From assembly GCF_036365525.1 (NCBI RefSeq), contig NC_090399.1:64784862-64848861 (forward strand): DNA of 64,000 bases. Direction: 5' to 3'. Positions 1 through 64,000 of the stretch are shown here, in pieces. Source of the DNA: Heterodontus francisci (Eukaryota). A program made the translations under genes and the position numbers. The notes beneath the pieces are model-generated. The model did not search any database, was not told the DNA's origin, and worked only from the letters and a program-made list of their open reading frames with translations. How positions within the stretch are numbered: position 1 is the first letter of the stretch; every line of letters starts with the position of its first letter.

Positions 1-500
1 TGTAGCCAGGAACATTGAGCTGCTGTTCCAGTCCTTCCTGTAGCCATGTCCCTGTAATAGCTATGATATCATACTGCCACATATCTATCTGTGTCTTCAG
101 CTCATCTGCTTTATTTGCTATACTCCTTGCATTGAAATAGATACCCTTGAGCACTGCCAAACTCTTTTTTTAAATTTTCTAACCTTTGTTTCCTCTGTCT
201 TCCAGACTCATCCATTAATTTTTTGCCTTCCGTTTTCATTTCTGATTTGTCCTAACTGATGTCCTCATGTCCCCATCCCCCTTGCCAAACTAGTTTAAAC
301 CCTCCCCAACAGCACGAGCAAAATGTCCAGCAACAAACTCAATCCCGGCTCTGTTCAGGTGCAATCTATCCAGACTGTACAGGTCCCATCTCCCCCAGAG
401 CCAGTCCCAATGCCCCAGGAATCTAAAGCCCTCCCTCCTGAACCCTCTTTCCAGCCACGCATTCATCTGTCTTATCCGTCTATTTCTATACTCACTTGCG
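1..500 (-). mobile_element. CR1-type LINE fragment (ORF1 C-terminus and start of ORF2 AP-endonuclease)
   Basis: Reverse complement of 1-145 reads GIYFNARSIANKADELKTQIDMWQYDIIAITGTWLQEGLEQQLNVPGY (APE motif I). 290-420 reads like a CR1 ORF1 end (HWDWLWGRWDLYSLDRLHLNRAG...GEGLN*). Confidence 0.85.
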
Positions 501-2033
501 TTCGCTTCAGGCGGCGTTGAAAGTAATTTAACAGGCCCTCTTGAATTAGAGGAAACAAGATGAATTCACAGTGGACTTCACAGGATCCTTCAGAGATATT
601 GGAAAATGAAGCTGGGTTGTGGTCTTCTGTTTTTTTCTTGACTTCTTTTCCAGGCTTGACACATGCAGTGACTGACAACCAAACAGCTTGGCAGTTTTTT
701 TTGCCCACCCAGATGTTCTGTACCTGCTACTGGGCTTGTCCAGTCAAAGGAGTATTGTTAATTTTCTGCCCCTGTTGCCATGGCTTCTACCCTAAGCCTA
801 GCCTGAGCCAGGTGACATACAGTATCACTGTTACCAATCCAGCCCTCGCTGTCCCCTTGATATTAAAACATTTATTTAGCTTAACCATATATTCCTTTTA
901 TAAAAAATAATTTTTATCAAAACAGAGTCACTTTCATAATCTCAACATCCTGGTGGATGCTGGGCCACCAAACCACAGGCCTGATCATTCCCAGGTAGTC
1001 TCGGGATCGGGGTGACCTGCTACTGGACCCCCATGTACTAGACTAATAAACATTAGACGATATCTCTTGGGGACCACCCCCCATCATCTTGAAACAACAT
1101 TCCTTCCCTCAGCTGGATGTCCGGGGCTCCGAAGGGTCCTTCCACTAGGGAATTGTCAAGATTAGCCTGAATGGTTGCCCTCAGAACTACATCCTTCATT
1201 TGTACCTCTTTCAAGTTGGGTGGGAGCTGGATCTTAACAGGTGTACTGGGAGTAATTGCTGTTCCTACACCCGACTGATAGGGGTCCCAAGGTGTTCCTT
1301 CTACGTTCCCCCCACCCTTTTGGCTAATTCATCTGCCTTCTTATTCCCCTTCCACCTAGGCTCGGTTTTAGAATGAGTTTTAGCCTTGTGGACGTAATAC
1401 TGGCCATTCCCCTTTCCTGACCACTTGGAGAATAGCCTTCAGCAAAGGCCGCCGACTAAGGGTTGACCGTCTGCCAATCTGAAGCCCCACAGTTCCAAAT
1501 TGATATTTTCAGTCACAGCATTGCAAGTAACCATTGAGTCAGTGCAGATCATGGAGGAGTTAGGAAATTCCCGAGGGTGGGTAACCACATAGGTGGCAGC
1601 AGCCAGCTCGGCCTGTTGGGCACTGAGGTGGGATAGTAATTTTATAGCCAGCTCAATGCTTCAGAGGGGGTCATGGATCCCACAACCCAAGGACAACGGA
1701 AGTTGTTCTACAAAACGAGACCAGTCCACATAAACGTCTCACCATTCAGGATGTAATCGTGCCCGGAACCTCCCTTCAGTCACCCAGACCCCTCTACGGT
1801 GCAGATATGGGGCACCCATGGATAACTAAGGCTAGCTGCCAGCCGAGGCTCTGGCAGTGCCTTGATCTTTGGTGTGGTGATATGCAACAAACGTGTCCAC
1901 CTAGCCACTTGCGCACTGAGACCGTCCCGTCTTTGATGCGCCCCTCTAGTAATAGTCGGGTAGGGGTGTGATGGGTGGTCAGTGTCACCACCTGGGTACC
2001 TGTATACATGGCAAAATGTTTCACTGTCCAGAA

Positions 2034-2804
2034 GTAACATTCGCACCACACAAGTGCCAGGCAATGACCATCTCCAACAAGAGAGAATCTAACCATCTCA
2101 ACAGCATTACCATCGCTGAAACCCCCACTATCAACATCCTAGGGGTTACCATTGACCAGAAACTGAACTGGAGTAGCCATATAAATACCGTGGCTACAAG
2201 AGCAGGTCAGAGGCTGGGAATCCTGAGGCGAGCAACTCATCTCCTGACTCCCCAAAGCATGTCCACCATCTACAAGGCTCAGGTCAGGAGTGTGATGGAA
2301 TACTCTCCACTTGCCTTGATGGGTGCAGCTCCAACAACACTCAAGAAGCTCGACACCATCCAGGACAAAGCATCCCGCTTGATTGGCATCCCATCTACAA
2401 ACATTCACTCCCTCCACCACCAACGCACAGTGGCAGCAGTGTGTACCATCTACAAGATGCACTGCAGCAATGCACCAAGGCTCCTTAGACAGCACCTTCC
2501 AAACCCGCGACCTCTACCAACTAGAAGGACAAGGGCAGCAAATGCATGGCAACACCACCACTTGCAAGCTCCCCTCCAAGTCACACACCATCCTGACTTG
2601 GAACTATATCGCCGTTCCTTCACTGTCGCTGGGTCAAAATCCTGGAACTCCCTTCCTAACAGCACTGTGGGTGTACCTACCCCAAATGGACTGCAGCGGT
2701 TCAAGAAGGCAGCTCAACACCACCTTCTCAAGGGCAATTAGGGATGGGCAATAAATGCTGGCCTGGCCAGCGACGCCCACATCCCGTGAATGAATAAAAA
2801 AAAA
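2034..2804 (+). mobile_element. 5'-truncated non-LTR retrotransposon (CR1/L2 group) 3' end with poly-A, inserted into the ERV pol
   Basis: ORF 1968-2741 gives an RT C-terminal region (LGVTIDQKLNWSSHI..YKAQVRSVMEY) and the element ends in TGAATGAATA(10). Removing it rejoins the host frame EGHLLAT|FWTVKHF. Confidence 0.9.
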
Positions 2805-3869
2805 GGTGGCCAACAGATGGCCCTCACCACTGAATATCCCTTCTCTACCTCAGTGAGGATCCTCTACGCATACTCTACTGGCCACTGGAGGCCTCCTCGC
2901 ACTGTGGTGTCCACTCCCAGTCCACTCCGCTCTTAAGGAGGGCTAACAGTGGTGCAGACCTCCCACCATAATCCTCAGTGAACTCCCTGCAATACCCAGT
3001 AAGGCCCAAAAATGTTCAGAGGGCTGGCACTGACTCCGAATGGTTAAACACCTCTCTGGTTTCCCATCTCCCCGATCTATGGCCTGTTCCCCTGGTCTGA
3101 TTGTCAAACTGAGAAATTGGACTTCCTTCTGCCCTTTCTGGGCCTTCTTGGGGTTTACATTAAAACCTGCCTCTCTTAACAAGACCAGCAATTCTGCCAG
3201 AAGTTCCTTATGATCCCCTTTAGTCCCAGAGAAGAGGAGCAAGTCATCTAAATATTGGACGAGGTGTCCCGAAGACAAAATCCTTTCAGGGCATCAGCCA
3301 TACACTGGTGGAAGATGGAAGGGCTGTAATGGAAGCCCTGGGGCAAACATGTCCAGGTATATTGCTGACCCTTCATGTGAAAGTGAATTTGCACTGGTCC
3401 TCCTTCCTTACCAGGGTGGACCAAAACCCACTCAATATATCTAAAACAGTAAAAATCTGGGCATTGACTGGGGTAGCAACTATCAAGTCTGCCACAGCAG
3501 CAACCGTGGGGCACAAGCTGGAATGTTCGTATTCAAGACCTGGTAGTTCACTGTCATCCCCCATTACCCATCCGGTTGCTTCACGGACCAAATGGGGAGA
3601 TTGATGTGGGGAGCTATCAGTCGGAGAACTCCCTGTCCCACTTGGGACCTCACTGCTTTCTCAAAGTCATCCTCTGCCTCTTTCGGGAAGCTGTATTGTT
3701 TCTGGGCTCGCATCATAGCTTCCCCAACTACCTGTACCTCAATCCTGGCCAGCCTCCCACATTCATGTTTCTGGGTGGTGAACGAGGCCCTCTGTTCCCC
3801 AATTAAATCTTTATATTGAGAAGGGGTATGCTGTATCAGGGCATCAGTCATACAATATCAATGAGTTTT

Positions 3870-3962
3870 AAAAAAAATTATTCGTTCATGGGATGTGGGC
3901 ATCGCTGACTAGGACAGCATGTATTGCCCATCCCTAATTGCCCTTGAGAAGGTGGTGATGGG
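3870..3962 (-). mobile_element. Short 3' tail of the same LINE/SINE family
   Basis: Reverse complement matches 2715-2795 (caccttctcaagggcaattagggatgggcaata...gcccacatccc). Confidence 0.75.
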
Positions 3963-4816
3963 CCATCGTTTCAGGGTTGTCCCCGGGAGGACCATAAACC
4001 CGTCTTCTCCTACTACCCCTCCCCACAAGCAATCATTCCCGATATCTAACGCCACCATATCTACCAGGTACCTACCCTCCTTCCCCTCCACCCAAATGTC
4101 CACACAGGGTCTCCTTTACTCGTCGTACCTGAGTAGACACATGTACTTGGGCTGGGCGTGGTCCCAATAATCCCAATCCCCTTCAAGGGGATTCTTCACT
4201 GAGCGCACCTTGCCCTCTTGCTGCCTCCTTTCTAGAGTGGCGAGTCACTTATTCATATCCTCCCAGGAAGGTGCTGTGGGCACTTTATCAGGAGCCTCTC
4301 CTGCCTGCTCGATCCTGCCTTGCTGTCAAGGGGTTGCTTACATTCCTGATTAAAGTGAACCTTTACCCCCACAATGGTAACACTAGAGGGCTGACCATTT
4401 TTGCCTCCCTCCTGATGCTAGTATTCCTGGGTGACCATTTTATCTCATGTACTGTCCCTTTTTCTTAGGGATTTCCCCTTTTACTTCGGGATTTCCCCTT
4501 TTTCTTAGAGGTTTCACCTTTCGTTGCCTTTTCCCCCTGTCTCCTTTCAAATCCAAGGGACATTTTCCTGAGAACTCCGGCCTCTTTATTGTCGTTGGTC
4601 ATTGAGTTCCCTACACTTGATCCCTACACTTTAGAGAGTTTCAGTGACTCAGTGGCATCCAAACCCTTAGAGCTCCAGGTCAGAACTCTGGTCACAAAAT
4701 GGACCTGTATTCAGGAGGAGGAGTTTGGAGAAATAGACTGGATGCTCTGCCACCAGGTGGCAGCAGATATGGGGAATAATTGCTTGTGGGGAGAGGTCAA
4801 AGTCCTCAAAGAATGT

Positions 4817-4919
4817 CTGCAGATAGAGTGGAGAGTGGGTGATAACCTGCAGATAGGGTAGAGAGTGGTCTATAATCCAGCAGATAGGGTAGAGAGTGGG
4901 CTATAACCGGCGGATAGAG
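4817..4919. repeat. ~30-31 bp tandem repeat, about 3.5 units
   Basis: ctgcagatag(a/g)gt(g/a)gagagtgg..ataa(c/t) repeated immediately before the 40-bp array. Confidence 0.75.
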
Positions 4920-6610
4920 CTATTGTAAATGAAACTGTTCCTCCAACTCAACACTAGAGTTATTGTAAATGCGATTGTTCAGCCAGTTCAACACTAGAGT
5001 TATTGTAAATGTGGCTGTTCATCCAGTTCAACACGAGAGTTATTGTAAATGAGACTGTTGATCCATTTCAACATTAGAGTTATTGTAAATGAGACTGTTC
5101 ATGCAGCTCAACACTAGAGTTATTGTAAATGCGATTATTCATCCAGTTCAACACTAGAGTTATTGTAAATGAAACTGTTCATCCAGCTCAACACTAGAGT
5201 TATTGTAAATGAGACTGTTCATCCATCTCAACACTAGAGTTATTGTAAATGAAACTGTTCATCCAGTTCAGCACGAGAGTTATTGTAAATGAAACTGTTC
5301 ATCCATCTCAACACTAGAGTTATTGTAAATGAAACTGTTCATCCAGCTCAACACTAGAGTTATTGTAAATGAAACTGTTCATCCAGTTCAGCACGAGAGT
5401 TATTGTAAATGAAACTGTTCATCCATCTCAACACTAGAGTTATTGTAAATGAAACTGTTCATCCAGCTCAACACTAGAGTTATTGTAAATGAGACTGTTC
5501 ATCCATCTCAACACGAGAGTTATTGTAAATGAGACTGTTCATCCAGCTCAACACTAGAGTTATTGTAAATGAGACTGTTCATCCAGCTCAACACTAGAGT
5601 TATTGTAAACGAGACTGTTCATCCAGTTCAACACTAGAGTTATTGTAAATGAAACTGTTCATCCAGTTCAACACAAGAGTTATTGTAAATGAGACTGTTC
5701 ATCCAGTTCAACACTAGAGTTATTGTAAATGAGACTGTACATCCATCTCAACACGAGAGTTATTGTAAATGAGACTGTTCATCCAGCTCAACACTAGAGT
5801 TATTGTAAATGAGACTGTTCATCCAGTTCAACACTAGAGTTATTGCAAATGAAACTGTTCATCCATCTCAACACTAGAGTTATTGTAAATGGCTGTTCAT
5901 CCAGTTCAAGACTAGAGCTATTCTAAATGGGACTGTTCATCCATTTCAACATTAGAGTTATTGTAAATGAGACTGTTCATCCAGTTCAACACTGGAGCTA
6001 TTGCAAACGAGACTGTTCATCAAGTTCAACACGAGAGTTATTGTAAACGAGACTGTTCATCCAGCTCAACACTAGAGTTATTGTAAATGAGACTGTTCAT
6101 CCAGCTCAACACTAGAGTTATTGTAAATGAGACTGTTCATCCAGTTCAACACTAGAGTTATTGTAAATGAGACTGTTCATCCAGTTCAACACTAGAGTTA
6201 TTGTAAATGAGACTGTTCATCCATCTCAACACTAGAGTTATTGTAAATGAGACTGCTCATCCTGCTCAACACTAGAGTTATTGTAAATGAAACTGTTCAT
6301 CCAGCTCAACACTAGAGTTATTCTAAATGAGACTGTTCATCCAGTTCAACACCAGAGTTATTGCAAATGAGACTGTTCATTTAGCTCAACACTAGAGTTA
6401 TTGTAAATCCAAATGTTCATCTAAATTTGCACCAAGATTGTTATAAATGATGTGGTCATCCAGATCAACACAAGGTTATTATAAGTTAGACAGTTTTGTT
6501 TCCCAGCTGAATACCAGTGATACAGTAAATGACACTGTTCGTACATCTCATCACCAGGGTTACTGTCAAATAGGCTGTTCATGCAGTTTAGCACCAGGGA
6601 TCATAGCAAA
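4915..6610. repeat. 40-bp satellite array upstream of GPCR copy 1
   Basis: Unit tagagttattgtaaatgagactgttcatccagctcaacac, about 37 clear units to ~6410, then degenerate units to ~6610. Confidence 0.97.
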
Positions 6611-6699
6611 AGTATTTGCAATTTACTTTTTGAAGAAATTTCAAGAAAATATAAAATTACTTTGTTTTGCATACTCTTTCATGAACATATTATATTCCA

Positions 6700-6901
6700 C
6701 ACAAATCCTTGGAGTAAATGTGGTTCATTAAATCAGTTTGTTCAGTGGAATGTAATTAATATCCCTGCTCACATTCCCTAGATGACTGTCTACATGGAGG
6801 GTCCTCTGTAGTATTAATAAGGACTCCTCTGAATATATCGCGACATTACACGGTCAGGGTCCCGTACCTGGCAGAACAGACATTGGCGTTTCACACAAGA
6901 A
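6700..6901 (+). promoter_or_regulatory. Putative core promoter/5'UTR of GPCR copy 1
   Basis: Non-repetitive block retained in all three copies. TATA-like TATTAATAA at 6812-6820, ~90 nt before the ATG; homeodomain-type TCATTA and TAATTA at 6725 and 6753. Confidence 0.4.
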
Positions 6902-6971
6902 ATGGAATACCCTGTAATTTATCAGTTGGATCTCATTTACTATCCTCTTCTTGCAGCTGTAGGTATTCCAG
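6902..6971 (+). CDS. GPR139/142-like class A GPCR, copy 1, coding exon 1 (MEYPVIYQLDLIYYPLLAAVGIP + 1 nt)
   Basis: gaaATGG Kozak context with an in-frame stop upstream, donor CAG|GTAAGA, phase 1 matching the acceptor at 9581. It supplies the first half of TM1 missing from the ORF. Confidence 0.9.
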
Positions 6972-7634
6972 GTAAGACAGTGAAATGAGACAGTAAAATT
7001 TAAATATCAATTTGTGCCTGTCAATGTTATGTTTTCCCTGTTCTGTGGTATCAGCTCAGTGTGAAATTTTTCTCTTGATTACTTAATGTGATTTTTAATT
7101 GCAAAAATAATGTTTCTTCAATTTTCACCACAACATCAAAACAACAATCCCATTTATTGTTTGCAGTACAAAACCGTCCTCAAAGGTTGCACCAGATCAG
7201 ATCAGAAAGAAATTACTATTTTAATGTCCCAATGTTGTTAAGTGGGTTACACTTGTAACATGGTGATTTTAATAATGATTAATTTTTAACATTATTTCAT
7301 GTACAAATATGTTTTATTTAACTGCAGAGGTTTCACCTGTTGCTTAGACTTGATTCCAGCTAAGATGTTTTTTGCGGTTGTTTTAAGTGGATGGGAACAT
7401 TCAGCAATTTCTGTTCGTGGTGTGCGACCCACCTGCCAGATTTTCCATTCTGCGCTTTGCCCAGGTGACGTTTAACACAAGCGTCATACGAGGAAAAGTT
7501 ACCCCATTAATATCAAGCCAGGAATCCATATCAAACTGTCACTGTTTTTGAAAAGTTCTACTCAATTGTACAAGATGTGTAAAATCAGAAAAGTTCAGGT
7601 GTGCTTGCAACTGCCGTCTGTGTGCAGATTTGTG

Positions 7635-7953
7635 GGCAGCACAGTGGCGCAGTGGTTAGCATTGCAACCTCACAGCTCCAGGGACCCGGGTTCAATTCTG
7701 GGTGCTGCCTGTGCGGAGTTTGTAAGTTCTCCCTGTGACCACGTGGGTTTCCTCTGGGTGCTCCGGTTTCCTCCCACAGCCAAAGATTTGCAGGTGATAG
7801 GTAAAATAGCTGTTGTAATTTGCCCCTGATGTAGGTAGGTGGTAGTGAATATGGGATTACTGTAGGGTTAATATAAATGGGTGGTTGATGGTCAGCACAG
7901 ACTCGGTGGGCCGAGGGGCCTGTTTCAGTGCTGTATCTCTAAATAAAATTAAA
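7635..7953 (+). mobile_element. tRNA-derived V-SINE (HE1-like) in intron
   Basis: A box tggcgcagtgg, B box gggttcaattc, core gggtgctccggtttcctcccac, CR1-type tail gggccga.gggcctgtttcagtgctgtatctc(taaa)n. Confidence 0.9.
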
Positions 7954-8134
7954 GTTAAAATTTCAGGTGTGCTTGCGACTGCCGGCTGGCTGCAGATTTG
8001 TGGTTCATGGAAAGCTCAAGGGGTAGATTTTGACAATAGGTGACGGAGTAAAACAAGAGATACTGAACCCGCATCCGGCTTTCCAGTTCTCCTGACTTAC
8101 AATATTGCAGAAAGTCAAAATCTAACTCCATCTG

Positions 8135-9427
8135 TAAAGACCATAGTCCAAAAGAGCCAGAGAGGCCTCGACAAGTGATATGGAACATATCCCAACAGGA
8201 CAAGAGAGCCCTCTACAAGTTATATGGAACATATCCCAACAGGACAAGAGAGCCCTCTACAGGTTGTACAGACCATAGCCCAACAGGACAAGAGAGCCCT
8301 CTACAGGTTGTACAGACCATAGCCCAACAGGACAAGAGAGCCCTCTACAGGTTGTACAGACCATAGACCAACAGGACAAGAGAGCCCTCTACAGGTTGTA
8401 CAGACCATAGACCAACAGGACAAGAGAGCCCTCTACAAGTGAAATAGAACATATCCCAACAGGACAAGAGAGCCCTCTACAGGTTGTACAGACCATAGCC
8501 CAACAGGACAAGAGAGGCCTCGACAGGTTGTACAGACCATAGCCCAACAGGACAAGAGAGCCCTCTACAAGTTGTACAGACCATAGCCCAACAGGACAAG
8601 AGAGCCCTCTACAGGTTGTACAGACCATAGCCCAACAGGACAAGAGAGGCCTCGACAGGTTGTACAGACCATAGCCCAACAGGACAAGAGAGCCATCTAC
8701 AAGTTGTACAGACCATAGCCCAACAGGACAAGAGAGCCCTCTACAAGTTGTACAGACCATAGCCCAACAGGACAAGAGAGCCCTCTACAAGTTGTACAGA
8801 CCATAGCCCAACAGGACAAGAGAGCCCTCTACAGGTTGTACAGACCATAGCCCAACAGGACAAGAGAGCCCTCTACAAGTTGTACAGACCATAGCCCAAC
8901 AGGACAAGAGAGCCCTCTACAGGTTGTACAGACCATAGCCCAACAGGACAAGAGAGCCATCTACAAGTTGTACAGACCATAGCCCAACAGGACAAGAGAG
9001 CCCTTTACAAGTGAAATAGAACATATCCCAACAGGACAAGAGAGCCCTCTACAAGTTGTACAGACAATAGTCCAACAGGACATGAGAGCCCTCTACAGGT
9101 TGTACAGACCATAGCCCAACAGGACAAGCGAGCCCTCTACAAGTGAAATAGAATATATCCCAACAGGACAAGAGAGCCCTCTAGAGGTTGTGCAGACCAT
9201 AGCCCAACAGGACAAGAGAGCCCTCCACAAGTGAAATAGAACATATCCCAACAGGACAAGAGAGCCCTCTACAGGTTGCACAGACCATAGCCCAACAGGA
9301 CAAGAGAGCCCTCTACAAGTTGTACAGACCATAGCCCAACAGGACAAGAGAGCCCTCTACAAGTGAAATAGATCATATCCCAACAGGACAAGAGAGCCCT
9401 CGACAGGTTGTACAGACCATAGCCCAC
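8135..9427. repeat. 44-bp intronic minisatellite, copy 1 (~29 units)
   Basis: Unit acaggttgtacagaccatagcccaacaggacaagagagccctct, with a variant unit acaagtgaaatagaacatatcccaac. Confidence 0.96.
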
Positions 9428-9581
9428 CAATGAACAATTTAATTTTTAATTAAAATTTATATTTAGTTCAGAACTAGAAAACTGATATGTCAATACTTTC
9501 TTAATCAACTTTAGACAATTCTTCAAATAAAAGATTTTGGGACAGTTTTGAGGTAATTTTTAGGTTTCGTGTTTCTTACAG

Positions 9582-10477
9582 TTAACTTGGTGGCAATTGT
9601 GATCCTGTCCCGAGGGAAGTGCGGTCTCTCCAAATGCATCACTCACTACCTGGTGGCCATGGCAGCGGCCGATCTGACAGTGGTTATCGTCCATGTGATA
9701 TTACAACGGATTAATATCTTGTACTTGCCAATTAATTTCCTATCTCTGACTCCTGTGTGCAAGGTAAACTTTGTTGCATACATTGTAGCTGTAGACTGTT
9801 CTGTCTGGTTTACTGTCACCTTCACTTTTGATCGCTTTGTAGCAATTTGCTGTCAGAAGCTACAATCAAAATATTGCACCAGGAAAATGGCGAGAGTAGT
9901 TATCACTACTGTTTTTGTGGTGAGCTGTCTGAGGACCATCCCCTTTTACTACATGAATGAACCTGCCTTTATTATTGACAATATGCCATGGTTCTGTGCT
10001 TCCACAGCTGATTATTTCACTTCCCCCTTGTGGAAGGCATTTGAGTGGATCGACAGCATCATAACCCCTCTATTACCAATCCTTCTAATTCTGTTGTTCA
10101 ATGCACTAACTGTCAGAAACATTATACTAGCAAATAGAGTGCGCAGAGAACTCCGGAGTAACAGTGAGAATCAGCATGATCCAGAGGTGAAGAATCGGAG
10201 GAAATCCATGATTTTACTTTTTGCTATTTCTTCCAATTTCATCCTTTTGTGGATGTTGTATGTTGTGCATTCATTAATCTGGCCAGTGGCAAATTTCTTT
10301 TACACAGACAAATATTACAGTAACCCAATATATATTGCCCAACAAGTTGGGTTTATGCTGCAGCTTCTCAGTTCCTGCACAAATAGTTGTATCTATGGAC
10401 TGACACAGAGGAAATTCAGAGAGGAGCTGAAGAATGGGGTGATTTTTGTTTTTACACTGAACAGGAAATTATGTTAA
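9582..10477 (+). CDS. GPR139/142-like class A GPCR, copy 1, coding exon 2 (spliced protein 321 aa)
   Basis: Acceptor tttcttacag|TT. Seven hydrophobic segments: TM1 Asn (IPVNL), TM2 LVAMAAADL, TM3 FDRFVAICC, Cys pair PVCK/PWFC, TM7 TNSCIY. No disabling changes. Confidence 0.93.
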
Positions 10478-10611
10478 AAACAAATAACTAGCATTGACCT
10501 GGAACCGAGCAAATAACTTTTCAGGCCATCTGTGGGCAGGTGAAGAGCAAATAGAAGATTGGTTATCTTCAATGAGATTTTATATCATTATGTACAATAG
10601 AATATTAAAAA

Positions 10612-10952
10612 TGGCGCAGTGGTTAGCACCGCAGCCTCACAGCTCCAGCGACCCGGGTTCAATTCTGGGTACTGCCTGTGTGGAGTTTGCAAGTTCTCCC
10701 TGTGTCTGCGTGGGTTTCCTCCGGGTGCTCCAGTTTCCTCCCACATGCCAAAGACTTGCAGGTTGATAGGTAGATTGGTCATTATAAATTTCCCCTAGTA
10801 TAGGTAGGTGGTAGGGAAATATAGGGACAGGTGGGGATGTGGTAGGAATGTGGAATTAGTGTAGGATTAGTATAAATGGGTGGCTGATGGTCGGCACAGA
10901 CTCGATGGGCCGAAGGGCCTGTTTCAGTGCTGTATCTCTAAACTAAACGAAA
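10612..10952 (+). mobile_element. V-SINE (HE1-like) ~135 nt downstream of the copy 1 stop codon
   Basis: Same SINE consensus; absent at the equivalent site in copy 3 (~52188). Confidence 0.9.
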
Positions 10953-11289
10953 CAAATGAAAGGTAAAGAATGTAAAAATGGATAACATGGTTATACATGA
11001 AATACTCCATCATTAATTTGGCCACTAAGTTTGTGGTTTTAGAGCAACAATACACCATCTAATTTATTCCACATAAAGGAGAGATATTGCTAATAAAAAA
11101 ATGTCCCGACATGCACTATAATGCACAGTTGAATGAACACATGTAAACATTTTGTTTCCAGAACAAACTCACATAGTTTATAAAAGGGAAAATTGCAGGA
11201 AAAAAGATGCCTCAAAAAAGATGTCTAAAGGTTATCAAATGTTTGGAAAACATCTGTTCATTGACATTACCTTGACTCTCTCTCTTTCC

Positions 11290-12030
11290 CTAACAGAATT
11301 TCATGGTATTCCCCATATTTGTTAGCCAACTCCAAGGGACAGATACTTGAGCATTATTGCTACACAACTGGATCTTGCTGGAGCACATGAAGCTGGCCTC
11401 ACTTTCTCTAAGCACCTAATCTCCAGGGTCACCCTGAAATGCAAAGATAACCCCTGTGTCTTTTTCATTACCATTAGCCTTTTTATAGCCTGATCCCCTG
11501 CCTGCTCCTGTCTCACCTCCAATGACAGGTGCATGAATGTCTTCACCACTTAGTTAAGAACATCCATTCACCTGCTTCTGTTGAAATTCATGTTTGCTTC
11601 CCATCAAACCAAACCTATCCGAGGCTCCCTTTGTCCTGGCACTGAACCAAATGCTTTTGCTGGCTGTCCCTGTCTCTATTCGAACTTGTCGTGTCCACAA
11701 AACCCACCGCCTGCTGTCTTGAGCTAGTTCCACTTTAATGACAACTCAACCTCTGTTCCATTATCCGATGTTAGTTGATAATTAACACCTGACCTTCTTC
11801 TCAGCTTCTGCCCCCTCCCTTTCAAAACCACCATTGAAAGCCCTTCCTCAAATGTCAATCCTCAACTCCTCTGTTCTTCCAAACTGTAACCACATGGCGA
11901 ACCCCAATTTTATCATCAAATTCCTTCAACATGTTACTTCCTTCCATATCCAAGCTCATATTTCTGAACATTCCAAATTTGATTCTCTTCAATCACACTC
12001 TCTGTGGGTGATGCACAATCCCTCTACAGG
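11290..12030 (+). mobile_element. Old, highly decayed L2-like LINE remnant (also ~33610-34350 and ~52540-53270)
   Basis: KALPQMSILNSSVLPNCNHMANPNFIIKFLQHV resembles the degraded pre-RT motif PLLKK..LDP..L.NYRPISNLPF.SK.LE; pyrimidine-rich strand. Confidence 0.5.
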
Positions 12031-12149
12031 ACCTCCTCAATCTCTCTGCAACCTATCATGTGGTTGACTACACCATCTCCTGTAATGTCTCTGAACCACT
12101 TCATGAAGACGTGTTTCCTGATTTCTCTCTTCAAAGGCCTGTTTTTTTT

Positions 12150-14250
12150 TTAGACTCTGCCCCCCCCCCCTCTAGCCTTAAACTCCCCAACCAGCAGAAG
12201 TTGTTTATCTCTCTCTAACCCACCTTTTCCTCTTAATATATTGAAAACATCGATCAAATCACCCCTTAAACTTCTAAATTGCAGTAAATGCAAATGTAGT
12301 TTGTGTAATATCCTCTTGTAAATTAACCATTGTCGTCCAGGTATCATCTTGGTAAATCATCGCCACTACACTCCCTACAAGGCTAATATATCCTTTGTAA
12401 GTTGTGCTGCCCCGAACTGCTCAATGTACTCCAGGCGTGGTTTAACCAGGGCTTTGTATACCTGAAGCATGACGTCTACTCTCTTGTATTCTACTCCTCC
12501 AGATATAAAAGCCAGAATTCCATTCGACGTTTTGATTGTGATTTGTCCCTGTTCATGTCATTTTAATGATCAATGTACCGGGATACACATGTCTCTTTGT
12601 TTCCAGCTTTCTACCATTTAGGAAGTAACCTGTTCTATCCTTTTAATGTCTCATGTTGATGACCTCACATTTTCTCACATTGAAAACCATTTACCACAGT
12701 TTTGTCTCTTCACTTAATCTATCAATATGTCTTTATATTTTTATCCTTCCATCTGCACTACTTACAACACTGGTCAGTAATTTACCTTCAATTTCATCAG
12801 CTTCAAATGTAGCTAACTGTTGCATTTATCAAATTTCTTCTGAAAATCTATATCAGTACAATTTGTAAGACATTCCCCTGCCCACTACTTTAGTCACCTC
12901 TTGATTTATCAGGCATGACCTAACCTTGACAAAGTCACACTGACTCCCTCTGATCAGCTGAAAATGTTCAAGGTGTTCAGTCACACTATCCTGAATGATA
13001 AGGATAATGCACTCTAACATTTCCTGACTGTGGATGTTAAGCTAACTGCTCTTTAATTCTCTGTGTTTCTGCTCTCTACTTTCTGAAATAGTGGATTGCC
13101 ACACATAGTTTTCTAATCTGAAGGAACAGTTCACGAATCGGGAGAGCTTTGGAAGATTATTTAACAAGATTATCACCCAGTTCCTATGAAAATTCCAGCA
13201 TGTAAACCATCTGGTCCTAGGGATTTCTCACTCTTAAACACAATTATATTTTTCACTTCTGTTATTTTCTGTGCGTTATTTTTGACTGATGCCTGCCCCT
13301 GATTCCACATTAATTTACGAGGAATGTCTGTCATGCTGACCTCTTCCTCTAATGTAATTAATGAACCAAAATAATTATTCAGCTGGTCGGCCCTTTCCTT
13401 ATTTTCAATGACAATATCACCACTAAATGTTTTCAAGGAACCCACATTGTTCCTCTTTTCCCCAATGTAACTGAAAGGTTTTTGTGTTGGTGTTGATATC
13501 TCTTGCATGGTTCTTTTCATACACAATTTTAGCAGCCTTTACTATCTGTTTTGTCATCAATTGCTGTTATTCTATCTTTCCCAATGGTCAGGATATGTGT
13601 TTTTATTTACATTTTGTATGCTTTCTCTTTCAGTTTTATGTTTCATCTTAAATCTTTAGTTGCTCATGACTGTTTATTGGCTAGTTTGTATTTTGCCCCT
13701 GAGGGTATATACTGGTTCTGTATCATATTACATACTTTTTGATCATCTTCCACTGTTCTTATGTCATTTTACCCATGAACAGATTTGTCCAGTTTACTGT
13801 GGACACTGTTTCATCCCATTGAGTCAGCCTTACTTAAATCTAGAATCTTAGTAACTGTTTTGTGATTCTCCATTTCAAACACTCCGTTAAACTCAATAAT
13901 ATTATCATCGAATGGTTATAGCACAGAGGAGGCCATTTGTCCCATTGTGTCTGTGCCATTCTCTCCCTAGTCTAGTCCCACTTCCCCGCCTTTTCTTTGT
14001 ATCACTGCATTTCATTTCTCATTCAATTCCCTTTTGAAAGCCATGATTGAATCTGCCTTCATCGTACTCTCAGGCAGTGCATTCCAGATCCTAATCACTC
14101 ACTGTGTAAAAAGCTTTTCATTATGTCACCGTTGCTTATTTTGCCAATCACTTTAACTCCGTCTCCTCTGATTCTCGATCCTTCCACAACAGGAACAGTT
14201 TCTCCCTATCGACTGTATCCAGATCCATCATGGTATTGACTGTCCTCCTC
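12150..14250 (-). mobile_element. Decayed CR1 LINE ORF2 fragments (also 34470-36560 and 53400-56340)
   Basis: Minus-strand peptides LRGDLIDVFNILRG and ENKERADQLNNYFGSL..KSLGPDGLH, plus CR1 3' UTR-like sequence at 13910-14230. Confidence 0.75.
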
Positions 14251-14729
14251 TAAAATCCTTCATTAATGGTCATTTTTAACCAACTATCTTCAATGTCCCA
14301 GCAAACATTTATTTCTGACTGTGTCTATAATTCCTTTTGATAGCTTTTTTCTATGTGAAAGGTGCTATACAAATGCAAGTTAGTTTTTTTTACTGTGTTT
14401 CCAGTTACAACACCGATGTTCAAAAGGAAAGGTGGGGCAATCGCTCTAAATTAAGACAATTCACCTTAACATCAGCAGTGGACAAGATCTTGAGAGCATA
14501 ATGTAGAGTAGTACTCAGTTGGCAATACACCAATTGATTACAGGAATACACAATTAGACACCATCCTTTGAAAACACATAATAGAGTCTCTTGTTTAGGA
14601 AAATACAGTTTATATTGTGCACACTGATTGACACAGACTGACAGTGTATTAATGAATCCAGTAGTTTGAGAATAAAGTTGATTCAGGACATTCAACAGAA
14701 AATACTGATGAATAGATGGAGGACTGAGG

Positions 14730-15550
14730 TCACAGGTCACTTTATAAAACAGTAGTTCGGCCTCAACTGGAGGATTGTGTCCAATTCTGGGCACTGCACT
14801 TTAGGATGGTTGTGAAGGATTTGGAGAGGGTGCAGAAAAGATTTATGAGAATGATTCCAGGAGTGAGGTGTCATGAGTTTCTTTGTTTTATCTTGAGCAA
14901 CACAGTGAGGTGCATGGATTCCAGTTCTTTGAAGATCTCTAGACAGTTTATTAACAGCTAAACTAGTACATACAATATGGAGCAAACTATATACAGAACC
15001 TTTGTCCAGGGTGTTACCATGCAGAGTGACTATCACTTCAAGTCACATGACTATAACCTAGTACTTATCTCATCAGCATACTGAGTTCTTAAAGGGACAT
15101 CACTCTTAAAGCAATCATACAACATGAGATACTGCATTATTGAGGATAGATTGGAGAAGCTGGATTTGTTCTCCTTAGAGAAGGTTGAGAGGAAATTTGA
15201 TGGAGGTGTTCAAAATCAAGAGGGGTTTGGACCGAGGAGATGGAGAGAGAGAGAGCAGACACACATTTTAGGTGATCAGCAAAAGAAACAAAGGCGACAT
15301 GAGAAAACTTTTCATGCACCAAGTGGTTAAGGACCCGGAATACACAGACTGAGAGTGTAGTGTTGGCAGATTCTATTGTGACTTTCAAAAGGGAAATGGA
15401 TAAGCACCTGAAGATAAAAAAAGTGCATGGTTATGGGGAAAGGGTGGGGGTATGGAACTGGCTGAGATGCTCTTGCAGGGAGCTGGCATGGGACTGGACA
15501 GGCCGAATGGCTTCCATCAGTGCCATGAAACATTCCATGATTCTATGATG
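14730..15550 (+). mobile_element. CR1 LINE 3' end interrupted by a solo LTR (also 37050-37510 and 56810-57630)
   Basis: LYKTVVRPQLEDCVQFW...RLEKLDLFSLE..., ending in (ttctatga)n. Confidence 0.8.
14869..15124 (-). mobile_element. Solo LTR, 256 bp
   Basis: Begins TGT, ends ACA, flanked by tgagg/tgaga, AATAAA on the minus strand, cleanly interrupts the CR1. Second copy at 56946-57200. Confidence 0.7.
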
Positions 15551-16484
15551 CTGGAATGTCACAGCATTGTCACCGGAGATCACAGGGCCTCAAAATAGAG
15601 ACATAGAGCAGTCACCATGAATGGTTCAGCACAAGTGTTGTTCCCAGAACACAAATACACTGGAGTTTTGCATTGGACAAATGATCAAAATGTACAAGTG
15701 AAAAGAATTCACTATCAGCCAGTGTGTAAGAGATTTCAGGAGGATGTTGACATTTTAGTAGATTGGGCACAGAGAAAATAGGAAAAATACATTGCAGAAT
15801 GAAATGAAAGGGATTGAGCAGCTGAAAGACATGAAACTTCCGATCTTTCAATTATATAGCACACCACATCTTCCAAAGCTGTCTCTGCTCTTCATTACCA
15901 TTGGTTTGCTCTCGAATTGCAGTCGCTGTGGTTCCTGGAGGTAGGTCTGACAGCAAATCTACACACAAGGTCCCACAAACAGCAATACGATAAATGCCCA
16001 GTTAAATTTGATGTGTTAATCGCATTAACGATGACCAAGTTAAGATGATAATAACAATGAGAGATATTTAATGATGAACACAGACTAGAGAAAGCTTTTA
16101 ATGAACTGACTGGAGAAATATTTTCACTCAAGTTGGTGAATTGAAAACGATAGGGCTCACATTAAATATCAAAATCGATGAAATTGTGGTGAAATCTCAC
16201 CCTCAAACTCTTTCATCCAACACTTTACTGAAAGCCTGATGTTATTTAACACAAACCGAAACAATGTTTATTCTCGAGCAAAGTCCACAAAATCACAGCT
16301 AAAGTTAATTTCCTCTTTAAGATTTTACTTGGAAATTCCCACATTCATTTGTTCTTCCAACTACAGAAACACAGAGAAGTTAAACAAATCTTTGGGCTCA
16401 ATCAGTCAGTGCTGGTGTTCATTATCACAACAGCAAATAGTTCACATGTACTCAGACTGTTTCCATATCCCCTCAATCAGTCAA

Positions 16485-16758
16485 GACAGCAGTTTGATTG
16501 GCCAAAACTCCACAAAGATGTGGTGGAGTACTGCAGGAGTTGCCACATGTGCCAGGGCAACCCCAAGCTGCAATGAAACCTGCACCCCTAAGTCCTGTAC
16601 TGGTGTTAGGAAGATTCTCCAGCAGAGGGCTGGTGAACTGTAAGGGACCCAAGCTAAGAACAAAAGGGGACAGGCAGACACAAGGCTGGAAAAAAGTTTA
16701 GAAAGAGAAGGGGAAAAAGTGACCAAGAGGGCAGGTTAAAGGAGGTCTGGGAGGAATC
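16485..16758 (+). mobile_element. Gypsy (Gmr1-like) integrase fragment (also 58555-58833)
   Basis: FDWPKLHKDVVEYCRSCHMCQ..KPAPLSPV is an integrase zinc-binding region. Confidence 0.8.
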
Positions 16759-16789
16759 TCTAATCTATCTTTGTAAATGAAGCATCTCA

Positions 16790-18330
16790 TCCTCATCCCA
16801 AGATCCATCCTCTTGAATCTTTTCTACACTCTCTCCAAAACTTTCACATCTTTCCCAAAGTGTGGTGCTCAGAACTGGACACAATACTCCAGTTGAGGCC
16901 GTACTAGTGTTTTATACAAGTTTAACATAACCTCCTTGCTCTTGTAATTTATGCCCCTATTAACAAAGCCTATGATAATGATCGCTTTATTAACCACTCT
17001 CTCACCTGTCCTGCCACCTTCAATGATTTATGCACAAAAACACCCAGGTTCCTCTACTGCTGCCACCTTTAGAATTGTACCCATTATTTTATATTGCCTT
17101 TCCTTGTTCTTCTTACCAAAATGAATCACTTCACACTTCTCTGCATTGAACTTCATTTGCCAATTGTCCGCCCATTCCACCAACATGTCTATGTCCAAAC
17201 ACCGTTCTATAAAATCCTCCTCACAGTTCACAATGATTCCAAGTTTTATATCATGTACAAATTTTGTAATTATGCTCTATACACCAAAGCCTAGGTATTA
17301 ATATATATCAGGAAGAGCAAGGGTCCCAACACTGATCCCTGGGGAACTTCACTACAAAACTTCCTCCAGTCCCAATAACATCCATTAACCACTGCTCTCT
17401 GTATCCTGTCACTTAGCCAATTTTGTATCCATCTTTCTACTGTTCCTTTTATTCCATGAGAAATAATTTTGCTCACAAGTCTGTTGTGTGACACTGTATC
17501 AAATGCCTTTTGGAAGTCTATGCACACCACATCAACAGCAATACCCTCATCAACCCTTTTATTTATTTATTTAGCGAAAAGGCACTGAAACAGGCTCTTC
17601 GGCACACCGAGTCTGTGCCGACCAGCAACCACCCATTTCTACTAATCCTACATTTATTCCATATTCCCTACCACACCCCCACCATTCTCCTACCACCTAC
17701 CTACACTAGGGGCAATTTACAATGGCCAATTTACCTATCAACCTGCAAGTCTTTGGCTGTGGGAGGAAACCGGAGCACCCGGCGCAAACCCACACAGTCA
17801 CAGGGAGAACTTGCAAACTCCGCACAGGCAGGATCCAGAATTAACCCAGGTCACAGGAGCTGTGAGGCTGCGGTGATAACCACTGCGCCACTGTGCCGCC
17901 CTCTCCATTACCTCTTCAATAAACTTCAGCAAGTTCGTTACACACAATTTTCCCTGAACAAATCCATGCTGGCTTTCCTTAATTAACCTGCATTTGTCAA
18001 AGTGACTATTCATTTTGTCTGGAATTATTGTTTCTAGAAGTTTCCCCACCGCCAAGGTCAAACCGACTGGCCAGTATTTGCTGGGTTTATCGTTACACCC
18101 TTTTTTAAACAAAGGCATAATATTTGCAATTCTCCATTCCTCTAGCACCACCCTGTGTTGAAGAAGACTGGAAAATTATGACCAGTGCATCTGCAATTTC
18201 CATTCTCACTTCCCTCATTATCCTTGGATGCATCTCATCTGGTCCTGGAGCCTTAACAACCTTTAAGTACAGACAACTTACCAATACCTCCTCCTGATCA
18301 ATTTTAAATGCCCTTTCATGTTAGCTACCA
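16790..18330 (-). mobile_element. CR1 LINE reverse transcriptase region
   Basis: EEWRIANIMPLFKKG, ESQHGFVQGK, IDFQKAFDTVSH, VPQGSVLGPLLFLIYIN, WQMKFNAEKCEVIHFG. Confidence 0.92.
17557..17901 (-). mobile_element. V-SINE (HE1-like) nested in CR1
   Basis: Reverse complement of the SINE consensus with a (taaa)n tail. Confidence 0.88.
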
Positions 18331-18864
18331 GTCTCCTTTCATAGCCTCTCTTTGCCCCTCTTATTGGCTTTTTCACTTCCCCTCTGAACCTTCGATATTC
18401 ACCTGGTTCTCCAACTGACATCTACTTTTACATTTTACTGGCATTTTACTTTATAAAATAAATACAAGACTGAGTGAGATTGGCCCCAGCATAATCCTTT
18501 CACAACAAGTTTTCTGGAGTATAACATCGTAGCAGAGGATGGTTTCCGAAAGGGGAAGGCTGGAAACTAAGAACATTTTTTTATCACAGAAAATTAAAAT
18601 CCCAGTGGCTATTGTGGAAAATGTCAGAAAGCAAGTGTAAATTGTCAGGGTATGATTACCCTCTGATGTTGTCTGAGTCTGAACCAGTGGAAGAATAAAG
18701 TAGATATGTGGACACGGGTTACATTCCTACGAAACGGCAAACAAAGTATGTCCTTGGTATTGTCACTTCCTATAGAACTAAAGTATTTCCTGAACTGGAA
18801 GCTCCTCAGTTGGAGACTGATGAAGGTTTGGATTTTTGTGTGAATTCTTGGATGAAATTTACAA

Positions 18865-20530
18865 ACAGGCTTGCTTAGGTTTAAAGAAAAAAAGTTGAAA
18901 TGTATTAAATTTAAACTCTAATTCTGATGAAGCCTACGAATAGACAACACGCCTACACAAGCATGCATACGCAATACACAGATGCAAATAGAGACAGAAA
19001 AGAGCAGAAGAAAAATAAAGTGGAAAAGTTTGAGGCAATATCTGAAGAGTTGTTGTTACAGTTCTTCGAGCTCACTGCAGAGTCCTTAATTGTATTTAGA
19101 TCTTACTTTTGATTGGGGCCCAATATTCTCCTTAAACTTTCTTCACTGTAGGAGACTTTTCTCTTTTGGAGTTCATGTGTCTTCAGTAGGTATTGGAGTT
19201 CCTGTAAATGCTGTTAGCAACTCTGGTGGGGTGTTTCCAGTGTCTGCATTTACATAGGAGGATGTGGGATCTAACTTTTCAAAATTTCTGGGGTTGGCTG
19301 ACCGGCCAGTAGGTGTTTTCATCTGGGATTCCTCCCAGACTTCCTCGAACCTGCCCTCTTAGTCACTTTTTCCCCTTCTCTTTCTGAACACTGTCTGCTC
19401 TTTGCTCTCAGGTCTGTGAGGAGAACTCCATTTCCTCATCAGTACCTCATTCTTTAAATAGTAACAATCAGGGACTCCATCTGCTTCACTTTCAGACTGT
19501 GCTAGCTCTCGCAATACTTGGTCGACTCGCAGAGCCTCAGCTCGGGAATATCCATTTGATTCATTCCCTGGGTCTCCTAACTTTCCAAAGAAAGTCTCGG
19601 ACAGACAGACCTCATGGTTATCTGCCTGCAGTGCCAATTCCGTCTCCTATGGGGGAGCTGGTTTGATCATGGCCTGATTCATGACACATTAAGGACAACT
19701 GCAGGGGACCGTCTCCTGCCACTGCCCTGTCTCTCTGACCTCCTGCGGTCTTTCATTCACTACTGGGGGAGGATACCACCTTCACCCCGCCAGATCATTA
19801 CTAAGGAGCAAGTCAACCCTGTCCACAGGCAAACTAGGGACCATCCCAATGGTCACTGGTACCAAAACTAGGTCACACTCCAGGTGCACCCAGTGCACAG
19901 GTACAGACATACACTGCTCTCCAATACCATTCACCACCATTCTGGGGTTCACTGCACTCGCTGGGGGAAAGGTCAGGCCTTTTCCCAGTAAAAGGGATCT
20001 AGTAGTCTCTGGGAATTACTGTGGGCTTGCTTGCCCCACTCGAGGAGTATGTGGTTACTTTCCCTCCACACAATACCCTGAGAACCTTCAGGAATCCTAT
20101 TAAATTTTCCTGCACTTGTCCTAGTAAATGTCCTGGGTTGCACTCTTACTGCAGTTAAAGCCCCAGTTTGTTCTGCTGTGCTTTCTATCAGGCTACCTCA
20201 GGGATGTGTCCTGATTAACCCTACAGTTTCAAGCTGTCGGATTTTAAATGCCCTGCTTTATTACAATGGAAGCACACAGGTCTCCGGGTCTCAGTCTTGC
20301 TCACAACACCTTCCATTTTGGCAAGAGGAGGGCCGCTGTTTTTCCTGCTTTCCTTTCTCTCCGAGGTCTGATGGGCTCAATCACGTTCTCATCCTTTGTC
20401 CCTTTCGGACCCTTCCTGACAGCTGTTTAGGAATTTTGGGGTTGTCAAAGTAGTTTCAGGGCCTGGGAAGGGGGTAAGAAATGGCTGTATAATGACCTGA
20501 AGAAATTAATTGAACATTTTAACAATAGCC
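18865..20530 (-). mobile_element. Internally deleted Gypsy/Gmr1-like LTR retrotransposon (gag knuckle, protease, pre-integrase region, part of LTR)
   Basis: CFHCNKAGHLKSD (~20235-20275), VPSLPVDRVDLLLSNDLAG, GVPDCYYLKNEVLMRKW. 18865-19385 is the reverse complement of 38665-39185. Confidence 0.75.
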
Positions 20531-20533
20531 AAG

Positions 20534-20620
20534 TCCCTCTCTCTCTATCTCTCTATCTCTCTCTCTATCTCTCTATCTCTATCTCTCTCTATCTCTACCT
20601 CTCTCTCTTTATCTCTCCCT
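20534..20620. repeat. (CT)/(CTAT) microsatellite
   Basis: Direct observation. Confidence 0.9.
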
Positions 20621-20624
20621 TAAG

Positions 20625-21305
20625 AAAAATTCTTCAGCAGCCTGCAAAAGCTGACACAGATACAAAATAGCAGTCAGGATAGATTTACACATTCAGCAGG
20701 GAAGCTGTTATCTAATGAAGGAGACAACATAGAAACTAACCTGCGTGTAGACATTGCCCAGCTTTATAAGGTGGAACCTCACGGCCCCCTGAACTAAACA
20801 ACTGTCCAGTGAAATGAACCAGACGTCCTTCCAAGACATAAGCAGAGGGGTGACCTCATTGACCGGGGGCTGAATGGGAGGCGTTTACTTTGGTTACCTG
20901 TCCTTTGGTAATTGGACAATTGGATGGGAAGATGTCATTGAAGAAGTGATTGTTATGAGAGAGCCACCAACCAATATAAATAAAGTATATAAAGGGCAGT
21001 CAGGAAGGATAAAGCGTGGACCAAGGGAGGAGACTCTTTACGGTTGATAGCTTCAGTTTAACTCCCTGATCAGCCTCAAGGCCTATAAGAGATTGTTAAA
21101 GCAGGCAGCAGAGACCAGGATATTCTGTCCATCTGATACAGGACCAGTAAACCTTCACCCCTGTCACAGGTCATATATCTACCATGTCTATTCTGATTAT
21201 GTGTTGCATTTGAACTATCGCTTCTCAATAAACCACTTCAAACATTTAAACTGAAATCTTTGTTCAACTATTTGAGCCATTTGTTACCCCTGATCAAATC
21301 TTACA
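20625..21305 (+). mobile_element. Probable LTR (5' end not defined)
   Basis: CCAAT then TATATAAA (~20986), AATAAA (~21228), terminal ...TTACA at 21305. Confidence 0.45.
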
Positions 21306-21325
21306 AGGGATTCAGGGGTTGGGGA

Positions 21326-21825
21326 TTTTTTTTTATTTGTTTATGGGATGTGAGCATCATTAGCAAGTGCAGCCTCTGTTACCCATCCCTAATTGCCCTT
21401 GAGAAGGTGGTGGTGAGCTGTCTTCTGACCACTGTAGTCCATGTGGTGTAGGTACATCCACAGTGCTGTTATAGAGAGAGGTCCAGGATTTTGACTGAGC
21501 CACACTGCGGGAACAGTGATACAGTACCAAATCCAGATGGTGTGTGACTTGGAGTAGAGGCCTGCTACCTGACCTGAACCCGACAGGACCCGACAACATG
21601 TGTTGGGTTCGGGTCAGGTCGGGACCATCTTCAGCGTACGGCTTTCGGGTTCAGGTCGGGTTCTTTTATCCTGACCTGAGCAGACCTCTAAATTGGAGGG
21701 AACTTGCTGGTGGTGGTGTTTCCATATTTCTGCTGCACTTGTTCCAGGTGGTAGAGATCGTGGGTTTGGAAGGTGCTGTTAAAGGAGACTTGGCGAAATG
21801 CTGAAGTGCATCTTCTGGATGGCAA
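21326..21825 (-). mobile_element. 3' end of the 2034-type LINE
   Basis: Reverse complement aligns with ~2455-2800; poly-T at 21327. Confidence 0.8.
21555..21690. mobile_element. Non-autonomous hAT-type MITE, 136 bp
   Basis: TIRs tagaggcctgct / agcagacctcta (11 of 12 complementary), 8-bp TSD acttggag / aattggag, internal acccga/tcgggt motifs. Confidence 0.8.
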
Positions 21826-22107
21826 ATGAAAAGACACACGACCGTAACATGTTGAACTGTTTACCTATACCAGATCATTCAGTGGGGCAGAATGGTGTTG
21901 GCAGTCTCACCGGTTGGGTGGTGGTGATCTCCTCGGTCTTCAGCTTTCTTGAGCTAACAAAGTGTTCGGCAGTCGTCAACATAGACTCGAGTTCAGGAAG
22001 CTCTCCTTCTCTACTTCTGTTCAAAGAAGATCAAAGATTTCCCTCCCAAGCACCTGTTGGGGAGGTGGTTAAATACAAATAATAAAAAAAATATGTAATT
22101 AAAAAAA

Positions 22108-22370
22108 AGCTAGTCTAATGGTGTCCATGAAACTATTGTTAATTGTTGTAAAAGCCCATCTGGTTCACTAATGTCCTTTCGTGAAGGAAATCTGCTGTCC
22201 TTATGTGGTCTGGCCTACATGTGACTCCTGACCTGCAGCAATGTGGTTGACTCTTAAATACCCTCTGAAATGGGCCAGCAAGCCATTAGGTTAAGGGCAG
22301 TCCGGGATGGGCAATAAATGCTGGCCTCGCCAGTGATGCCCACATCCTATGAATGAATCAATAAAAAAAA
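22108..22370 (+). mobile_element. SINE-like element: LINE 5'UTR joined directly to LINE 3' tail
   Basis: 22108-22288 aligns with 25140-25320; 22290-22370 aligns with 2728-2804; poly-A end. Confidence 0.8.
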
Positions 22371-22453
22371 CTTTATTTCTAGGGGCTGGTGAGTGTCCCA
22401 AGTCAATCATTTGTTCGATTCCAATTGCCCAGTCACCAAGGGACAGGTACTCG

Positions 22454-22585
22454 TAGGAACAAAGGAGCAGGAGTAGGCCACTCGGCCCTTCGAGCCTGCT
22501 CCGCCATTCAATACGATCATGGCTGATCTGATTGTGGTCTCAACTACACTTTCCTGTCTGACCCGCATAACCCTTGACTCCCTGT
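22454..22585 (-). mobile_element. CR1 3' UTR fragment
   Basis: ggagcaggagtaggccactcggcccttcgagcctgctccgccattcaat is a typical CR1 terminal hairpin region on the minus strand. Confidence 0.7.
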
Positions 22586-22949
22586 CTATAGAAACATAGG
22601 AACAGGGGTTACTCAAAGTAAACGCCTCCTCTATTCATCAATATGCTCCTGAAGTCAGCTTCCAGCTTATCTCATGCTTGGTAATATTTGTTAACTTCTA
22701 TCAGATACTTTTCTAAAGCGGGTATGAGGCTCCATCTTATCAGCTTTAGGAACGTCTTGCTTCAGAGCCTGTGCTCGAGTCATTCCCTCAGCAGAGATAA
22801 TAGACCTGCATTGTCCTGTGTCTGTCAGCCTGGCACACTGTGATAGAATCGTTCTTAATAAGAGAGAGAGAGAGAACTATTTCTACAATATTCAATTCAT
22901 TTTCTTAAGATTCTATCATGTTATGAGATAGACATTCTGTATAGTGCCA

Positions 22950-23187
22950 ATCCAGCGGGCTACTTTGTCCCGAATGGTGTTGAGCTTCTAGAATACTGTT
23001 GAGCTTCACCCATCCAGGCAAGTGGAGTCTATTCCAGCACATTCCTGACTCATTCCTTGTAGATGGTGGACAGGCTTTAGGGAGTCGGGAGGTGAGTTAC
23101 TCACCACAGAATTCCCAGCCTCTGACCTGCTCTTGTACCCATGCTATTTATAAGGTTGGTCCAGTTAAGTTTCGGGTCAATGGTAAT
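22950..23187 (-). mobile_element. Fragment of the 2034-type LINE RT C-terminus
   Basis: ITIDPKLNWTNLINSMGTRAGQRLGILW. Confidence 0.75.
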
Positions 23188-23429
23188 CACACAATGTCTA
23201 ATAGAACTGAAGCTAGGAGGTGGAGAAATGCTCCAGGGATTGGGCAATGGATTCAGTGGTTTGGAAATTGACCCAGGAGTTGGGATTGGGGCTAGGGCAG
23301 GGGTCTGCAACCTGCAGCTTCTGAACTGCATGTGGCTCATTGAGGATTCATGTGCGGACCTGACCTTGATCAATCAAACACAGTTTGATGTTAATTAAAT
23401 GGCTTGTTTCTTTTTTAACAACCTTTATT

Positions 23430-24550
23430 CACAAAATCACAGAATAATACAGTGCAGAAGAGGCCCTTCGGGCCATCGAGTCTGCACCGCTGCATTAAAA
23501 CACCTGACCTGTCTACCCAATCCCATTTGCCAGCACTTGGCCCATAGCCTTGAATGTTATGACGGGCCAAGTGCTCATCCAGTTACTTTTTAAAGGATGT
23601 GAGGCAACCTGCCTCTACCACCCTCCCAGGCAGTGCATTCCAGACCTTCATCACCCTCTGGGGTAAAACAGTTCTTCCTCAAATCCCCCTTAAAAGGCGG
23701 CACAGTGGCGCAGTGGTTAGCACCGCAGCCTCACAGCTCCAGCGAGCTGGGTTCAATTCTGGGTACTGCCTGTGCGGAGTTTGCAAGTTCACCCTGTTTC
23801 TGCGTGGGTTTCCTCCGGGTGCTCCGGTTTCCTCCCACAGCCAAAAGACCTGCAGGTTGATAGGTAAATTGGCCATTAGCAATAGCCCCTAGTATAGGTA
23901 GGTGGTAGGAGAATATAGGGACAGGTGAGGATGTGGTAGGAATATGGGATTAGTGTAGGATTAGTATAAATGGGTGGTTAATGGTCGGCACAGACTCGGT
24001 GGGCCGAAGGGCCTGTTTCAGTGCTATATCTCTAAATCTAAATCTAAAAAAAAAATCTAAACCTCCCGCCCCTCACCTTAAAATTGTGACCCCTCGTAAC
24101 TGACCCTTCAACTAAGGGAATAGCTGCTCCCTATTCACCCTGTCCATGCCCCTCATAATCTTGTACAGCTCGATCAGGTCACCCCTCAGTCTTCTCTGCT
24201 CCAGTGAAAACAACCCAAGCCTATCCAACCTCTCTTCATAGCTTAAATGTTCCATCCCAGGCAACATCCTGGTGAATCACCTCTGCACCCCCTTCAATGC
24301 AATCACGTCCTTGCTATTATCTGGTGACCAGAATTGCACACAGTACTCCAGCTGTGGCCTAACCAAAGTTCCACACAACTCGAGCATGACCTCCCTGCTT
24401 TTGTAATCTATGCCTCGACTGATAAAGGCAAGTGTCCCATATGGCTTTTTCACCACCCTATTCACCTGCCCTTCTGCCTTCAGAGATCTATGGACAAACA
24501 CGCCAAGGTCCCTTTGTTCCTCGGAACTTCCCAGTGTCAGGCCATTCCCT
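23430..24550 (-). mobile_element. CR1 LINE 3' end
   Basis: EEQRDLGVFVHRSLK..LVRPQLEYCVQFWSP; 3' UTR at 23430-23600. Confidence 0.88.
23696..24055 (+). mobile_element. V-SINE (HE1-like) nested in CR1
   Basis: Full consensus with (tctaaa)n tail. Confidence 0.9.
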
Positions 24551-24631
24551 CTATCACCTTTCTGACAGAAATATACCTGTCCAGGTGACAAGCAGCTGCC
24601 GAGACATTCAGTGTGTTTACAATGTACAGTG

Positions 24632-24730
24632 TTCTCATGAAGGGTCAATGACCTGAAACGTTAACTCTGCTTCTCTCTCTCCACAGATGCTGCCAGACCT
24701 GCTGAGTATTTACAGCATTTCTTGTTTTTA
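24632..24730 (+). mobile_element. Short Penelope-derived terminal fragment (also 42805-42902)
   Basis: gaagggtcaatgacctgaaacgttaactctgcttctctc..ccacagatgctgccagacctgctgagt matches 63890-63980. Confidence 0.75.
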
Positions 24731-24998
24731 TATACAGAGTCACTTTCTGTTTACAGGGTTCATTGATGTCCCCAAATAATTTGAGGCTGAAGGAGTAACA
24801 CTGGTTAAGAGCTGAACAGGGCCCTCATAAGTTATCAAAGTTCTTGCCTGCAGCAACCATTCATCTGCAATGCGAATGGCAGAGCAACAAATTCCATTGT
24901 CTGCTCATAATTCAGGGGAAGGAAACCAATCAGCAAGTAGATCACTCTCCATGTGATCAGAGGATGTGAACAGGCTTTTCTGTGTGGTAAACCCCCAA

Positions 24999-27042
24999 GG
25001 GGACAGTAGCATAGTGGGAATGTTACTAGACCATTAAACTAGCAGCCTTGACTAATGTTCTGGAGATATAAGTTCAAATCATCCAAGAAAGACAGGGGAA
25101 CTTAAATTCAATGAATTAATAAATCTGGAATAAAATACAATTCTTCTTACTAGTGATCATGAAACTACCAGACTGTTGCAAAAACATATCTGGTTCACTA
25201 ATGGCCTGCAGAAGAGGAGATCTGCCATCCTTACCCAGTCTGTCCTATGGGGGACTCCAGACCCACAACAATGTGCTTGACCCTTAAGCATCCTCTGAAA
25301 TGGTCTAGCAAGCCACTCAGTTGTATCAAACCATTACAGAAAAGTCTGGGCACTGGAAACAACAAAGGTACATCCTGCCCAGTGGACCCTGCAAAGTTCT
25401 CCTCACTAACATCTGGGGACATGTGCCTGACATAGTCATACTCACAGAATCATACCTTACAGATAGTGCCAGACTCCTCCATCATCATCCCTGGATATCA
25501 CCTGTCTCACTGACAAGATGGACCCACGAAAGACATACATCTGGGAGGATGTGGCTCTGGTAGTCTCCAACATTGAGTGTGGGTCCAATGAAGTCTCATG
25601 TTATCAGGTCAAACACGGGTAAGGAAATCTCCTGTTAATTATCACCAAGTGCCCTCCCTCAGCTGATGTATCAATGCTTCTCCATGTTGGGCATAGTATG
25701 TGCTCTGCTTGGGGGACTTCAGCGTCCATCACTAACAATAGCTTCGTAGCACCATTACAGACTGAACTGGCCAAGTGTCGAATGACATATCGGCCTGTTG
25801 GAGGATGCGAGGCTGGCTGCATAGGGGCCCTGGCGTGTCCTGAACATGGTGAAAATACAACACAGGCCATTTGCATGGAAAGCAGCAGGTCATAGACAGA
25901 GCTAAGCGATCCCACAACCAACATCAAATCAAATCTCTGCATTCTGGCAAAATCCAGTCATGAATGGTAGTGGACAATTAAACAACCAATAGGAAGAGGA
26001 GGCCCCAAAAATATGGCCACCCTCAATGATGGGGAAGCCCAGCACGTCAGTGCAAAAGCATTTGCGACAATCTCCAGCCAGAAGTGCCGAGTGGATGATC
26101 CATCTCAGCCACCTCCTGAGGTCCCCAGCATCACAGATGCCAGTTTTCAGCCACTTCGATTCACTCAATTTGATACTCAGAAATTGTTAAAGGCACTGGA
26201 TACTGCAAAGGCTATGGGCCATGACAACATTCTGGCTGTAGTACTGAAGACCTGTATTCCAGAACTAGACATGCCCCGAGCCAAGCTGTTCCAGTGCAGT
26301 GACCACACTGGCATCTACCCGGCAATATGGAAAATTGCCCAGGTATGTTCTGGTCGCAAAAAGAAGAACAAGTCCAATCTGGCCAATTACCGCTCCATCA
26401 GTCTACTCTCAATCATCAACAAAGTGATGGAAGGTGTCATTGATAGTTCTATCAGGGCAGCACTTGCTCAGCAATTGCCTGCTCCCCGATGCTCAGTTTG
26501 GGTTCTACCAGGGCCACTCAGCTCCACACCTCTTTACAGCATTGCCACAAAAATGGATAAAAGAACTGAATTCCAGAGGTGAGGTGAGAGTGACTGCCCT
26601 TGACATCAGGGGAGAATTTGACCAAGGGTGGCATCAAGAAGTACCAGCAAAATTGAAGTCAATGGGACTAAAGGGGGAAGTGCTCCACTGGTTGGAGTCA
26701 TATCTAGCACAAAGTAAGATGGTTGTGGTTGTTGGACGTCAATCATCTCAGTCTCAGGACATCACTGCAGGAGTTTATCAGGTTAGTGTCCTCGGCCCAA
26801 CCATCTGCAGCTGCTTCATCAATGAACTTCCCTCCATCAAAAGGTCATAAGTGGGGATGTTCGCTGATGATTGCACAATGTTCAGTATCATTCATAACTC
26901 CTGAGATACTGAAGCAGTTTGTGACCACATGCAGTAAGACCTAGACAACATTCAGGCTTGGGCTGGAAAATGGCAAGTAACATTCGCAACACACAAGTAG
27001 AAGACAATGACTATCTCCAACAAGAGAGAATATAACCATCTC
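24999..27042 (+). mobile_element. LINE with tRNA-like head, APE and RT; decayed and 3'-deleted at the satellite
   Basis: A box tagcatagtgg and B-box-like agttcaaatc, then TNIWG..DIVILTESYL, NYRSISLLSIINKVMEGV, ALDIRGEFDQGWH, VYQVSVLGP, MFADD. Confidence 0.85.
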
Positions 27043-29890
27043 AATAGAGTTATTGTAAATGAGACTGTTCATCCAGCTAAATACTAGGGTTATTGTAAAT
27101 GAGACTGTTCATCCAGCTCAACACTGCAGTTATTGTAAATGAGACTGTTCATCCAGTTCAACACTAGAGTTATTGTAAATGAGACTGTTCATCCAGCTCA
27201 ACACGAGAGTTATTGTAAATGAGACTGTTCATCCAGCTCAACACAAGAGTTATTGTAAATTAGACTTTTCATCCAGCTCAACACTAGAGTTATTGTAAAT
27301 GAGACTGTTCATCCAGCTCAACACTAGAGTTATTGTAAATGAGACTGTTCATCCAGCTCAACACGAGAGTTATTGTAAATTAGACTTTTCATCCAGCTCA
27401 ACACTAGAGTTATTGTAAATGAGACTGTTCATCCAGTTCAACACTAGAGTTATTGTAAATGAGTCTGTTCATCCAGCTCAACACTACAGTTATTGAAAAT
27501 GAGACTGTTCATCCAGTTCAACACGAGAGTTATTGTAAATGAGACCGTTCATCCAGCTCAACACGAGAGTTATTGTAAATGAGACTGTTCATCCAGTTCA
27601 ACACTGGAGTTACTGTAAATGAGACTGTTCATCCATCTAAACACTACGGTTATTGTAAATGAGACTGTTCATCCATCTCAACACTCGAATTATTGCAAAT
27701 GAGACTGTTCATCCATCTCAAAACAAGAATTATTGTAAATGAGACTGTTCATCCAGCTCAACACTAGAGTTATTGTAAATGAGACTGTTCATCCAGCTCA
27801 ACACTAGAGTTATTGTAAATGAGATTGTTCATCCAGTTCAACACTCGAGTTATTGTAAACGTAACTGTTCATCCAGTTCAACACAAGAGTTATTGTAAAT
27901 GAGATTGTTCATCCAGTTCAACACAAGAGTTATTGTAAATGAGACTGTTCATCCATCTCAACACAAGAGTTATTGTAAATGAGACTGTTCATCCAGCTCA
28001 ACACAAGGGTTATTCTCAATGAGACTGTTCATCCATCTCAATACAAGAGTGATTGTAAATGAGACTGTTCATCCAGCTAAATACTAGGGTTATTGTAAAT
28101 GAGACTGTTCATCCAGCTCAACACTGCAGTTATTGTAAATGAGACTGTTCATCCAGTTCAACACTAGAGTTATTGTAAATGAGACTGTTCATCCAGCTCA
28201 ACACGAGAGTTATTGTAAATGAGACTGTTCATCCAGCTCAACACAAGAGTTATTGTAAATTAGACTTTTCATCCAGCTCAACACTAGAGTTATTGTAAAT
28301 GAGACTGTTCATCCAGCTCAACACTAGAGTTATTGTAAATGAGACTGTTCATCCAGCTCAACACGAGAGTTATTGTAAATTAGACTTTTCATCCAGCTCA
28401 ACACTAGAGTTATTGTAAATGAGACTGTTCATCCAGTTCAACACTAGAGTTATTGTAAATGAGTCTGTTCATCCAGCTCAACACTACAGTTATTGAAAAT
28501 GAGACTGTTCATCCAGTTCAACACGAGAGTTATTGTAAATGAGACCGTTCATCCAGCTCAACACGAGAGTTATTGTAAATGAGACTGTTCATCCAGTTCA
28601 ACACTGGAGTTACTGTAAATGAGACTGTTCATCCATCTAAACACTACGGTTATTGTAAATGAGACTGTTCATCCATCTCAACACTCGAATTATTGCAAAT
28701 GAGACTGTTCATCCATCTCAAAACAAGAATTATTGTAAATGAGACTGTTCATCCAGCTCAACACTAGAGTTATTGTAAATGAGACTGTTCATCCAGCTCA
28801 ACACTAGAGTTATTGTAAATGAGATTGTTCATCCAGTTCAACACTCGAGTTATTGTAAACGTAACTGTTCATCCAGTTCAACACAAGAGTTATTGTAAAT
28901 GAGATTGTTCATCCAGTTCAACACAAGAGTTATTGTAAATGAGACTGTTCATCCATCTCAACACAAGAGTTATTGTAAATGAGACTGTTCATCCAGCTCA
29001 ACACAAGGGTTATTCTCAATGAGACTGTTCATCCATCTCAATACAAGAGTGATTGTAAATGAGACTGTTCATCCAGTTCAACACTAGAGTTATTGTAAAT
29101 GAGACAGTTCATCCAGCTCAACACCAGAGTTATTGTAAATGAGACTGTTCATCCAGTTCAACACTAGAGTTATTGTAAATGAGACTGTTCATCCATCTCA
29201 ACACTAGAGTTATTGTAAATGAGACTGTTCATCCAGTTCAACACTAGAGTTATTGTAAATGAGACAGTTCATCCAGCTCAACACCAGAGTTATTGTAAAT
29301 GAGACTGTTCATCCAGTTCAACACTAGAGTTATTGTAAATGAGACTGTTCATCCATCTCAACACTAGAGTTATTGTAAATGAGACTGTTCATCCAGTTCA
29401 ACACTAGAGTTATTGTAAATGAGACAGTTCATCCAGCTCAACACCAGTGTTATTGTAAATGAGACTGTTCATCCAGTTCAACACTAGAGTTATTGTAAAT
29501 GAGACTGTTCATCCAGTTCAACACTGGAGTTATTGTAAATGAGACTGTTCATCCTGCTCAACACAAGGGTTATTGTCAATGAGACTGTTCATCCATCTCA
29601 ATACAAGAGTGATTGTAAATGAGACTGTTCATCCAGTTCAACAGTAGAGTTATTGTAAATGAGACAGTTCATCCAGCTCAACACCGGGGCTGTTCTAAAT
29701 GAGACTGTTCACCCAGTTCAGTATCAGGGCCTTTGATAATGTGGTCCTCCAGATCAACACAACGTTATTATAGGTTAGACAGTTTTGTTTCCCAGCTGAA
29801 TACCAGTGATTCAGTAAATGACAATGTTCGTACATCTCAACACCAGAGTTACTGTAATTTAGGCTGTTTATGCAGTTTAGCACCAGGGAT
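27043..29890. repeat. 40-bp satellite array upstream of GPCR copy 2
   Basis: Same unit, about 66 clear units to ~29720, then degenerate units; contains higher-order duplications. Confidence 0.97.
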
Positions 29891-30190
29891 CATAGAAAAA
29901 GAATTTGCAATTTACTTTTTGAAGAAATTTCAAGAAAATATAAAATGATTTTGTTTTGCATACCCTTTCATGAACATATTATATTCCACACAAATCCTTG
30001 GAGTAAATGTGATTCATTAAATCAGTTTGTTCAGTGGAATGTAATTAATATCCCTGCTCACATTCCCTAAATGACTGTCTCTATGGAGGGTCCTCTGGAG
30101 TATTAATAAGGACTCCTCTGAATATATCTTGACATTACATGGTCAGGATCCCATGCCTGGCACAACAGACATTGGTGTTTCACACAAGAA

Positions 30191-30260
30191 ATGGAATACC
30201 CTGTAATTTACCAGATAGATCTCATTTACTACCCTCTTCTTGCAGTTGTTGGTATTCCAG
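30191..30260 (+). CDS. GPR139/142-like GPCR, copy 2, coding exon 1 (MEYPVIYQIDLIYYPLLAVVGIP)
   Basis: Same 70-nt exon with CAG|GTAAGA donor. Confidence 0.9.
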
Positions 30261-30923
30261 GTAAGACAGTGATATGAGACAGTAAAATTTAAATATCAAT
30301 TTGTGCCTGTCAATGTTATGTTTTCCATGTTCTGTGGTATCAGCTAAGTGTAAACTAATTCTCTTGATTACGAAATGTGCTTTTTAATTGCAAAAATAAT
30401 GTTTCTTCAATTTTTACCACAACATCAAAATAACAATCCCATTTATTGTTTGCAGTACAAAACCCTCCACAAAGGTTGCACCGGATCAGATCAAAAATAA
30501 ATTAGTATTTTAATGTCCCAATGTTGTTAAGTGGGTTACACTTGTAACATGGTGATTTTAATAATGATTAATTTTTAACATTATTTCATGTACAAATATG
30601 TTTTATTTAACTGCAGAGGTTTCAGCTGTTGCTTCGACTTGATTCCAGCTAAGATGTTTTTTGCTTTTGTTTTAAGTGGATGGGAACATTCAGCAATTTC
30701 TGTTAGTGGTGTGCGACCCACCTGCCAGATTTTCCATTCTGCGCTTTGCCCAGGTGACGTTTAACACACGTGTTGTAAGAGGAAAAGTTACCCCATTAAT
30801 ATCAAGCCAGGAATCCATATCAAACTGTCATTGTTTTTGAAAAGTTCTACTCAATTGTACAAGATGTATAAAGTCAGAAAAGTTCAGGTGTGCTTGCAAC
30901 TGCCGTCTGTGTGCAGATTTGTG

Positions 30924-31242
30924 GGAGGCACAGTGGCGCAGTGGTTAGCACCGCAACTTCACAGCTCCAGGGACCCGGGTTCGATTCTGGGTGCTGCCTG
31001 TGCGGAGTTTGTAAGTTCTCCCTGTGACCACGTGGGTTTCCTCTGGGTGCTCCGGTTTCCTCCCACAGCCAAAGATTTGCAGGTGCTAGGTAAAATAGCT
31101 GTTGTAATTTGCCCCTAATTTAGGGAGGTGGTAGTGAATATGGGATTACTGTAGGGTTAATATAAATGGTTGTTTGATGGTCAGCACAGACTTGGTGGGC
31201 CGAAGGGCCTGTTTCAGTGCTGTATCTCTAAATAAAATTAAA
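30924..31242 (+). mobile_element. V-SINE (HE1-like), same insertion as 7635-7953
   Basis: Same site and flanks as in copy 1. Confidence 0.9.
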
Positions 31243-31424
31243 GTTAAAATTTCAGGTGTGCTTGTGACTGCTGGCTGGCTGCAGATTTGTGCTTCATGGA
31301 AAGCTCAAGCGGTAGATTTTGACAATAGGTGATAGAGTAAAACAAGATATACTGAACCCGCATCCGGCTTTCCAGTTCTCCTGACTTACAATATTGCAGA
31401 AAGTCAAAATCTAACTCCATCTGT

Positions 31425-31746
31425 AAAGACCATAGTCCAAAAGAGCCAGAGAGGCCTCGACAAGTGATATGGAACATATCCCAACAGGACAAGAGAGCCC
31501 TCTACAGGTTGTACAGACCATAGCCCAACAGGACAAGAGAGGCCTCTACAGGTTGCACAGACCATAGCCCAACAGGACAAGAGAGCCCTAGACAGGTTGC
31601 ACAGACCATTGTCAACAGGAAAAGAGAGACCTAGACAGGTTGCACAGACCGTTGTCAACAGGACAAGAGAGCCTTAGACAGGTTGCACAGACCATAGCCC
31701 AACAGGACAAGAGAGCCCTCGACAGGTTGTACAGACCATAGCCCAC
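31425..31746. repeat. 44-bp intronic minisatellite, copy 2 (~7 units)
   Basis: Same unit as 8135-9427. Confidence 0.93.
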
Positions 31747-31900
31747 CAATGAACGATTTAATTTTTAATTAAAATTTATATTTAGTTCAGAACTAGAAAA
31801 CTGATATGTCAATACTTTCTTATTCAACTTTAGATAATTCTTCAAATAAAAGGTTTTGGGACAGTTTTGAGGTAATTTTTAGGTTTCGTGTTTCTTACAG

Positions 31901-32796
31901 TTAACATGGTGGCAATTGTGATCCTGTCCCGAGGGAAGTGCGGTCTCTCCAAATGCATCACTCACTACCTGGTGGCCATGGCAGCGGCCGATCTGACGGT
32001 GGTTATCGTCCATGTGATATTACAACGGATTAATATCTTGTATTTGCCAATTAATTTCCTGTCTCTGACTCCTGTGTGCAAGGTAAACTTTGTTGCATAC
32101 ATTGTCGCTGTAGACTGTTCTGTCTGGTTTACTGTCACCTTCACTTTTGATCGCTTCGTCGCTATTTGCTGTCAGAAGCTACAATCAAAATATTGCACCA
32201 GGAAAATGGCGAGAGTAGTTATCACTACTGTTTTTGTGGTGAGCTGTCTGAGGACCATCCCCTTTTACTACATGAATGAACCTGCCTTTATTATTGACAA
32301 TATGCCATGGTTCTGTGCTTCCACAGCTGATTATTTCACTTCCCCCTTGTGGAAGGCATTTGAGTGGATCGACAGCATCATTACCCCTCTATTACCAATC
32401 CTTCTAATTCTGTTGTTCAATGCACTAACTGTCAGAAACATTATACTAGCAAATAGAGTGCGCAGAGAACTCCGGAGTAACAGTGAGAATCAGCATGATC
32501 CAGAGGTGAAGAATCGGAGGAAATCCATGATTTTACTTTTTGCTATTTCTTCCAATTTCATCCTTTTGTGGATGTTGTATGTTGTGCATTCATTAATCTG
32601 GCCAGTGGCAAATTTCTTTTACACAGACAAATATTACAGTAACCCAATATATATTGCCCAACAAGTTGGGTTTATGCTGCAGCTTCTCAGTTCCTGCACA
32701 AATAGTTGTATCTATGGACTGACACAGAGGAAATTCAGAGAGGAGCTGAAGAATGGGGTGATTTTTGTTTTTACACTGAACAGGAAATTATGTTAA
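31901..32796 (+). CDS. GPR139/142-like GPCR, copy 2, coding exon 2 (spliced protein 321 aa)
   Basis: Acceptor tttcttacag. The exon 2 protein equals copy 1 except L>M at its third residue. Confidence 0.93.
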
Positions 32797-32930
32797 AAAC
32801 AAATAACTAGCATTGACCTGGAACCGAGCAAATAACTTTTCAGGCTATCTGTGGGCAGGTGAAGAGCAAATAGAAGATTGGTTATCTTCAATGAGATATT
32901 GTATCATTATGTATAATAGAATATTAAAAA

Positions 32931-33271
32931 TGGCGCAGTGGTTAGCACCGCAGCCTCACAGCTCCAGCGACCCGGGTTCAATTCTGGGTACTGCCTGTGT
33001 GGAGTTTGCAAGTTCTCCCTGTGTCTGCGTGGGTTTCCTCCGGGTGCTCCAGTTTCCTCCCACATGCCAAAGACTTGCAGGTTGATAGGTAGATTGGTCA
33101 TTATAAATTTCCCCTAGTATAGGTAGGTGGTAGGGAAATATAGGGACAGGTGGGGATGTGGTAGGAATGTGGAATTAGTGTAGGATTAGTATAAATGGGT
33201 GGCTGATGGTCGGCACAGACTCGATGGGCCGAAGGGCCTGTTTCAGTGCTGTATCTCTAAACTAAACGAAA
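32931..33271 (+). mobile_element. V-SINE (HE1-like), same insertion as 10612-10952
   Basis: Essentially identical sequence and flanks. Confidence 0.9.
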
Positions 33272-36200
33272 CAAATGAAAGGTAAAGAATGTAAAAATGG
33301 ATAACATGGTTATACATGAAATACTCCATCATTAATTTGGCCACTAAGTTTGTGGTTTTAGAGCAACAATACACCATCTAATTTATTCCACATAAAGGAG
33401 AGATATTGCTAATAAAAAAATGTCCCGACATGCACTATAATGCACAGTTGAATGAACACATGTAAACATTTTGTTTCCAGAACAAACTCACATAGTTTAT
33501 AAAAGGGAAAATTGCAGGAAAAAAGATGCCTCAAAAAAGATGTCTAAAAGTTATCAAATGTTTGGAAAACATCTGTTCATTGACATTACCTTGACTCTCT
33601 CTCTTTCCCTAACAGAATTTCATGGTATTCCCCATATTTGTTAGCCAACTCCAAGGGACAGATACTTGAGCATTATTGCTACACAACTGGATCTTGCTGG
33701 AGCACATGAAGCTGGCCTCACTTTCTCTAAGCACCTAATCTCCAGGGTCACCCTGAAATGCAAAGATAACCCCTGTGTCTTTTTCATTACCATTAGCCTT
33801 TTTATAGCCTGATCCCCTGCCTGCTCCTGTCTCACCTCCAATGACAGGTGCATGAATGTCTTCACCACTTAGTTAAGAACATCCATTCACCTGCTTCTGT
33901 TGAAATTCATGTTTGCTTCCCATCAAACCAAACCTATCCGAGGCTCCCTTTGTCCTGGCACTGAACCAAATGCTTTTGCTGGCTGTCCCTGTCTCTATTC
34001 GAACTTGTCGTGTCCACAAAACCCACCGCCTGCTGTCTTGAGCTAGTTCCACTTTAATGACAACTCAACCTCTGTTCCATTATCCGATGTTAGTTGATAA
34101 TTAACACCTGACCTTCTTCTCAGCTTCTGCCCCCTCCCTTTCAAAACCACCATTGAAAGCCCTTCCTCAAATGTCAATCCTCAACTCCTCTGTTCTTCCA
34201 AACTGTAACCACATGGCGAACCCCCATTTCATCATCAAATTCCTTCAACATGTTACTTCCTTCCATATCCAAGCTCATATTTCTGAACATTCCAAATTTG
34301 ATTCTCTTCAATCACACTCTCTGTGGGTGATGCACAATCCCTCTACAGGACCTCCTCAATCTCTCTGCAACCTATCATGTGGTTGACTACACCATCTCCT
34401 GTAATGTCTCTGAACCACTTCATGAAGACGTGTTTCCTGATTTCTCTCTTCAAAGGCCTGTTTTTTTTTAGACTCTGCCCCCCCTCGAGCCTTAAACTCC
34501 CCAACCAGCAGAAGTTGTTTATCTCTCTCGAACCCACCTTTTCCTCTTAATATATTGAAAACATCGATCAAATCACCCCTTAAACTTCTAAATTGCAGTA
34601 AATGCAAATGTAGTTTGTGTAATATCCTCTTGTAAATTAACCATTGTCGTCCAGGTATCATCTTGGTAAATCATCGCCACTACACTCCCTACAAGGCTAA
34701 TATATCCTTTGTAAGTTGTGGTGCCCCGAACTGCTCACTGTACTCCAGGCGTGGTTTAACCAGGGCTTTGTATACCTGAAGCATGACGTCTACTCTCTTG
34801 TATTCTATTCCTCCAGATATAAAAGCCAGAATTCCATTCGACGTTTTGATTGTGATTTGTCCCTGTTCATGTCATTTTAATGATCAATGTACCGGGATGC
34901 ACATGTCTCTTTGTTTCCAGCTTTCTACCATTTAGGAAGTAACCTGTTCTATCCTTTTAATGTCTCATGTTGATGACCTCACATTTTCTCACATTGAAAA
35001 CCATTTACCACAGTTTTGTCTCTTCACTTAATCTATCAATATGTCTTTATATTTTTATCCTTCCATCTGCACTACTTACAACACTGGTCAGTAATTTACC
35101 TTCAATTTCATCAGCTTCAAATGTAGCTAACTGTTGCATTTATCAAATTTCTTCTGAAAATCTATATCAGTACAATTTGTAAGACATTCCCCTGCCCACT
35201 ACTTTAGTCACCTCTTGATTTATCAGGCATGACCTAACCTTGACAAAGTCACACTGACTCCCTCTGATCAGCTGAAAATGTTCAAGGTGTTCAGTCACAC
35301 TATCCTGAATGATAAGGATAATGCACTCTAACATTTCCTGACTGTGGATGTTAGGCTAACTGCTCTTTAATTCTCTGTGTTTCTGCTCTCTACTTTCTGA
35401 AATAGTGGATTGCCACACATAGTTTTCTAATCTGAAGGAACAGTTCACGAATCGGGAGAGCTTTGGAAGATTATTTAACAAGATTATCACCCAGTTCCTA
35501 TGAAAATTCCAGCATGTAAACCATATGGTCCTAGGGATTTCTCACTCTTAAACACAATTATATTTTTCACTTCTGTTATTTTCTGTGCGTTATTTTTGAC
35601 TGATGCCTGCCCCTGATTCCACATTAATTTACGAGGAATGTCTGTCATGCTGACCTCTTCCTCTAATGTAATTAATGAACCAAAATAATTATTCAGCTGG
35701 TCGGCCCTTTCCTTATTTTCAATGACAATATCACCACTAAATGTTTTCAAGGAACCCACATTGTTCCTCTTTTCCCCAATGTAACTGAAAGGTTTTTGTG
35801 TTGGTGTTGATATCTCTTGCATGGTTCTTTTCATACACAATTTTAGCAGCCTTTACTATCTGTTTTGTCATCAATTGCTGTTATTCTATCTTTCCCAATG
35901 GTCAGGATATGTGTTTTTATTTACATTTTGTATGCTTTCTCTTTCAGTTTTATGTTTCATCTTAAATCTTTAGTTGCTCATGACTGTTTATTGGCTAGTT
36001 TGTATTTTGCCCCTGAGGGTATATACTGGTTCTGTATCATATTACATACTTTTTGATCATCTTCCACTGTTCTTATGTCATTTTACCCATGAACAGATTT
36101 GTCCAGTTTACTGTGGACACTGTTTCATCCCATTGAGTCAGCCTTACTTAAATCTAGAATCTTAGTAACTGTTTTGTGATTCTCCATTTCAAACACTCCG

Positions 36201-38444
36201 TTAAACTCAATAATATTATCATCGAATGGTTATAGCACAGAGGAGGCCATTTGTCCCATTGTGTCTGTGCCATTCTCTCCCTAGTCTAGTCCCACTTCCC
36301 CGCCTTTTCTTTGTATCACTGCATTTCATTTCTCATTCAATTCCCTTTTGAAAGCCATGATTGAATCTGCCTTCATCGTACTCTCAGGCAGTGCATTCCA
36401 GATCCTAATCACTCACTGTGTAAAAAGCTTTTCATTATGTCACCGTTGCTTATTTTGCCAATCACTTTAACTCCGTCTCCTCTGATTCTCGATCCTTCCA
36501 CAACAGGAACAGTTTCTCCCTATCGACTGTATCCAGATCCATCATGGTATTGACTGTCCTCCTCTAAAATCCTTCATTAATGGTCATTTTTAACCAACTA
36601 TCTTCAATGTCCCAGCAAACATTTATTTCTGACTGTGTCTATAATTCCTTTTGATAGCTTTTTTCTATGTGAAAGGTGCTATACAAATGCAAGTTAGTTT
36701 TTTTTACTGTGTTTCCAGTTACAACACCGATGTTCAAAAGGAAAGGTGGGGCAATCGCTCTAAATTAAGACAATTCACCTTAACATCAGCAGTGGACAAG
36801 ATCTTGAGAGCATAATGTAGAGTAAAATTAATACTCAGTTGAAAATATACCATTTGATTACAGGAATACACAATTAGACACCATTCTTTGAAAACACATA
36901 ATAGAGTCTCTTGTTTGGGAAAATACAGTTTATATTGTGCACACTGATTGACACAGACTGACAGTGTATTAATGAATCCAGTAGTTTGAGAATAAAGTTG
37001 ATTCAACACATTCAACAGAAAATACTGATTAATAGATGGAGGACTGAGGTCACAGGTCACTTTATAAAACAGTAGTTCGGCCTCAACTGGAGGATTGTGT
37101 CCAATTCTGGGCACTGCACTTTAGGATGGTTGTGAAGGATTTGGAGAGGGTGCAGAAAAGATTTATGAGAATGATTCCAGGAGTGAGGTGTCATGGAGAT
37201 GGAGAGAGAGAGAGCAGACACACATTTTAGGTGATCAGCAAAAGAAACAAAGGCGACATGAGAAAACCTTTCATGCACCAAGTGGTTAAGGACCTGGAAT
37301 ACACAGACTGAGAGTGTAGTGGTGGCAGATTCTATTGTGACTTTCAAAAGGGAAATGGATAAGCACCTGAAGATAAAAAAAGTGCATGGTTATGGGGAAA
37401 GGGTGGGGGTATGGAACTGGCTGAGATGCTCTTGCAGGGAGCTGGCATGGGACTGGACAGGCCGAATGGCTTCCATCAGTGCCATGAAACATTCCATGAT
37501 TCTATGATGCTAGAATGTCACAGCATTGTCACCGGAGATCACAGGGCCTCAAAATAGAGACATAGAGCAGTCACCATGAATGGTTCAGCACAAGTGTTGT
37601 TCCCAGAACACAAATACACTGGAGTTTTGCATTGGACAAATGATCAAACTGTACAAGTGAAAAGAATTCACTATCAGCCGGTGTGTAAGAGATTTCAGGA
37701 GGATGTTGACATTTTAGTAGATTGGGCACAGAGAAAATAGGAAAAATACATTGCAGAATGAAATGAAAGGGATTGAGCAGCTGAAAGACATGAAACTCCC
37801 GATCTTTCATTTATATAGCACACCACATCTTCCAAAGCTGTCTCTGCTCTTCATTACCATTGGTTTGCTCTTGAATTGCAGTCCCTGTGGTTCCTGGAGG
37901 TAAGTCTGACAGCAAATCTACACACAAGGTCCCACAAACAGCAATACGATAAATGCCCAGTTAAATTTGATGTGTTAATCGCTATTAACGATGACCAAGT
38001 TAAGATGATAACAACAATGAGAAATATTTAATGATGAACACAGACTAGAGAAAGCTTTTAATGAACTGACTGGAGAAATATTTTCACCCAAGTTGGTGAA
38101 TTGAAAACGATAGGGCTCACATTAAATATCATGATCGATGAAATTGTGGTGAAATCTCACCCTCAAACTCTTTCATCCAACACTTTACTGAAAGCCTGAT
38201 GTTATTTAACACAAACCAAAACCATGTTTATTTTCGAGCATAGTCCACAAAATCACAGCTATAGTTAATTTCCTCTTTAAGATTTTACTTGGAAATTCCC
38301 ACATTCATTTGTTCTTCCAACTACAGAAAGACAGAGAAGTTAAACAAATCTTTGGGCTCAATCAGTCAGTGCTGGTGTTCATTATCACAACAGCAAATAG
38401 TTCACATGTACTCAGACTGTTTCCATATCCCCTCAATCAGTCAA

Positions 38445-39281
38445 GACAGCAGTTTGATTGGCCAAAACTCCACAAAGATGTGGTGGAGTACTGCAGGAGT
38501 TGCCATATATGCCAGGTTGAGGGGCAACCCCAAGCTACAATGAAACCTGCACCCTTAAGTCCTGTACTGGTGTTAGGAGGACCCTCCAGCAGAGGGCTGG
38601 TGAACTGTAAGGGACCCCTGCTGAGAACAAAAGGGGACAGGCAGACACAAAGTTGGAAAAAAGTTTAGAAAGAGAAGGGGAAAAAGTGACTAAGAGGGCA
38701 GGTTAAAGGACATCTGGGAGGAATCCCAGATGAAAACACCTACTGTCCGGTCAGCCAACCCCAGAAAATTTGAAATGTTAGATCCCACATCCTCCTATGT
38801 AAATGCAGACACTAGAAACACCCCACCAGAGTTGCTAACAGCATTTACAGGAACTCCAATACCTACTGAAGACACATGAACTCCAAAAGAGAAAAGTCTC
38901 CTGCAGTGAAGAAGGTTTGAGAAGAATACTAGGCCCCAATGAAAAGCAATATCTACCGACAATCATGGACTCTGCGGTGAGCTTGAAGAACCATAACAAA
39001 AACTCCAGATATTGCCTCAAACATTTCTACTTTATTTTTCTTCTGCTCTTTTCTGTCTCTATTTGCATCTGTGTATCACATGTGCCTGCTAGCATGGGCA
39101 AGTCGTGTAACCATATGCATCAACCGAATTAGAGTTTAAGTTTAATAAATTGCAACTTTTCTTCTTTAAACCTAAGAAAGCCTGCTAGGGTTAGGTGTGT
39201 TTAAAAATTAAACCCTGTTACAGTAAGACCAGGTGAAATTTGAAAGGAACCCCTATTCCTCTTTCTCACTAGGTCGTAACA
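38445..39281 (+). mobile_element. Gypsy (Gmr1-like) integrase fragment plus LTR
   Basis: FDWPKLHKDVVEYCRSCHICQVEGQPQATMKPAPLSPV..GPLLRTKG, AATAAA at ~39144, ends ggtcgtaaca. Confidence 0.78.
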
Positions 39282-39299
39282 AGTAGAAACTCCTCCCTC

Positions 39300-39665
39300 G
39301 ATGTGGCACTGACATCAAAGCAGGAATAAATTACATTTTATATCCCAATTTTATGAAGTGGGTTAACAGTGTAACATGAAGATATTAATCATCCTTGCTT
39401 TTTAATATTGTTTCCTGTTTCTACTTGGCTTCACTTCAGAATTTTCTCTTGTTTCCTTGGGCTGGATTCCAGCTTTGACTTTGTGACTAGTTTGAGTGGA
39501 AAGAAAATTCGACATTTTCCACGACTGATGTGTCATCCACACACCTTATTTTCCATTCTGTGCTTTGTCCAGGTGATGATTAACAGACAAGAAGCAAGTC
39601 AGAAACTTACCCCATTGTTAGGAATCCAAATCTAACTTTCACTGTTCTAGAAAAGTTCAAATTAA
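39300..39665 (+). pseudogene. Diverged paralog of GPCR intron 1 with no exons detected (relic of an older gene copy)
   Basis: Colinear matches to 7225-7560: aagtgggtta..tgtaacatg, gattccagct, ttttccattctg.gctttg.ccaggtga, ttaccccatt, tcactgtt...gaaaagttc. Confidence 0.65.
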
Positions 39666-39669
39666 TCCA

Positions 39670-40680
39670 GGGGGAGTGTTACTCTCCATGTGGTACAGTC
39701 CATTACCCAACAGGGTGAGAGTGCACTCTCCATGTTGTACAGACTATAACCGAACAGAGTGAGAGTGCACTCTCCAAGTTGGACAGACTATAACTCAACA
39801 GGGTAGAGTGCCTCTCCATGTTGTACAGACTATAACCAAACAGAATGAGAGTGCACTCTCCATGTTGTACAGACTATAACCGAACAGAGTGAGAGTGCAC
39901 TCTCCAAGTTGTACAGACTATAACCGAACAGAGTGAGAGTGCACTCACCAAGTTGTGCAGACTATAACCGAACAGAGTGAGAGTGCACTCTCCATGTTGT
40001 ACAGACTATAACTCAACAGGGTGAGAGTGCAATCTCCATGTTGTACAGACTATAACCGAACAGAGTGAGAGTGCACTCTCCATGTTGTACAGACTATAAC
40101 CGAACAGAGTGAGAGTGCACTCTCCATGTTGTACAGACGATAACCGAACAGAGTGAGAGTGCACTCTCCATGTTGTACAGGCGATAACCCAACAGGGTGA
40201 AAGTGCCTCTCCATGTTGTACAGGCAATAACCCAACAGGGTGAAAGTGCCTCTCCATGTTGTACAGGCAATAACCCAACAGGGTGAGAGTGCACTCTCCA
40301 TGTTGTACAGGCTATAACCCAACAGGGTGAAAGTGCCTCTCCATGTTTTACAGACCATAACCAAGCAGGGGGAGGATGTGCTCTCCAGGTTGTGCAGACT
40401 ACAACCCAACAGGGGGAGATTGCACTTTAGATTGTGTAGAGACTATAACCCAACAGGGGGAGAGTGCGCTCTCCATGTTGCACAGATTATAACACAACAG
40501 AGCGAGAGTGTACTCTACATAATGTACAGACTATAACCAAACAGGGGGAGATTGCACTTTCCATGTTATACAGAGTCTATCCCAACAAGGTGAGAGTGCA
40601 CTTTCCATGTTGTATAGACTATAACCCAACAGGGTGAGATTAAACTCTCCATTTTATACAGGCTATAATCCAACAGAACA
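39670..40680. repeat. 44-bp minisatellite, diverged relative of the intronic repeat (~23 units)
   Basis: Unit catgttgtacagactataaccgaacagagtgagagtgcactctc; same length and colinear with the intronic unit. Confidence 0.93.
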
Positions 40681-40684
40681 AGAC

Positions 40685-40975
40685 TGCACTGTAAGTACAC
40701 ATAAATATGCAACCGCAGTACAGTATTACAAGGGTACAGACCTGTTCAACACCAGCACTATGCTGTAAGGACACACACTTGTACTACCCTTTTAATGCAC
40801 TGCAAGAACACAGACATTTACAGCACCAGCCCCACACTGCAGGTACACAGGCTTGTACAAACACAGGGACTGTACTGTAAGAACACAGACCTGTACAACC
40901 CCAAGACTGTACTTCAAGAACATGGATCATTGCAACAATTAGCAGCACACGTTAACTGCAGATACCTATACAAAC
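40685..40975. repeat. Degenerate ~35-40 bp tandem repeat
   Basis: Recurring cactg(t/c)aag.acacagac.tgtacaac motif. Confidence 0.5.
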
Positions 40976-40979
40976 ATTG

Positions 40980-42185
40980 CCAAAATACTACAAGCTCCCC
41001 GAACAGTGATGAGGAGAAAGATAAGCAAATGTGTTGGCAAATTTCAAAGGCATGAAATAAAAACAAAGCAGTCATATTGTGTGCCTTTAAATACTGTAAT
41101 ATATACTTGAAAGACATAGCGCTCATAGCAGGGAAAGACAAGAATATCTGATATGTGTACAGGAAAAGTTTCTCAATGAATATGGCTCCAGTTCTGCAAG
41201 GAATGTGTTGGATCTGATTCTGGGAAATAGACGAGTGAAGTTTGTTACTGTAGGAGATCATCTAACTAACAGCGACCACAGCATAATCTGGTTTTAAATA
41301 ATTAGGAACAAGACCAGAAAATAGGGACAGTAAAAATGATCAACTGAGTAAGAGTTAATTTCAGTGATTTCAGAAAAGACTTAACGCAGCTCGATTGGAA
41401 GAGTCGATTTCAGGGTAAAACAGTAACAAGGCAAATGGAAGGCATTCAGGGAAGAGAGAGTTCAGTAAAAACTAGGCAGATTTCTTTGAAGGAAAATGAT
41501 AGAGTGTCTAAAGTTAATGTGTGCTGGGTGACAAACAGAATGAAAGGTTGGAGAAAAGAGGAAAAGGAGGTGTCTGTCAGATGGCAAAATCAAGATTCAT
41601 TGAACAACAGAAGGGAATTGATATAGTTAATACCAAAGGCAAAGAAAGGTTACAAGAAAGGATTAACAGGCCATATTAAATTCAAACCCAAAATCATTAT
41701 GAAACATATAAAGTGTAAGTCGTTCGTTGTGAATAAAGTTGGGCCAATTATGGACCCAAAGGGAAATCTTCATGTCGAGATACAGGACATGGCTGAAGTA
41801 TTAAAGGAATACTTTACACTTGTCTTCACAAGAGAAGTGGTTCGTGTGAAGAGTGCATTCATAGAGGAGAGGAAAGTTATGGACTGGATAGTGATGGATA
41901 GAGAAGATGTACTAAAATGATTAGCATTAATGAAAGTGGGTAATTCACTTGATACAGTTGTCAGCTATCCAGGTTATTGATAAAAAGCCAAGGTAGAAAT
42001 AACAGAGGCATTAGTCACAAGCTTCCAATCCTCATTGGATAGAGTGGGGGTGGAGGACTGGAGGCTTGCTAATGTTATATAATTATACAAGATAGGGGTG
42101 AGGGTAAACCAGGAAACTATAGGTCAGTCAGCCTGACATGAGTGGTGGGAAATTTATTGGAAACAATTATTCAGAACAAAATGTG
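40980..42185 (+). mobile_element. Old CR1 LINE ORF2 (endonuclease end to pre-RT)
   Basis: GDHLTNSDHSIIWF, VGPIMDPKGNLHVEIQDMAEVLKEYFTLVFT, EDWRLANV, KPGNYRSVSLT. Confidence 0.8.
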
Positions 42186-42199
42186 GAAAGGCATCCATG

Positions 42200-42760
42200 T
42201 ACACAGCTTACAATGTTGTCTATCTTTGGATCATCAGCAGATTTGGATATACAGCTTTCTATCCCATCACGTTAATAAATATGGTGACTAGTTGAGACCC
42301 CAACACAGATCATTCTGGACATTACTAGTCACATCCTGTCAATTCGAGTGCCTGTCCATTATCAGGACTCTCTGTCTCCTGCTGCTCAGCCAATTGCTGA
42401 ATGAGGCAAATAATCTGCCTTTAGTTCAATAAACCTCAACTCGAGCTATTATTCTGTGATGAGGGAATATTTAAAAAGCCTTCTGCAAGTCCATACAGGT
42501 ATAATCTACAGACATTCCCCTGCACATTACATTAGTCAAATCTTCAAATAATTCATTCAGGTTCATCAGGCATGAGTGACACTTTACAAACCCATGCTGT
42601 CTGTCTCTTAGAGCAGCTGCAAATGTTCAAGGTACCCAGTCACACTATCTTTTATTATAGACTTCAGTAATTCCCCCACAGTATATGCTGGGCTAACTGA
42701 TCGATAATTCCTCAGTTTCCCTCTGACACCTTTCTGACAGAAATATACCTGTCCAGGTGA
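42200..42760 (-). mobile_element. Old CR1 RT fragment
   Basis: KGVRGKLRNYRSVSPAYTVGELLKSIIKD, DLQKAF. Confidence 0.7.
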
Positions 42761-43170
42761 CAAGCAGCTGCCGAGCCATTCAGTGTGTTTACAATATACA
42801 GTGTTCTCATGAAGGGTCACTGACCTGAAACGTTAACTCTGCTTCTCTCTCTCCACAGATGCTGCCAGACCTGCTGAGTATTTACAGCATTTCTTGTTTT
42901 TATATACAGAGTCACTTTCTGTTTACAGGGTTCATTGATGTCCCCAAATAATTTGAGGCTGAAGTAGTAACACTGGTTAAGAGCTGAACAGGGACCTCAT
43001 AAGTTATCAAAGTTCTTGCCTGCAGCAACCATTCATCTGCACTGCGATTGGCAGAGCAACAAATTCCATTGTCTGCTCATAATTCAGGGGAAGGAAACCA
43101 ATCAGCAAGTAGATCACTCTCCATGTGATCAAAGGATGTGAACAGGCTTTTCTGTGTGGTAAACCCCCAA

Positions 43171-46100
43171 GGGGACAGTAGCATAGTGGGAATGTTACTG
43201 GATCATTAAACTAGCAGCCTTGACTAATGTTCTGGAGATATAAGTTCAAATCATCCATGAAAGACGGGGGAACTTAAATTCAATTAATTAATAAATCTGG
43301 AATAAAATGCAAGTTTCTTTACTAATGGTCATGAAACTACCAGAATGTCACAGAAACATATCTGGTTCACTAATGGCCTGCAGAAGAGGAGATCTGCCAT
43401 CCTTACCCAGTCTGCCCTACGGGGGACTCCAGACCCACAACAATGTGCTTGACCCTTAAGCATCCTCTGAAATGGTCTAGCAAGCCACTCAGTTGTATCA
43501 AACCATTACAGAAAAGTCTGGGCACTGGAAACAACAAAGGTACATCCTGCCCAGTGGACCCTGCAAAGTTCTCCTCACTAACATCTGGGGACATGTGCCT
43601 GACATAGTCATACTCACAGAATCATACCTTACAGATAGTGCCAGACTCCTCCATCATCATCCCTGGATATCACCTGTCTCACTGACAAGATGGACCCACG
43701 AAAGACATACATCTGGGAGGATGTGGCTCTGGTAGTCTCCAACATTGAGTGTGGGTCCAATGAAGTCTCATGTTATCAGGTCAAACACGGGTAAGGAAAT
43801 CTCCTGTTAATTATCACCAAGTGCCCTCCCTCAGCTGATGTATCAATGCTTCTCCATGTTGGGCATAGTATGTGCTCTGCTTGGGGGACTTCAGCGTCCA
43901 TCACTAACAATAGCTTCGTAGCACCATTACAGACTGAACTGGCCAAGTGTCGAATGACATATCGGCCTGTTGGAGGATGCGAGGCTGGCTGCATAGGGGC
44001 CCTGGCGTGTCCTGAACATGGTGAAAATACAACACAGGCCATTTGCATGGAAAGCAGCAGGTCATAGACAGAGCTAAGCGATCCCACAACCAACATCAAA
44101 TCAAATCTCTGCATTCTGACAAAATCCAGTCATGAATGGTAGTGGACAATTAAACAACCAATTGGAAGAGGAGGCCCCAAAAATATGGCCACCCTCAATG
44201 ATGGGGAAGCCCAGCACGTCAGTGCAAAAGCATTTGCGACAATCTCCAGCCAGAAGTGCCGAGTGGATGATCCATCTCAGCCACCTCCTGAGGTCCCCAG
44301 CATCACAGATGCCAGTTTTCAGCCACTTCGATTCACTCAATTTGATACTCGGAAATTGTTAAAGGCACTGGATACTGCAAAGGCTATGGGCCATGACAAC
44401 ATCCTGGCTGTAGTACTGAAGACCTGTATTCCAGAACTAGACATGCCCCTAGCCAAGCTGTTCCAGTACAGCGACCACACTGGCATCTACCCGACAATGT
44501 GGAAAATTGCCCACGTATGTTCTGGCCACAAAAAGAAGAACAAGTCCAATCTGGCCAATTACCGCTCCATCAGTCTAAACTCGATCATCAGCAAAGTGAT
44601 GGAAGGTGTCATTGATAGTTCTATCAGGGCAGCACTTGCTCAGCAATTGCCTGCTCCCCGATGCTCAGTTTGGGTTCTACCAGGGCCACTCAGCTCCACA
44701 CCTCTTTACAGCATTGCCACAAAAATGGATAAAAGAGCTGAATTCCAGAGGTGAGGGGAGAGTGACTGCCCTTGACATCAAAGGAGCATTTGACCAAGGG
44801 TGGCATCAAGGAGTACCAGCAAAATTGAAATAAATGGGAATAAAGGGGGAAGTGCTCCACTGGTTGGAGTCATATCTAGCACAAAGGAAGATGGTTGTGG
44901 TTGTTGGAAGCCAATCATCTCAGTCTCAATACATCACTGCAGGAGTTTATCAGGTTAGTGTCCTCGGCCCAATTATCAGCAGCTGCTTCATCAATGAACT
45001 TCCCTCCATCATAAGGTCATAAGTGGGGATGTTCGCTGATGATTGCACAATGTTCAGTATCATTCATAACTCCTGAGATACTGAAGCAGTTTGTGACCAC
45101 ATGCAGTAAGACCTAGACAACATTCAGGCTTGGGCTGGTAAATGGCAAGTAACATTCGCAACTCACAAGTAGCAGGCAATGACCATCTCCAACAAGAGAG
45201 AATATAACCATCTCCCCTTAACACTCAACAACATTACTATCGCTAAAGCTCCCACCAGCAATATCCTGGGGGTCACCATTGACCAGAAACTGAACTGGAA
45301 CAGACACCTATATATAGTGGCTACAAGAGCAGGCTAGAGGCTGGGAATTCTGTGGCAAGTAACTCTTCTCCTGACTCCGCAAAGCCTGTCCACCATCAAC
45401 AAGGCACAAGTCAGGTGTGTAATGGGAAAATCGCCACTTGGCTGGTTGAGTGAGCTTCAACAGCACTCAAGACACTCAGCACCATCCAGGACAAAGCAGC
45501 CCTCTTGATTGGCAACCCATCCAACACCTTAAACATTCACTCCTTCCAGCACTGGTGCACAGTGGCAGCAGTGTGTACCATCTACAAGATGCATTGCAGC
45601 AACTCACGAAGGCCCTTTCGACAGCACCTTCCAAACTCGCGACATTTGCCACCTAGAAGAGCAAGGGCAGCAGATGCATGGGAACACCACCATCTGCAAG
45701 ATTCCCTCCAAGTCACACAGCATCCTGGAACTATATCCCTGTTCCATCACTGTCCCTGGGTTTTTTCGCTGGAGCGAAGGAGGCTGAGAGGGGACATGAT
45801 AGAGGTGTATAAAATTATGAGAGGCATAGATAGGGTAGATAGCCAGAGTCTGTTACCCATGGTAGGGGTCACTAAAACTAGAGGGCATGGATTTAAGGTG
45901 AGATGGAGGAGTTTTAAAGGGGATCAAAGGGGTAACTTTTTCACACAAAGAATAGTGGGTATCTGGAATGAGCTGCCTGAGGAGGTGGTGGAGGCAAGAA
46001 CAGTAGCAACATTGAAGAGGCAACTGGCAGGTACTTAAATGAGCAAAGCATAGAGGGATATGGAATTAATGCAGGCAGGTGGGGTTAGTGGAGATAGGCA

Positions 46101-46319
46101 TTGTGGTCGGCATGGACGCGGAAGGCCGAAGGGCCTGTTACTATGGTGTACGAGTCTCTGCCTCTATGCCTCTAACTGCCTTCCTAAAAGCACTGTGGGT
46201 GGACCTACCCCACATGGACTGCAGAAGTTCAAGAAGGCAGTTCACCTTCTCAAGGGCAATTAGGGATGCACAATAAATGCTGACCTTGCCAGCAATGTTC
46301 CCATCCCAAGGATAAATAA
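43171..46319 (+). mobile_element. Near end-to-end LINE with tRNA-like head, single decayed APE-RT ORF (internal deletions) and 3' tail
   Basis: Same 5' part as 24999-27042, continuing through LGVTIDQKLNW to the tail caagggcaattagggatg.caataaatgctg. Confidence 0.87.
45760..46173 (+). mobile_element. CR1 3' end nested in the LINE
   Basis: FSLERRRLRGDMIEVYKIMRGIDRV..TRGHGFK..FFTQRIVGIWNELP, (ctctatg)n tail. Confidence 0.9.
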
Positions 46320-46574
46320 CAAGTTGCTTCAGCCCCAAATCTAATGTGCACAACACAGAGAAACAAACACATCATCCAAACCGCTGTTCAGAATGCTCGC
46401 TTCCTAACTTTACAGAGGATTGATACACCAATGTCTCCCTCTGCTCACTCTCCCAATACTTCCACCAGAAACCTGGACCACAATCCAACCATTAACAATC
46501 CACTCTCAGGCCAATCTACAGCTCACCTGTTCTGCATGGACAGAATGTGATTAAACACAAATTAACACTTGGCA

Positions 46575-48750
46575 CCAACACAAGGGCTACTGTCAAGGCT
46601 GTTCACATAGATCAAAACCAGCTTGACTGAAAATGAGACTGTTGATCAAGCACAACACTGGGTTTTTTGCTCCTGATACTGTTCATCCAGCTCAACACTA
46701 GAGTTATTGTAAATGAAACTGTTCATCCAGCTCAACACTAAAGTTATTGTAAATGAGACTGTTCATCCAGCTCAACACTAGAGTTATTGTAAATGAGACT
46801 GTTCATCCAGCTCCACACTAGAGTTATTGTAAATGAGACTGTTCATCCAGCTCAAAATCAGAGTTATTGGAAATGAGACTGTTCATCCAGTTCAACACTA
46901 GAGTTATTGTAAATGAGACTGTTCATCCAGCTCAACACCAGAGTTATTGGAAATGAGACTGTTCATCCAGTTCAACACTAGAGTTATTGTAAATGAGACT
47001 GTTCATCCATCTCAACACTAAAGTTATTGTAAATGAGACTGTTCATCCAGCTCAACACGAGAGTTATTGTAAATGAGACTGTTCATCCAGCTCAACACTA
47101 GAGCTATTGTGAATGAGACTGTTCATGCAGCTCAACACTAGAGTTATTGGAAATGAGACTGTTCATCCAGTTCAACACTAGAGTTATTGTAAATGAGACT
47201 GTTCATCCAGTTGAACACGAGAGTTATTGTAAATGAGACTGTTGATCCAGCTCAACACTCGAGTTATTGTAAATGAGACTGTTCATCCAGTTCAACACGA
47301 GAGTTATTGTAAATGAGACTGTTCATCCAGCTCAACACGACAGTTATTGTAAATGAGACTGTTCATCCAGTTGAACACGAGAGTGATTGTAAATGAGACT
47401 GTTGATCCAGCTCAACACCAGAGTTATTGTAAATGAGACTGTTGATCCAGCTCAACACTTGACTTATTGTAAATGAGACTGTTCATCCAGTTCAACACGA
47501 GAATTATTGTGAATGAGACTGTTCATCCAGTTCAACACGAGAGTTATTGTAAATGAGACTGTTCATCCAGCTCAACACGACAGTTATTGTAAATGAGACT
47601 GTTCATCCAGTTGAACACGAGAGTTATTGTAAATGAGACTGTTGATCCAGCTCAACACCAGAGTTATTGTAAATGAGACTGTTGATCCAGCTCAACACTC
47701 GACTTATTGTAAATGAGACTGTTCATCCAGTTCAACACCAGAGTTATTGTAAATGAGACTGTTGATCCAGCTCAACACTCGACTTATTGCAAATGAGACT
47801 GTTCATCCAGTTCAACACGAGAATTATTGTAAATGAGACTGTTCATCCAGTTCAACACTAGAGCTATTGTAAATGAGACTGTTCATCCAGCTCAACACTC
47901 GAGTTATTGTAAATGAGACTGTTCATCCAGTTCAACACTCGAGTTATTGTAAATGAGACTGTTCATCCAGTTCAACACTAGAGTTATTGTAAATGAGACT
48001 GTTCATCCAGTTCAACACGAGAATTATTGTAAATGAGACTGTTCATCCATTTCAACACGAGAATTATTGTAAATGAGACTGTTCATCCAGCTCAACACTA
48101 GAGTTATTGTAAATGAAACTGTTCATCCAGCTCCACACTCGAGTTATTGTAAATGAGACTGTTCATCCATCTCAACACTCGAGTTATTGTAAATGAGACT
48201 GTTCATCCATCTCAACACTCGAGTTATTGTAAATGAGACTACTCATGCAGCTCAACACTAGAGTTATTGTAAATGAGACTGTTTATCCAGTTCAACACTA
48301 GAGTTATTGTAAATGAGACTGTCCATCCATCTCAACACTCGAGTTATTGTAAATGAGACTGTTCATCCAGTTCAACATGAGAGTTATTGTAAATGAGACT
48401 GTTCATCCAGTTCAACATGAGAGTTATTGTAAATGAGACTGTTTATCCAGTTCAACATGAGAGTTATTGTAAATGAGACTGTTCATCCAGTTCAACATGA
48501 GAGTTATTGTAAATGAGACTGTTCATCCAGTTCAACGCTATAGCCATTGTAAATCCAAACGTTCATCTAATTTTGCACCAAGATTATTATAAATGATGTC
48601 GTCATCCAGCTCAACACAAGGTTATTATCAGTTAGACAGTTTTTTTTCCCAGCTGAATACCAGTGATACAGTAAATGACACTGTTCCTACATCTCAACAC
48701 CAGGGTTACTGTAAAATAGGCTGTTCATCCAGTTTAGCACCAGGGATCAA
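46575..48750. repeat. 40-bp satellite array upstream of GPCR copy 3
   Basis: Same unit, about 47 clear units at 46680-48555, degenerate at both edges. Confidence 0.97.
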
Positions 48751-49043
48751 TGCAAAAGAATTTCCAATTTTTTGAAGAAATTGCAAGAAAATACAAAATT
48801 ATTTTGTTTTGCATACTCTTTCATTAACATATTTTATTCCACAAAAATCCTTGGAGTAAATGTGGTTCATTAAATCAGTTTGTTCAGTGGAATGTAATTA
48901 ATATCCCTGCTCACATTCCCTAGATGACTGTCTCCATGGAGAGTCCTCTCTGGTATTAATAAGGGCTCCTCTGAATATATCTTGACATTACACGGTCAGG
49001 GTCCCGTACCTGGCAGAACAGACATTGGTGTTTCACACAAGAA

Positions 49044-49113
49044 ATGGAATACCCTGTCATTTACCAGTTGGATCTCATTTACTATCCTCTTCTTACAGCT
49101 GTTGGTATTCCAG
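49044..49113 (+). CDS. GPR139/142-like GPCR, copy 3, coding exon 1 (MEYPVIYQLDLIYYPLLTAVGIP)
   Basis: Same 70-nt exon with CAG|GTAAGA donor. Confidence 0.9.
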
Positions 49114-49756
49114 GTAAGACAGTGAAATGAGACAGTAAAAGTTAAATATCAATTTGTGCCTGTCAATGTTATATGTTTATCGAGCTCACCCTGTTCTGTT
49201 GTATCAGCGAAGTGTGCAGTAATTCTCTTCTTTTCTTAATGTGGTTTTTAATTGTAAAAATACCATTTCTTCAATTTTCACCACAACATTGAACAAACAA
49301 TCCCATTTATTGTTTGCAGTACAAAATCCTCCACAAAGGTTACACTGGTATCAGATCAGAAATAAGTTAGTATTTTAATGTCCCAAAGTTGTTAAGTTGG
49401 TTACACGTGTAACGTGGTTATTTGAATAATGATTAATTTTTAACATTGTTTTATGCATAAATATGTTCTTTTTTTACTGTGGAAGTCTCACTTATTGCTT
49501 AGACATATTTCCAGTCTAGATTGTTTTTGTGGTTGGTTTAAGTGGATGGGGAAATTCAGCAATTTCGTGTAGGTGCACAAGCTGCTAGTGGCTGGCTGCA
49601 GATTTGTGGCTCATGGGTAGATTTTGACATCATGTGATAGTGTTAAACAGGACATATTGAATCCGTATCTAGCTATCCATTTCTCCTGACTCACAATATT
49701 GCAGAAAATCAAAATCTAACTGTTGTAGCAGGATGTGAGAGTTCACAATCCAAGTT

Positions 49757-50787
49757 GGAAAGACCATAGCCCAACAGGACAAGAGAGCATTCTACAGATT
49801 GTACAGACCATAGCCCAACAGGACAAGAGAGCCCTCCACAAGTTGTACAGACCATAGTCCAACAGGACAAGAAAGCACTCTACAAGTTGTACAGATCATA
49901 GCCCAATAGGACAAAACAGCATTTGCAGGTTGTACAGACCAAAGCCCAAGAGGTCAACAAGGCATTCTACAGGTTGTACAGACCACAGCCCAACAGGACA
50001 AGAGAGCCACCTGCAAGTTGTACAGATCATAGCCCAATAGGATAAGAGAGCATTTTACAGGTTGTACAGAGCACAGTCCAACAGGAAAAGAGAGCCCTCT
50101 ACAAGTTGTACAACCATAGTCCAACAGGACAAGAGAGTCCTCTACAAATTGTACAGACCATAACCCAAAAGGACAGGAGAGCATTCTACAGGTTGTACAG
50201 ACCATAGCCCAACAGGACAAGAGAGCCCTCTACAAGTTGTGCAGACCATAGACCAACAGGACAAGAGAGCATTCTGCAGGTTGTACAGACCATAGCCCAA
50301 CAGGATAAGAGAGCCCTCTACAAGTTGTGCAGACCATAGCCCAATAGGACAAGAGAGCATTCTACAGGTTGTACAGACCATAGCCCAACAGGACAAGAGA
50401 GCATTCTCCAAGCTGTACAGATCATAGCCCAACAGGACAAGAGAGCATTCGACAGGTTGTACAGACCATAGCCCAACAGGACAAGAGAGCCCTCAACAAG
50501 TTGTAAAGACCATAGCCCAGCAGGACAAGAACACACTCTTCAAATTGTACAGATCATAGCCCAACAGGAGAAGAGAGCACTCTACAAATTGTACAGACCA
50601 TAGACCAACAGGACAAGAGAGCATTCTGCAGGTTGTACCGACCATAGCCCAACAGGACAAGAGAGCCCTCTGCAGGTTGTACAGACCATAGCCCAACAGG
50701 ACAAGAGAGCATTCTACAAGTTGTACAGACCACAGCCCAACAGGACAAGAGAGCCCTCTACAAGCTGTACAGACCATAGCCCAACGG
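49757..50787. repeat. 44-bp intronic minisatellite, copy 3 (~23 units)
   Basis: Same unit with gagcattct/gagccctct variants. Confidence 0.95.
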
Positions 50788-51155
50788 GGCAGAGTTGATC
50801 TTTTTTTTCATTTTGGAGAAAGTTGTTCCTTATAAAAGAGTAACTGTGTGTTTCACACACATTAATTCTCCAGAAATATCACAATATATATATTTTTTAC
50901 CTCAGCACCTTTGCCTCCTATTTGACATCAGCATCTTTATTCACATTTTCACTCATCCTGTAGTTTCATTTTCCACATTTGCCAGAGATTGCTCGGCCCA
51001 CCAGTGAACAGTTCAACTTTTTATTAAAATATATATTTTGTTCAGAACTAGAAAACTGATATGTCAATACTTTCTTAATCAACTTTAGATAATTCTTCAA
51101 ATAAAAGATTTTAGGACAGTTTTGAGGTAATTTTTAGGTTTCCTGTTTCTTACAG

Positions 51156-52090
51156 TTAACTTGGTGGCAATTGTGATCCTGTCCCGAGGGAAGTGCGGTC
51201 TCTCCAAATGCATCACTCACTACCTGGTGGCCATGGCAGCGGCCGATCTGACGGTGGTTATCGTCCATGTGATATTACAACGGATTAATATCTTGTACTT
51301 GCCAATTAATTTCCTATCTCTGACTCCTGTGTGCAAGGTAAACTTTGTTGCATACATTGTAGCTGTAGACTGTTCTGTCTGGTTTACTGTCACCTTCACT
51401 TTTGATCGCTTTGTAGCAATTTGCTGTCAGAAGCTACAATCAAAATATTGCACCAGGAAAACGGCAAGAGTGGTTATCACTACTGTTTTTGTGGTGAGCT
51501 GTCTGAGGACCATCCCCTTTTATTACATGGATGAACCTGCCTTTATAATTGATGATGTGCCATGGTTCTGTGTTGCCACAGCTGATTATTTCACTTCCCC
51601 CTTGTGGAAGGCATTTGAGTGGATCGACAGCATCATAACCCCTCTATTACCAATCCTTCTAATTCTGTTGTTCAATGCACTAACTGTCAGAAACATTATA
51701 CTAGCAAATAGAGTGCGCAGAGAACTCCGGAGCAACAGTGAGAATCAGAATGATCCAGAGGTGAAGAATCGGAGGAAATCCATGATTTTACTTTTTGCAA
51801 TTTCTGCCAATTTCATACTTTTGTGGATGTTGTATGTTGTGCACTCATTAATCTGGCCAGTGGCAAATTTTTTTTATGTTGACAAATATTACAGTAACCC
51901 AATATATATTGCCCAACAAGTTGGATTTATGCTGCAGCTTCTCAGTTCCTGCACAAATACTTGTATCTATGGACTGACACAGAAGAAATTCAGAGAGGAG
52001 CTGAAGAATGGGGTGATTTTTGTTTTTACACTTAATGGGAAATTATGTCAAAAACAAATAACTAGCATTGACCTGGAACCGAGCAAATAG
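51156..52090 (+). CDS. GPR139/142-like GPCR, copy 3, coding exon 2 (spliced protein 334 aa)
   Basis: Acceptor tttcttacag; intact 7TM frame; 13-aa longer C-terminus QKQITSIDLEPSK. Confidence 0.93.
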
Positions 52091-54380
52091 CTTTTCAGGC
52101 CATCTGTGGGAAGGTGAAGAGCAAATAGAAAATTGGTTATCTTCAATGAGATTTTATATCATTATGTACAATAGAATATTAAAAATGGATTTTAATGAGA
52201 TCAAATGAAAGGTAAAGAATGTAAAAATGGATAACATGGTTTTACATGAAATATTCCATCATTAATTTGGCCACTAGGTTTGTGGTTTTAGAGCAACAAT
52301 ACACCATCTAATTTATTCCACATAAAGGAGAGATATTGCTAAAAAAAAATGTCCCGACATGCACTATAATGCACAGTTGAATGAACACATGTAAACATTT
52401 TGTTTCCAGAACAAACTCACATAGTTTATAAAAGGGAAAATTGCAGGAAAAAAGATTCCTTAAAAAAGATGCCTAAAGATTATCAAATGTTAGGAAAACA
52501 TCTGTTCATTGACATTACCTTGACTCTCTCTCTTTCCCTAACAGAATTTCATGGTAGTTCCCCATATTTGTTAGCCAACTCCAAGGGACAGATACTTGAG
52601 CATTATTGCTACACAACTGGGTCTTGCTGGAGCACATGAAGCTGGCCTCACTTTCTCTAAGCACCTAATCTCCACGGTCACCCTGAAATGCAAAGATAAC
52701 CCCTGTGTCTTTTTCATTACCATTAGCCTTTTTATAGCCTGATCCCCTGCCTGCTCCTGTCTCACCTCCATTGACAAGTGCATGAATGTCTTCACCACTT
52801 AGTTAAGAACATCCATTCACCTGCTTCTGTTGAAATTCATGTTTGCTTCCCATCAAACCAAACCTATCCGAGGCTCCCCATGTACTGGCCCTGAACCAAA
52901 TGCTTTTGCTGGCTGTCCCTGTCTCTATTCGAACTTGTCGTGTCCACAAAACCCACCGCCTGCTGTCTTGAGCTAGTTCCACTTTAATAACAACTCAATT
53001 TGCTCCAATATTAGTTGATAATTAACACCTGACCCTGTTCTCAGCTTCTGCCCCCTCCCTTTCAAAACCACCATTGAAAGCCCTTCCTCAAATGTCAATT
53101 CTCAACTCCTCTGTTCTTCCAAACTGTAACCACATGGCGAACCCCCATTTCATCATCAAATTCCTTCAACATGTCACTTCCTTCCATATCCAAGCTCATA
53201 TTTCTGAACATTCCATATTTGATTCTCTTCAATCACACTCTCTGTGGGTGATGCACAATCCCTCTACAGGACCTCCTCAATCTCTCTGCAACCTATGATG
53301 TGGTTGACTACACCATCTCCTGTAATGTCTCTGATACATTTCGTGAAGACGTGTTCCCGATTTCGCTCTTCAAAGGCCTGTTTTCTTTTTTAGACTATGC
53401 CCCTCTAGCCTGAGACTTCCCAACCAGCAGAAGTTGTTTATCGCGATCTAACCCACCTGTCCCTCTTAATATATTGAAAACATCGATCAAATCACCCCTT
53501 AAACTTATAAATTGCAGTAAATGCAAATGTAGTTTGTGTAATATCCTCTTGTAAATTAACCAGGGCTTTGTATACCTGAAGCATGACGTCTACTCTCTTA
53601 TATTCTACTCCTCCAGATATAAAAGCCAGAATTCCATTCGACGTTTTGATTGTTTTGTACGTGTTCATGTCATTTTAATGATCAATGTACCGGGATGCAC
53701 ATGTCTCTTTGTTTCCAGCTTTCTACCATTTAGGAAGTAACCTGTTCTATCCTTTTAATGTCTAATGTTGATGACCTCACATTTTCTCACATTGAAAACC
53801 ATTTTCCACAGTTTTGTCTATTCACTTAATCTGTCAATATTTCTTTATATTTTTATCCTTCCATCTGCACTGCTTACAATCTCTCATTAACCAGGACAGT
53901 TCAGAAGCTGCAGCTCTGAGCAGTGAGGAGAGACAGAGTGAGGTTCTGTGGGGAATTGTTTCTGAGTTATCCTTCTTTCCCATTTTTGGCTCAATAATCC
54001 CATTGAGAGTAAGACAAGTTGCTGGAAGTACAAGCTGTGTGACTGAGCGGCCCCCCCCCACCAGTCTCTATTGTCTGTGCTCTGCTTGTCTCTTCTCTGC
54101 AGCTCCAGAAACTGCCTGAATTCAGTTGCATGTTTCTAGTTTATACATTAGCTGAAAGGATGGCCATTCGCCAAAACACCGCTCCTCCTCCTCCCTGCTC
54201 TTCAAATCTTTGTGGACTGCTCTAACTCGAGCTGGGGCAGGGGCCAAAATGAGCCCATGACAAGTGACATAGTTGTATTTCAATAAAGGGGGCAATTGGA
54301 GGGGCTGGCTGGGGATAAATGTCTATTTTTGAGAGGAGGTCTTGGTGGTGATTGGGCTGAGGGGTTAAAAAAAAAAAAAA

Positions 54381-54763
54381 GGGCGGCACAGTGGCGCAGT
54401 GGTTAGCACCGCAGCCTCACAGCTCCAGGGACCCGGGTTCGATTCCGGGTACTGCCTGTGTGGAGTTTGCAAGTTCTCCCTGTGTCTGCGTGGGTTTTCT
54501 CCGGGTGCTCCGGTTTCCTCCCACAAGCCAAAAGACTTGCAGGTTGATAGGTAAATTGGCCATTATAAATTGTCACTAGTATAGGTAGGTGGTAGGGAAA
54601 TATAGGAATAGGTGGGGATGTTTGGTAGGAATAGGTGGGGATGTTTGGTAGGAATATGGGATTAGTGTAGGATTAGTATAAATGGGTGGTTGATGTTCGG
54701 CACAGACTCGGTGGGCCGAAGGGCCTGTTTCAGTGCTGTATCTTTAATCTAATCTAATCTAAT
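54381..54763 (+). mobile_element. V-SINE (HE1-like), specific to copy 3
   Basis: Full consensus, perfect B box ggttcgattcc, short internal duplication, (taatc)n tail. Confidence 0.92.
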
Positions 54764-55994
54764 ACTGGTCAGTAATTTACCTTCAATTTCATCAGCTTCA
54801 AATTTAGCGAACTATTGCATTTATCAAATTTCTTCTGAAAATCTATATCAGTACAATTTATAGACATTCCCCTGCCCACTACTTAAGTCACCTCTTGATT
54901 TGTTAGACATGACCTAACCTTGACAAAGTCACACTGACTCCCTCTGATCAGCTGAAAATGTTCAAGGTGTTCAGTCACACTATCCTGAATGATAAGGATA
55001 ATGCACTCTAACATTTCCTGACTGTGGATGTTAAGCTAACTGCTCTTTAATTCTCTGTGTTTCTGCTCTCTACTTTCTGAAATAGTGGATTGCTACACAT
55101 AATTTTCTAATCTAAAGAAACAGTTCACGAATCGGGAGAATTTTGGAAGATTATAGTTAGGACATCTGCAATCTTATCACCGAATTCCGATGAAAATTCC
55201 AGCATGTAAACCATCTGGTCCGAGGGATTTCTCACTCTTAAACACGATTATTTTCTTCATTTCTGTTATTTTGTGTGTGTTAATTTTGACGCTTGCCTGT
55301 CCCTGATTCAATATTAATCTATGAGGAATGTCTATCATGCTGACCTCTTCCTCTGATGTAAATACTGAACCAAAATAATTATTCAGCTTGTCGGCCCTTT
55401 CCTTATTTTCAATGACAATAACCCACTAAATGTTCTCAAGGAATCCACATTGATCCTCTTTACCCCAATATAACTGAAAGGTTTTTGTGTTGGTGTTGAT
55501 ATCTCTTGCATGGTTCTTTTCTGACCCACTTTTTGCAGCCTTCATTATCTGTTTTGTCATTGTTTGCTGTTATTTTATCTTTCCCAATGGCCAGGATATG
55601 TGCTTTTTTTACATTTTGTATGCTTTCTCTTTCACTTTTATGTTTCCTCTTAATTTTTGTTGCTCATGACTGTTAATTGGCAAGTTTGGCTTTTGCCTCT
55701 GAGGGGTATAAACTGGTTCTGTATCATATTAAATACTTGAGTCAGCCTTACTTAAATCTAGAATCTTAGTAACTGTTTTTTGATTCTCCATTTCAAACAC
55801 TCGGTTAAACTCAATAATATTATCATCGAATGGTTATAGCACAGAGGAGGCCATTTGTCCCATTGTGTCTGTGCCCACTCTCTCCAAGAGAAATTCATCC
55901 AGTCCCACTCCCCCACCTTTTCTTTGTATCACTGCATTTCATTTCCCATTCAATTCCCTTTTGAAAGCCATGATTGAATCTACCTTCATCATAC

Positions 55995-56170
55995 TGGAAC
56001 ACTCACGGCATTGAAGAAGTATTTAGATGAGTACTTGAAATACCATAACATACAAGGCTATTGGTCAAGTGCGGGGAAGTGGGATTAGTTTTGGGCGGGT
56101 GTTTGATGGTCGGCGAAGTCACGTTGGGCCGAAGGGCCTGTTTCTGTGCTGTAAAACTCTATGACTCTAC
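55995..56170 (+). mobile_element. Short CR1 3' end, specific to copy 3
   Basis: gggccgaagggcctgtttctgtgctgta..(ctctatga) tail; absent at the matching site near 14065. Confidence 0.7.
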
Positions 56171-58832
56171 TCTCAGTCAGTGCATTCCAGATCCTAATCA
56201 CTCACTGTGTAAAAAGCTTTTCATTATGTCACCATTGCTTATTTTGCCAATCACTTAAACTCAGTCTCCTCTGGTTCTCGATCCTTCCACAACAGGAACA
56301 GTTTCTCCCTATCGACTGTATCCAGACACATCATGATATTGACTGTCCTCCTGTAAAATCCATCATTAATGGTCATTTTTAACCAACTATCTTCAATGTC
56401 CCAGAAAACATTTATTTCTGACTGTGTGTCTATAATTACTTTTGGTAGCATTTTTCGATGTGAAAGGTGCTACACAAATGCAAGTTCGTTTTTTTACTGT
56501 GTTTCCAGTTACAACACCTATGTTCAAAAGGAAAGGTGGGGCAATTGCTCCAAATGAAGAGTAACATTAATACTCAGTTGGCAATACACCAATTGATTAC
56601 AGGAATACACAGAGATGGTGTTGTTCAAATTAGACACCATTCTTTGAAAACACATAAAAGAGTCTCTTGTTTAGGAAAATACAGTTTATATTGTGCACAC
56701 TGATTGATACAGACTGACAGTGTATTAATGAATCCAGTATTTTGAGAACAAAGTTGATTCAGGACATTCAACATAAAATACTGATGAATAGATGGAGGGA
56801 CTGAGGTCACAGGTCACTTTATAAAACAGTAGTTCGGCCTCAACTGGAGGATTGTGTCCTATTCTGGGCACTGCACTTTAGGATGGTTGTGAAGGATTTG
56901 GAGAGGGTGCAGAAAAAATTTATGAGAATGATTCCAGGAGTGAGGTGTCATGAGTTTCTTTGTGTTATCTTGAGCAACACAGTGAGGTACATGGATTCCA
57001 GTTCTTTGAAGATCTCTAGAAGGTTTATTAACAGCTGAACTAGTACATACAATGCAGAGCAAGCTATATAGAGAAGCTTTGTCCAGGGTGTTACCATGCA
57101 GAGTGACTATCACTTCAAGTCACATGACTATAACCTGGTACTTATCTCATCAGCATACTGAGTTCTTAAAGGGACATCACTCATAAGCAAGCATACAACA
57201 TGAGAGACTGCATTATTGAGGATAGATTGGAGAAGCTGGGCTTGTTCTCCTTAGAGAAGGTTGAGAGGAAATTTGATGGAGGTGTTCACAATCAACAGGG
57301 CTTTGGACAGAGGAGATGGAGAGAGAGAGATAGAGGATACACATTTTAGGTGAGCAGCAAAAGAAACAAAGGCGACATGAGAAAACTGTTTTTAATGCAC
57401 CAAGTGGTTAAGGACCTGGAATACACAGCCTGAGAGTGTAGTGGTGGCAGATTCTATTGTGACTTTCAAAAGGGAAATGGATAAGCACCTGAAGATAAAA
57501 AAAAGTGCCTGGTTATGGGGAAAGGGTGGGGGTGTGGAACTAGCTGAGATGCTCTTGCAGGGAGTTGGCATGGGACTGGACAGGCCGAATGGCTTCCATC
57601 TGTACGATAAACATTCCATGATTCTATGATGTTTGAGCATCACAGCGATGTCACTGGTGGTCACAGGCCCTCAAAGTAGAGACATCGAGCAGCCACCATG
57701 AATGGTTCAGCACAAGTGTTATTCCCAGAACACAAATACGCTGGAGTTTTGTCTTGGACAAATGATCAAAATGTACAAGTGAAAAGAATTCACTATCAGC
57801 CAGTGTGTAAGAGATTTCAGGAGGGTGTTGACATTTTAGTAGATTGGGCACAATTGGGCACAATAGGAAAAATACATTGCAGAATGAAATGAAAGGGATT
57901 GAGCAGCTGAAAGACATGAAACTTCCGATCTTCCATTTATACAGCACACCACATCTTCCAAAGCTGTCTCTGCTCTTCAAGACTATTGGTTTGCAGTCGC
58001 TGTGGTTCCTGGAGGTAAGTCTGACGGGAAATCTACACACAAGGTCCCGCAAACAGCACTACGATAAATGCCCAGTTAAACTTGATGTGTTAATAGGTAT
58101 TAACGATGACCGAGTTAAGATGATAACAACAATGAGAGATATTTAATTATGAACACAGACTAGAGAAAGCTTTTAATGAACTAACTGGAGAAATATTTTC
58201 ACCCAAGTTGGTGAATTGAAAACGATAGGGCTCACATTAAATATCAAAATCGATGAAATTGTGGTGAAATCTCACCCTCAAACTCTTTCATCCGACACTT
58301 TACTGAAAGCCTGATGTTATTTAACACAAACCGAAACCATGTTTATTTTCGAGCATAGTCCACAAAATCACAGCTAAAGTTAATTTCCTCTTTAAGATTT
58401 TACTTGGAAATTCCCACATTCATTTGTTCTTCCAACTACAGAAACACAGAGAAGTTAAACAAATCTTTGGGCTCAATCAGTCAGTGCTGGTGTTCATTAT
58501 CACAACAGCAAATAGTTCACATGTACTCAGACTGTTTCCATATCCCCTCAATCAGTTAAGACAGCAGTTTAACTGGCCAAAACTCCACAAAGATCTGGTG
58601 GAGTACTGCAGGAGTTGCCACATGTGCCAGGGCAACCCCAAGCTGCAATGAAACCTGCACCCCTAAGTCCTGTACTGGTGTTAGGAAGACCCTCCAGCAG
58701 AGGGCTGGTGAACTGTAAGGGACCCAAGCTAAGAACAGAAGGGGACAGGCAGACACAAGGCTGGAAAAAAGTTTAGAAAGAGAAGGGGAAAAAGTGACCA
58801 AGAGGGCAGGTTAAAGGAGGTCTGGGAGGAAT

Positions 58833-61800
58833 CTCTAATCTATCTTTCTAAATGAAGCATCTCATCCTCATCCCAAGATCCATCCTCTTGAATCTTTTCT
58901 ACACTCTCTCCAAAACTTTCACATCTTTCCCAAAGTGTGGTGCTCAGAACTGGACACAATACTCCAGTTGAGGCCGAACTAGTGTTTTATACAAGTTTAA
59001 CATAACCTCCTTGCTCTTGTAATCTATGCCCCTATTAACAAAGCCTATGATACTGATCGCTTTATTAACCACTCTCTCACCTGTCCTGCCACCTTCAATG
59101 ATTTATGCACAAAAACACCCAGGTCCCTCTACTGCTGCCACCTTTAGAATTGTACCCATTATTTTATATTGCCTTTCCTTGTTCTTCTTACCAAAATGAA
59201 TCACTTCACACTTCTCTGCATTGAACTTCATTTGCCAATTGTCCGCCCATTCCACCAACATGTCTATGTCCAAACACCGTTCTATAATATCCTCCTCACA
59301 GTTCACAATGATTCCAAGTTTTATATCATGTACAAATTTTGTAATTATGCTCTATACACCAAAGCCTAGGTATTAATATATATCAGGAAGAGCAAGGGTC
59401 CCAACACTGATCCCTGGGGAACTCCACTACAAAACTTCCTCCAGTCCTAATAACATCCATTAACCACTGCTCTCTGTATCCTGTCACTTAGCCAATTTTG
59501 TATCCATCTTTCTACTGTTCCTTTTATTCCATGAGCTATAATTTTGCTCACAAGTCTGTTGTGTGACACTGTATCAAATGCCTTTTGGAAGTCTATGCAC
59601 ACCACATCAACAGCAATACCCTCATCAACCCTTTTATTTATTTATTTAGCGAAAAGGCACTGAAACAGGCCCTTCGGCACACCGAGTCTGTGCCGACCAG
59701 CAACCACCCATTTCTACTAATCCTACATTTATTCCATATTCCCTACCACACCCCCACCATTCTCCTACCACCTACCTACACTAGGGGCAATTTACAATGG
59801 CCAATTTACCTATCAACCTGCAAGTCTTTGGCTGTGGGAGGAAACCGGAGCACCCGGCGCAAACCCACACAGTCACAGGGAGAACTTGCAAACTCTGCAC
59901 AGGCAGGATCCAGAATTAACCCAGGTCACAGGAGCTGTGAGGCTGCGGTGATAACCACTGCGCCACTGTGCCGCCCTCTCCATTACCTCTTTAATAATCT
60001 TCAGCAAGTTAGTTAAACACAATTTTCTCTGAACAAATCCATGCTGGCTTTCCTGAATTAACCTGCATTTGTCAAAGTGACTATTCATTTTGTCTGGAAT
60101 TATTGTTTCTAGAAGTTTCCCCACCGCCAAGGTCAAACTGACTGGCCAGTATTTGCTGGGTTTATCTTTACACCCTTTTTTAAACAAAGGCATAATATTT
60201 GCAATTTTCCATTCCTCTAGCACCACCCTGTGTTGAAGAAGAGTGGAAAATTATGACCAGTGCTTCTGCAATTTCCATTCTCACTTCCCTCATTATCCTT
60301 GGATGCATCTCATCTGGTCCTGGTGCCTAAACAACCTTTAAGTACAGACAGCTTACCAATACCTCCTCCTGATCAATTTTAAATGCCCTTTCATGTTAGC
60401 TACCAGTCTCCTTTCATAGTCTCTCTTTGCCCCTCTTATTGGCTGTTTCACTTCCCCTCTGAACCTTCGATATTCACCTGGTTCTCCAACTGACATCTAC
60501 TTTTATATTTTACTGGCATTTTACTTTGTAAAATAAATACAAGACTGAGTGAGATTGGCCCCAGCATAATCCTTTAACAACAGGTTTTCTGGAGTATAAC
60601 ATCGTAGCAGAGGATGGTTTCCGAAAGGGGAAGGCTGGAACTAAGAACATTTTTTTATCACAGAAAATTAAAATCCCAGTGGCGATTGTGGAAAATGTCA
60701 GAAAGCAAGTGTAAATTGTCAGGGTATGATTACCCTCTGATGTTGTCTGAGTCTGAACCAGTGGAAGAATAAAGTAGATATGTGGACACGGGTTACAATC
60801 CTACGAAACTGGAAACAAAGTATGTCCTTGGTATAGTCACTTCCTATAGAACTAAAGTATTTCATGAACTGGAAGCTCCTCAGTTGGAGACTGATGAAGG
60901 TTTGGATTTTTGTGTGAATTCTTGGATGAAATTTACAAACAGGCTTGCTTAGGTTTAAAGAAAAAAAGTTGAAATTTATTAAATTTAAACTCTAATTCTG
61001 TTGACGCCTACGAATAGACAACACGCCTACACAAGCATGCATACGCAATACACAGATGCAAATAGAGACAGAAAAGAGCAGAAGAAAAATAAAGTGGAAA
61101 AGCTTGAGGCAATATCTGAAGAGTTGTTGTTACAGTTCTTCGAGCTCACTGCAGAGTCCTTAATTGTATGTAGATCTTACTTTTGATTGGGGCCCAGTAT
61201 TCTCCTTAAACCTTCTTCACTGTAGGAGACTTTTCTTTTTTGGAGTTCATGTGTCTTCAGTAGGTATTGGAGTTCCTATAAATGCTGTTAGCAACTCTGG
61301 TGGGGTGTTTCTAGTGTCTGCATTTACAGAGGAGGATGTGGGATCTAACTTTTCAAATTTTCTGGGGTTGGCTGACCAGACAGTAGGTGTTTTCATCAGG
61401 GATTCCTCCCAGACGTCCTTTAACCTGCCCTCTTAGTCACTTTTTCCCCTTCTCTTTCTCAACACTGTCTACTCTTTGCTCTCAGGTCTGTGAGGAGAAC
61501 TCCATTTCCTCATCAGTACCTCATTCTTTAAATAGTAACAATCAGGGACTCCATCTGCTTCACTTTCAGACTGTGCTAGCTCTCGCAATACTTGGTCGAC
61601 TCGCTGAGCCTCAGCTCGGGAATATCCATTTGATTCATTCCCTGGGTCTCCTAACTTTCCAAAGAAAGTCTCGGACAGACAGACCTCATGGTTATCTGCT
61701 TGCAGTGCCAATTCCGTCTCCTCTGGGGGAGCTGGTTTGATCATGGCCTGATTCATGACACATTCAGGACAACTGCAGGGGACCGTCTCCTGCCACTGCC

Positions 61801-62621
61801 CTGTCTCTCTGACCTCCTGTGGTCTTTCATTCACTACTGGGGGAGGATACCACCTTCACCCCGCCAGATCATTTTTAAGGAGCAAGCCAACCCTGTCCAC
61901 AGGCAAACTAGGGACCATCCCAATGGTCACTGGTACCAAAACTAGGTCACACTCCAGGTGCACCCAGTGCACAGGTACAGACATACACTGCCCTCCAATA
62001 CCATTCACCACCATTCTGGGGTTCACTGCACTCGCTGGGGGAAAGGTCAGGCCTTTTCCCAGTAAAAGGGATCTAGTAGTCTCTGGGAATTACTGTGGGC
62101 TTGCTTGCCCCACTCGAGGAGTATGTGGTTACTTTCCCTCCACACAATACCCTGAGAACCTTCAGGAATCCTATTAAATTTTCCTGCACTTGTCGTAGTA
62201 AATGTCCTGGGTTGCACTCTTACTGCAGTTAAAGCCCCAGTTTGTTCTGCTGTGCTTTCTATCAGGCTACCTCAGGAATGTGTCCTGATTAACCCTACAG
62301 TTTCAAGCTGTCGGCTTTTAAATGCCCTGCTTTATTACAATGGAAGCACACAGGTCCCCAGGTCTCACTCTTGCTCACAACACCTTCCATTTTGGCAAGA
62401 GGAGGGCCGCTGTTTTTCCTGCTTTCCTTTCTCTCCGAGGTCTGATGGGCTCAATCACCTTCTCATCCTTTGCCCCTTTCGGACCCTTCCTGACAGCTGT
62501 TTAGGAATTTTGGGGTTGTCAAAAGTACTTTCGGGGCCTGGGAAGGGGGTAAGAAATGGTTGTATAATGACCTGAAGAAATTAATTGAACATTTTAACAA
62601 TAGCCAACTCCCTCTCTCTCT
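58833..62621 (+). repeat. Segmental duplication of 16758-20546 (CR1 RT 58865-60390, nested SINE 59632-59976, Gypsy 60940-62600, all minus strand)
   Basis: Colinear and highly similar; shared by copies 1 and 3 but not copy 2. Confidence 0.93.
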
Positions 62622-63980
62622 AATATAAAAGCAAAATACTGCGGATGCTGGAAATCTGAAACAAAAACAAGAAATGCTGGATTCACTCAGCAGGTCTGGC
62701 AGCATCTGTGGAAAGAGAAGCAGAGTTAACGTTTTGGGTCAGTGACACTTCTTCGGAAATGACAAATATTAGAAAAGTCACAGATTATAAACAAGTGAGG
62801 TGGGGGTTGGGCAAGAGATAACAAAGAAGAAGGTGCAGATTGGACCAGGCCACATAGCTGACCAAAAGGTCACGGAGAAAAGGCAAACAATATGTTAATG
62901 GTGTGTTGAAAGACAAAGCATTAGTACAGATTAGGTGTGAATATACTGAATATTGAACAGCAGCAAGTGCAAACCTGAAGAAAAACAACCTGAAAAAAAC
63001 AGTGGGTAAGCAAACTGAACAAACTCAGATGAAATGAAATAAATGCAAAAAAAGATTGTAAAAAATGTAAAAAGGAATGTAAAAAAAAAGGAAGAAAAAA
63101 TAATAACTAAAAATGACTAAAAATGAAAGTAAAGTGGGGGGCTGTCATGCTCTGAAATTATTGAACTCAATGTTCAGTCCGGCAGGCTGTAGTGTGCCTA
63201 ATCAGTAGATGAGATGCTGTTCCTCGAGCTTGGTCTCCTCTACATTGGGGAGACCAAGCGCAGACTGGGTGACCGCTTTGCGGAACATCTCCGCTCAGTC
63301 CGCAAGCAGGACCCTGAGCTTCCGGTTGCTTGCCACTTCAACACTCCCCCCTGCTCTCATGCTCACATCTCTGTCCTGGGATTGCTGCAGTGTTCCAGTG
63401 AACATCAACGCAAGCTCGAGGAACAGCATCTCATCTACCAATTAGGCACACTACAGCCTGCCGGACTGAACATTGAGTTCAATAATTTCAGAGCATGACA
63501 GCCCCCCACTTTACTTTCATTTTTAGTCATTTTTAGTTATTTTTTCTTCCTTTTTTTTTTACATTCATTTTTACATTTTTTACAATCTTTTTTTGCATTT
63601 ATTTCATTTCATCTTAGTTTGTTCAGTTTGCTTACCCACTGTTTTTTTCAGGTTGTTTTTCTTCAGGTTTGCACTTGCTGCTGTTCAATATTCAGTATAT
63701 TCACACCTAATCTGTACTAATGCTTTGTCTTTCAACACACCATTAACATATTGTTTGCCTTTTCTCCGTGACCTTTTGGTCAGCTATGTGGCCTGGTCCA
63801 ATCTGCACCTTCTTCTTTGTTATCTCTTGCCCAACCCCCACCTCACTTGTTTATAATCTGTGACTTTTCTAACATTTGTCAGTTCCGAAGAAGGGTCACT
63901 GACCCGAAACGTTAACTCTGCTTCTCTTTCCACAGATGCTGCCAGACCTGCTGAGTGAATCCAGCATTTCTTGTTTTTGT
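62622..63980 (+). mobile_element. Penelope-like element: truncated GIY-YIG endonuclease end with inverted pseudo-LTR
   Basis: LLYIGETKRRLGDRFAEHLRSVR..PVACHFN..RKLEEQHLIYQLGTLQPAGLN. 62661-63232 is the reverse complement of 63411-63980. Duplicated flank tccctctctctct. Confidence 0.93.
63875..63922 (+). ncRNA. Minimal hammerhead-ribozyme-like motif in the Penelope pseudo-LTR
   Basis: CCGAAGA (canonical CUGANGA) - a - gggtc act gaccc stem - GAAAC - palindromic gttaac - tc. Confidence 0.5.
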
Positions 63981-64000
63981 CCCTCTCTCTCTATCTCTCT

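What the first reader, a model, noticed from the sequence alone, without database searches (positions are those of the whole stretch)
4915..52090. Tandem array of intact orphan GPR139/142-like GPCRs in a stereotyped satellite-bearing cassette: candidate expanded chemosensory receptor family
Seen: three intact two-exon GPCR genes in one orientation, spaced 23.3 and 18.9 kb, each with a ~10-aa N-terminus, DRF in TM3 and NSCIY/NTCIY instead of NPxxY. Each has the same architecture: 40-bp satellite, promoter, 70-nt exon, intron with 44-bp minisatellite, large exon. Established: mammalian GPR139 and GPR142 are single-copy receptors activated by aromatic amino acids, and cartilaginous fishes have very few classical OR genes. 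Inference: birth-and-death tandem expansion of a small-ligand GPCR is the usual signature of a chemosensory or immune-sensing repertoire, so this may be an uncharacterised sensory receptor system in sharks.
Basis: partly seen in the sequence, partly recalled or inferred. Interest (0 to 1): 0.85.

Follow-up and report, generated by a model that had tools for sequence, protein, structure and literature searches.

The report
Large orphan receptor expansion in sharks
These three horn-shark genes belong to a large family of orphan cell-surface receptors that multiplied in sharks and rays from an apparently single ancestral gene and diversified their ligand pocket, which makes the family a candidate unrecognised chemical-sensing repertoire, although where it is expressed and what it detects is unknown.

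Summary
The three intact two-exon class A GPCR genes are real, at the stated spacing. They are horn shark (Heterodontus francisci) genes that RefSeq labels 'probable GPR139'. The 'cassette' is a recent segmental duplication (mostly 91-99% identical blocks, gene conversion), so the satellites give no evidence of function. The genes are under purifying selection (pN/pS 0.09-0.22). They belong to a very large family: 2420 database clusters at E<=1e-10, all 115 named of the best 120 from 20 shark, ray and skate species, at least 32 horn-shark clusters. They are not GPR139 orthologues (23-24% identity, 1 of 4 ligand residues kept). Their sister is an apparently single-copy amphibian/sturgeon orphan gene (support 100/100) that keeps 3 of 4 GPR139 ligand residues and a highly conserved pocket. 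In sharks the pattern reverses: the pocket and extracellular half diversify while the G-protein face stays conserved. That fits a multi-ligand repertoire, like nematode srw receptors, which arose from related neuropeptide receptors. I found no usable expression or ligand data, so chemosensory function (about 0.5) is inferred; immune, reproductive and neutral readings remain open. My paper searches found no description of the family.

The parts
4915..6408 (.). 40-bp satellite array upstream of gene 1 (37.4 copies, decaying to about 6600)
6902..6971 (+). gene 1 coding exon 1 (70 nt: N-terminus and outer TM1), phase-1 intron follows
8133..9426 (.). 44-bp minisatellite in intron of gene 1 (29.4 copies)
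9582..10477 (+). gene 1 exon 2; spliced protein 321 aa; matches RefSeq XP_067865234.1 except that the RefSeq model has another C-terminus
27045..29720 (.). 40-bp satellite array upstream of gene 2 (66.9 copies)
30191..30260 (+). gene 2 coding exon 1 (70 nt)
31427..31745 (.). 44-bp minisatellite in intron of gene 2 (7.3 copies)
31901..32796 (+). gene 2 exon 2; spliced protein 321 aa, identical to XP_067865235.1 (Heterodontus francisci)
46631..48732 (.). 40-bp satellite array upstream of gene 3 (52.5 copies)
49044..49113 (+). gene 3 coding exon 1 (70 nt)
49751..50785 (.). 44-bp minisatellite in intron of gene 3 (23.6 copies)
51156..52090 (+). gene 3 exon 2; spliced protein 334 aa, identical to XP_067865236.1
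4915..20547 (+). segmental duplicon 1 (9432-14875 is 99.1% identical to 31751-37195; 14065-20547 is 95.5% identical to 56168-62622)
24545..38725 (+). segmental duplicon 2 (24545-27035 is 97.3% identical to 42717-45207)
42717..62622 (+). segmental duplicon 3

Best explanation
The three genes are young members of an elasmobranch-wide receptor repertoire that most likely works in chemosensation. An ancestral jawed-vertebrate orphan GPCR of the GPR139/MIP/FMRFamide-receptor clade, still apparently single-copy in amphibians and sturgeon, was amplified by repeated tandem segmental duplication with gene conversion (shown). The copies keep the class A activation core and a conserved cytoplasmic face, so they probably share one G-protein pathway (conservation shown; coupling inferred, and Gq only by analogy with GPR139). 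They lost the ancestral GPR139-like pocket and diversified TM3, TM5-7 and ECL2 (shown). Different subfamilies therefore probably detect different external molecules, most plausibly peptides or amino-acid derivatives given the retained disulphide and hairpin ECL2 (inferred). Expression in sparse sensory cells of nose, mouth, gill, skin or gut is inferred, not shown.
For: Family size: 2420 of 3317 candidates at E<=1e-10; 115 of the best 120 are named, all elasmobranch, from 20 species; 29 of 120 are horn-shark clusters on 16 contigs, plus 3 more. 119 representatives at 50% identity reach E<=1e-30. Of 10 deep-branching members looked up, 10 are elasmobranch (9, 1). Sister gene: 20 amphibian clusters, each led by a different species, plus 1 sturgeon; joined with the shark family at 100/100. 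Relative site rates, TM2-7: amphibians pocket 0.27 vs other TM 0.89 (p=2.5e-5), outer half 0.64 vs inner 0.89; 147 well-covered family members pocket 1.16 vs 0.80 (p=0.007), outer 1.17 vs inner 0.62 (p=9e-11); 31 horn-shark paralogues pocket 1.39 vs 0.87 (p=0.001). Among five near-identical horn-shark copies, 8 of 27 variable sites fall in the 25-residue ECL2 (p=5e-4). pN/pS 0.09-0.22 shows the copies are maintained as proteins. GPR139 ligand residues: 22 of 22 amphibian proteins keep 3 of 4; 0 of 181 family rows keep 4 and 4 keep 3. Precedent: nematode srw receptors derive from related neuropeptide receptors, turn over rapidly, and are proposed to sense environmental peptides (PMC2576165, passages). 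Known shark olfactory repertoires are small (catshark: 2 OR, 6 OR-like, 32 V2R; PMC11979771 section 13).
Against: No expression evidence assignable to the family. The 50 most abundant and specific genes of the catshark brain-plus-olfactory library held no GPCR, though that list also misses V2Rs. PMC10116579 (abstract) explains the catshark nose by V2R-type microvillous neurons. Two skate loci labelled GPR139 showed 'little or no expression' (DRG marker, 1.5% of nuclei, adjusted p=1) and 'a few scattered cells' (spinal cord marker) in an embryo panel; I could not tie either to this family. In two shallow clades matched to the amphibian tree length, the pocket is not faster than other TM sites (1.01 vs 0.93, p=0.37; 0.87 vs 0.87, p=0.81), only unprotected. 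No dN/dS above 1 was seen (ECL2 0.6, n.s.). Pocket diversification marks any multi-ligand family, immune ones included. Monophyly of the shark family has only 83/88 support.
Confidence: 0.5

Rival explanations
1. Immune or barrier-sensing repertoire: the receptors sit on granulocytes, mast-like cells or somatosensory endings and detect microbial, parasite or damage peptides, like FPRs and MRGPRs, possibly filling the place of the MAS/MRGPR group that sharks lack.
For: The same signature (tandem clusters, rapid turnover, diversified extracellular face) is typical of FPR/MRGPR families (recalled). PMC8455134 reports that MAS1 and related receptors are absent from cartilaginous fishes (passage). 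One skate locus labelled GPR139 was picked as a DRG cluster marker (weak, not assigned to the family).
Against: No hit for GPR139 names in the one supplement file held for a nurse shark spleen single-nucleus paper (4,750 characters, so nearly uninformative). No sequence kinship to FPR or MRGPR: best solved relatives are GPR139 and neuropeptide receptors.
Confidence: 0.22
2. Endogenous or reproductive signalling: an expanded set of receptors for species-specific peptides in testis, sperm, oviducal gland or brain, keeping the neuropeptide-receptor role of the clade.
For: The clade's known members are neuropeptide or amino-acid receptors (PMC12208981 section 8). The family keeps the C3.25-ECL2 disulphide and a hairpin ECL2 typical of peptide receptors. 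Several catshark V2Rs and ORs are testis-enriched.
Against: Receptors for endogenous ligands tend to stay single-copy with a conserved pocket, as the amphibian sister gene does. Dozens of paralogues per species with chemically different pockets (position 3.32: K37, Y36, R22, L21, S14, N9 of 181 rows) need many ligands.
Confidence: 0.14
3. Mostly neutral amplification: the gene sits in duplication-prone, repeat-rich DNA; copies multiply by unequal crossover helped by satellites and are held only by weak, redundant purifying selection, with relaxed rather than adaptive pocket change.
For: The window is a young duplicon full of retroelement debris. Gene 1 is a conversion mosaic (p=2e-7). Truncated or disrupted relatives lie on the same contig (P0060, P0105). 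No dN/dS above 1 was seen.
Against: pN/pS is 0.09-0.22 even in the newest copies. Subfamilies mixing sharks and batoids persist. The activation core is near-invariant (D2.50 179 of 180, R3.50 176 of 179, N7.49 179 of 180), while the variation is biased to the extracellular side.
Confidence: 0.14

Closest known systems
GPR139 / GPR142 (vertebrate orphan receptors for L-Trp and L-Phe)
   Same: Best solved-structure match by sequence (single protein E 3e-9, family profile E 1e-27). Shared non-canonical TM7 without P7.50, N at 5.58, W6.48.
   Different: Only 23-24% identity in structural alignments. Of F109, H187, W241 and N271 (PMC5430874 abstract) only W is kept; I91, D181 and F281 stand at the others (mapped on the alignments). 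The family has the C3.25-ECL2 disulphide and a ~12-residue longer ECL2, which GPR139 lacks in those alignments. Dozens of copies instead of one. GPR142 was never retrieved by any search.
Unnamed amphibian/sturgeon 'probable GPR139' gene (e.g. Pleurodeles XP_069092602.1)
   Same: Sister group at 100/100, 32-34% identity, same short N-terminus and ICL motifs.
   Different: Apparently single-copy, pocket highly conserved, keeps 3 of 4 GPR139 ligand residues and a basic residue at 6.51; no function known to me.
Nematode srw putative chemoreceptors and srw-like expansions in molluscs and flatworms
   Same: Rapid birth-and-death expansion from a neuropeptide-receptor clade (myosuppressin/FMRFamide receptors; PMC2576165 and PMC11682238 passages). 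The atlas feature search lists FMRFamide-receptor-like/Srw clusters at 0.96-0.98.
   Different: Not srw by Pfam: the window proteins hit 7tm_1 and weakly Srx, not Srw. Independent vertebrate origin. The srw ligands themselves are speculative.
Vertebrate olfactory/vomeronasal families OR, TAAR, V1R/ORA, V2R/OlfC, and FPR/MRGPR clusters
   Same: Clustered, multi-copy, birth-and-death receptor genes with compact coding structure.
   Different: No sequence kinship beyond class A in the searches run; V2Rs are class C. Sensory expression is demonstrated for those families and not for this one.

Membership tests
Class A (rhodopsin-like) GPCR | 7tm_1 profile above cut-off; seven TM helices; D2.50, DR3.50, C3.25-ECL2 Cys, P5.50, W6.48, N7.49/Y7.53 | tested here: met
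GPR139 orthologue | Ligand-site residues F3.33, H5.43, W6.48, N7.39 | tested here: not met
   1 of 4 in the window proteins; 0 of 181 family rows keep all four
GPR139 orthologue | High sequence identity to human GPR139 and single-copy status | tested here: not met
   23-24% identity; at least 32 horn-shark clusters
GPR139 orthologue | Groups with GPR139/GPR142 orthologues in a tree; conserved synteny | not tested
   no GPR139 or GPR142 orthologue was returned as a usable protein, so none is in the trees; no flanking genes in the window
Wider GPR139-related clade (GPR139/142, MIP/SPR, FMRFamide-receptor-like) | GPR139 is the best solved relative; chordate GPR139-like orphans are the nearest non-shark relatives | tested here: met
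   the fold search alone does not single out GPR139
Nematode-type srw family | Pfam PF10324 Srw match | tested here: not met
   0 of 3 window proteins at E<=0.01; precomputed on 1 of 120 hits
OR / TAAR / V1R / V2R chemoreceptor families | Family profile match or nearest-relative status | tested here: not met
   Pfam returns only 7tm_1 and Srx; TAAR13c is a remote PDB hit at E 3e-4 against 3e-9 for GPR139
Chemosensory receptor repertoire (functional class) | Large lineage-specific, clustered, birth-and-death expansion | tested here: met
Chemosensory receptor repertoire (functional class) | Diversified ligand pocket with conserved signalling face | tested here: met
   (clear across the family and within horn shark; in two shallow clades only the outer-versus-inner contrast holds)
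Chemosensory receptor repertoire (functional class) | Positive selection (dN/dS>1) at pocket sites | tested here: inconclusive
   only three coding sequences available; ECL2 pN/pS 0.6, not significant
Chemosensory receptor repertoire (functional class) | Sparse expression in sensory cells | not testable with these tools
   no RNA data; supplements searched gave two unassignable skate rows; the catshark tissue atlas supplement could not be read
Chemosensory receptor repertoire (functional class) | Activation by environmental ligands | not testable with these tools
   needs a heterologous assay

The most novel reading that the evidence does not exclude
Sharks, rays and skates have an additional, so far uncounted vertebrate chemoreceptor family, possibly larger than their V2R repertoire. 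It was built from a GPR139-related neuropeptide-type receptor in parallel with nematode srw receptors and is expressed in olfactory or extra-nasal sensory cells to detect waterborne peptides or amino-acid derivatives. This would resolve the mismatch between the sharks' reputed smell and their tiny OR/TAAR/V1R repertoires.
Probability: 0.35. Interest if true: 0.92.

Novelty: new variant of a known kind. Interest (0 to 1): 0.7.

Why it matters
Published surveys describe cartilaginous fishes as poor in GPCRs and in olfactory receptors (PMC8455134 passage; PMC10116579 abstract). A family with at least 32 distinct horn-shark members, and probably dozens per species, hidden under one automatic label, would change that inventory whatever its function. 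Because an apparently single-copy amphibian and sturgeon sister gene keeps the ancestral pocket, the step from one conserved receptor to a diversified repertoire can be tested directly: existing catshark tissue RNA-seq would show where the family is expressed. If it is sensory, it is a new origin of a vertebrate chemoreceptor family. If it is immune, it is a shark counterpart of FPR/MRGPR clusters.

Tried and rejected
Satellite cassette as a functional module: rejected. The shared sequence runs on through kilobases of retroelement debris at mostly 91-99% identity, array sizes vary from 7 to 67 units, and a related 44-bp array stands alone at 39.7 kb. A role of the arrays in promoting unequal crossover is possible but untested.

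Assembly artefact: unlikely. The copies differ at 15-42 coding bases, mostly silent, and in insertions.

Short N-terminus and NxCIY as sensory hallmarks: rejected, since amphibian, coelacanth and amphioxus relatives share them.

Getting true GPR139/142 orthologues for the tree: an amphioxus query returned only 9 amphioxus proteins of 1797 candidates, so the trees lack GPR139, GPR142, TRHR and named invertebrate receptors.

Fold searches place the model among many peptide receptors within 1.5 Z units and do not discriminate.

Expression from unnamed short-contig hits: the five examined lack exon 1 and look genomic, so they give no evidence.

Literature: searches (listings only) and term searches in the main texts of PMC11979771, PMC8455134 and PMC9826928 found no description of this family. 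'GPR139-like' returned 0 papers; GPR139 plus shark returned 4 unrelated ones. Supplements gave no GPR139 rows in 5 of 6 papers, with a scanned file unread in two of them. One 2018 shark genome paper was not held, and subscription journals are not covered.

Rfam: 0 matches.

Rows dropped: the tree used 219 of 301 HMM-matched proteins, after a coverage filter and removal of one 789-aa repeat-bearing outgroup. One search left out TM1 because many database models lack exon 1, and removed 4 disrupted or mis-modelled horn-shark rows from the horn-shark set.


Full report
Observation. Each has a 70-nt coding exon, a GT-AG intron and a large second exon, giving open frames of 321, 321 and 334 aa with start codons 23,289 and 18,853 nt apart. 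All three match Pfam 7tm_1. An AlphaFold model from a 94-sequence alignment shows seven TM helices, TM1 starting at residue 5, and a hairpin ECL2, with mean pLDDT 87. The 40-bp arrays upstream and the 44-bp arrays in the introns are present. No fourth copy or remnant exists in the window.

The cassette. A self-comparison shows that the repeated unit is much larger than gene plus satellites: 9432-14875 matches 31751-37195 at 99.1%, 14065-20547 matches 56168-62622 at 95.5%, and 24545-27035 matches 42717-45207 at 97.3%. The shared flanks include reverse-transcriptase fragments. The stereotyped layout is therefore recent segmental duplication. Gene 1 is a mosaic: in coding bases 1-333 gene 2 is the odd one out (11 private sites against 2 for gene 3), and in 334-963 gene 3 is (28 against 1), p=2e-7, which points to gene conversion or unequal crossover. 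The satellites may help such events, but nothing here shows it. Despite their youth the copies are under purifying selection: pN/pS 0.09, 0.22 and 0.21, each with p<=1e-5.

Identity and family size. Genes 2 and 3 are identical to Heterodontus francisci RefSeq proteins XP_067865235.1 and XP_067865236.1, and gene 1 corresponds to XP_067865234.1 apart from its modelled C-terminus. Two more near-identical copies lie on the same 74.5-Mb contig. The homologue search found 2420 clusters (90% identity) at E<=1e-10 among 3317 candidates. [quoted passage not shown] Twenty-nine are horn-shark clusters, on 16 different contigs by my tally, and adds three more. The exhaustive search of 50%-identity representatives gave 119 at E<=1e-30. 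The 10 deep-branching members whose names I looked up are all elasmobranch. I saw only the best 120 of 2420, so the per-species total is a lower bound. Dividing 2420 by a few dozen genomes suggests dozens per species, but that figure includes fragments and pseudogenes (inference). No holocephalan appeared among the named hits.

Relatives. The nearest non-shark proteins are an amphibian gene (20 clusters, each led by a different species) and a sturgeon protein (25 hits of 1675 candidates), 32-34% identical to gene 3. A 40-row maximum-likelihood tree joins them with the shark family at 100/100; the shark family itself is one clade at 83/88 (the 219-row tree agrees). Further GPR139-like orphan lineages in coelacanth, teleosts, lamprey and amphioxus lie outside. 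Human GPR139 is the best solved relative by sequence (E 3e-9; family profile E 1e-27) but only 23-24% identical. PMC5430874 (abstract) names F109, H187, W241 and N271 as the residues needed for Trp/Phe activation. Mapped through the printed alignments, these are I91, D181, W247 and F281 in gene 3. None of 181 family rows keeps all four and 4 keep three, whereas 22 of 22 amphibian proteins keep three. So the label GPR139 is an automatic best hit: these are a distinct sister lineage, not GPR139. GPR139 and GPR142 themselves could not be placed in the trees.

Mechanistic signature. I compared site rates using a standard list of 37 class A pocket positions (recalled, not from a call). In the amphibian orthologues the pocket is strongly protected (0.27 against 0.89 for other TM sites) and the outer half is slower than the inner half. 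In the shark family the pattern reverses: pocket 1.16 against 0.80, outer TM half 1.17 against inner 0.62, and extracellular loops 1.56 against intracellular 0.86. Horn-shark paralogues alone give pocket 1.39 against 0.87. Position 3.32 holds K, Y, R, L, S or N. Among five near-identical horn-shark copies, 8 of 27 variable sites are in ECL2 (p=5e-4). The activation core stays nearly invariant. Against this: in two shallow clades matched for tree length the pocket is merely unprotected (p=0.37 and 0.81), with only the outer-versus-inner TM contrast significant (p=0.003, 0.013). No dN/dS above 1 could be shown from three sequences. The short N-terminus and odd TM7 motif are shared with the amphibian gene and are not sensory adaptations.

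How it most likely works. Shown: amplification by tandem duplication and conversion, purifying selection, loss of the ancestral pocket, extracellular diversification and a conserved cytoplasmic face. Inferred: many ligands feeding one signalling pathway, probably peptides or amino-acid derivatives, given the clade's known ligands (PMC12208981 section 8) and the retained disulphide and hairpin. The closest precedent is the nematode srw family, which expanded from related neuropeptide receptors and is proposed to detect environmental peptides (PMC2576165 passages; PMC11682238 passages). I put chemosensation in nose, mouth, gill, skin or gut at 0.5, immune or barrier sensing at 0.22, endogenous or reproductive signalling at 0.14 and mostly neutral amplification at 0.14.

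Expression. I found none assignable to the family. A skate somatosensory preprint lists two loci labelled GPR139, one with 'little or no expression' and one in 'a few scattered cells' (PMC13621994 supplement rows; main-text passages); I could not link their gene ids to family members. Five other papers' supplements had no such rows. The catshark tissue atlas, the most relevant source, has a supplement that could not be read and may bear directly on this. Its main text does not mention GPR genes.

Novelty. The genes are annotated in RefSeq, so they are not new sequences. Nine paper searches (listings seen) and three main-text term searches found no description of the expansion. The whale shark paper instead stresses a paucity of GPCRs in cartilaginous fishes, and surveys count only OR, TAAR, V1R and V2R. 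The library misses subscription journals and one key shark genome paper, so prior notice cannot be excluded. Verdict: a real, large and apparently undescribed elasmobranch receptor expansion with the sequence signature of a multi-ligand repertoire; a new variant of a known kind of system; sensory role unproven but directly testable with existing RNA-seq. Interest 0.7.

Noticed in passing
window 62661-63980: Two 573-bp arms, 97.9% identical and inverted, flank a short 85-codon open frame at 63235-63489 that looks like a GIY-YIG endonuclease fragment of a Penelope-like element (recalled resemblance; no Pfam hit). Probably a young Penelope-type insertion that ends duplicon 3.
   Followed up: partly
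window 39681-40676: A 44-bp minisatellite (22.8 copies) related to the intronic unit (best match 35 of 44 bases) with no GPCR exon nearby, suggesting a dispersed minisatellite family.
   Followed up: partly
window 2946-3293 (-), 26428-26847 (+), 38210-38665 (+): Decayed retroelement fragments: reverse transcriptase (two) and an integrase zinc-binding piece. The first lies just upstream of satellite 1, where unit 1 stops matching the other two units.
   Followed up: partly
window 7634-7947, 10612-10956, 17557-17901, 23692-24053, 30923-31236, 32931-33276, 54378-54763, 59632-59977: Eight copies of a ~310-370-nt dispersed repeat at 75-92% identity between non-duplicon copies, SINE-like by appearance (recalled); its presence or absence differs between the three units.
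   Followed up: no
window 10475-10516 and 32794-32835: Genes 1 and 2 stop at TAA where gene 3 has CAA and runs 13 residues further; the downstream frame in genes 1 and 2 is still open to the same later stop.
   Followed up: no
proteins P0234, P0240, P0259, P0275, P0281, P0279: At least three further GPR139-like orphan lineages in non-mammalian chordates (amphibian/sturgeon; coelacanth/silverside; anchovy/lamprey; plus amphioxus), all auto-labelled GPR139 or uncharacterised. None was mentioned in the papers I read.
   Followed up: partly
amphibian orthologues P0234, P0305-P0323: They carry N instead of D at 2.50 (22 of 22) and S instead of N at 1.50 (20 of 20), an unusual loss of two class A core residues, while keeping a GPR139-like pocket.
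   Followed up: no

What the first reader, a model, noticed from the sequence alone, without database searches (positions are those of the whole stretch)
9582..16758. Copy 1 is a patchwork of copy 2-like and copy 3-like tracts, with a switch inside the coding exon
In the first ~270 nt of exon 2, copy 1 matches copy 3 against copy 2 (AACTTG vs AACATG, TAC vs TAT, CTA vs CTG, GTA vs GTC, TTTGTAGCA vs TTCGTCGCT). From ~9888 onward it matches copy 2 against copy 3, including ECL2, the earlier stop and the downstream SINE. It switches back to copy 3 near 16050-16170 (aaatatcaaaatcg, shared 7-bp gap at tgccag^ggcaacc, and everything to 20546). The satellite edge is copy 3-like, whereas the intron SINE is shared with copy 2. 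Inference: repeated gene conversion or unequal crossover is shuffling TM1-3 and TM4-7 halves to make chimeric receptors.
Basis: partly seen in the sequence, partly recalled or inferred. Interest (0 to 1): 0.7.

Follow-up and report, generated by a model that had tools for sequence, protein, structure and literature searches.

The report
Gene conversion among shark receptor copies
Three neighbouring, nearly identical receptor genes of a shark have swapped stretches of DNA, an ordinary process in gene arrays, and the swap inside the gene changes only one amino acid.

Summary
The mosaic is real. The window holds three intact two-exon class A GPCR genes; copies 2 and 3 are letter-for-letter horn shark proteins labelled 'probable GPR139'. 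At 9570-9887 copy 1 differs from copy 3 at 1 of 318 sites and from copy 2 at 8; at 9888-14521 it differs from copy 2 at 14 of 3849. Random interleaving is rejected (1 of 100,000 shuffles in exon 2). Corrections: the clean return to copy 3 is at 16521-16545, not 16050-16170; only the upstream 40-bp satellite edge is copy 3-like. The functional inference fails: 6 of the 7 diagnostic sites are synonymous, the seventh (L26M) is private to copy 2, and copies 1 and 2 differ by three residues in all. At least two more copies lie outside the window, and their proteins show that the 5' half has a tangled history in all five, so copy 1 need not be the recipient. Best reading: ordinary non-allelic gene conversion or unequal crossover, mostly homogenising. 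No read data phase the exon switch. The more interesting lead is the large elasmobranch expansion of this orphan receptor family.

The parts
4915..6610 (.). 40-bp tandem array upstream of exon 1 of copy 1; its right edge (about 6395-6460) is copy 3-like
6902..6971 (+). Copy 1 exon 1 (70 bases, ATG to GT donor); three copies about equally diverged here (5.7-8.6%)
7634..7947 (+). Intron SINE-like repeat shared by copies 1 and 2, absent from copy 3; copies 1 and 2 differ by about 4% around it (30 of 731 columns), so this sharing is old
8133..9426 (.). Intronic 44-bp tandem array of copy 1; both edges copy 2-like
9570..9887 (+). Tract in which copy 1 is nearly identical to copy 3 (1 difference in 318) and differs from copy 2 at 8 sites; longest stretch of the block without a copy 3-specific site
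9582..10477 (+). Copy 1 exon 2, intact; spliced protein 321 aa, class A GPCR
9845..9887 (+). Switch zone, 43 bases identical in all three copies (codons 112-125, end of TM3 and ICL2)
9888..14521 (+). Tract in which copies 1 and 2 are nearly identical (14 differences in 3849 gap-free three-way columns; 187 copy 3-specific sites); small mixed patch at 10527-10595
10612..10957 (+). Downstream SINE-like repeat shared by copies 1 and 2, absent from copy 3
14522..15235 (.). Mixed patch (14522-14710: 8 copy 3-type, 5 copy 2-type sites) followed by 360 bases (14876-15235) missing from copy 2 only
16031..16545 (.). Unresolved zone, all three pairs 2-3% apart; last copy 2-type sites at 16482-16520
16546..20547 (.). 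Older copy 1 / copy 3 tract (about 2% diverged), starting in a retroelement integrase remnant; includes the shared 7-base gap near 16556
30191..32796 (+). Copy 2 gene (exon 1 30191-30260, exon 2 31901-32796), 321 aa, identical to P0121 (XP_067865235.1)
49044..52090 (+). Copy 3 gene (exon 1 49044-49113, exon 2 51156-52090), 334 aa, identical to P0001 (XP_067865236.1)

Best explanation
A tandem array of at least five near-identical orphan class A GPCR genes in the horn shark exchanges sequence by non-allelic homologous recombination (gene conversion, probably with unequal crossovers). Shown: tracts with different pairwise divergences. Inferred: they are separate events of different age, namely an old copy 1/copy 2 relationship in the intron (about 4%), an older copy 1/copy 3 tract downstream (about 2%), and two young tracts that meet in exon 2: about 0.3 kb shared by copies 1 and 3 (0.3%) and about 4.6 kb shared by copies 1 and 2 (0.4%). 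The exon switch is where these two tracts abut. The direction of transfer is unresolved. The net effect is homogenisation: copies 1 and 2 have the same TM4-7 half and the 5' tract falls in a half that is almost invariant in the array, so no meaningfully new receptor arises from this switch.
For: Clustering of informative sites. Synonymous divergence flips while copy 2/copy 3 stays similar: codons 25-125 c1-c3 1/73, c1-c2 7/73, c2-c3 6/73; codons 126-321 c1-c2 1/126, c1-c3 15/127, c2-c3 16/127. Copy 3-specific sites resume on both sides of the short tract (9539, 9569; 9888 on). Copy 1 = copy 3 sites outnumber copy-1-private sites 52 to 17 (p = 3e-5), which a fixed tree ((1,2),3) with equal rates does not predict; simulations without recombination gave such a run in 1 to 4 of 4000 when rates varied along the sequence but equally on all branches. 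In five copies, 4 of 4 informative residues in 1-125 conflict with the best tree of the 3' half, while 9 of 12 in 126-322 fit it. Contigs of public runs match copy 1 exactly across mixed-site stretches 9486-9599 and 10413-10612. Protein effect: one replacement in the tract, three in all between copies 1 and 2.
Against: If local rates vary independently on each branch, the same run arises without recombination in 11-66% of simulations. The short tract rests on 7 sites and was chosen after the fact; on synonymous sites alone its deficit of copy 1/copy 3 differences is moderate (Fisher p = 0.02, Poisson p = 0.006). Non-coding divergence to copy 3 varies from 0.8% to 11% per 250 bases within the long tract. 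A strict segmentation penalty finds only three segments and does not isolate 9587-9844. No listed contig phases 9844 with 9888. DNA of the other copies could not be fetched.
Confidence: 0.7

Rival explanations
1. No copy 1/copy 3 exchange in the exon. Copy 2 is the odd one (it took short tracts from copies outside the window, or kept an older 5' part and gained its 3' part from copy 1), and copies 1 and 3 look alike in TM1-3 through constraint and array-wide homogenisation.
For: L26M and A19V are private to copy 2 among five copies; copy 2 is 3-6 residues from the others in 1-125. A fourth haplotype in run X3 (record 17, 9466-9599) carries the copy 1/3 letters at 9504 and 9587 with copy 1/2 letters at 9539 and 9569 (its two differences read from table 3 by equal depth). 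Copy 2's differences come in tight clusters (three in 7 bases at 9838-9844; three in 17 at 10579-10595). Branch-specific rate variation reproduces the run.
Against: Constraint on protein does not explain 1/73 synonymous differences between copies 1 and 3 against 15/127 in the 3' half. A star tree gives 7 of 8 changes on one named branch with p = 0.003. This rival still needs recombination, only with other partners.
Confidence: 0.13
2. One reading: recombination at the TM3/TM4 boundary is a recurring, functionally useful route that recombines receptor halves into new ligand specificities.
For: The switch lies at the end of TM3 / ICL2. The two halves have different histories across five copies. 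Replacements between copies are denser in ECL2 (5/72 sites against 7/353 in residues 172-321).
Against: The exchanged 5' tract differs by one conservative residue; residues 1-125 differ by 1-6 among the five copies against 9-11 in 126-309, so swapping them creates almost nothing new. One breakpoint cannot show recurrence; most switches found here are in non-coding DNA. Replacement rates stay below synonymous rates even in ECL2 (0.069 against 0.168).
Confidence: 0.08
3. Assembly artefact: copy 1 is stitched from reads of different copies or haplotypes, or copies 1 and 2 are two alleles laid in tandem.
For: The copy 1/copy 2 tract differs by only about 0.4%, a level alleles could show (inference). 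The exon switch sits in 43 identical bases that the contigs cannot phase. Contig depths (9.3 for a copy 1-specific piece, 14-33 for shared pieces) fit either two loci or two alleles.
Against: Copy 1 has its own private letters in each tract, and its downstream tract is 2% from copy 3. Two mixed-site stretches are matched exactly by contigs of public runs. Copies 1 and 2 have unrelated upstream flanks and differ 4-9% in exon 1 and intron. There are several switches of different age, and discordance extends to five copies.
Confidence: 0.07

Closest known systems
Gene conversion between the tandem chemokine receptors CCR2 and CCR5 (PMC8877049; abstract read)
   Same: Neighbouring class A GPCR paralogues exchange coding tracts and give mosaic genes.
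   Different: By that abstract the converted regions are extensive and always include extracellular domains, between receptors of distinct function. Here the partners are 95-99% identical proteins and the tract changes one residue.
Non-allelic gene conversion and unequal crossing-over in clustered chemoreceptor families: TAS2R (PMC11798467, passages), olfactory receptors (PMC3308321 and PMC6969042, passages)
   Same: Tandem GPCR clusters that grow by unequal crossing-over and are proposed to be homogenised by conversion.
   Different: This family has an intron in TM1, large repeat-laden duplication units of about 20 kb, and no known ligand or sensory role.
Human GPR139 (PDB 7vug, 9m42)
   Same: Best sequence match in the PDB (E 2.4e-14 single sequence, 1.4e-15 profile) and the source of the automatic name.
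   Different: Only 22-23% identical in the structural alignments and ranked 6th and 14th among class A receptors. GPR139 is a single, conserved gene in mammals (recalled, no call); this is a multi-copy elasmobranch family.

Membership tests
Class A (rhodopsin-like) GPCR | Pfam 7tm_1 above the curated cut-off | tested here: met
   72-74 bits against 30.5 for 3 of 3 copies
Class A (rhodopsin-like) GPCR | Seven transmembrane helices, D-R-x motif at the end of TM3, TM3-ECL2 cysteine pair | tested here: met
   Model of copy 3 has seven long helices plus a C-terminal helix (mean pLDDT 61.6, modest); D107, R108, C83, C162 invariant in 25 of 25 aligned relatives; all listed fold matches are class A receptors
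GPR139 orthologue | High sequence identity to human GPR139 | tested here: not met
   56.6 bits; 22-23% identity
GPR139 orthologue | Phylogenetic placement and conserved gene neighbourhood | not tested
   No tree with vertebrate GPR139/GPR142 was built; no genome is held for this window
GPR139 orthologue | Activation by aromatic amino acids (recalled) | not testable with these tools
   Needs a cell assay
Interlocus gene conversion tract | Clustered discordant informative sites | tested here: met
Interlocus gene conversion tract | Short tract of abnormally low divergence with the former relationship resuming on both sides | tested here: met
   1/318 between copies 1 and 3, against 6.8% on the left (148 columns) and 4.9% on the right (590 columns)
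Interlocus gene conversion tract | Non-reciprocal transfer with an identifiable donor and recipient | tested here: inconclusive
   Three-way data fit copy 1 as recipient; residue 70 and the five-copy tree fit copy 3 as recipient; one residue only
Interlocus gene conversion tract | Phase confirmed on single molecules across the switch | tested here: inconclusive
   Left edge matched by one contig; 9844-9888 not bridged in the 24 pieces shown of about 1400
Unequal crossover product | Copy-number change or reciprocal product among haplotypes | not tested
   Needs a second haplotype or other individuals

The most novel reading that the evidence does not exclude
The array is a sample of a very large, apparently undescribed elasmobranch repertoire of orphan GPR139-like receptors (2337 protein clusters found; the 116 named among the best 120 are all sharks and rays) in which a near-invariant TM1-3 half is kept uniform by conversion while the ECL2-bearing half diversifies and is reassorted, so that the family acts as a recombining chemosensory or immune recognition repertoire.
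Probability: 0.12. Interest if true: 0.7.

Novelty: new member of a known kind. Interest (0 to 1): 0.27.

Why it matters
As found, it is a clear but ordinary case of exchange between tandem paralogues; it warns that gene trees and automatic names for these receptors are unreliable. It would matter more if breakpoints across the whole family proved to cluster at the TM3/TM4 boundary, or if this large orphan receptor family turned out to be an unrecognised sensory or immune repertoire of sharks and rays, which are reported to have few olfactory receptors (PMC11979771, passage).

Tried and rejected
No genome is held for this window, so the DNA of copies 4 and 5 and of outgroups was not available; polarity rests on proteins. 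The read table was dominated by distant family members, showed 40 of 74 variant rows and 24 of about 1400 pieces, and did not list most of the seven diagnostic sites, so it could not polarise them. No RNA holder listed; the 13 pieces of the one guessed-RNA run laid were all 90-95% alike, i.e. other family members: nothing on expression either way. Small shares were not used. One hand-entered Fisher table used 27 where the count is 29; it is not cited. NCBIfam gave nothing for 3 of 3 proteins, Rfam nothing in the window. Three look-ups of earlier findings returned nothing. Literature: no paper on this family was found (4 listed, none on it by title; 0; 1, unrelated by title; 0; 2, unrelated by title); term searches in 10.1101/2025.06.08.657570 and PMC11979771 found no mention of receptor 139 (main text passages only). 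The supplementary list of tandem clusters of that preprint was not seen and may name the family; most subscription papers are not in the library. One search gave no usable paper. Rejected: positive selection in ECL2 (replacement rate below synonymous rate); a single crossover explaining copy 1 (its copy 2-like and copy 3-like tracts differ in age, 0.4% against 2%); a fourth gene at 39.3-40.9 kb (no exon found).
Full report
What the window holds. Self-comparison shows three duplication units of about 20 kb, each with an intact two-exon gene: exon 1 of 70 bases, a GT-AG intron, and a long exon 2. The proteins are 321, 321 and 334 aa and match Pfam 7tm_1 well above the cut-off. Copies 2 and 3 are identical to database proteins named 'probable G-protein coupled receptor 139' of Heterodontus francisci; copy 1 matches a third, modelled with another C-terminus. 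Their 90% cluster has five members on a contig of the same length, so at least two close copies (here 4 and 5) lie outside the window. The name is loose: human GPR139 is the best PDB match but at 56.6 bits and 22-23% identity.

The observation. I aligned the three copies and classed each variable site by the copy that differs (columns within 4 of a gap dropped, 6091 kept for 9422-16758). In 9570-9887 copy 1 differs from copy 3 at 1 of 318 sites and from copy 2 at 8. In 9888-10477 it differs from copy 2 at 1 of 590 and from copy 3 at 29. Exon 2 has 37 informative sites in 4 runs (1 of 100,000 shuffles); the whole block has 303 sites in 48 runs against 87 expected (0 of 100,000). The switch lies in 43 bases common to all copies, codons 112-125, at the end of TM3 and ICL2 in the structure model. 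Synonymous divergence shows the same flip, while copy 2 against copy 3 stays similar in both halves (6/73 and 16/127).

Corrections. The return to copy 3 is not at 16050-16170: 16031-16545 is unresolved (5, 6 and 8 sites of the three kinds) and the clean switch is between 16520 and 16546. The right edge of the upstream 40-bp array is copy 3-like, but both edges of the intronic 44-bp array are copy 2-like. Mixed patches at 10527-10595 and 14522-14710 were missed. The short C-terminus is shared with copies 4 and 5.

The tracts have different ages. Copies 1 and 2 differ by about 4% in the intron where they share a SINE-like insertion (30 of 731 columns), by 2.5-2.7% from 9422 to 9887, and by 14 of 3849 from 9888 to 14521. 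Copies 1 and 3 differ by 86 of 4147 downstream and by 1 of 318 in the short tract. One crossover cannot give this. I infer several exchanges, two of them young and abutting in exon 2. Copies 2 and 3 in turn share an upstream block that copy 1 lacks (24545-27035 with 42717-45207, 97.3%), so all three are mosaics.

Who received what is open. With three sequences, copy 1 as recipient is the simplest reading of the exon. With five proteins polarised by five outgroups, the 3' half gives a tree with copy 3 outside the others (9 of 12 informative sites fit; a second tree that differs only in the order of copies 4 and 5 scores the same), and 4 of 4 informative sites in residues 1-125 conflict with it. 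One of these, L70, is derived and shared by copies 1, 2 and 3, which fits copy 3 having taken the tract from copy 1; it is one residue, and L also occurs in 7 of 84 more distant relatives. Copy 2 is the outlier in the 5' half, and a fourth haplotype in the reads shows that the first diagnostic site is simply private to copy 2.

Is it an artefact? Contigs of two public DNA runs of one sample, which may be the assembled individual, match copy 1 exactly over 9486-9599 and 10413-10612, stretches that mix both kinds of site at short spacing. No piece shown bridges 9844-9888; only 24 of about 1400 pieces were shown. Private letters in every tract, different ages and discordance across five copies argue against a chimera, but the exon switch is not directly phased. 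Against over-reading the statistics: simulations without recombination give the run in 1 to 4 of 4000 when rates vary equally on all branches, but in 11-66% when each branch has its own local rate, and the strictest segmentation does not isolate the short tract.

Function. Six of the seven diagnostic sites are synonymous; the seventh is L26 against M26. Copies 1 and 2 differ by three residues in all (9, 19, 26) and by none in 126-321. Residues 1-125 differ by 1-6 among the five copies, residues 126-309 by 9-11 except between copies 1 and 2. The switch therefore joins an almost invariant half to a half already present in copy 2. 'Chimeric receptor' is true on paper and empty in effect. Replacements between copy 3 and the others are denser in ECL2 (5/72) than in residues 172-321 (7/353) but stay below the synonymous rate.

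Comparison with what is known. Conversion and unequal crossing-over in clustered GPCR genes are described or proposed for CCR2/CCR5 (PMC8877049, abstract), TAS2R (PMC11798467, passages) and olfactory receptors (PMC3308321, PMC6969042, passages). This is a new instance of that process, with less protein consequence than CCR2/CCR5. The family itself may deserve more attention than the mosaic: 2337 of 3081 candidate clusters passed the search, the 116 named among the best 120 are all sharks and rays and 29 are horn shark, and five literature searches found no paper on it, within a library that lacks most subscription papers and without the supplement of the one preprint that surveys tandem clusters.

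Verdict. Observation largely right, with corrected boundaries; mechanism ordinary; functional inference not supported. Interest 0.27.

Noticed in passing
family-wide; window 9550-9700 and 9790-9870: The receptor family is very large in elasmobranchs: 2337 protein clusters. Summed contig depth reaches 110,780 at 9590-9629 against 9-33 for pieces identical to copy 1; the tool warns this is no copy number, but it hints at very many related sequences in this genome. No paper on the family was found.
   Followed up: partly
window 39314-40922: An exon-less remnant of an older copy: an intron piece 69% like 7196-7566 and a diverged 44-bp array (about 71%), with no receptor exon found by tblastn.
   Followed up: partly
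window 4915-6610, 27036-29890, 46570-48760; 8133-9426, 31427-31745, 49751-50785: Every gene copy carries a 40-bp tandem array just upstream of exon 1 (37, 67, 53 units) and a 44-bp array in the intron (29, 7, 24 units). The young exon tract begins about 140 bases after the 44-bp array; whether the arrays promote exchange was not tested.
   Followed up: partly
window 62661-63980: 573-bp inverted repeat, 97.9% identical arms, around a 178-base spacer whose translation holds a YIGET motif resembling a GIY-YIG endonuclease of Penelope-like elements (resemblance recalled; Pfam gave no hit).
   Followed up: partly
window 11326-11493: The database model of copy 1 (P0123) splices into an extra exon here and has a 364-aa product; the same open stretch exists in copies 2 and 3, whose models do not use it, so it may be an annotation quirk or an alternative C-terminus.
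   Followed up: partly
window 9973 and 9466-9599: Run contigs show haplotypes that match none of the three copies (copy 1/2-type sequence with the copy 3 letter at 9973; a fourth pattern at 9504-9587): alleles or further copies.
   Followed up: no
window 24545-27035 and 42717-45207: The upstream block shared by copies 2 and 3 has uneven divergence (0 differences in 500 bases beside bins with 12-18 in 250), suggesting further conversion tracts in non-coding DNA.
   Followed up: no
window 18866-19389, 38663-39184, 60940-61463: A retroelement-like segment runs forward after copy 2 and in reverse after copies 1 and 3 (89-90% identical to copy 2's), probably separate insertions of one family.
   Followed up: partly
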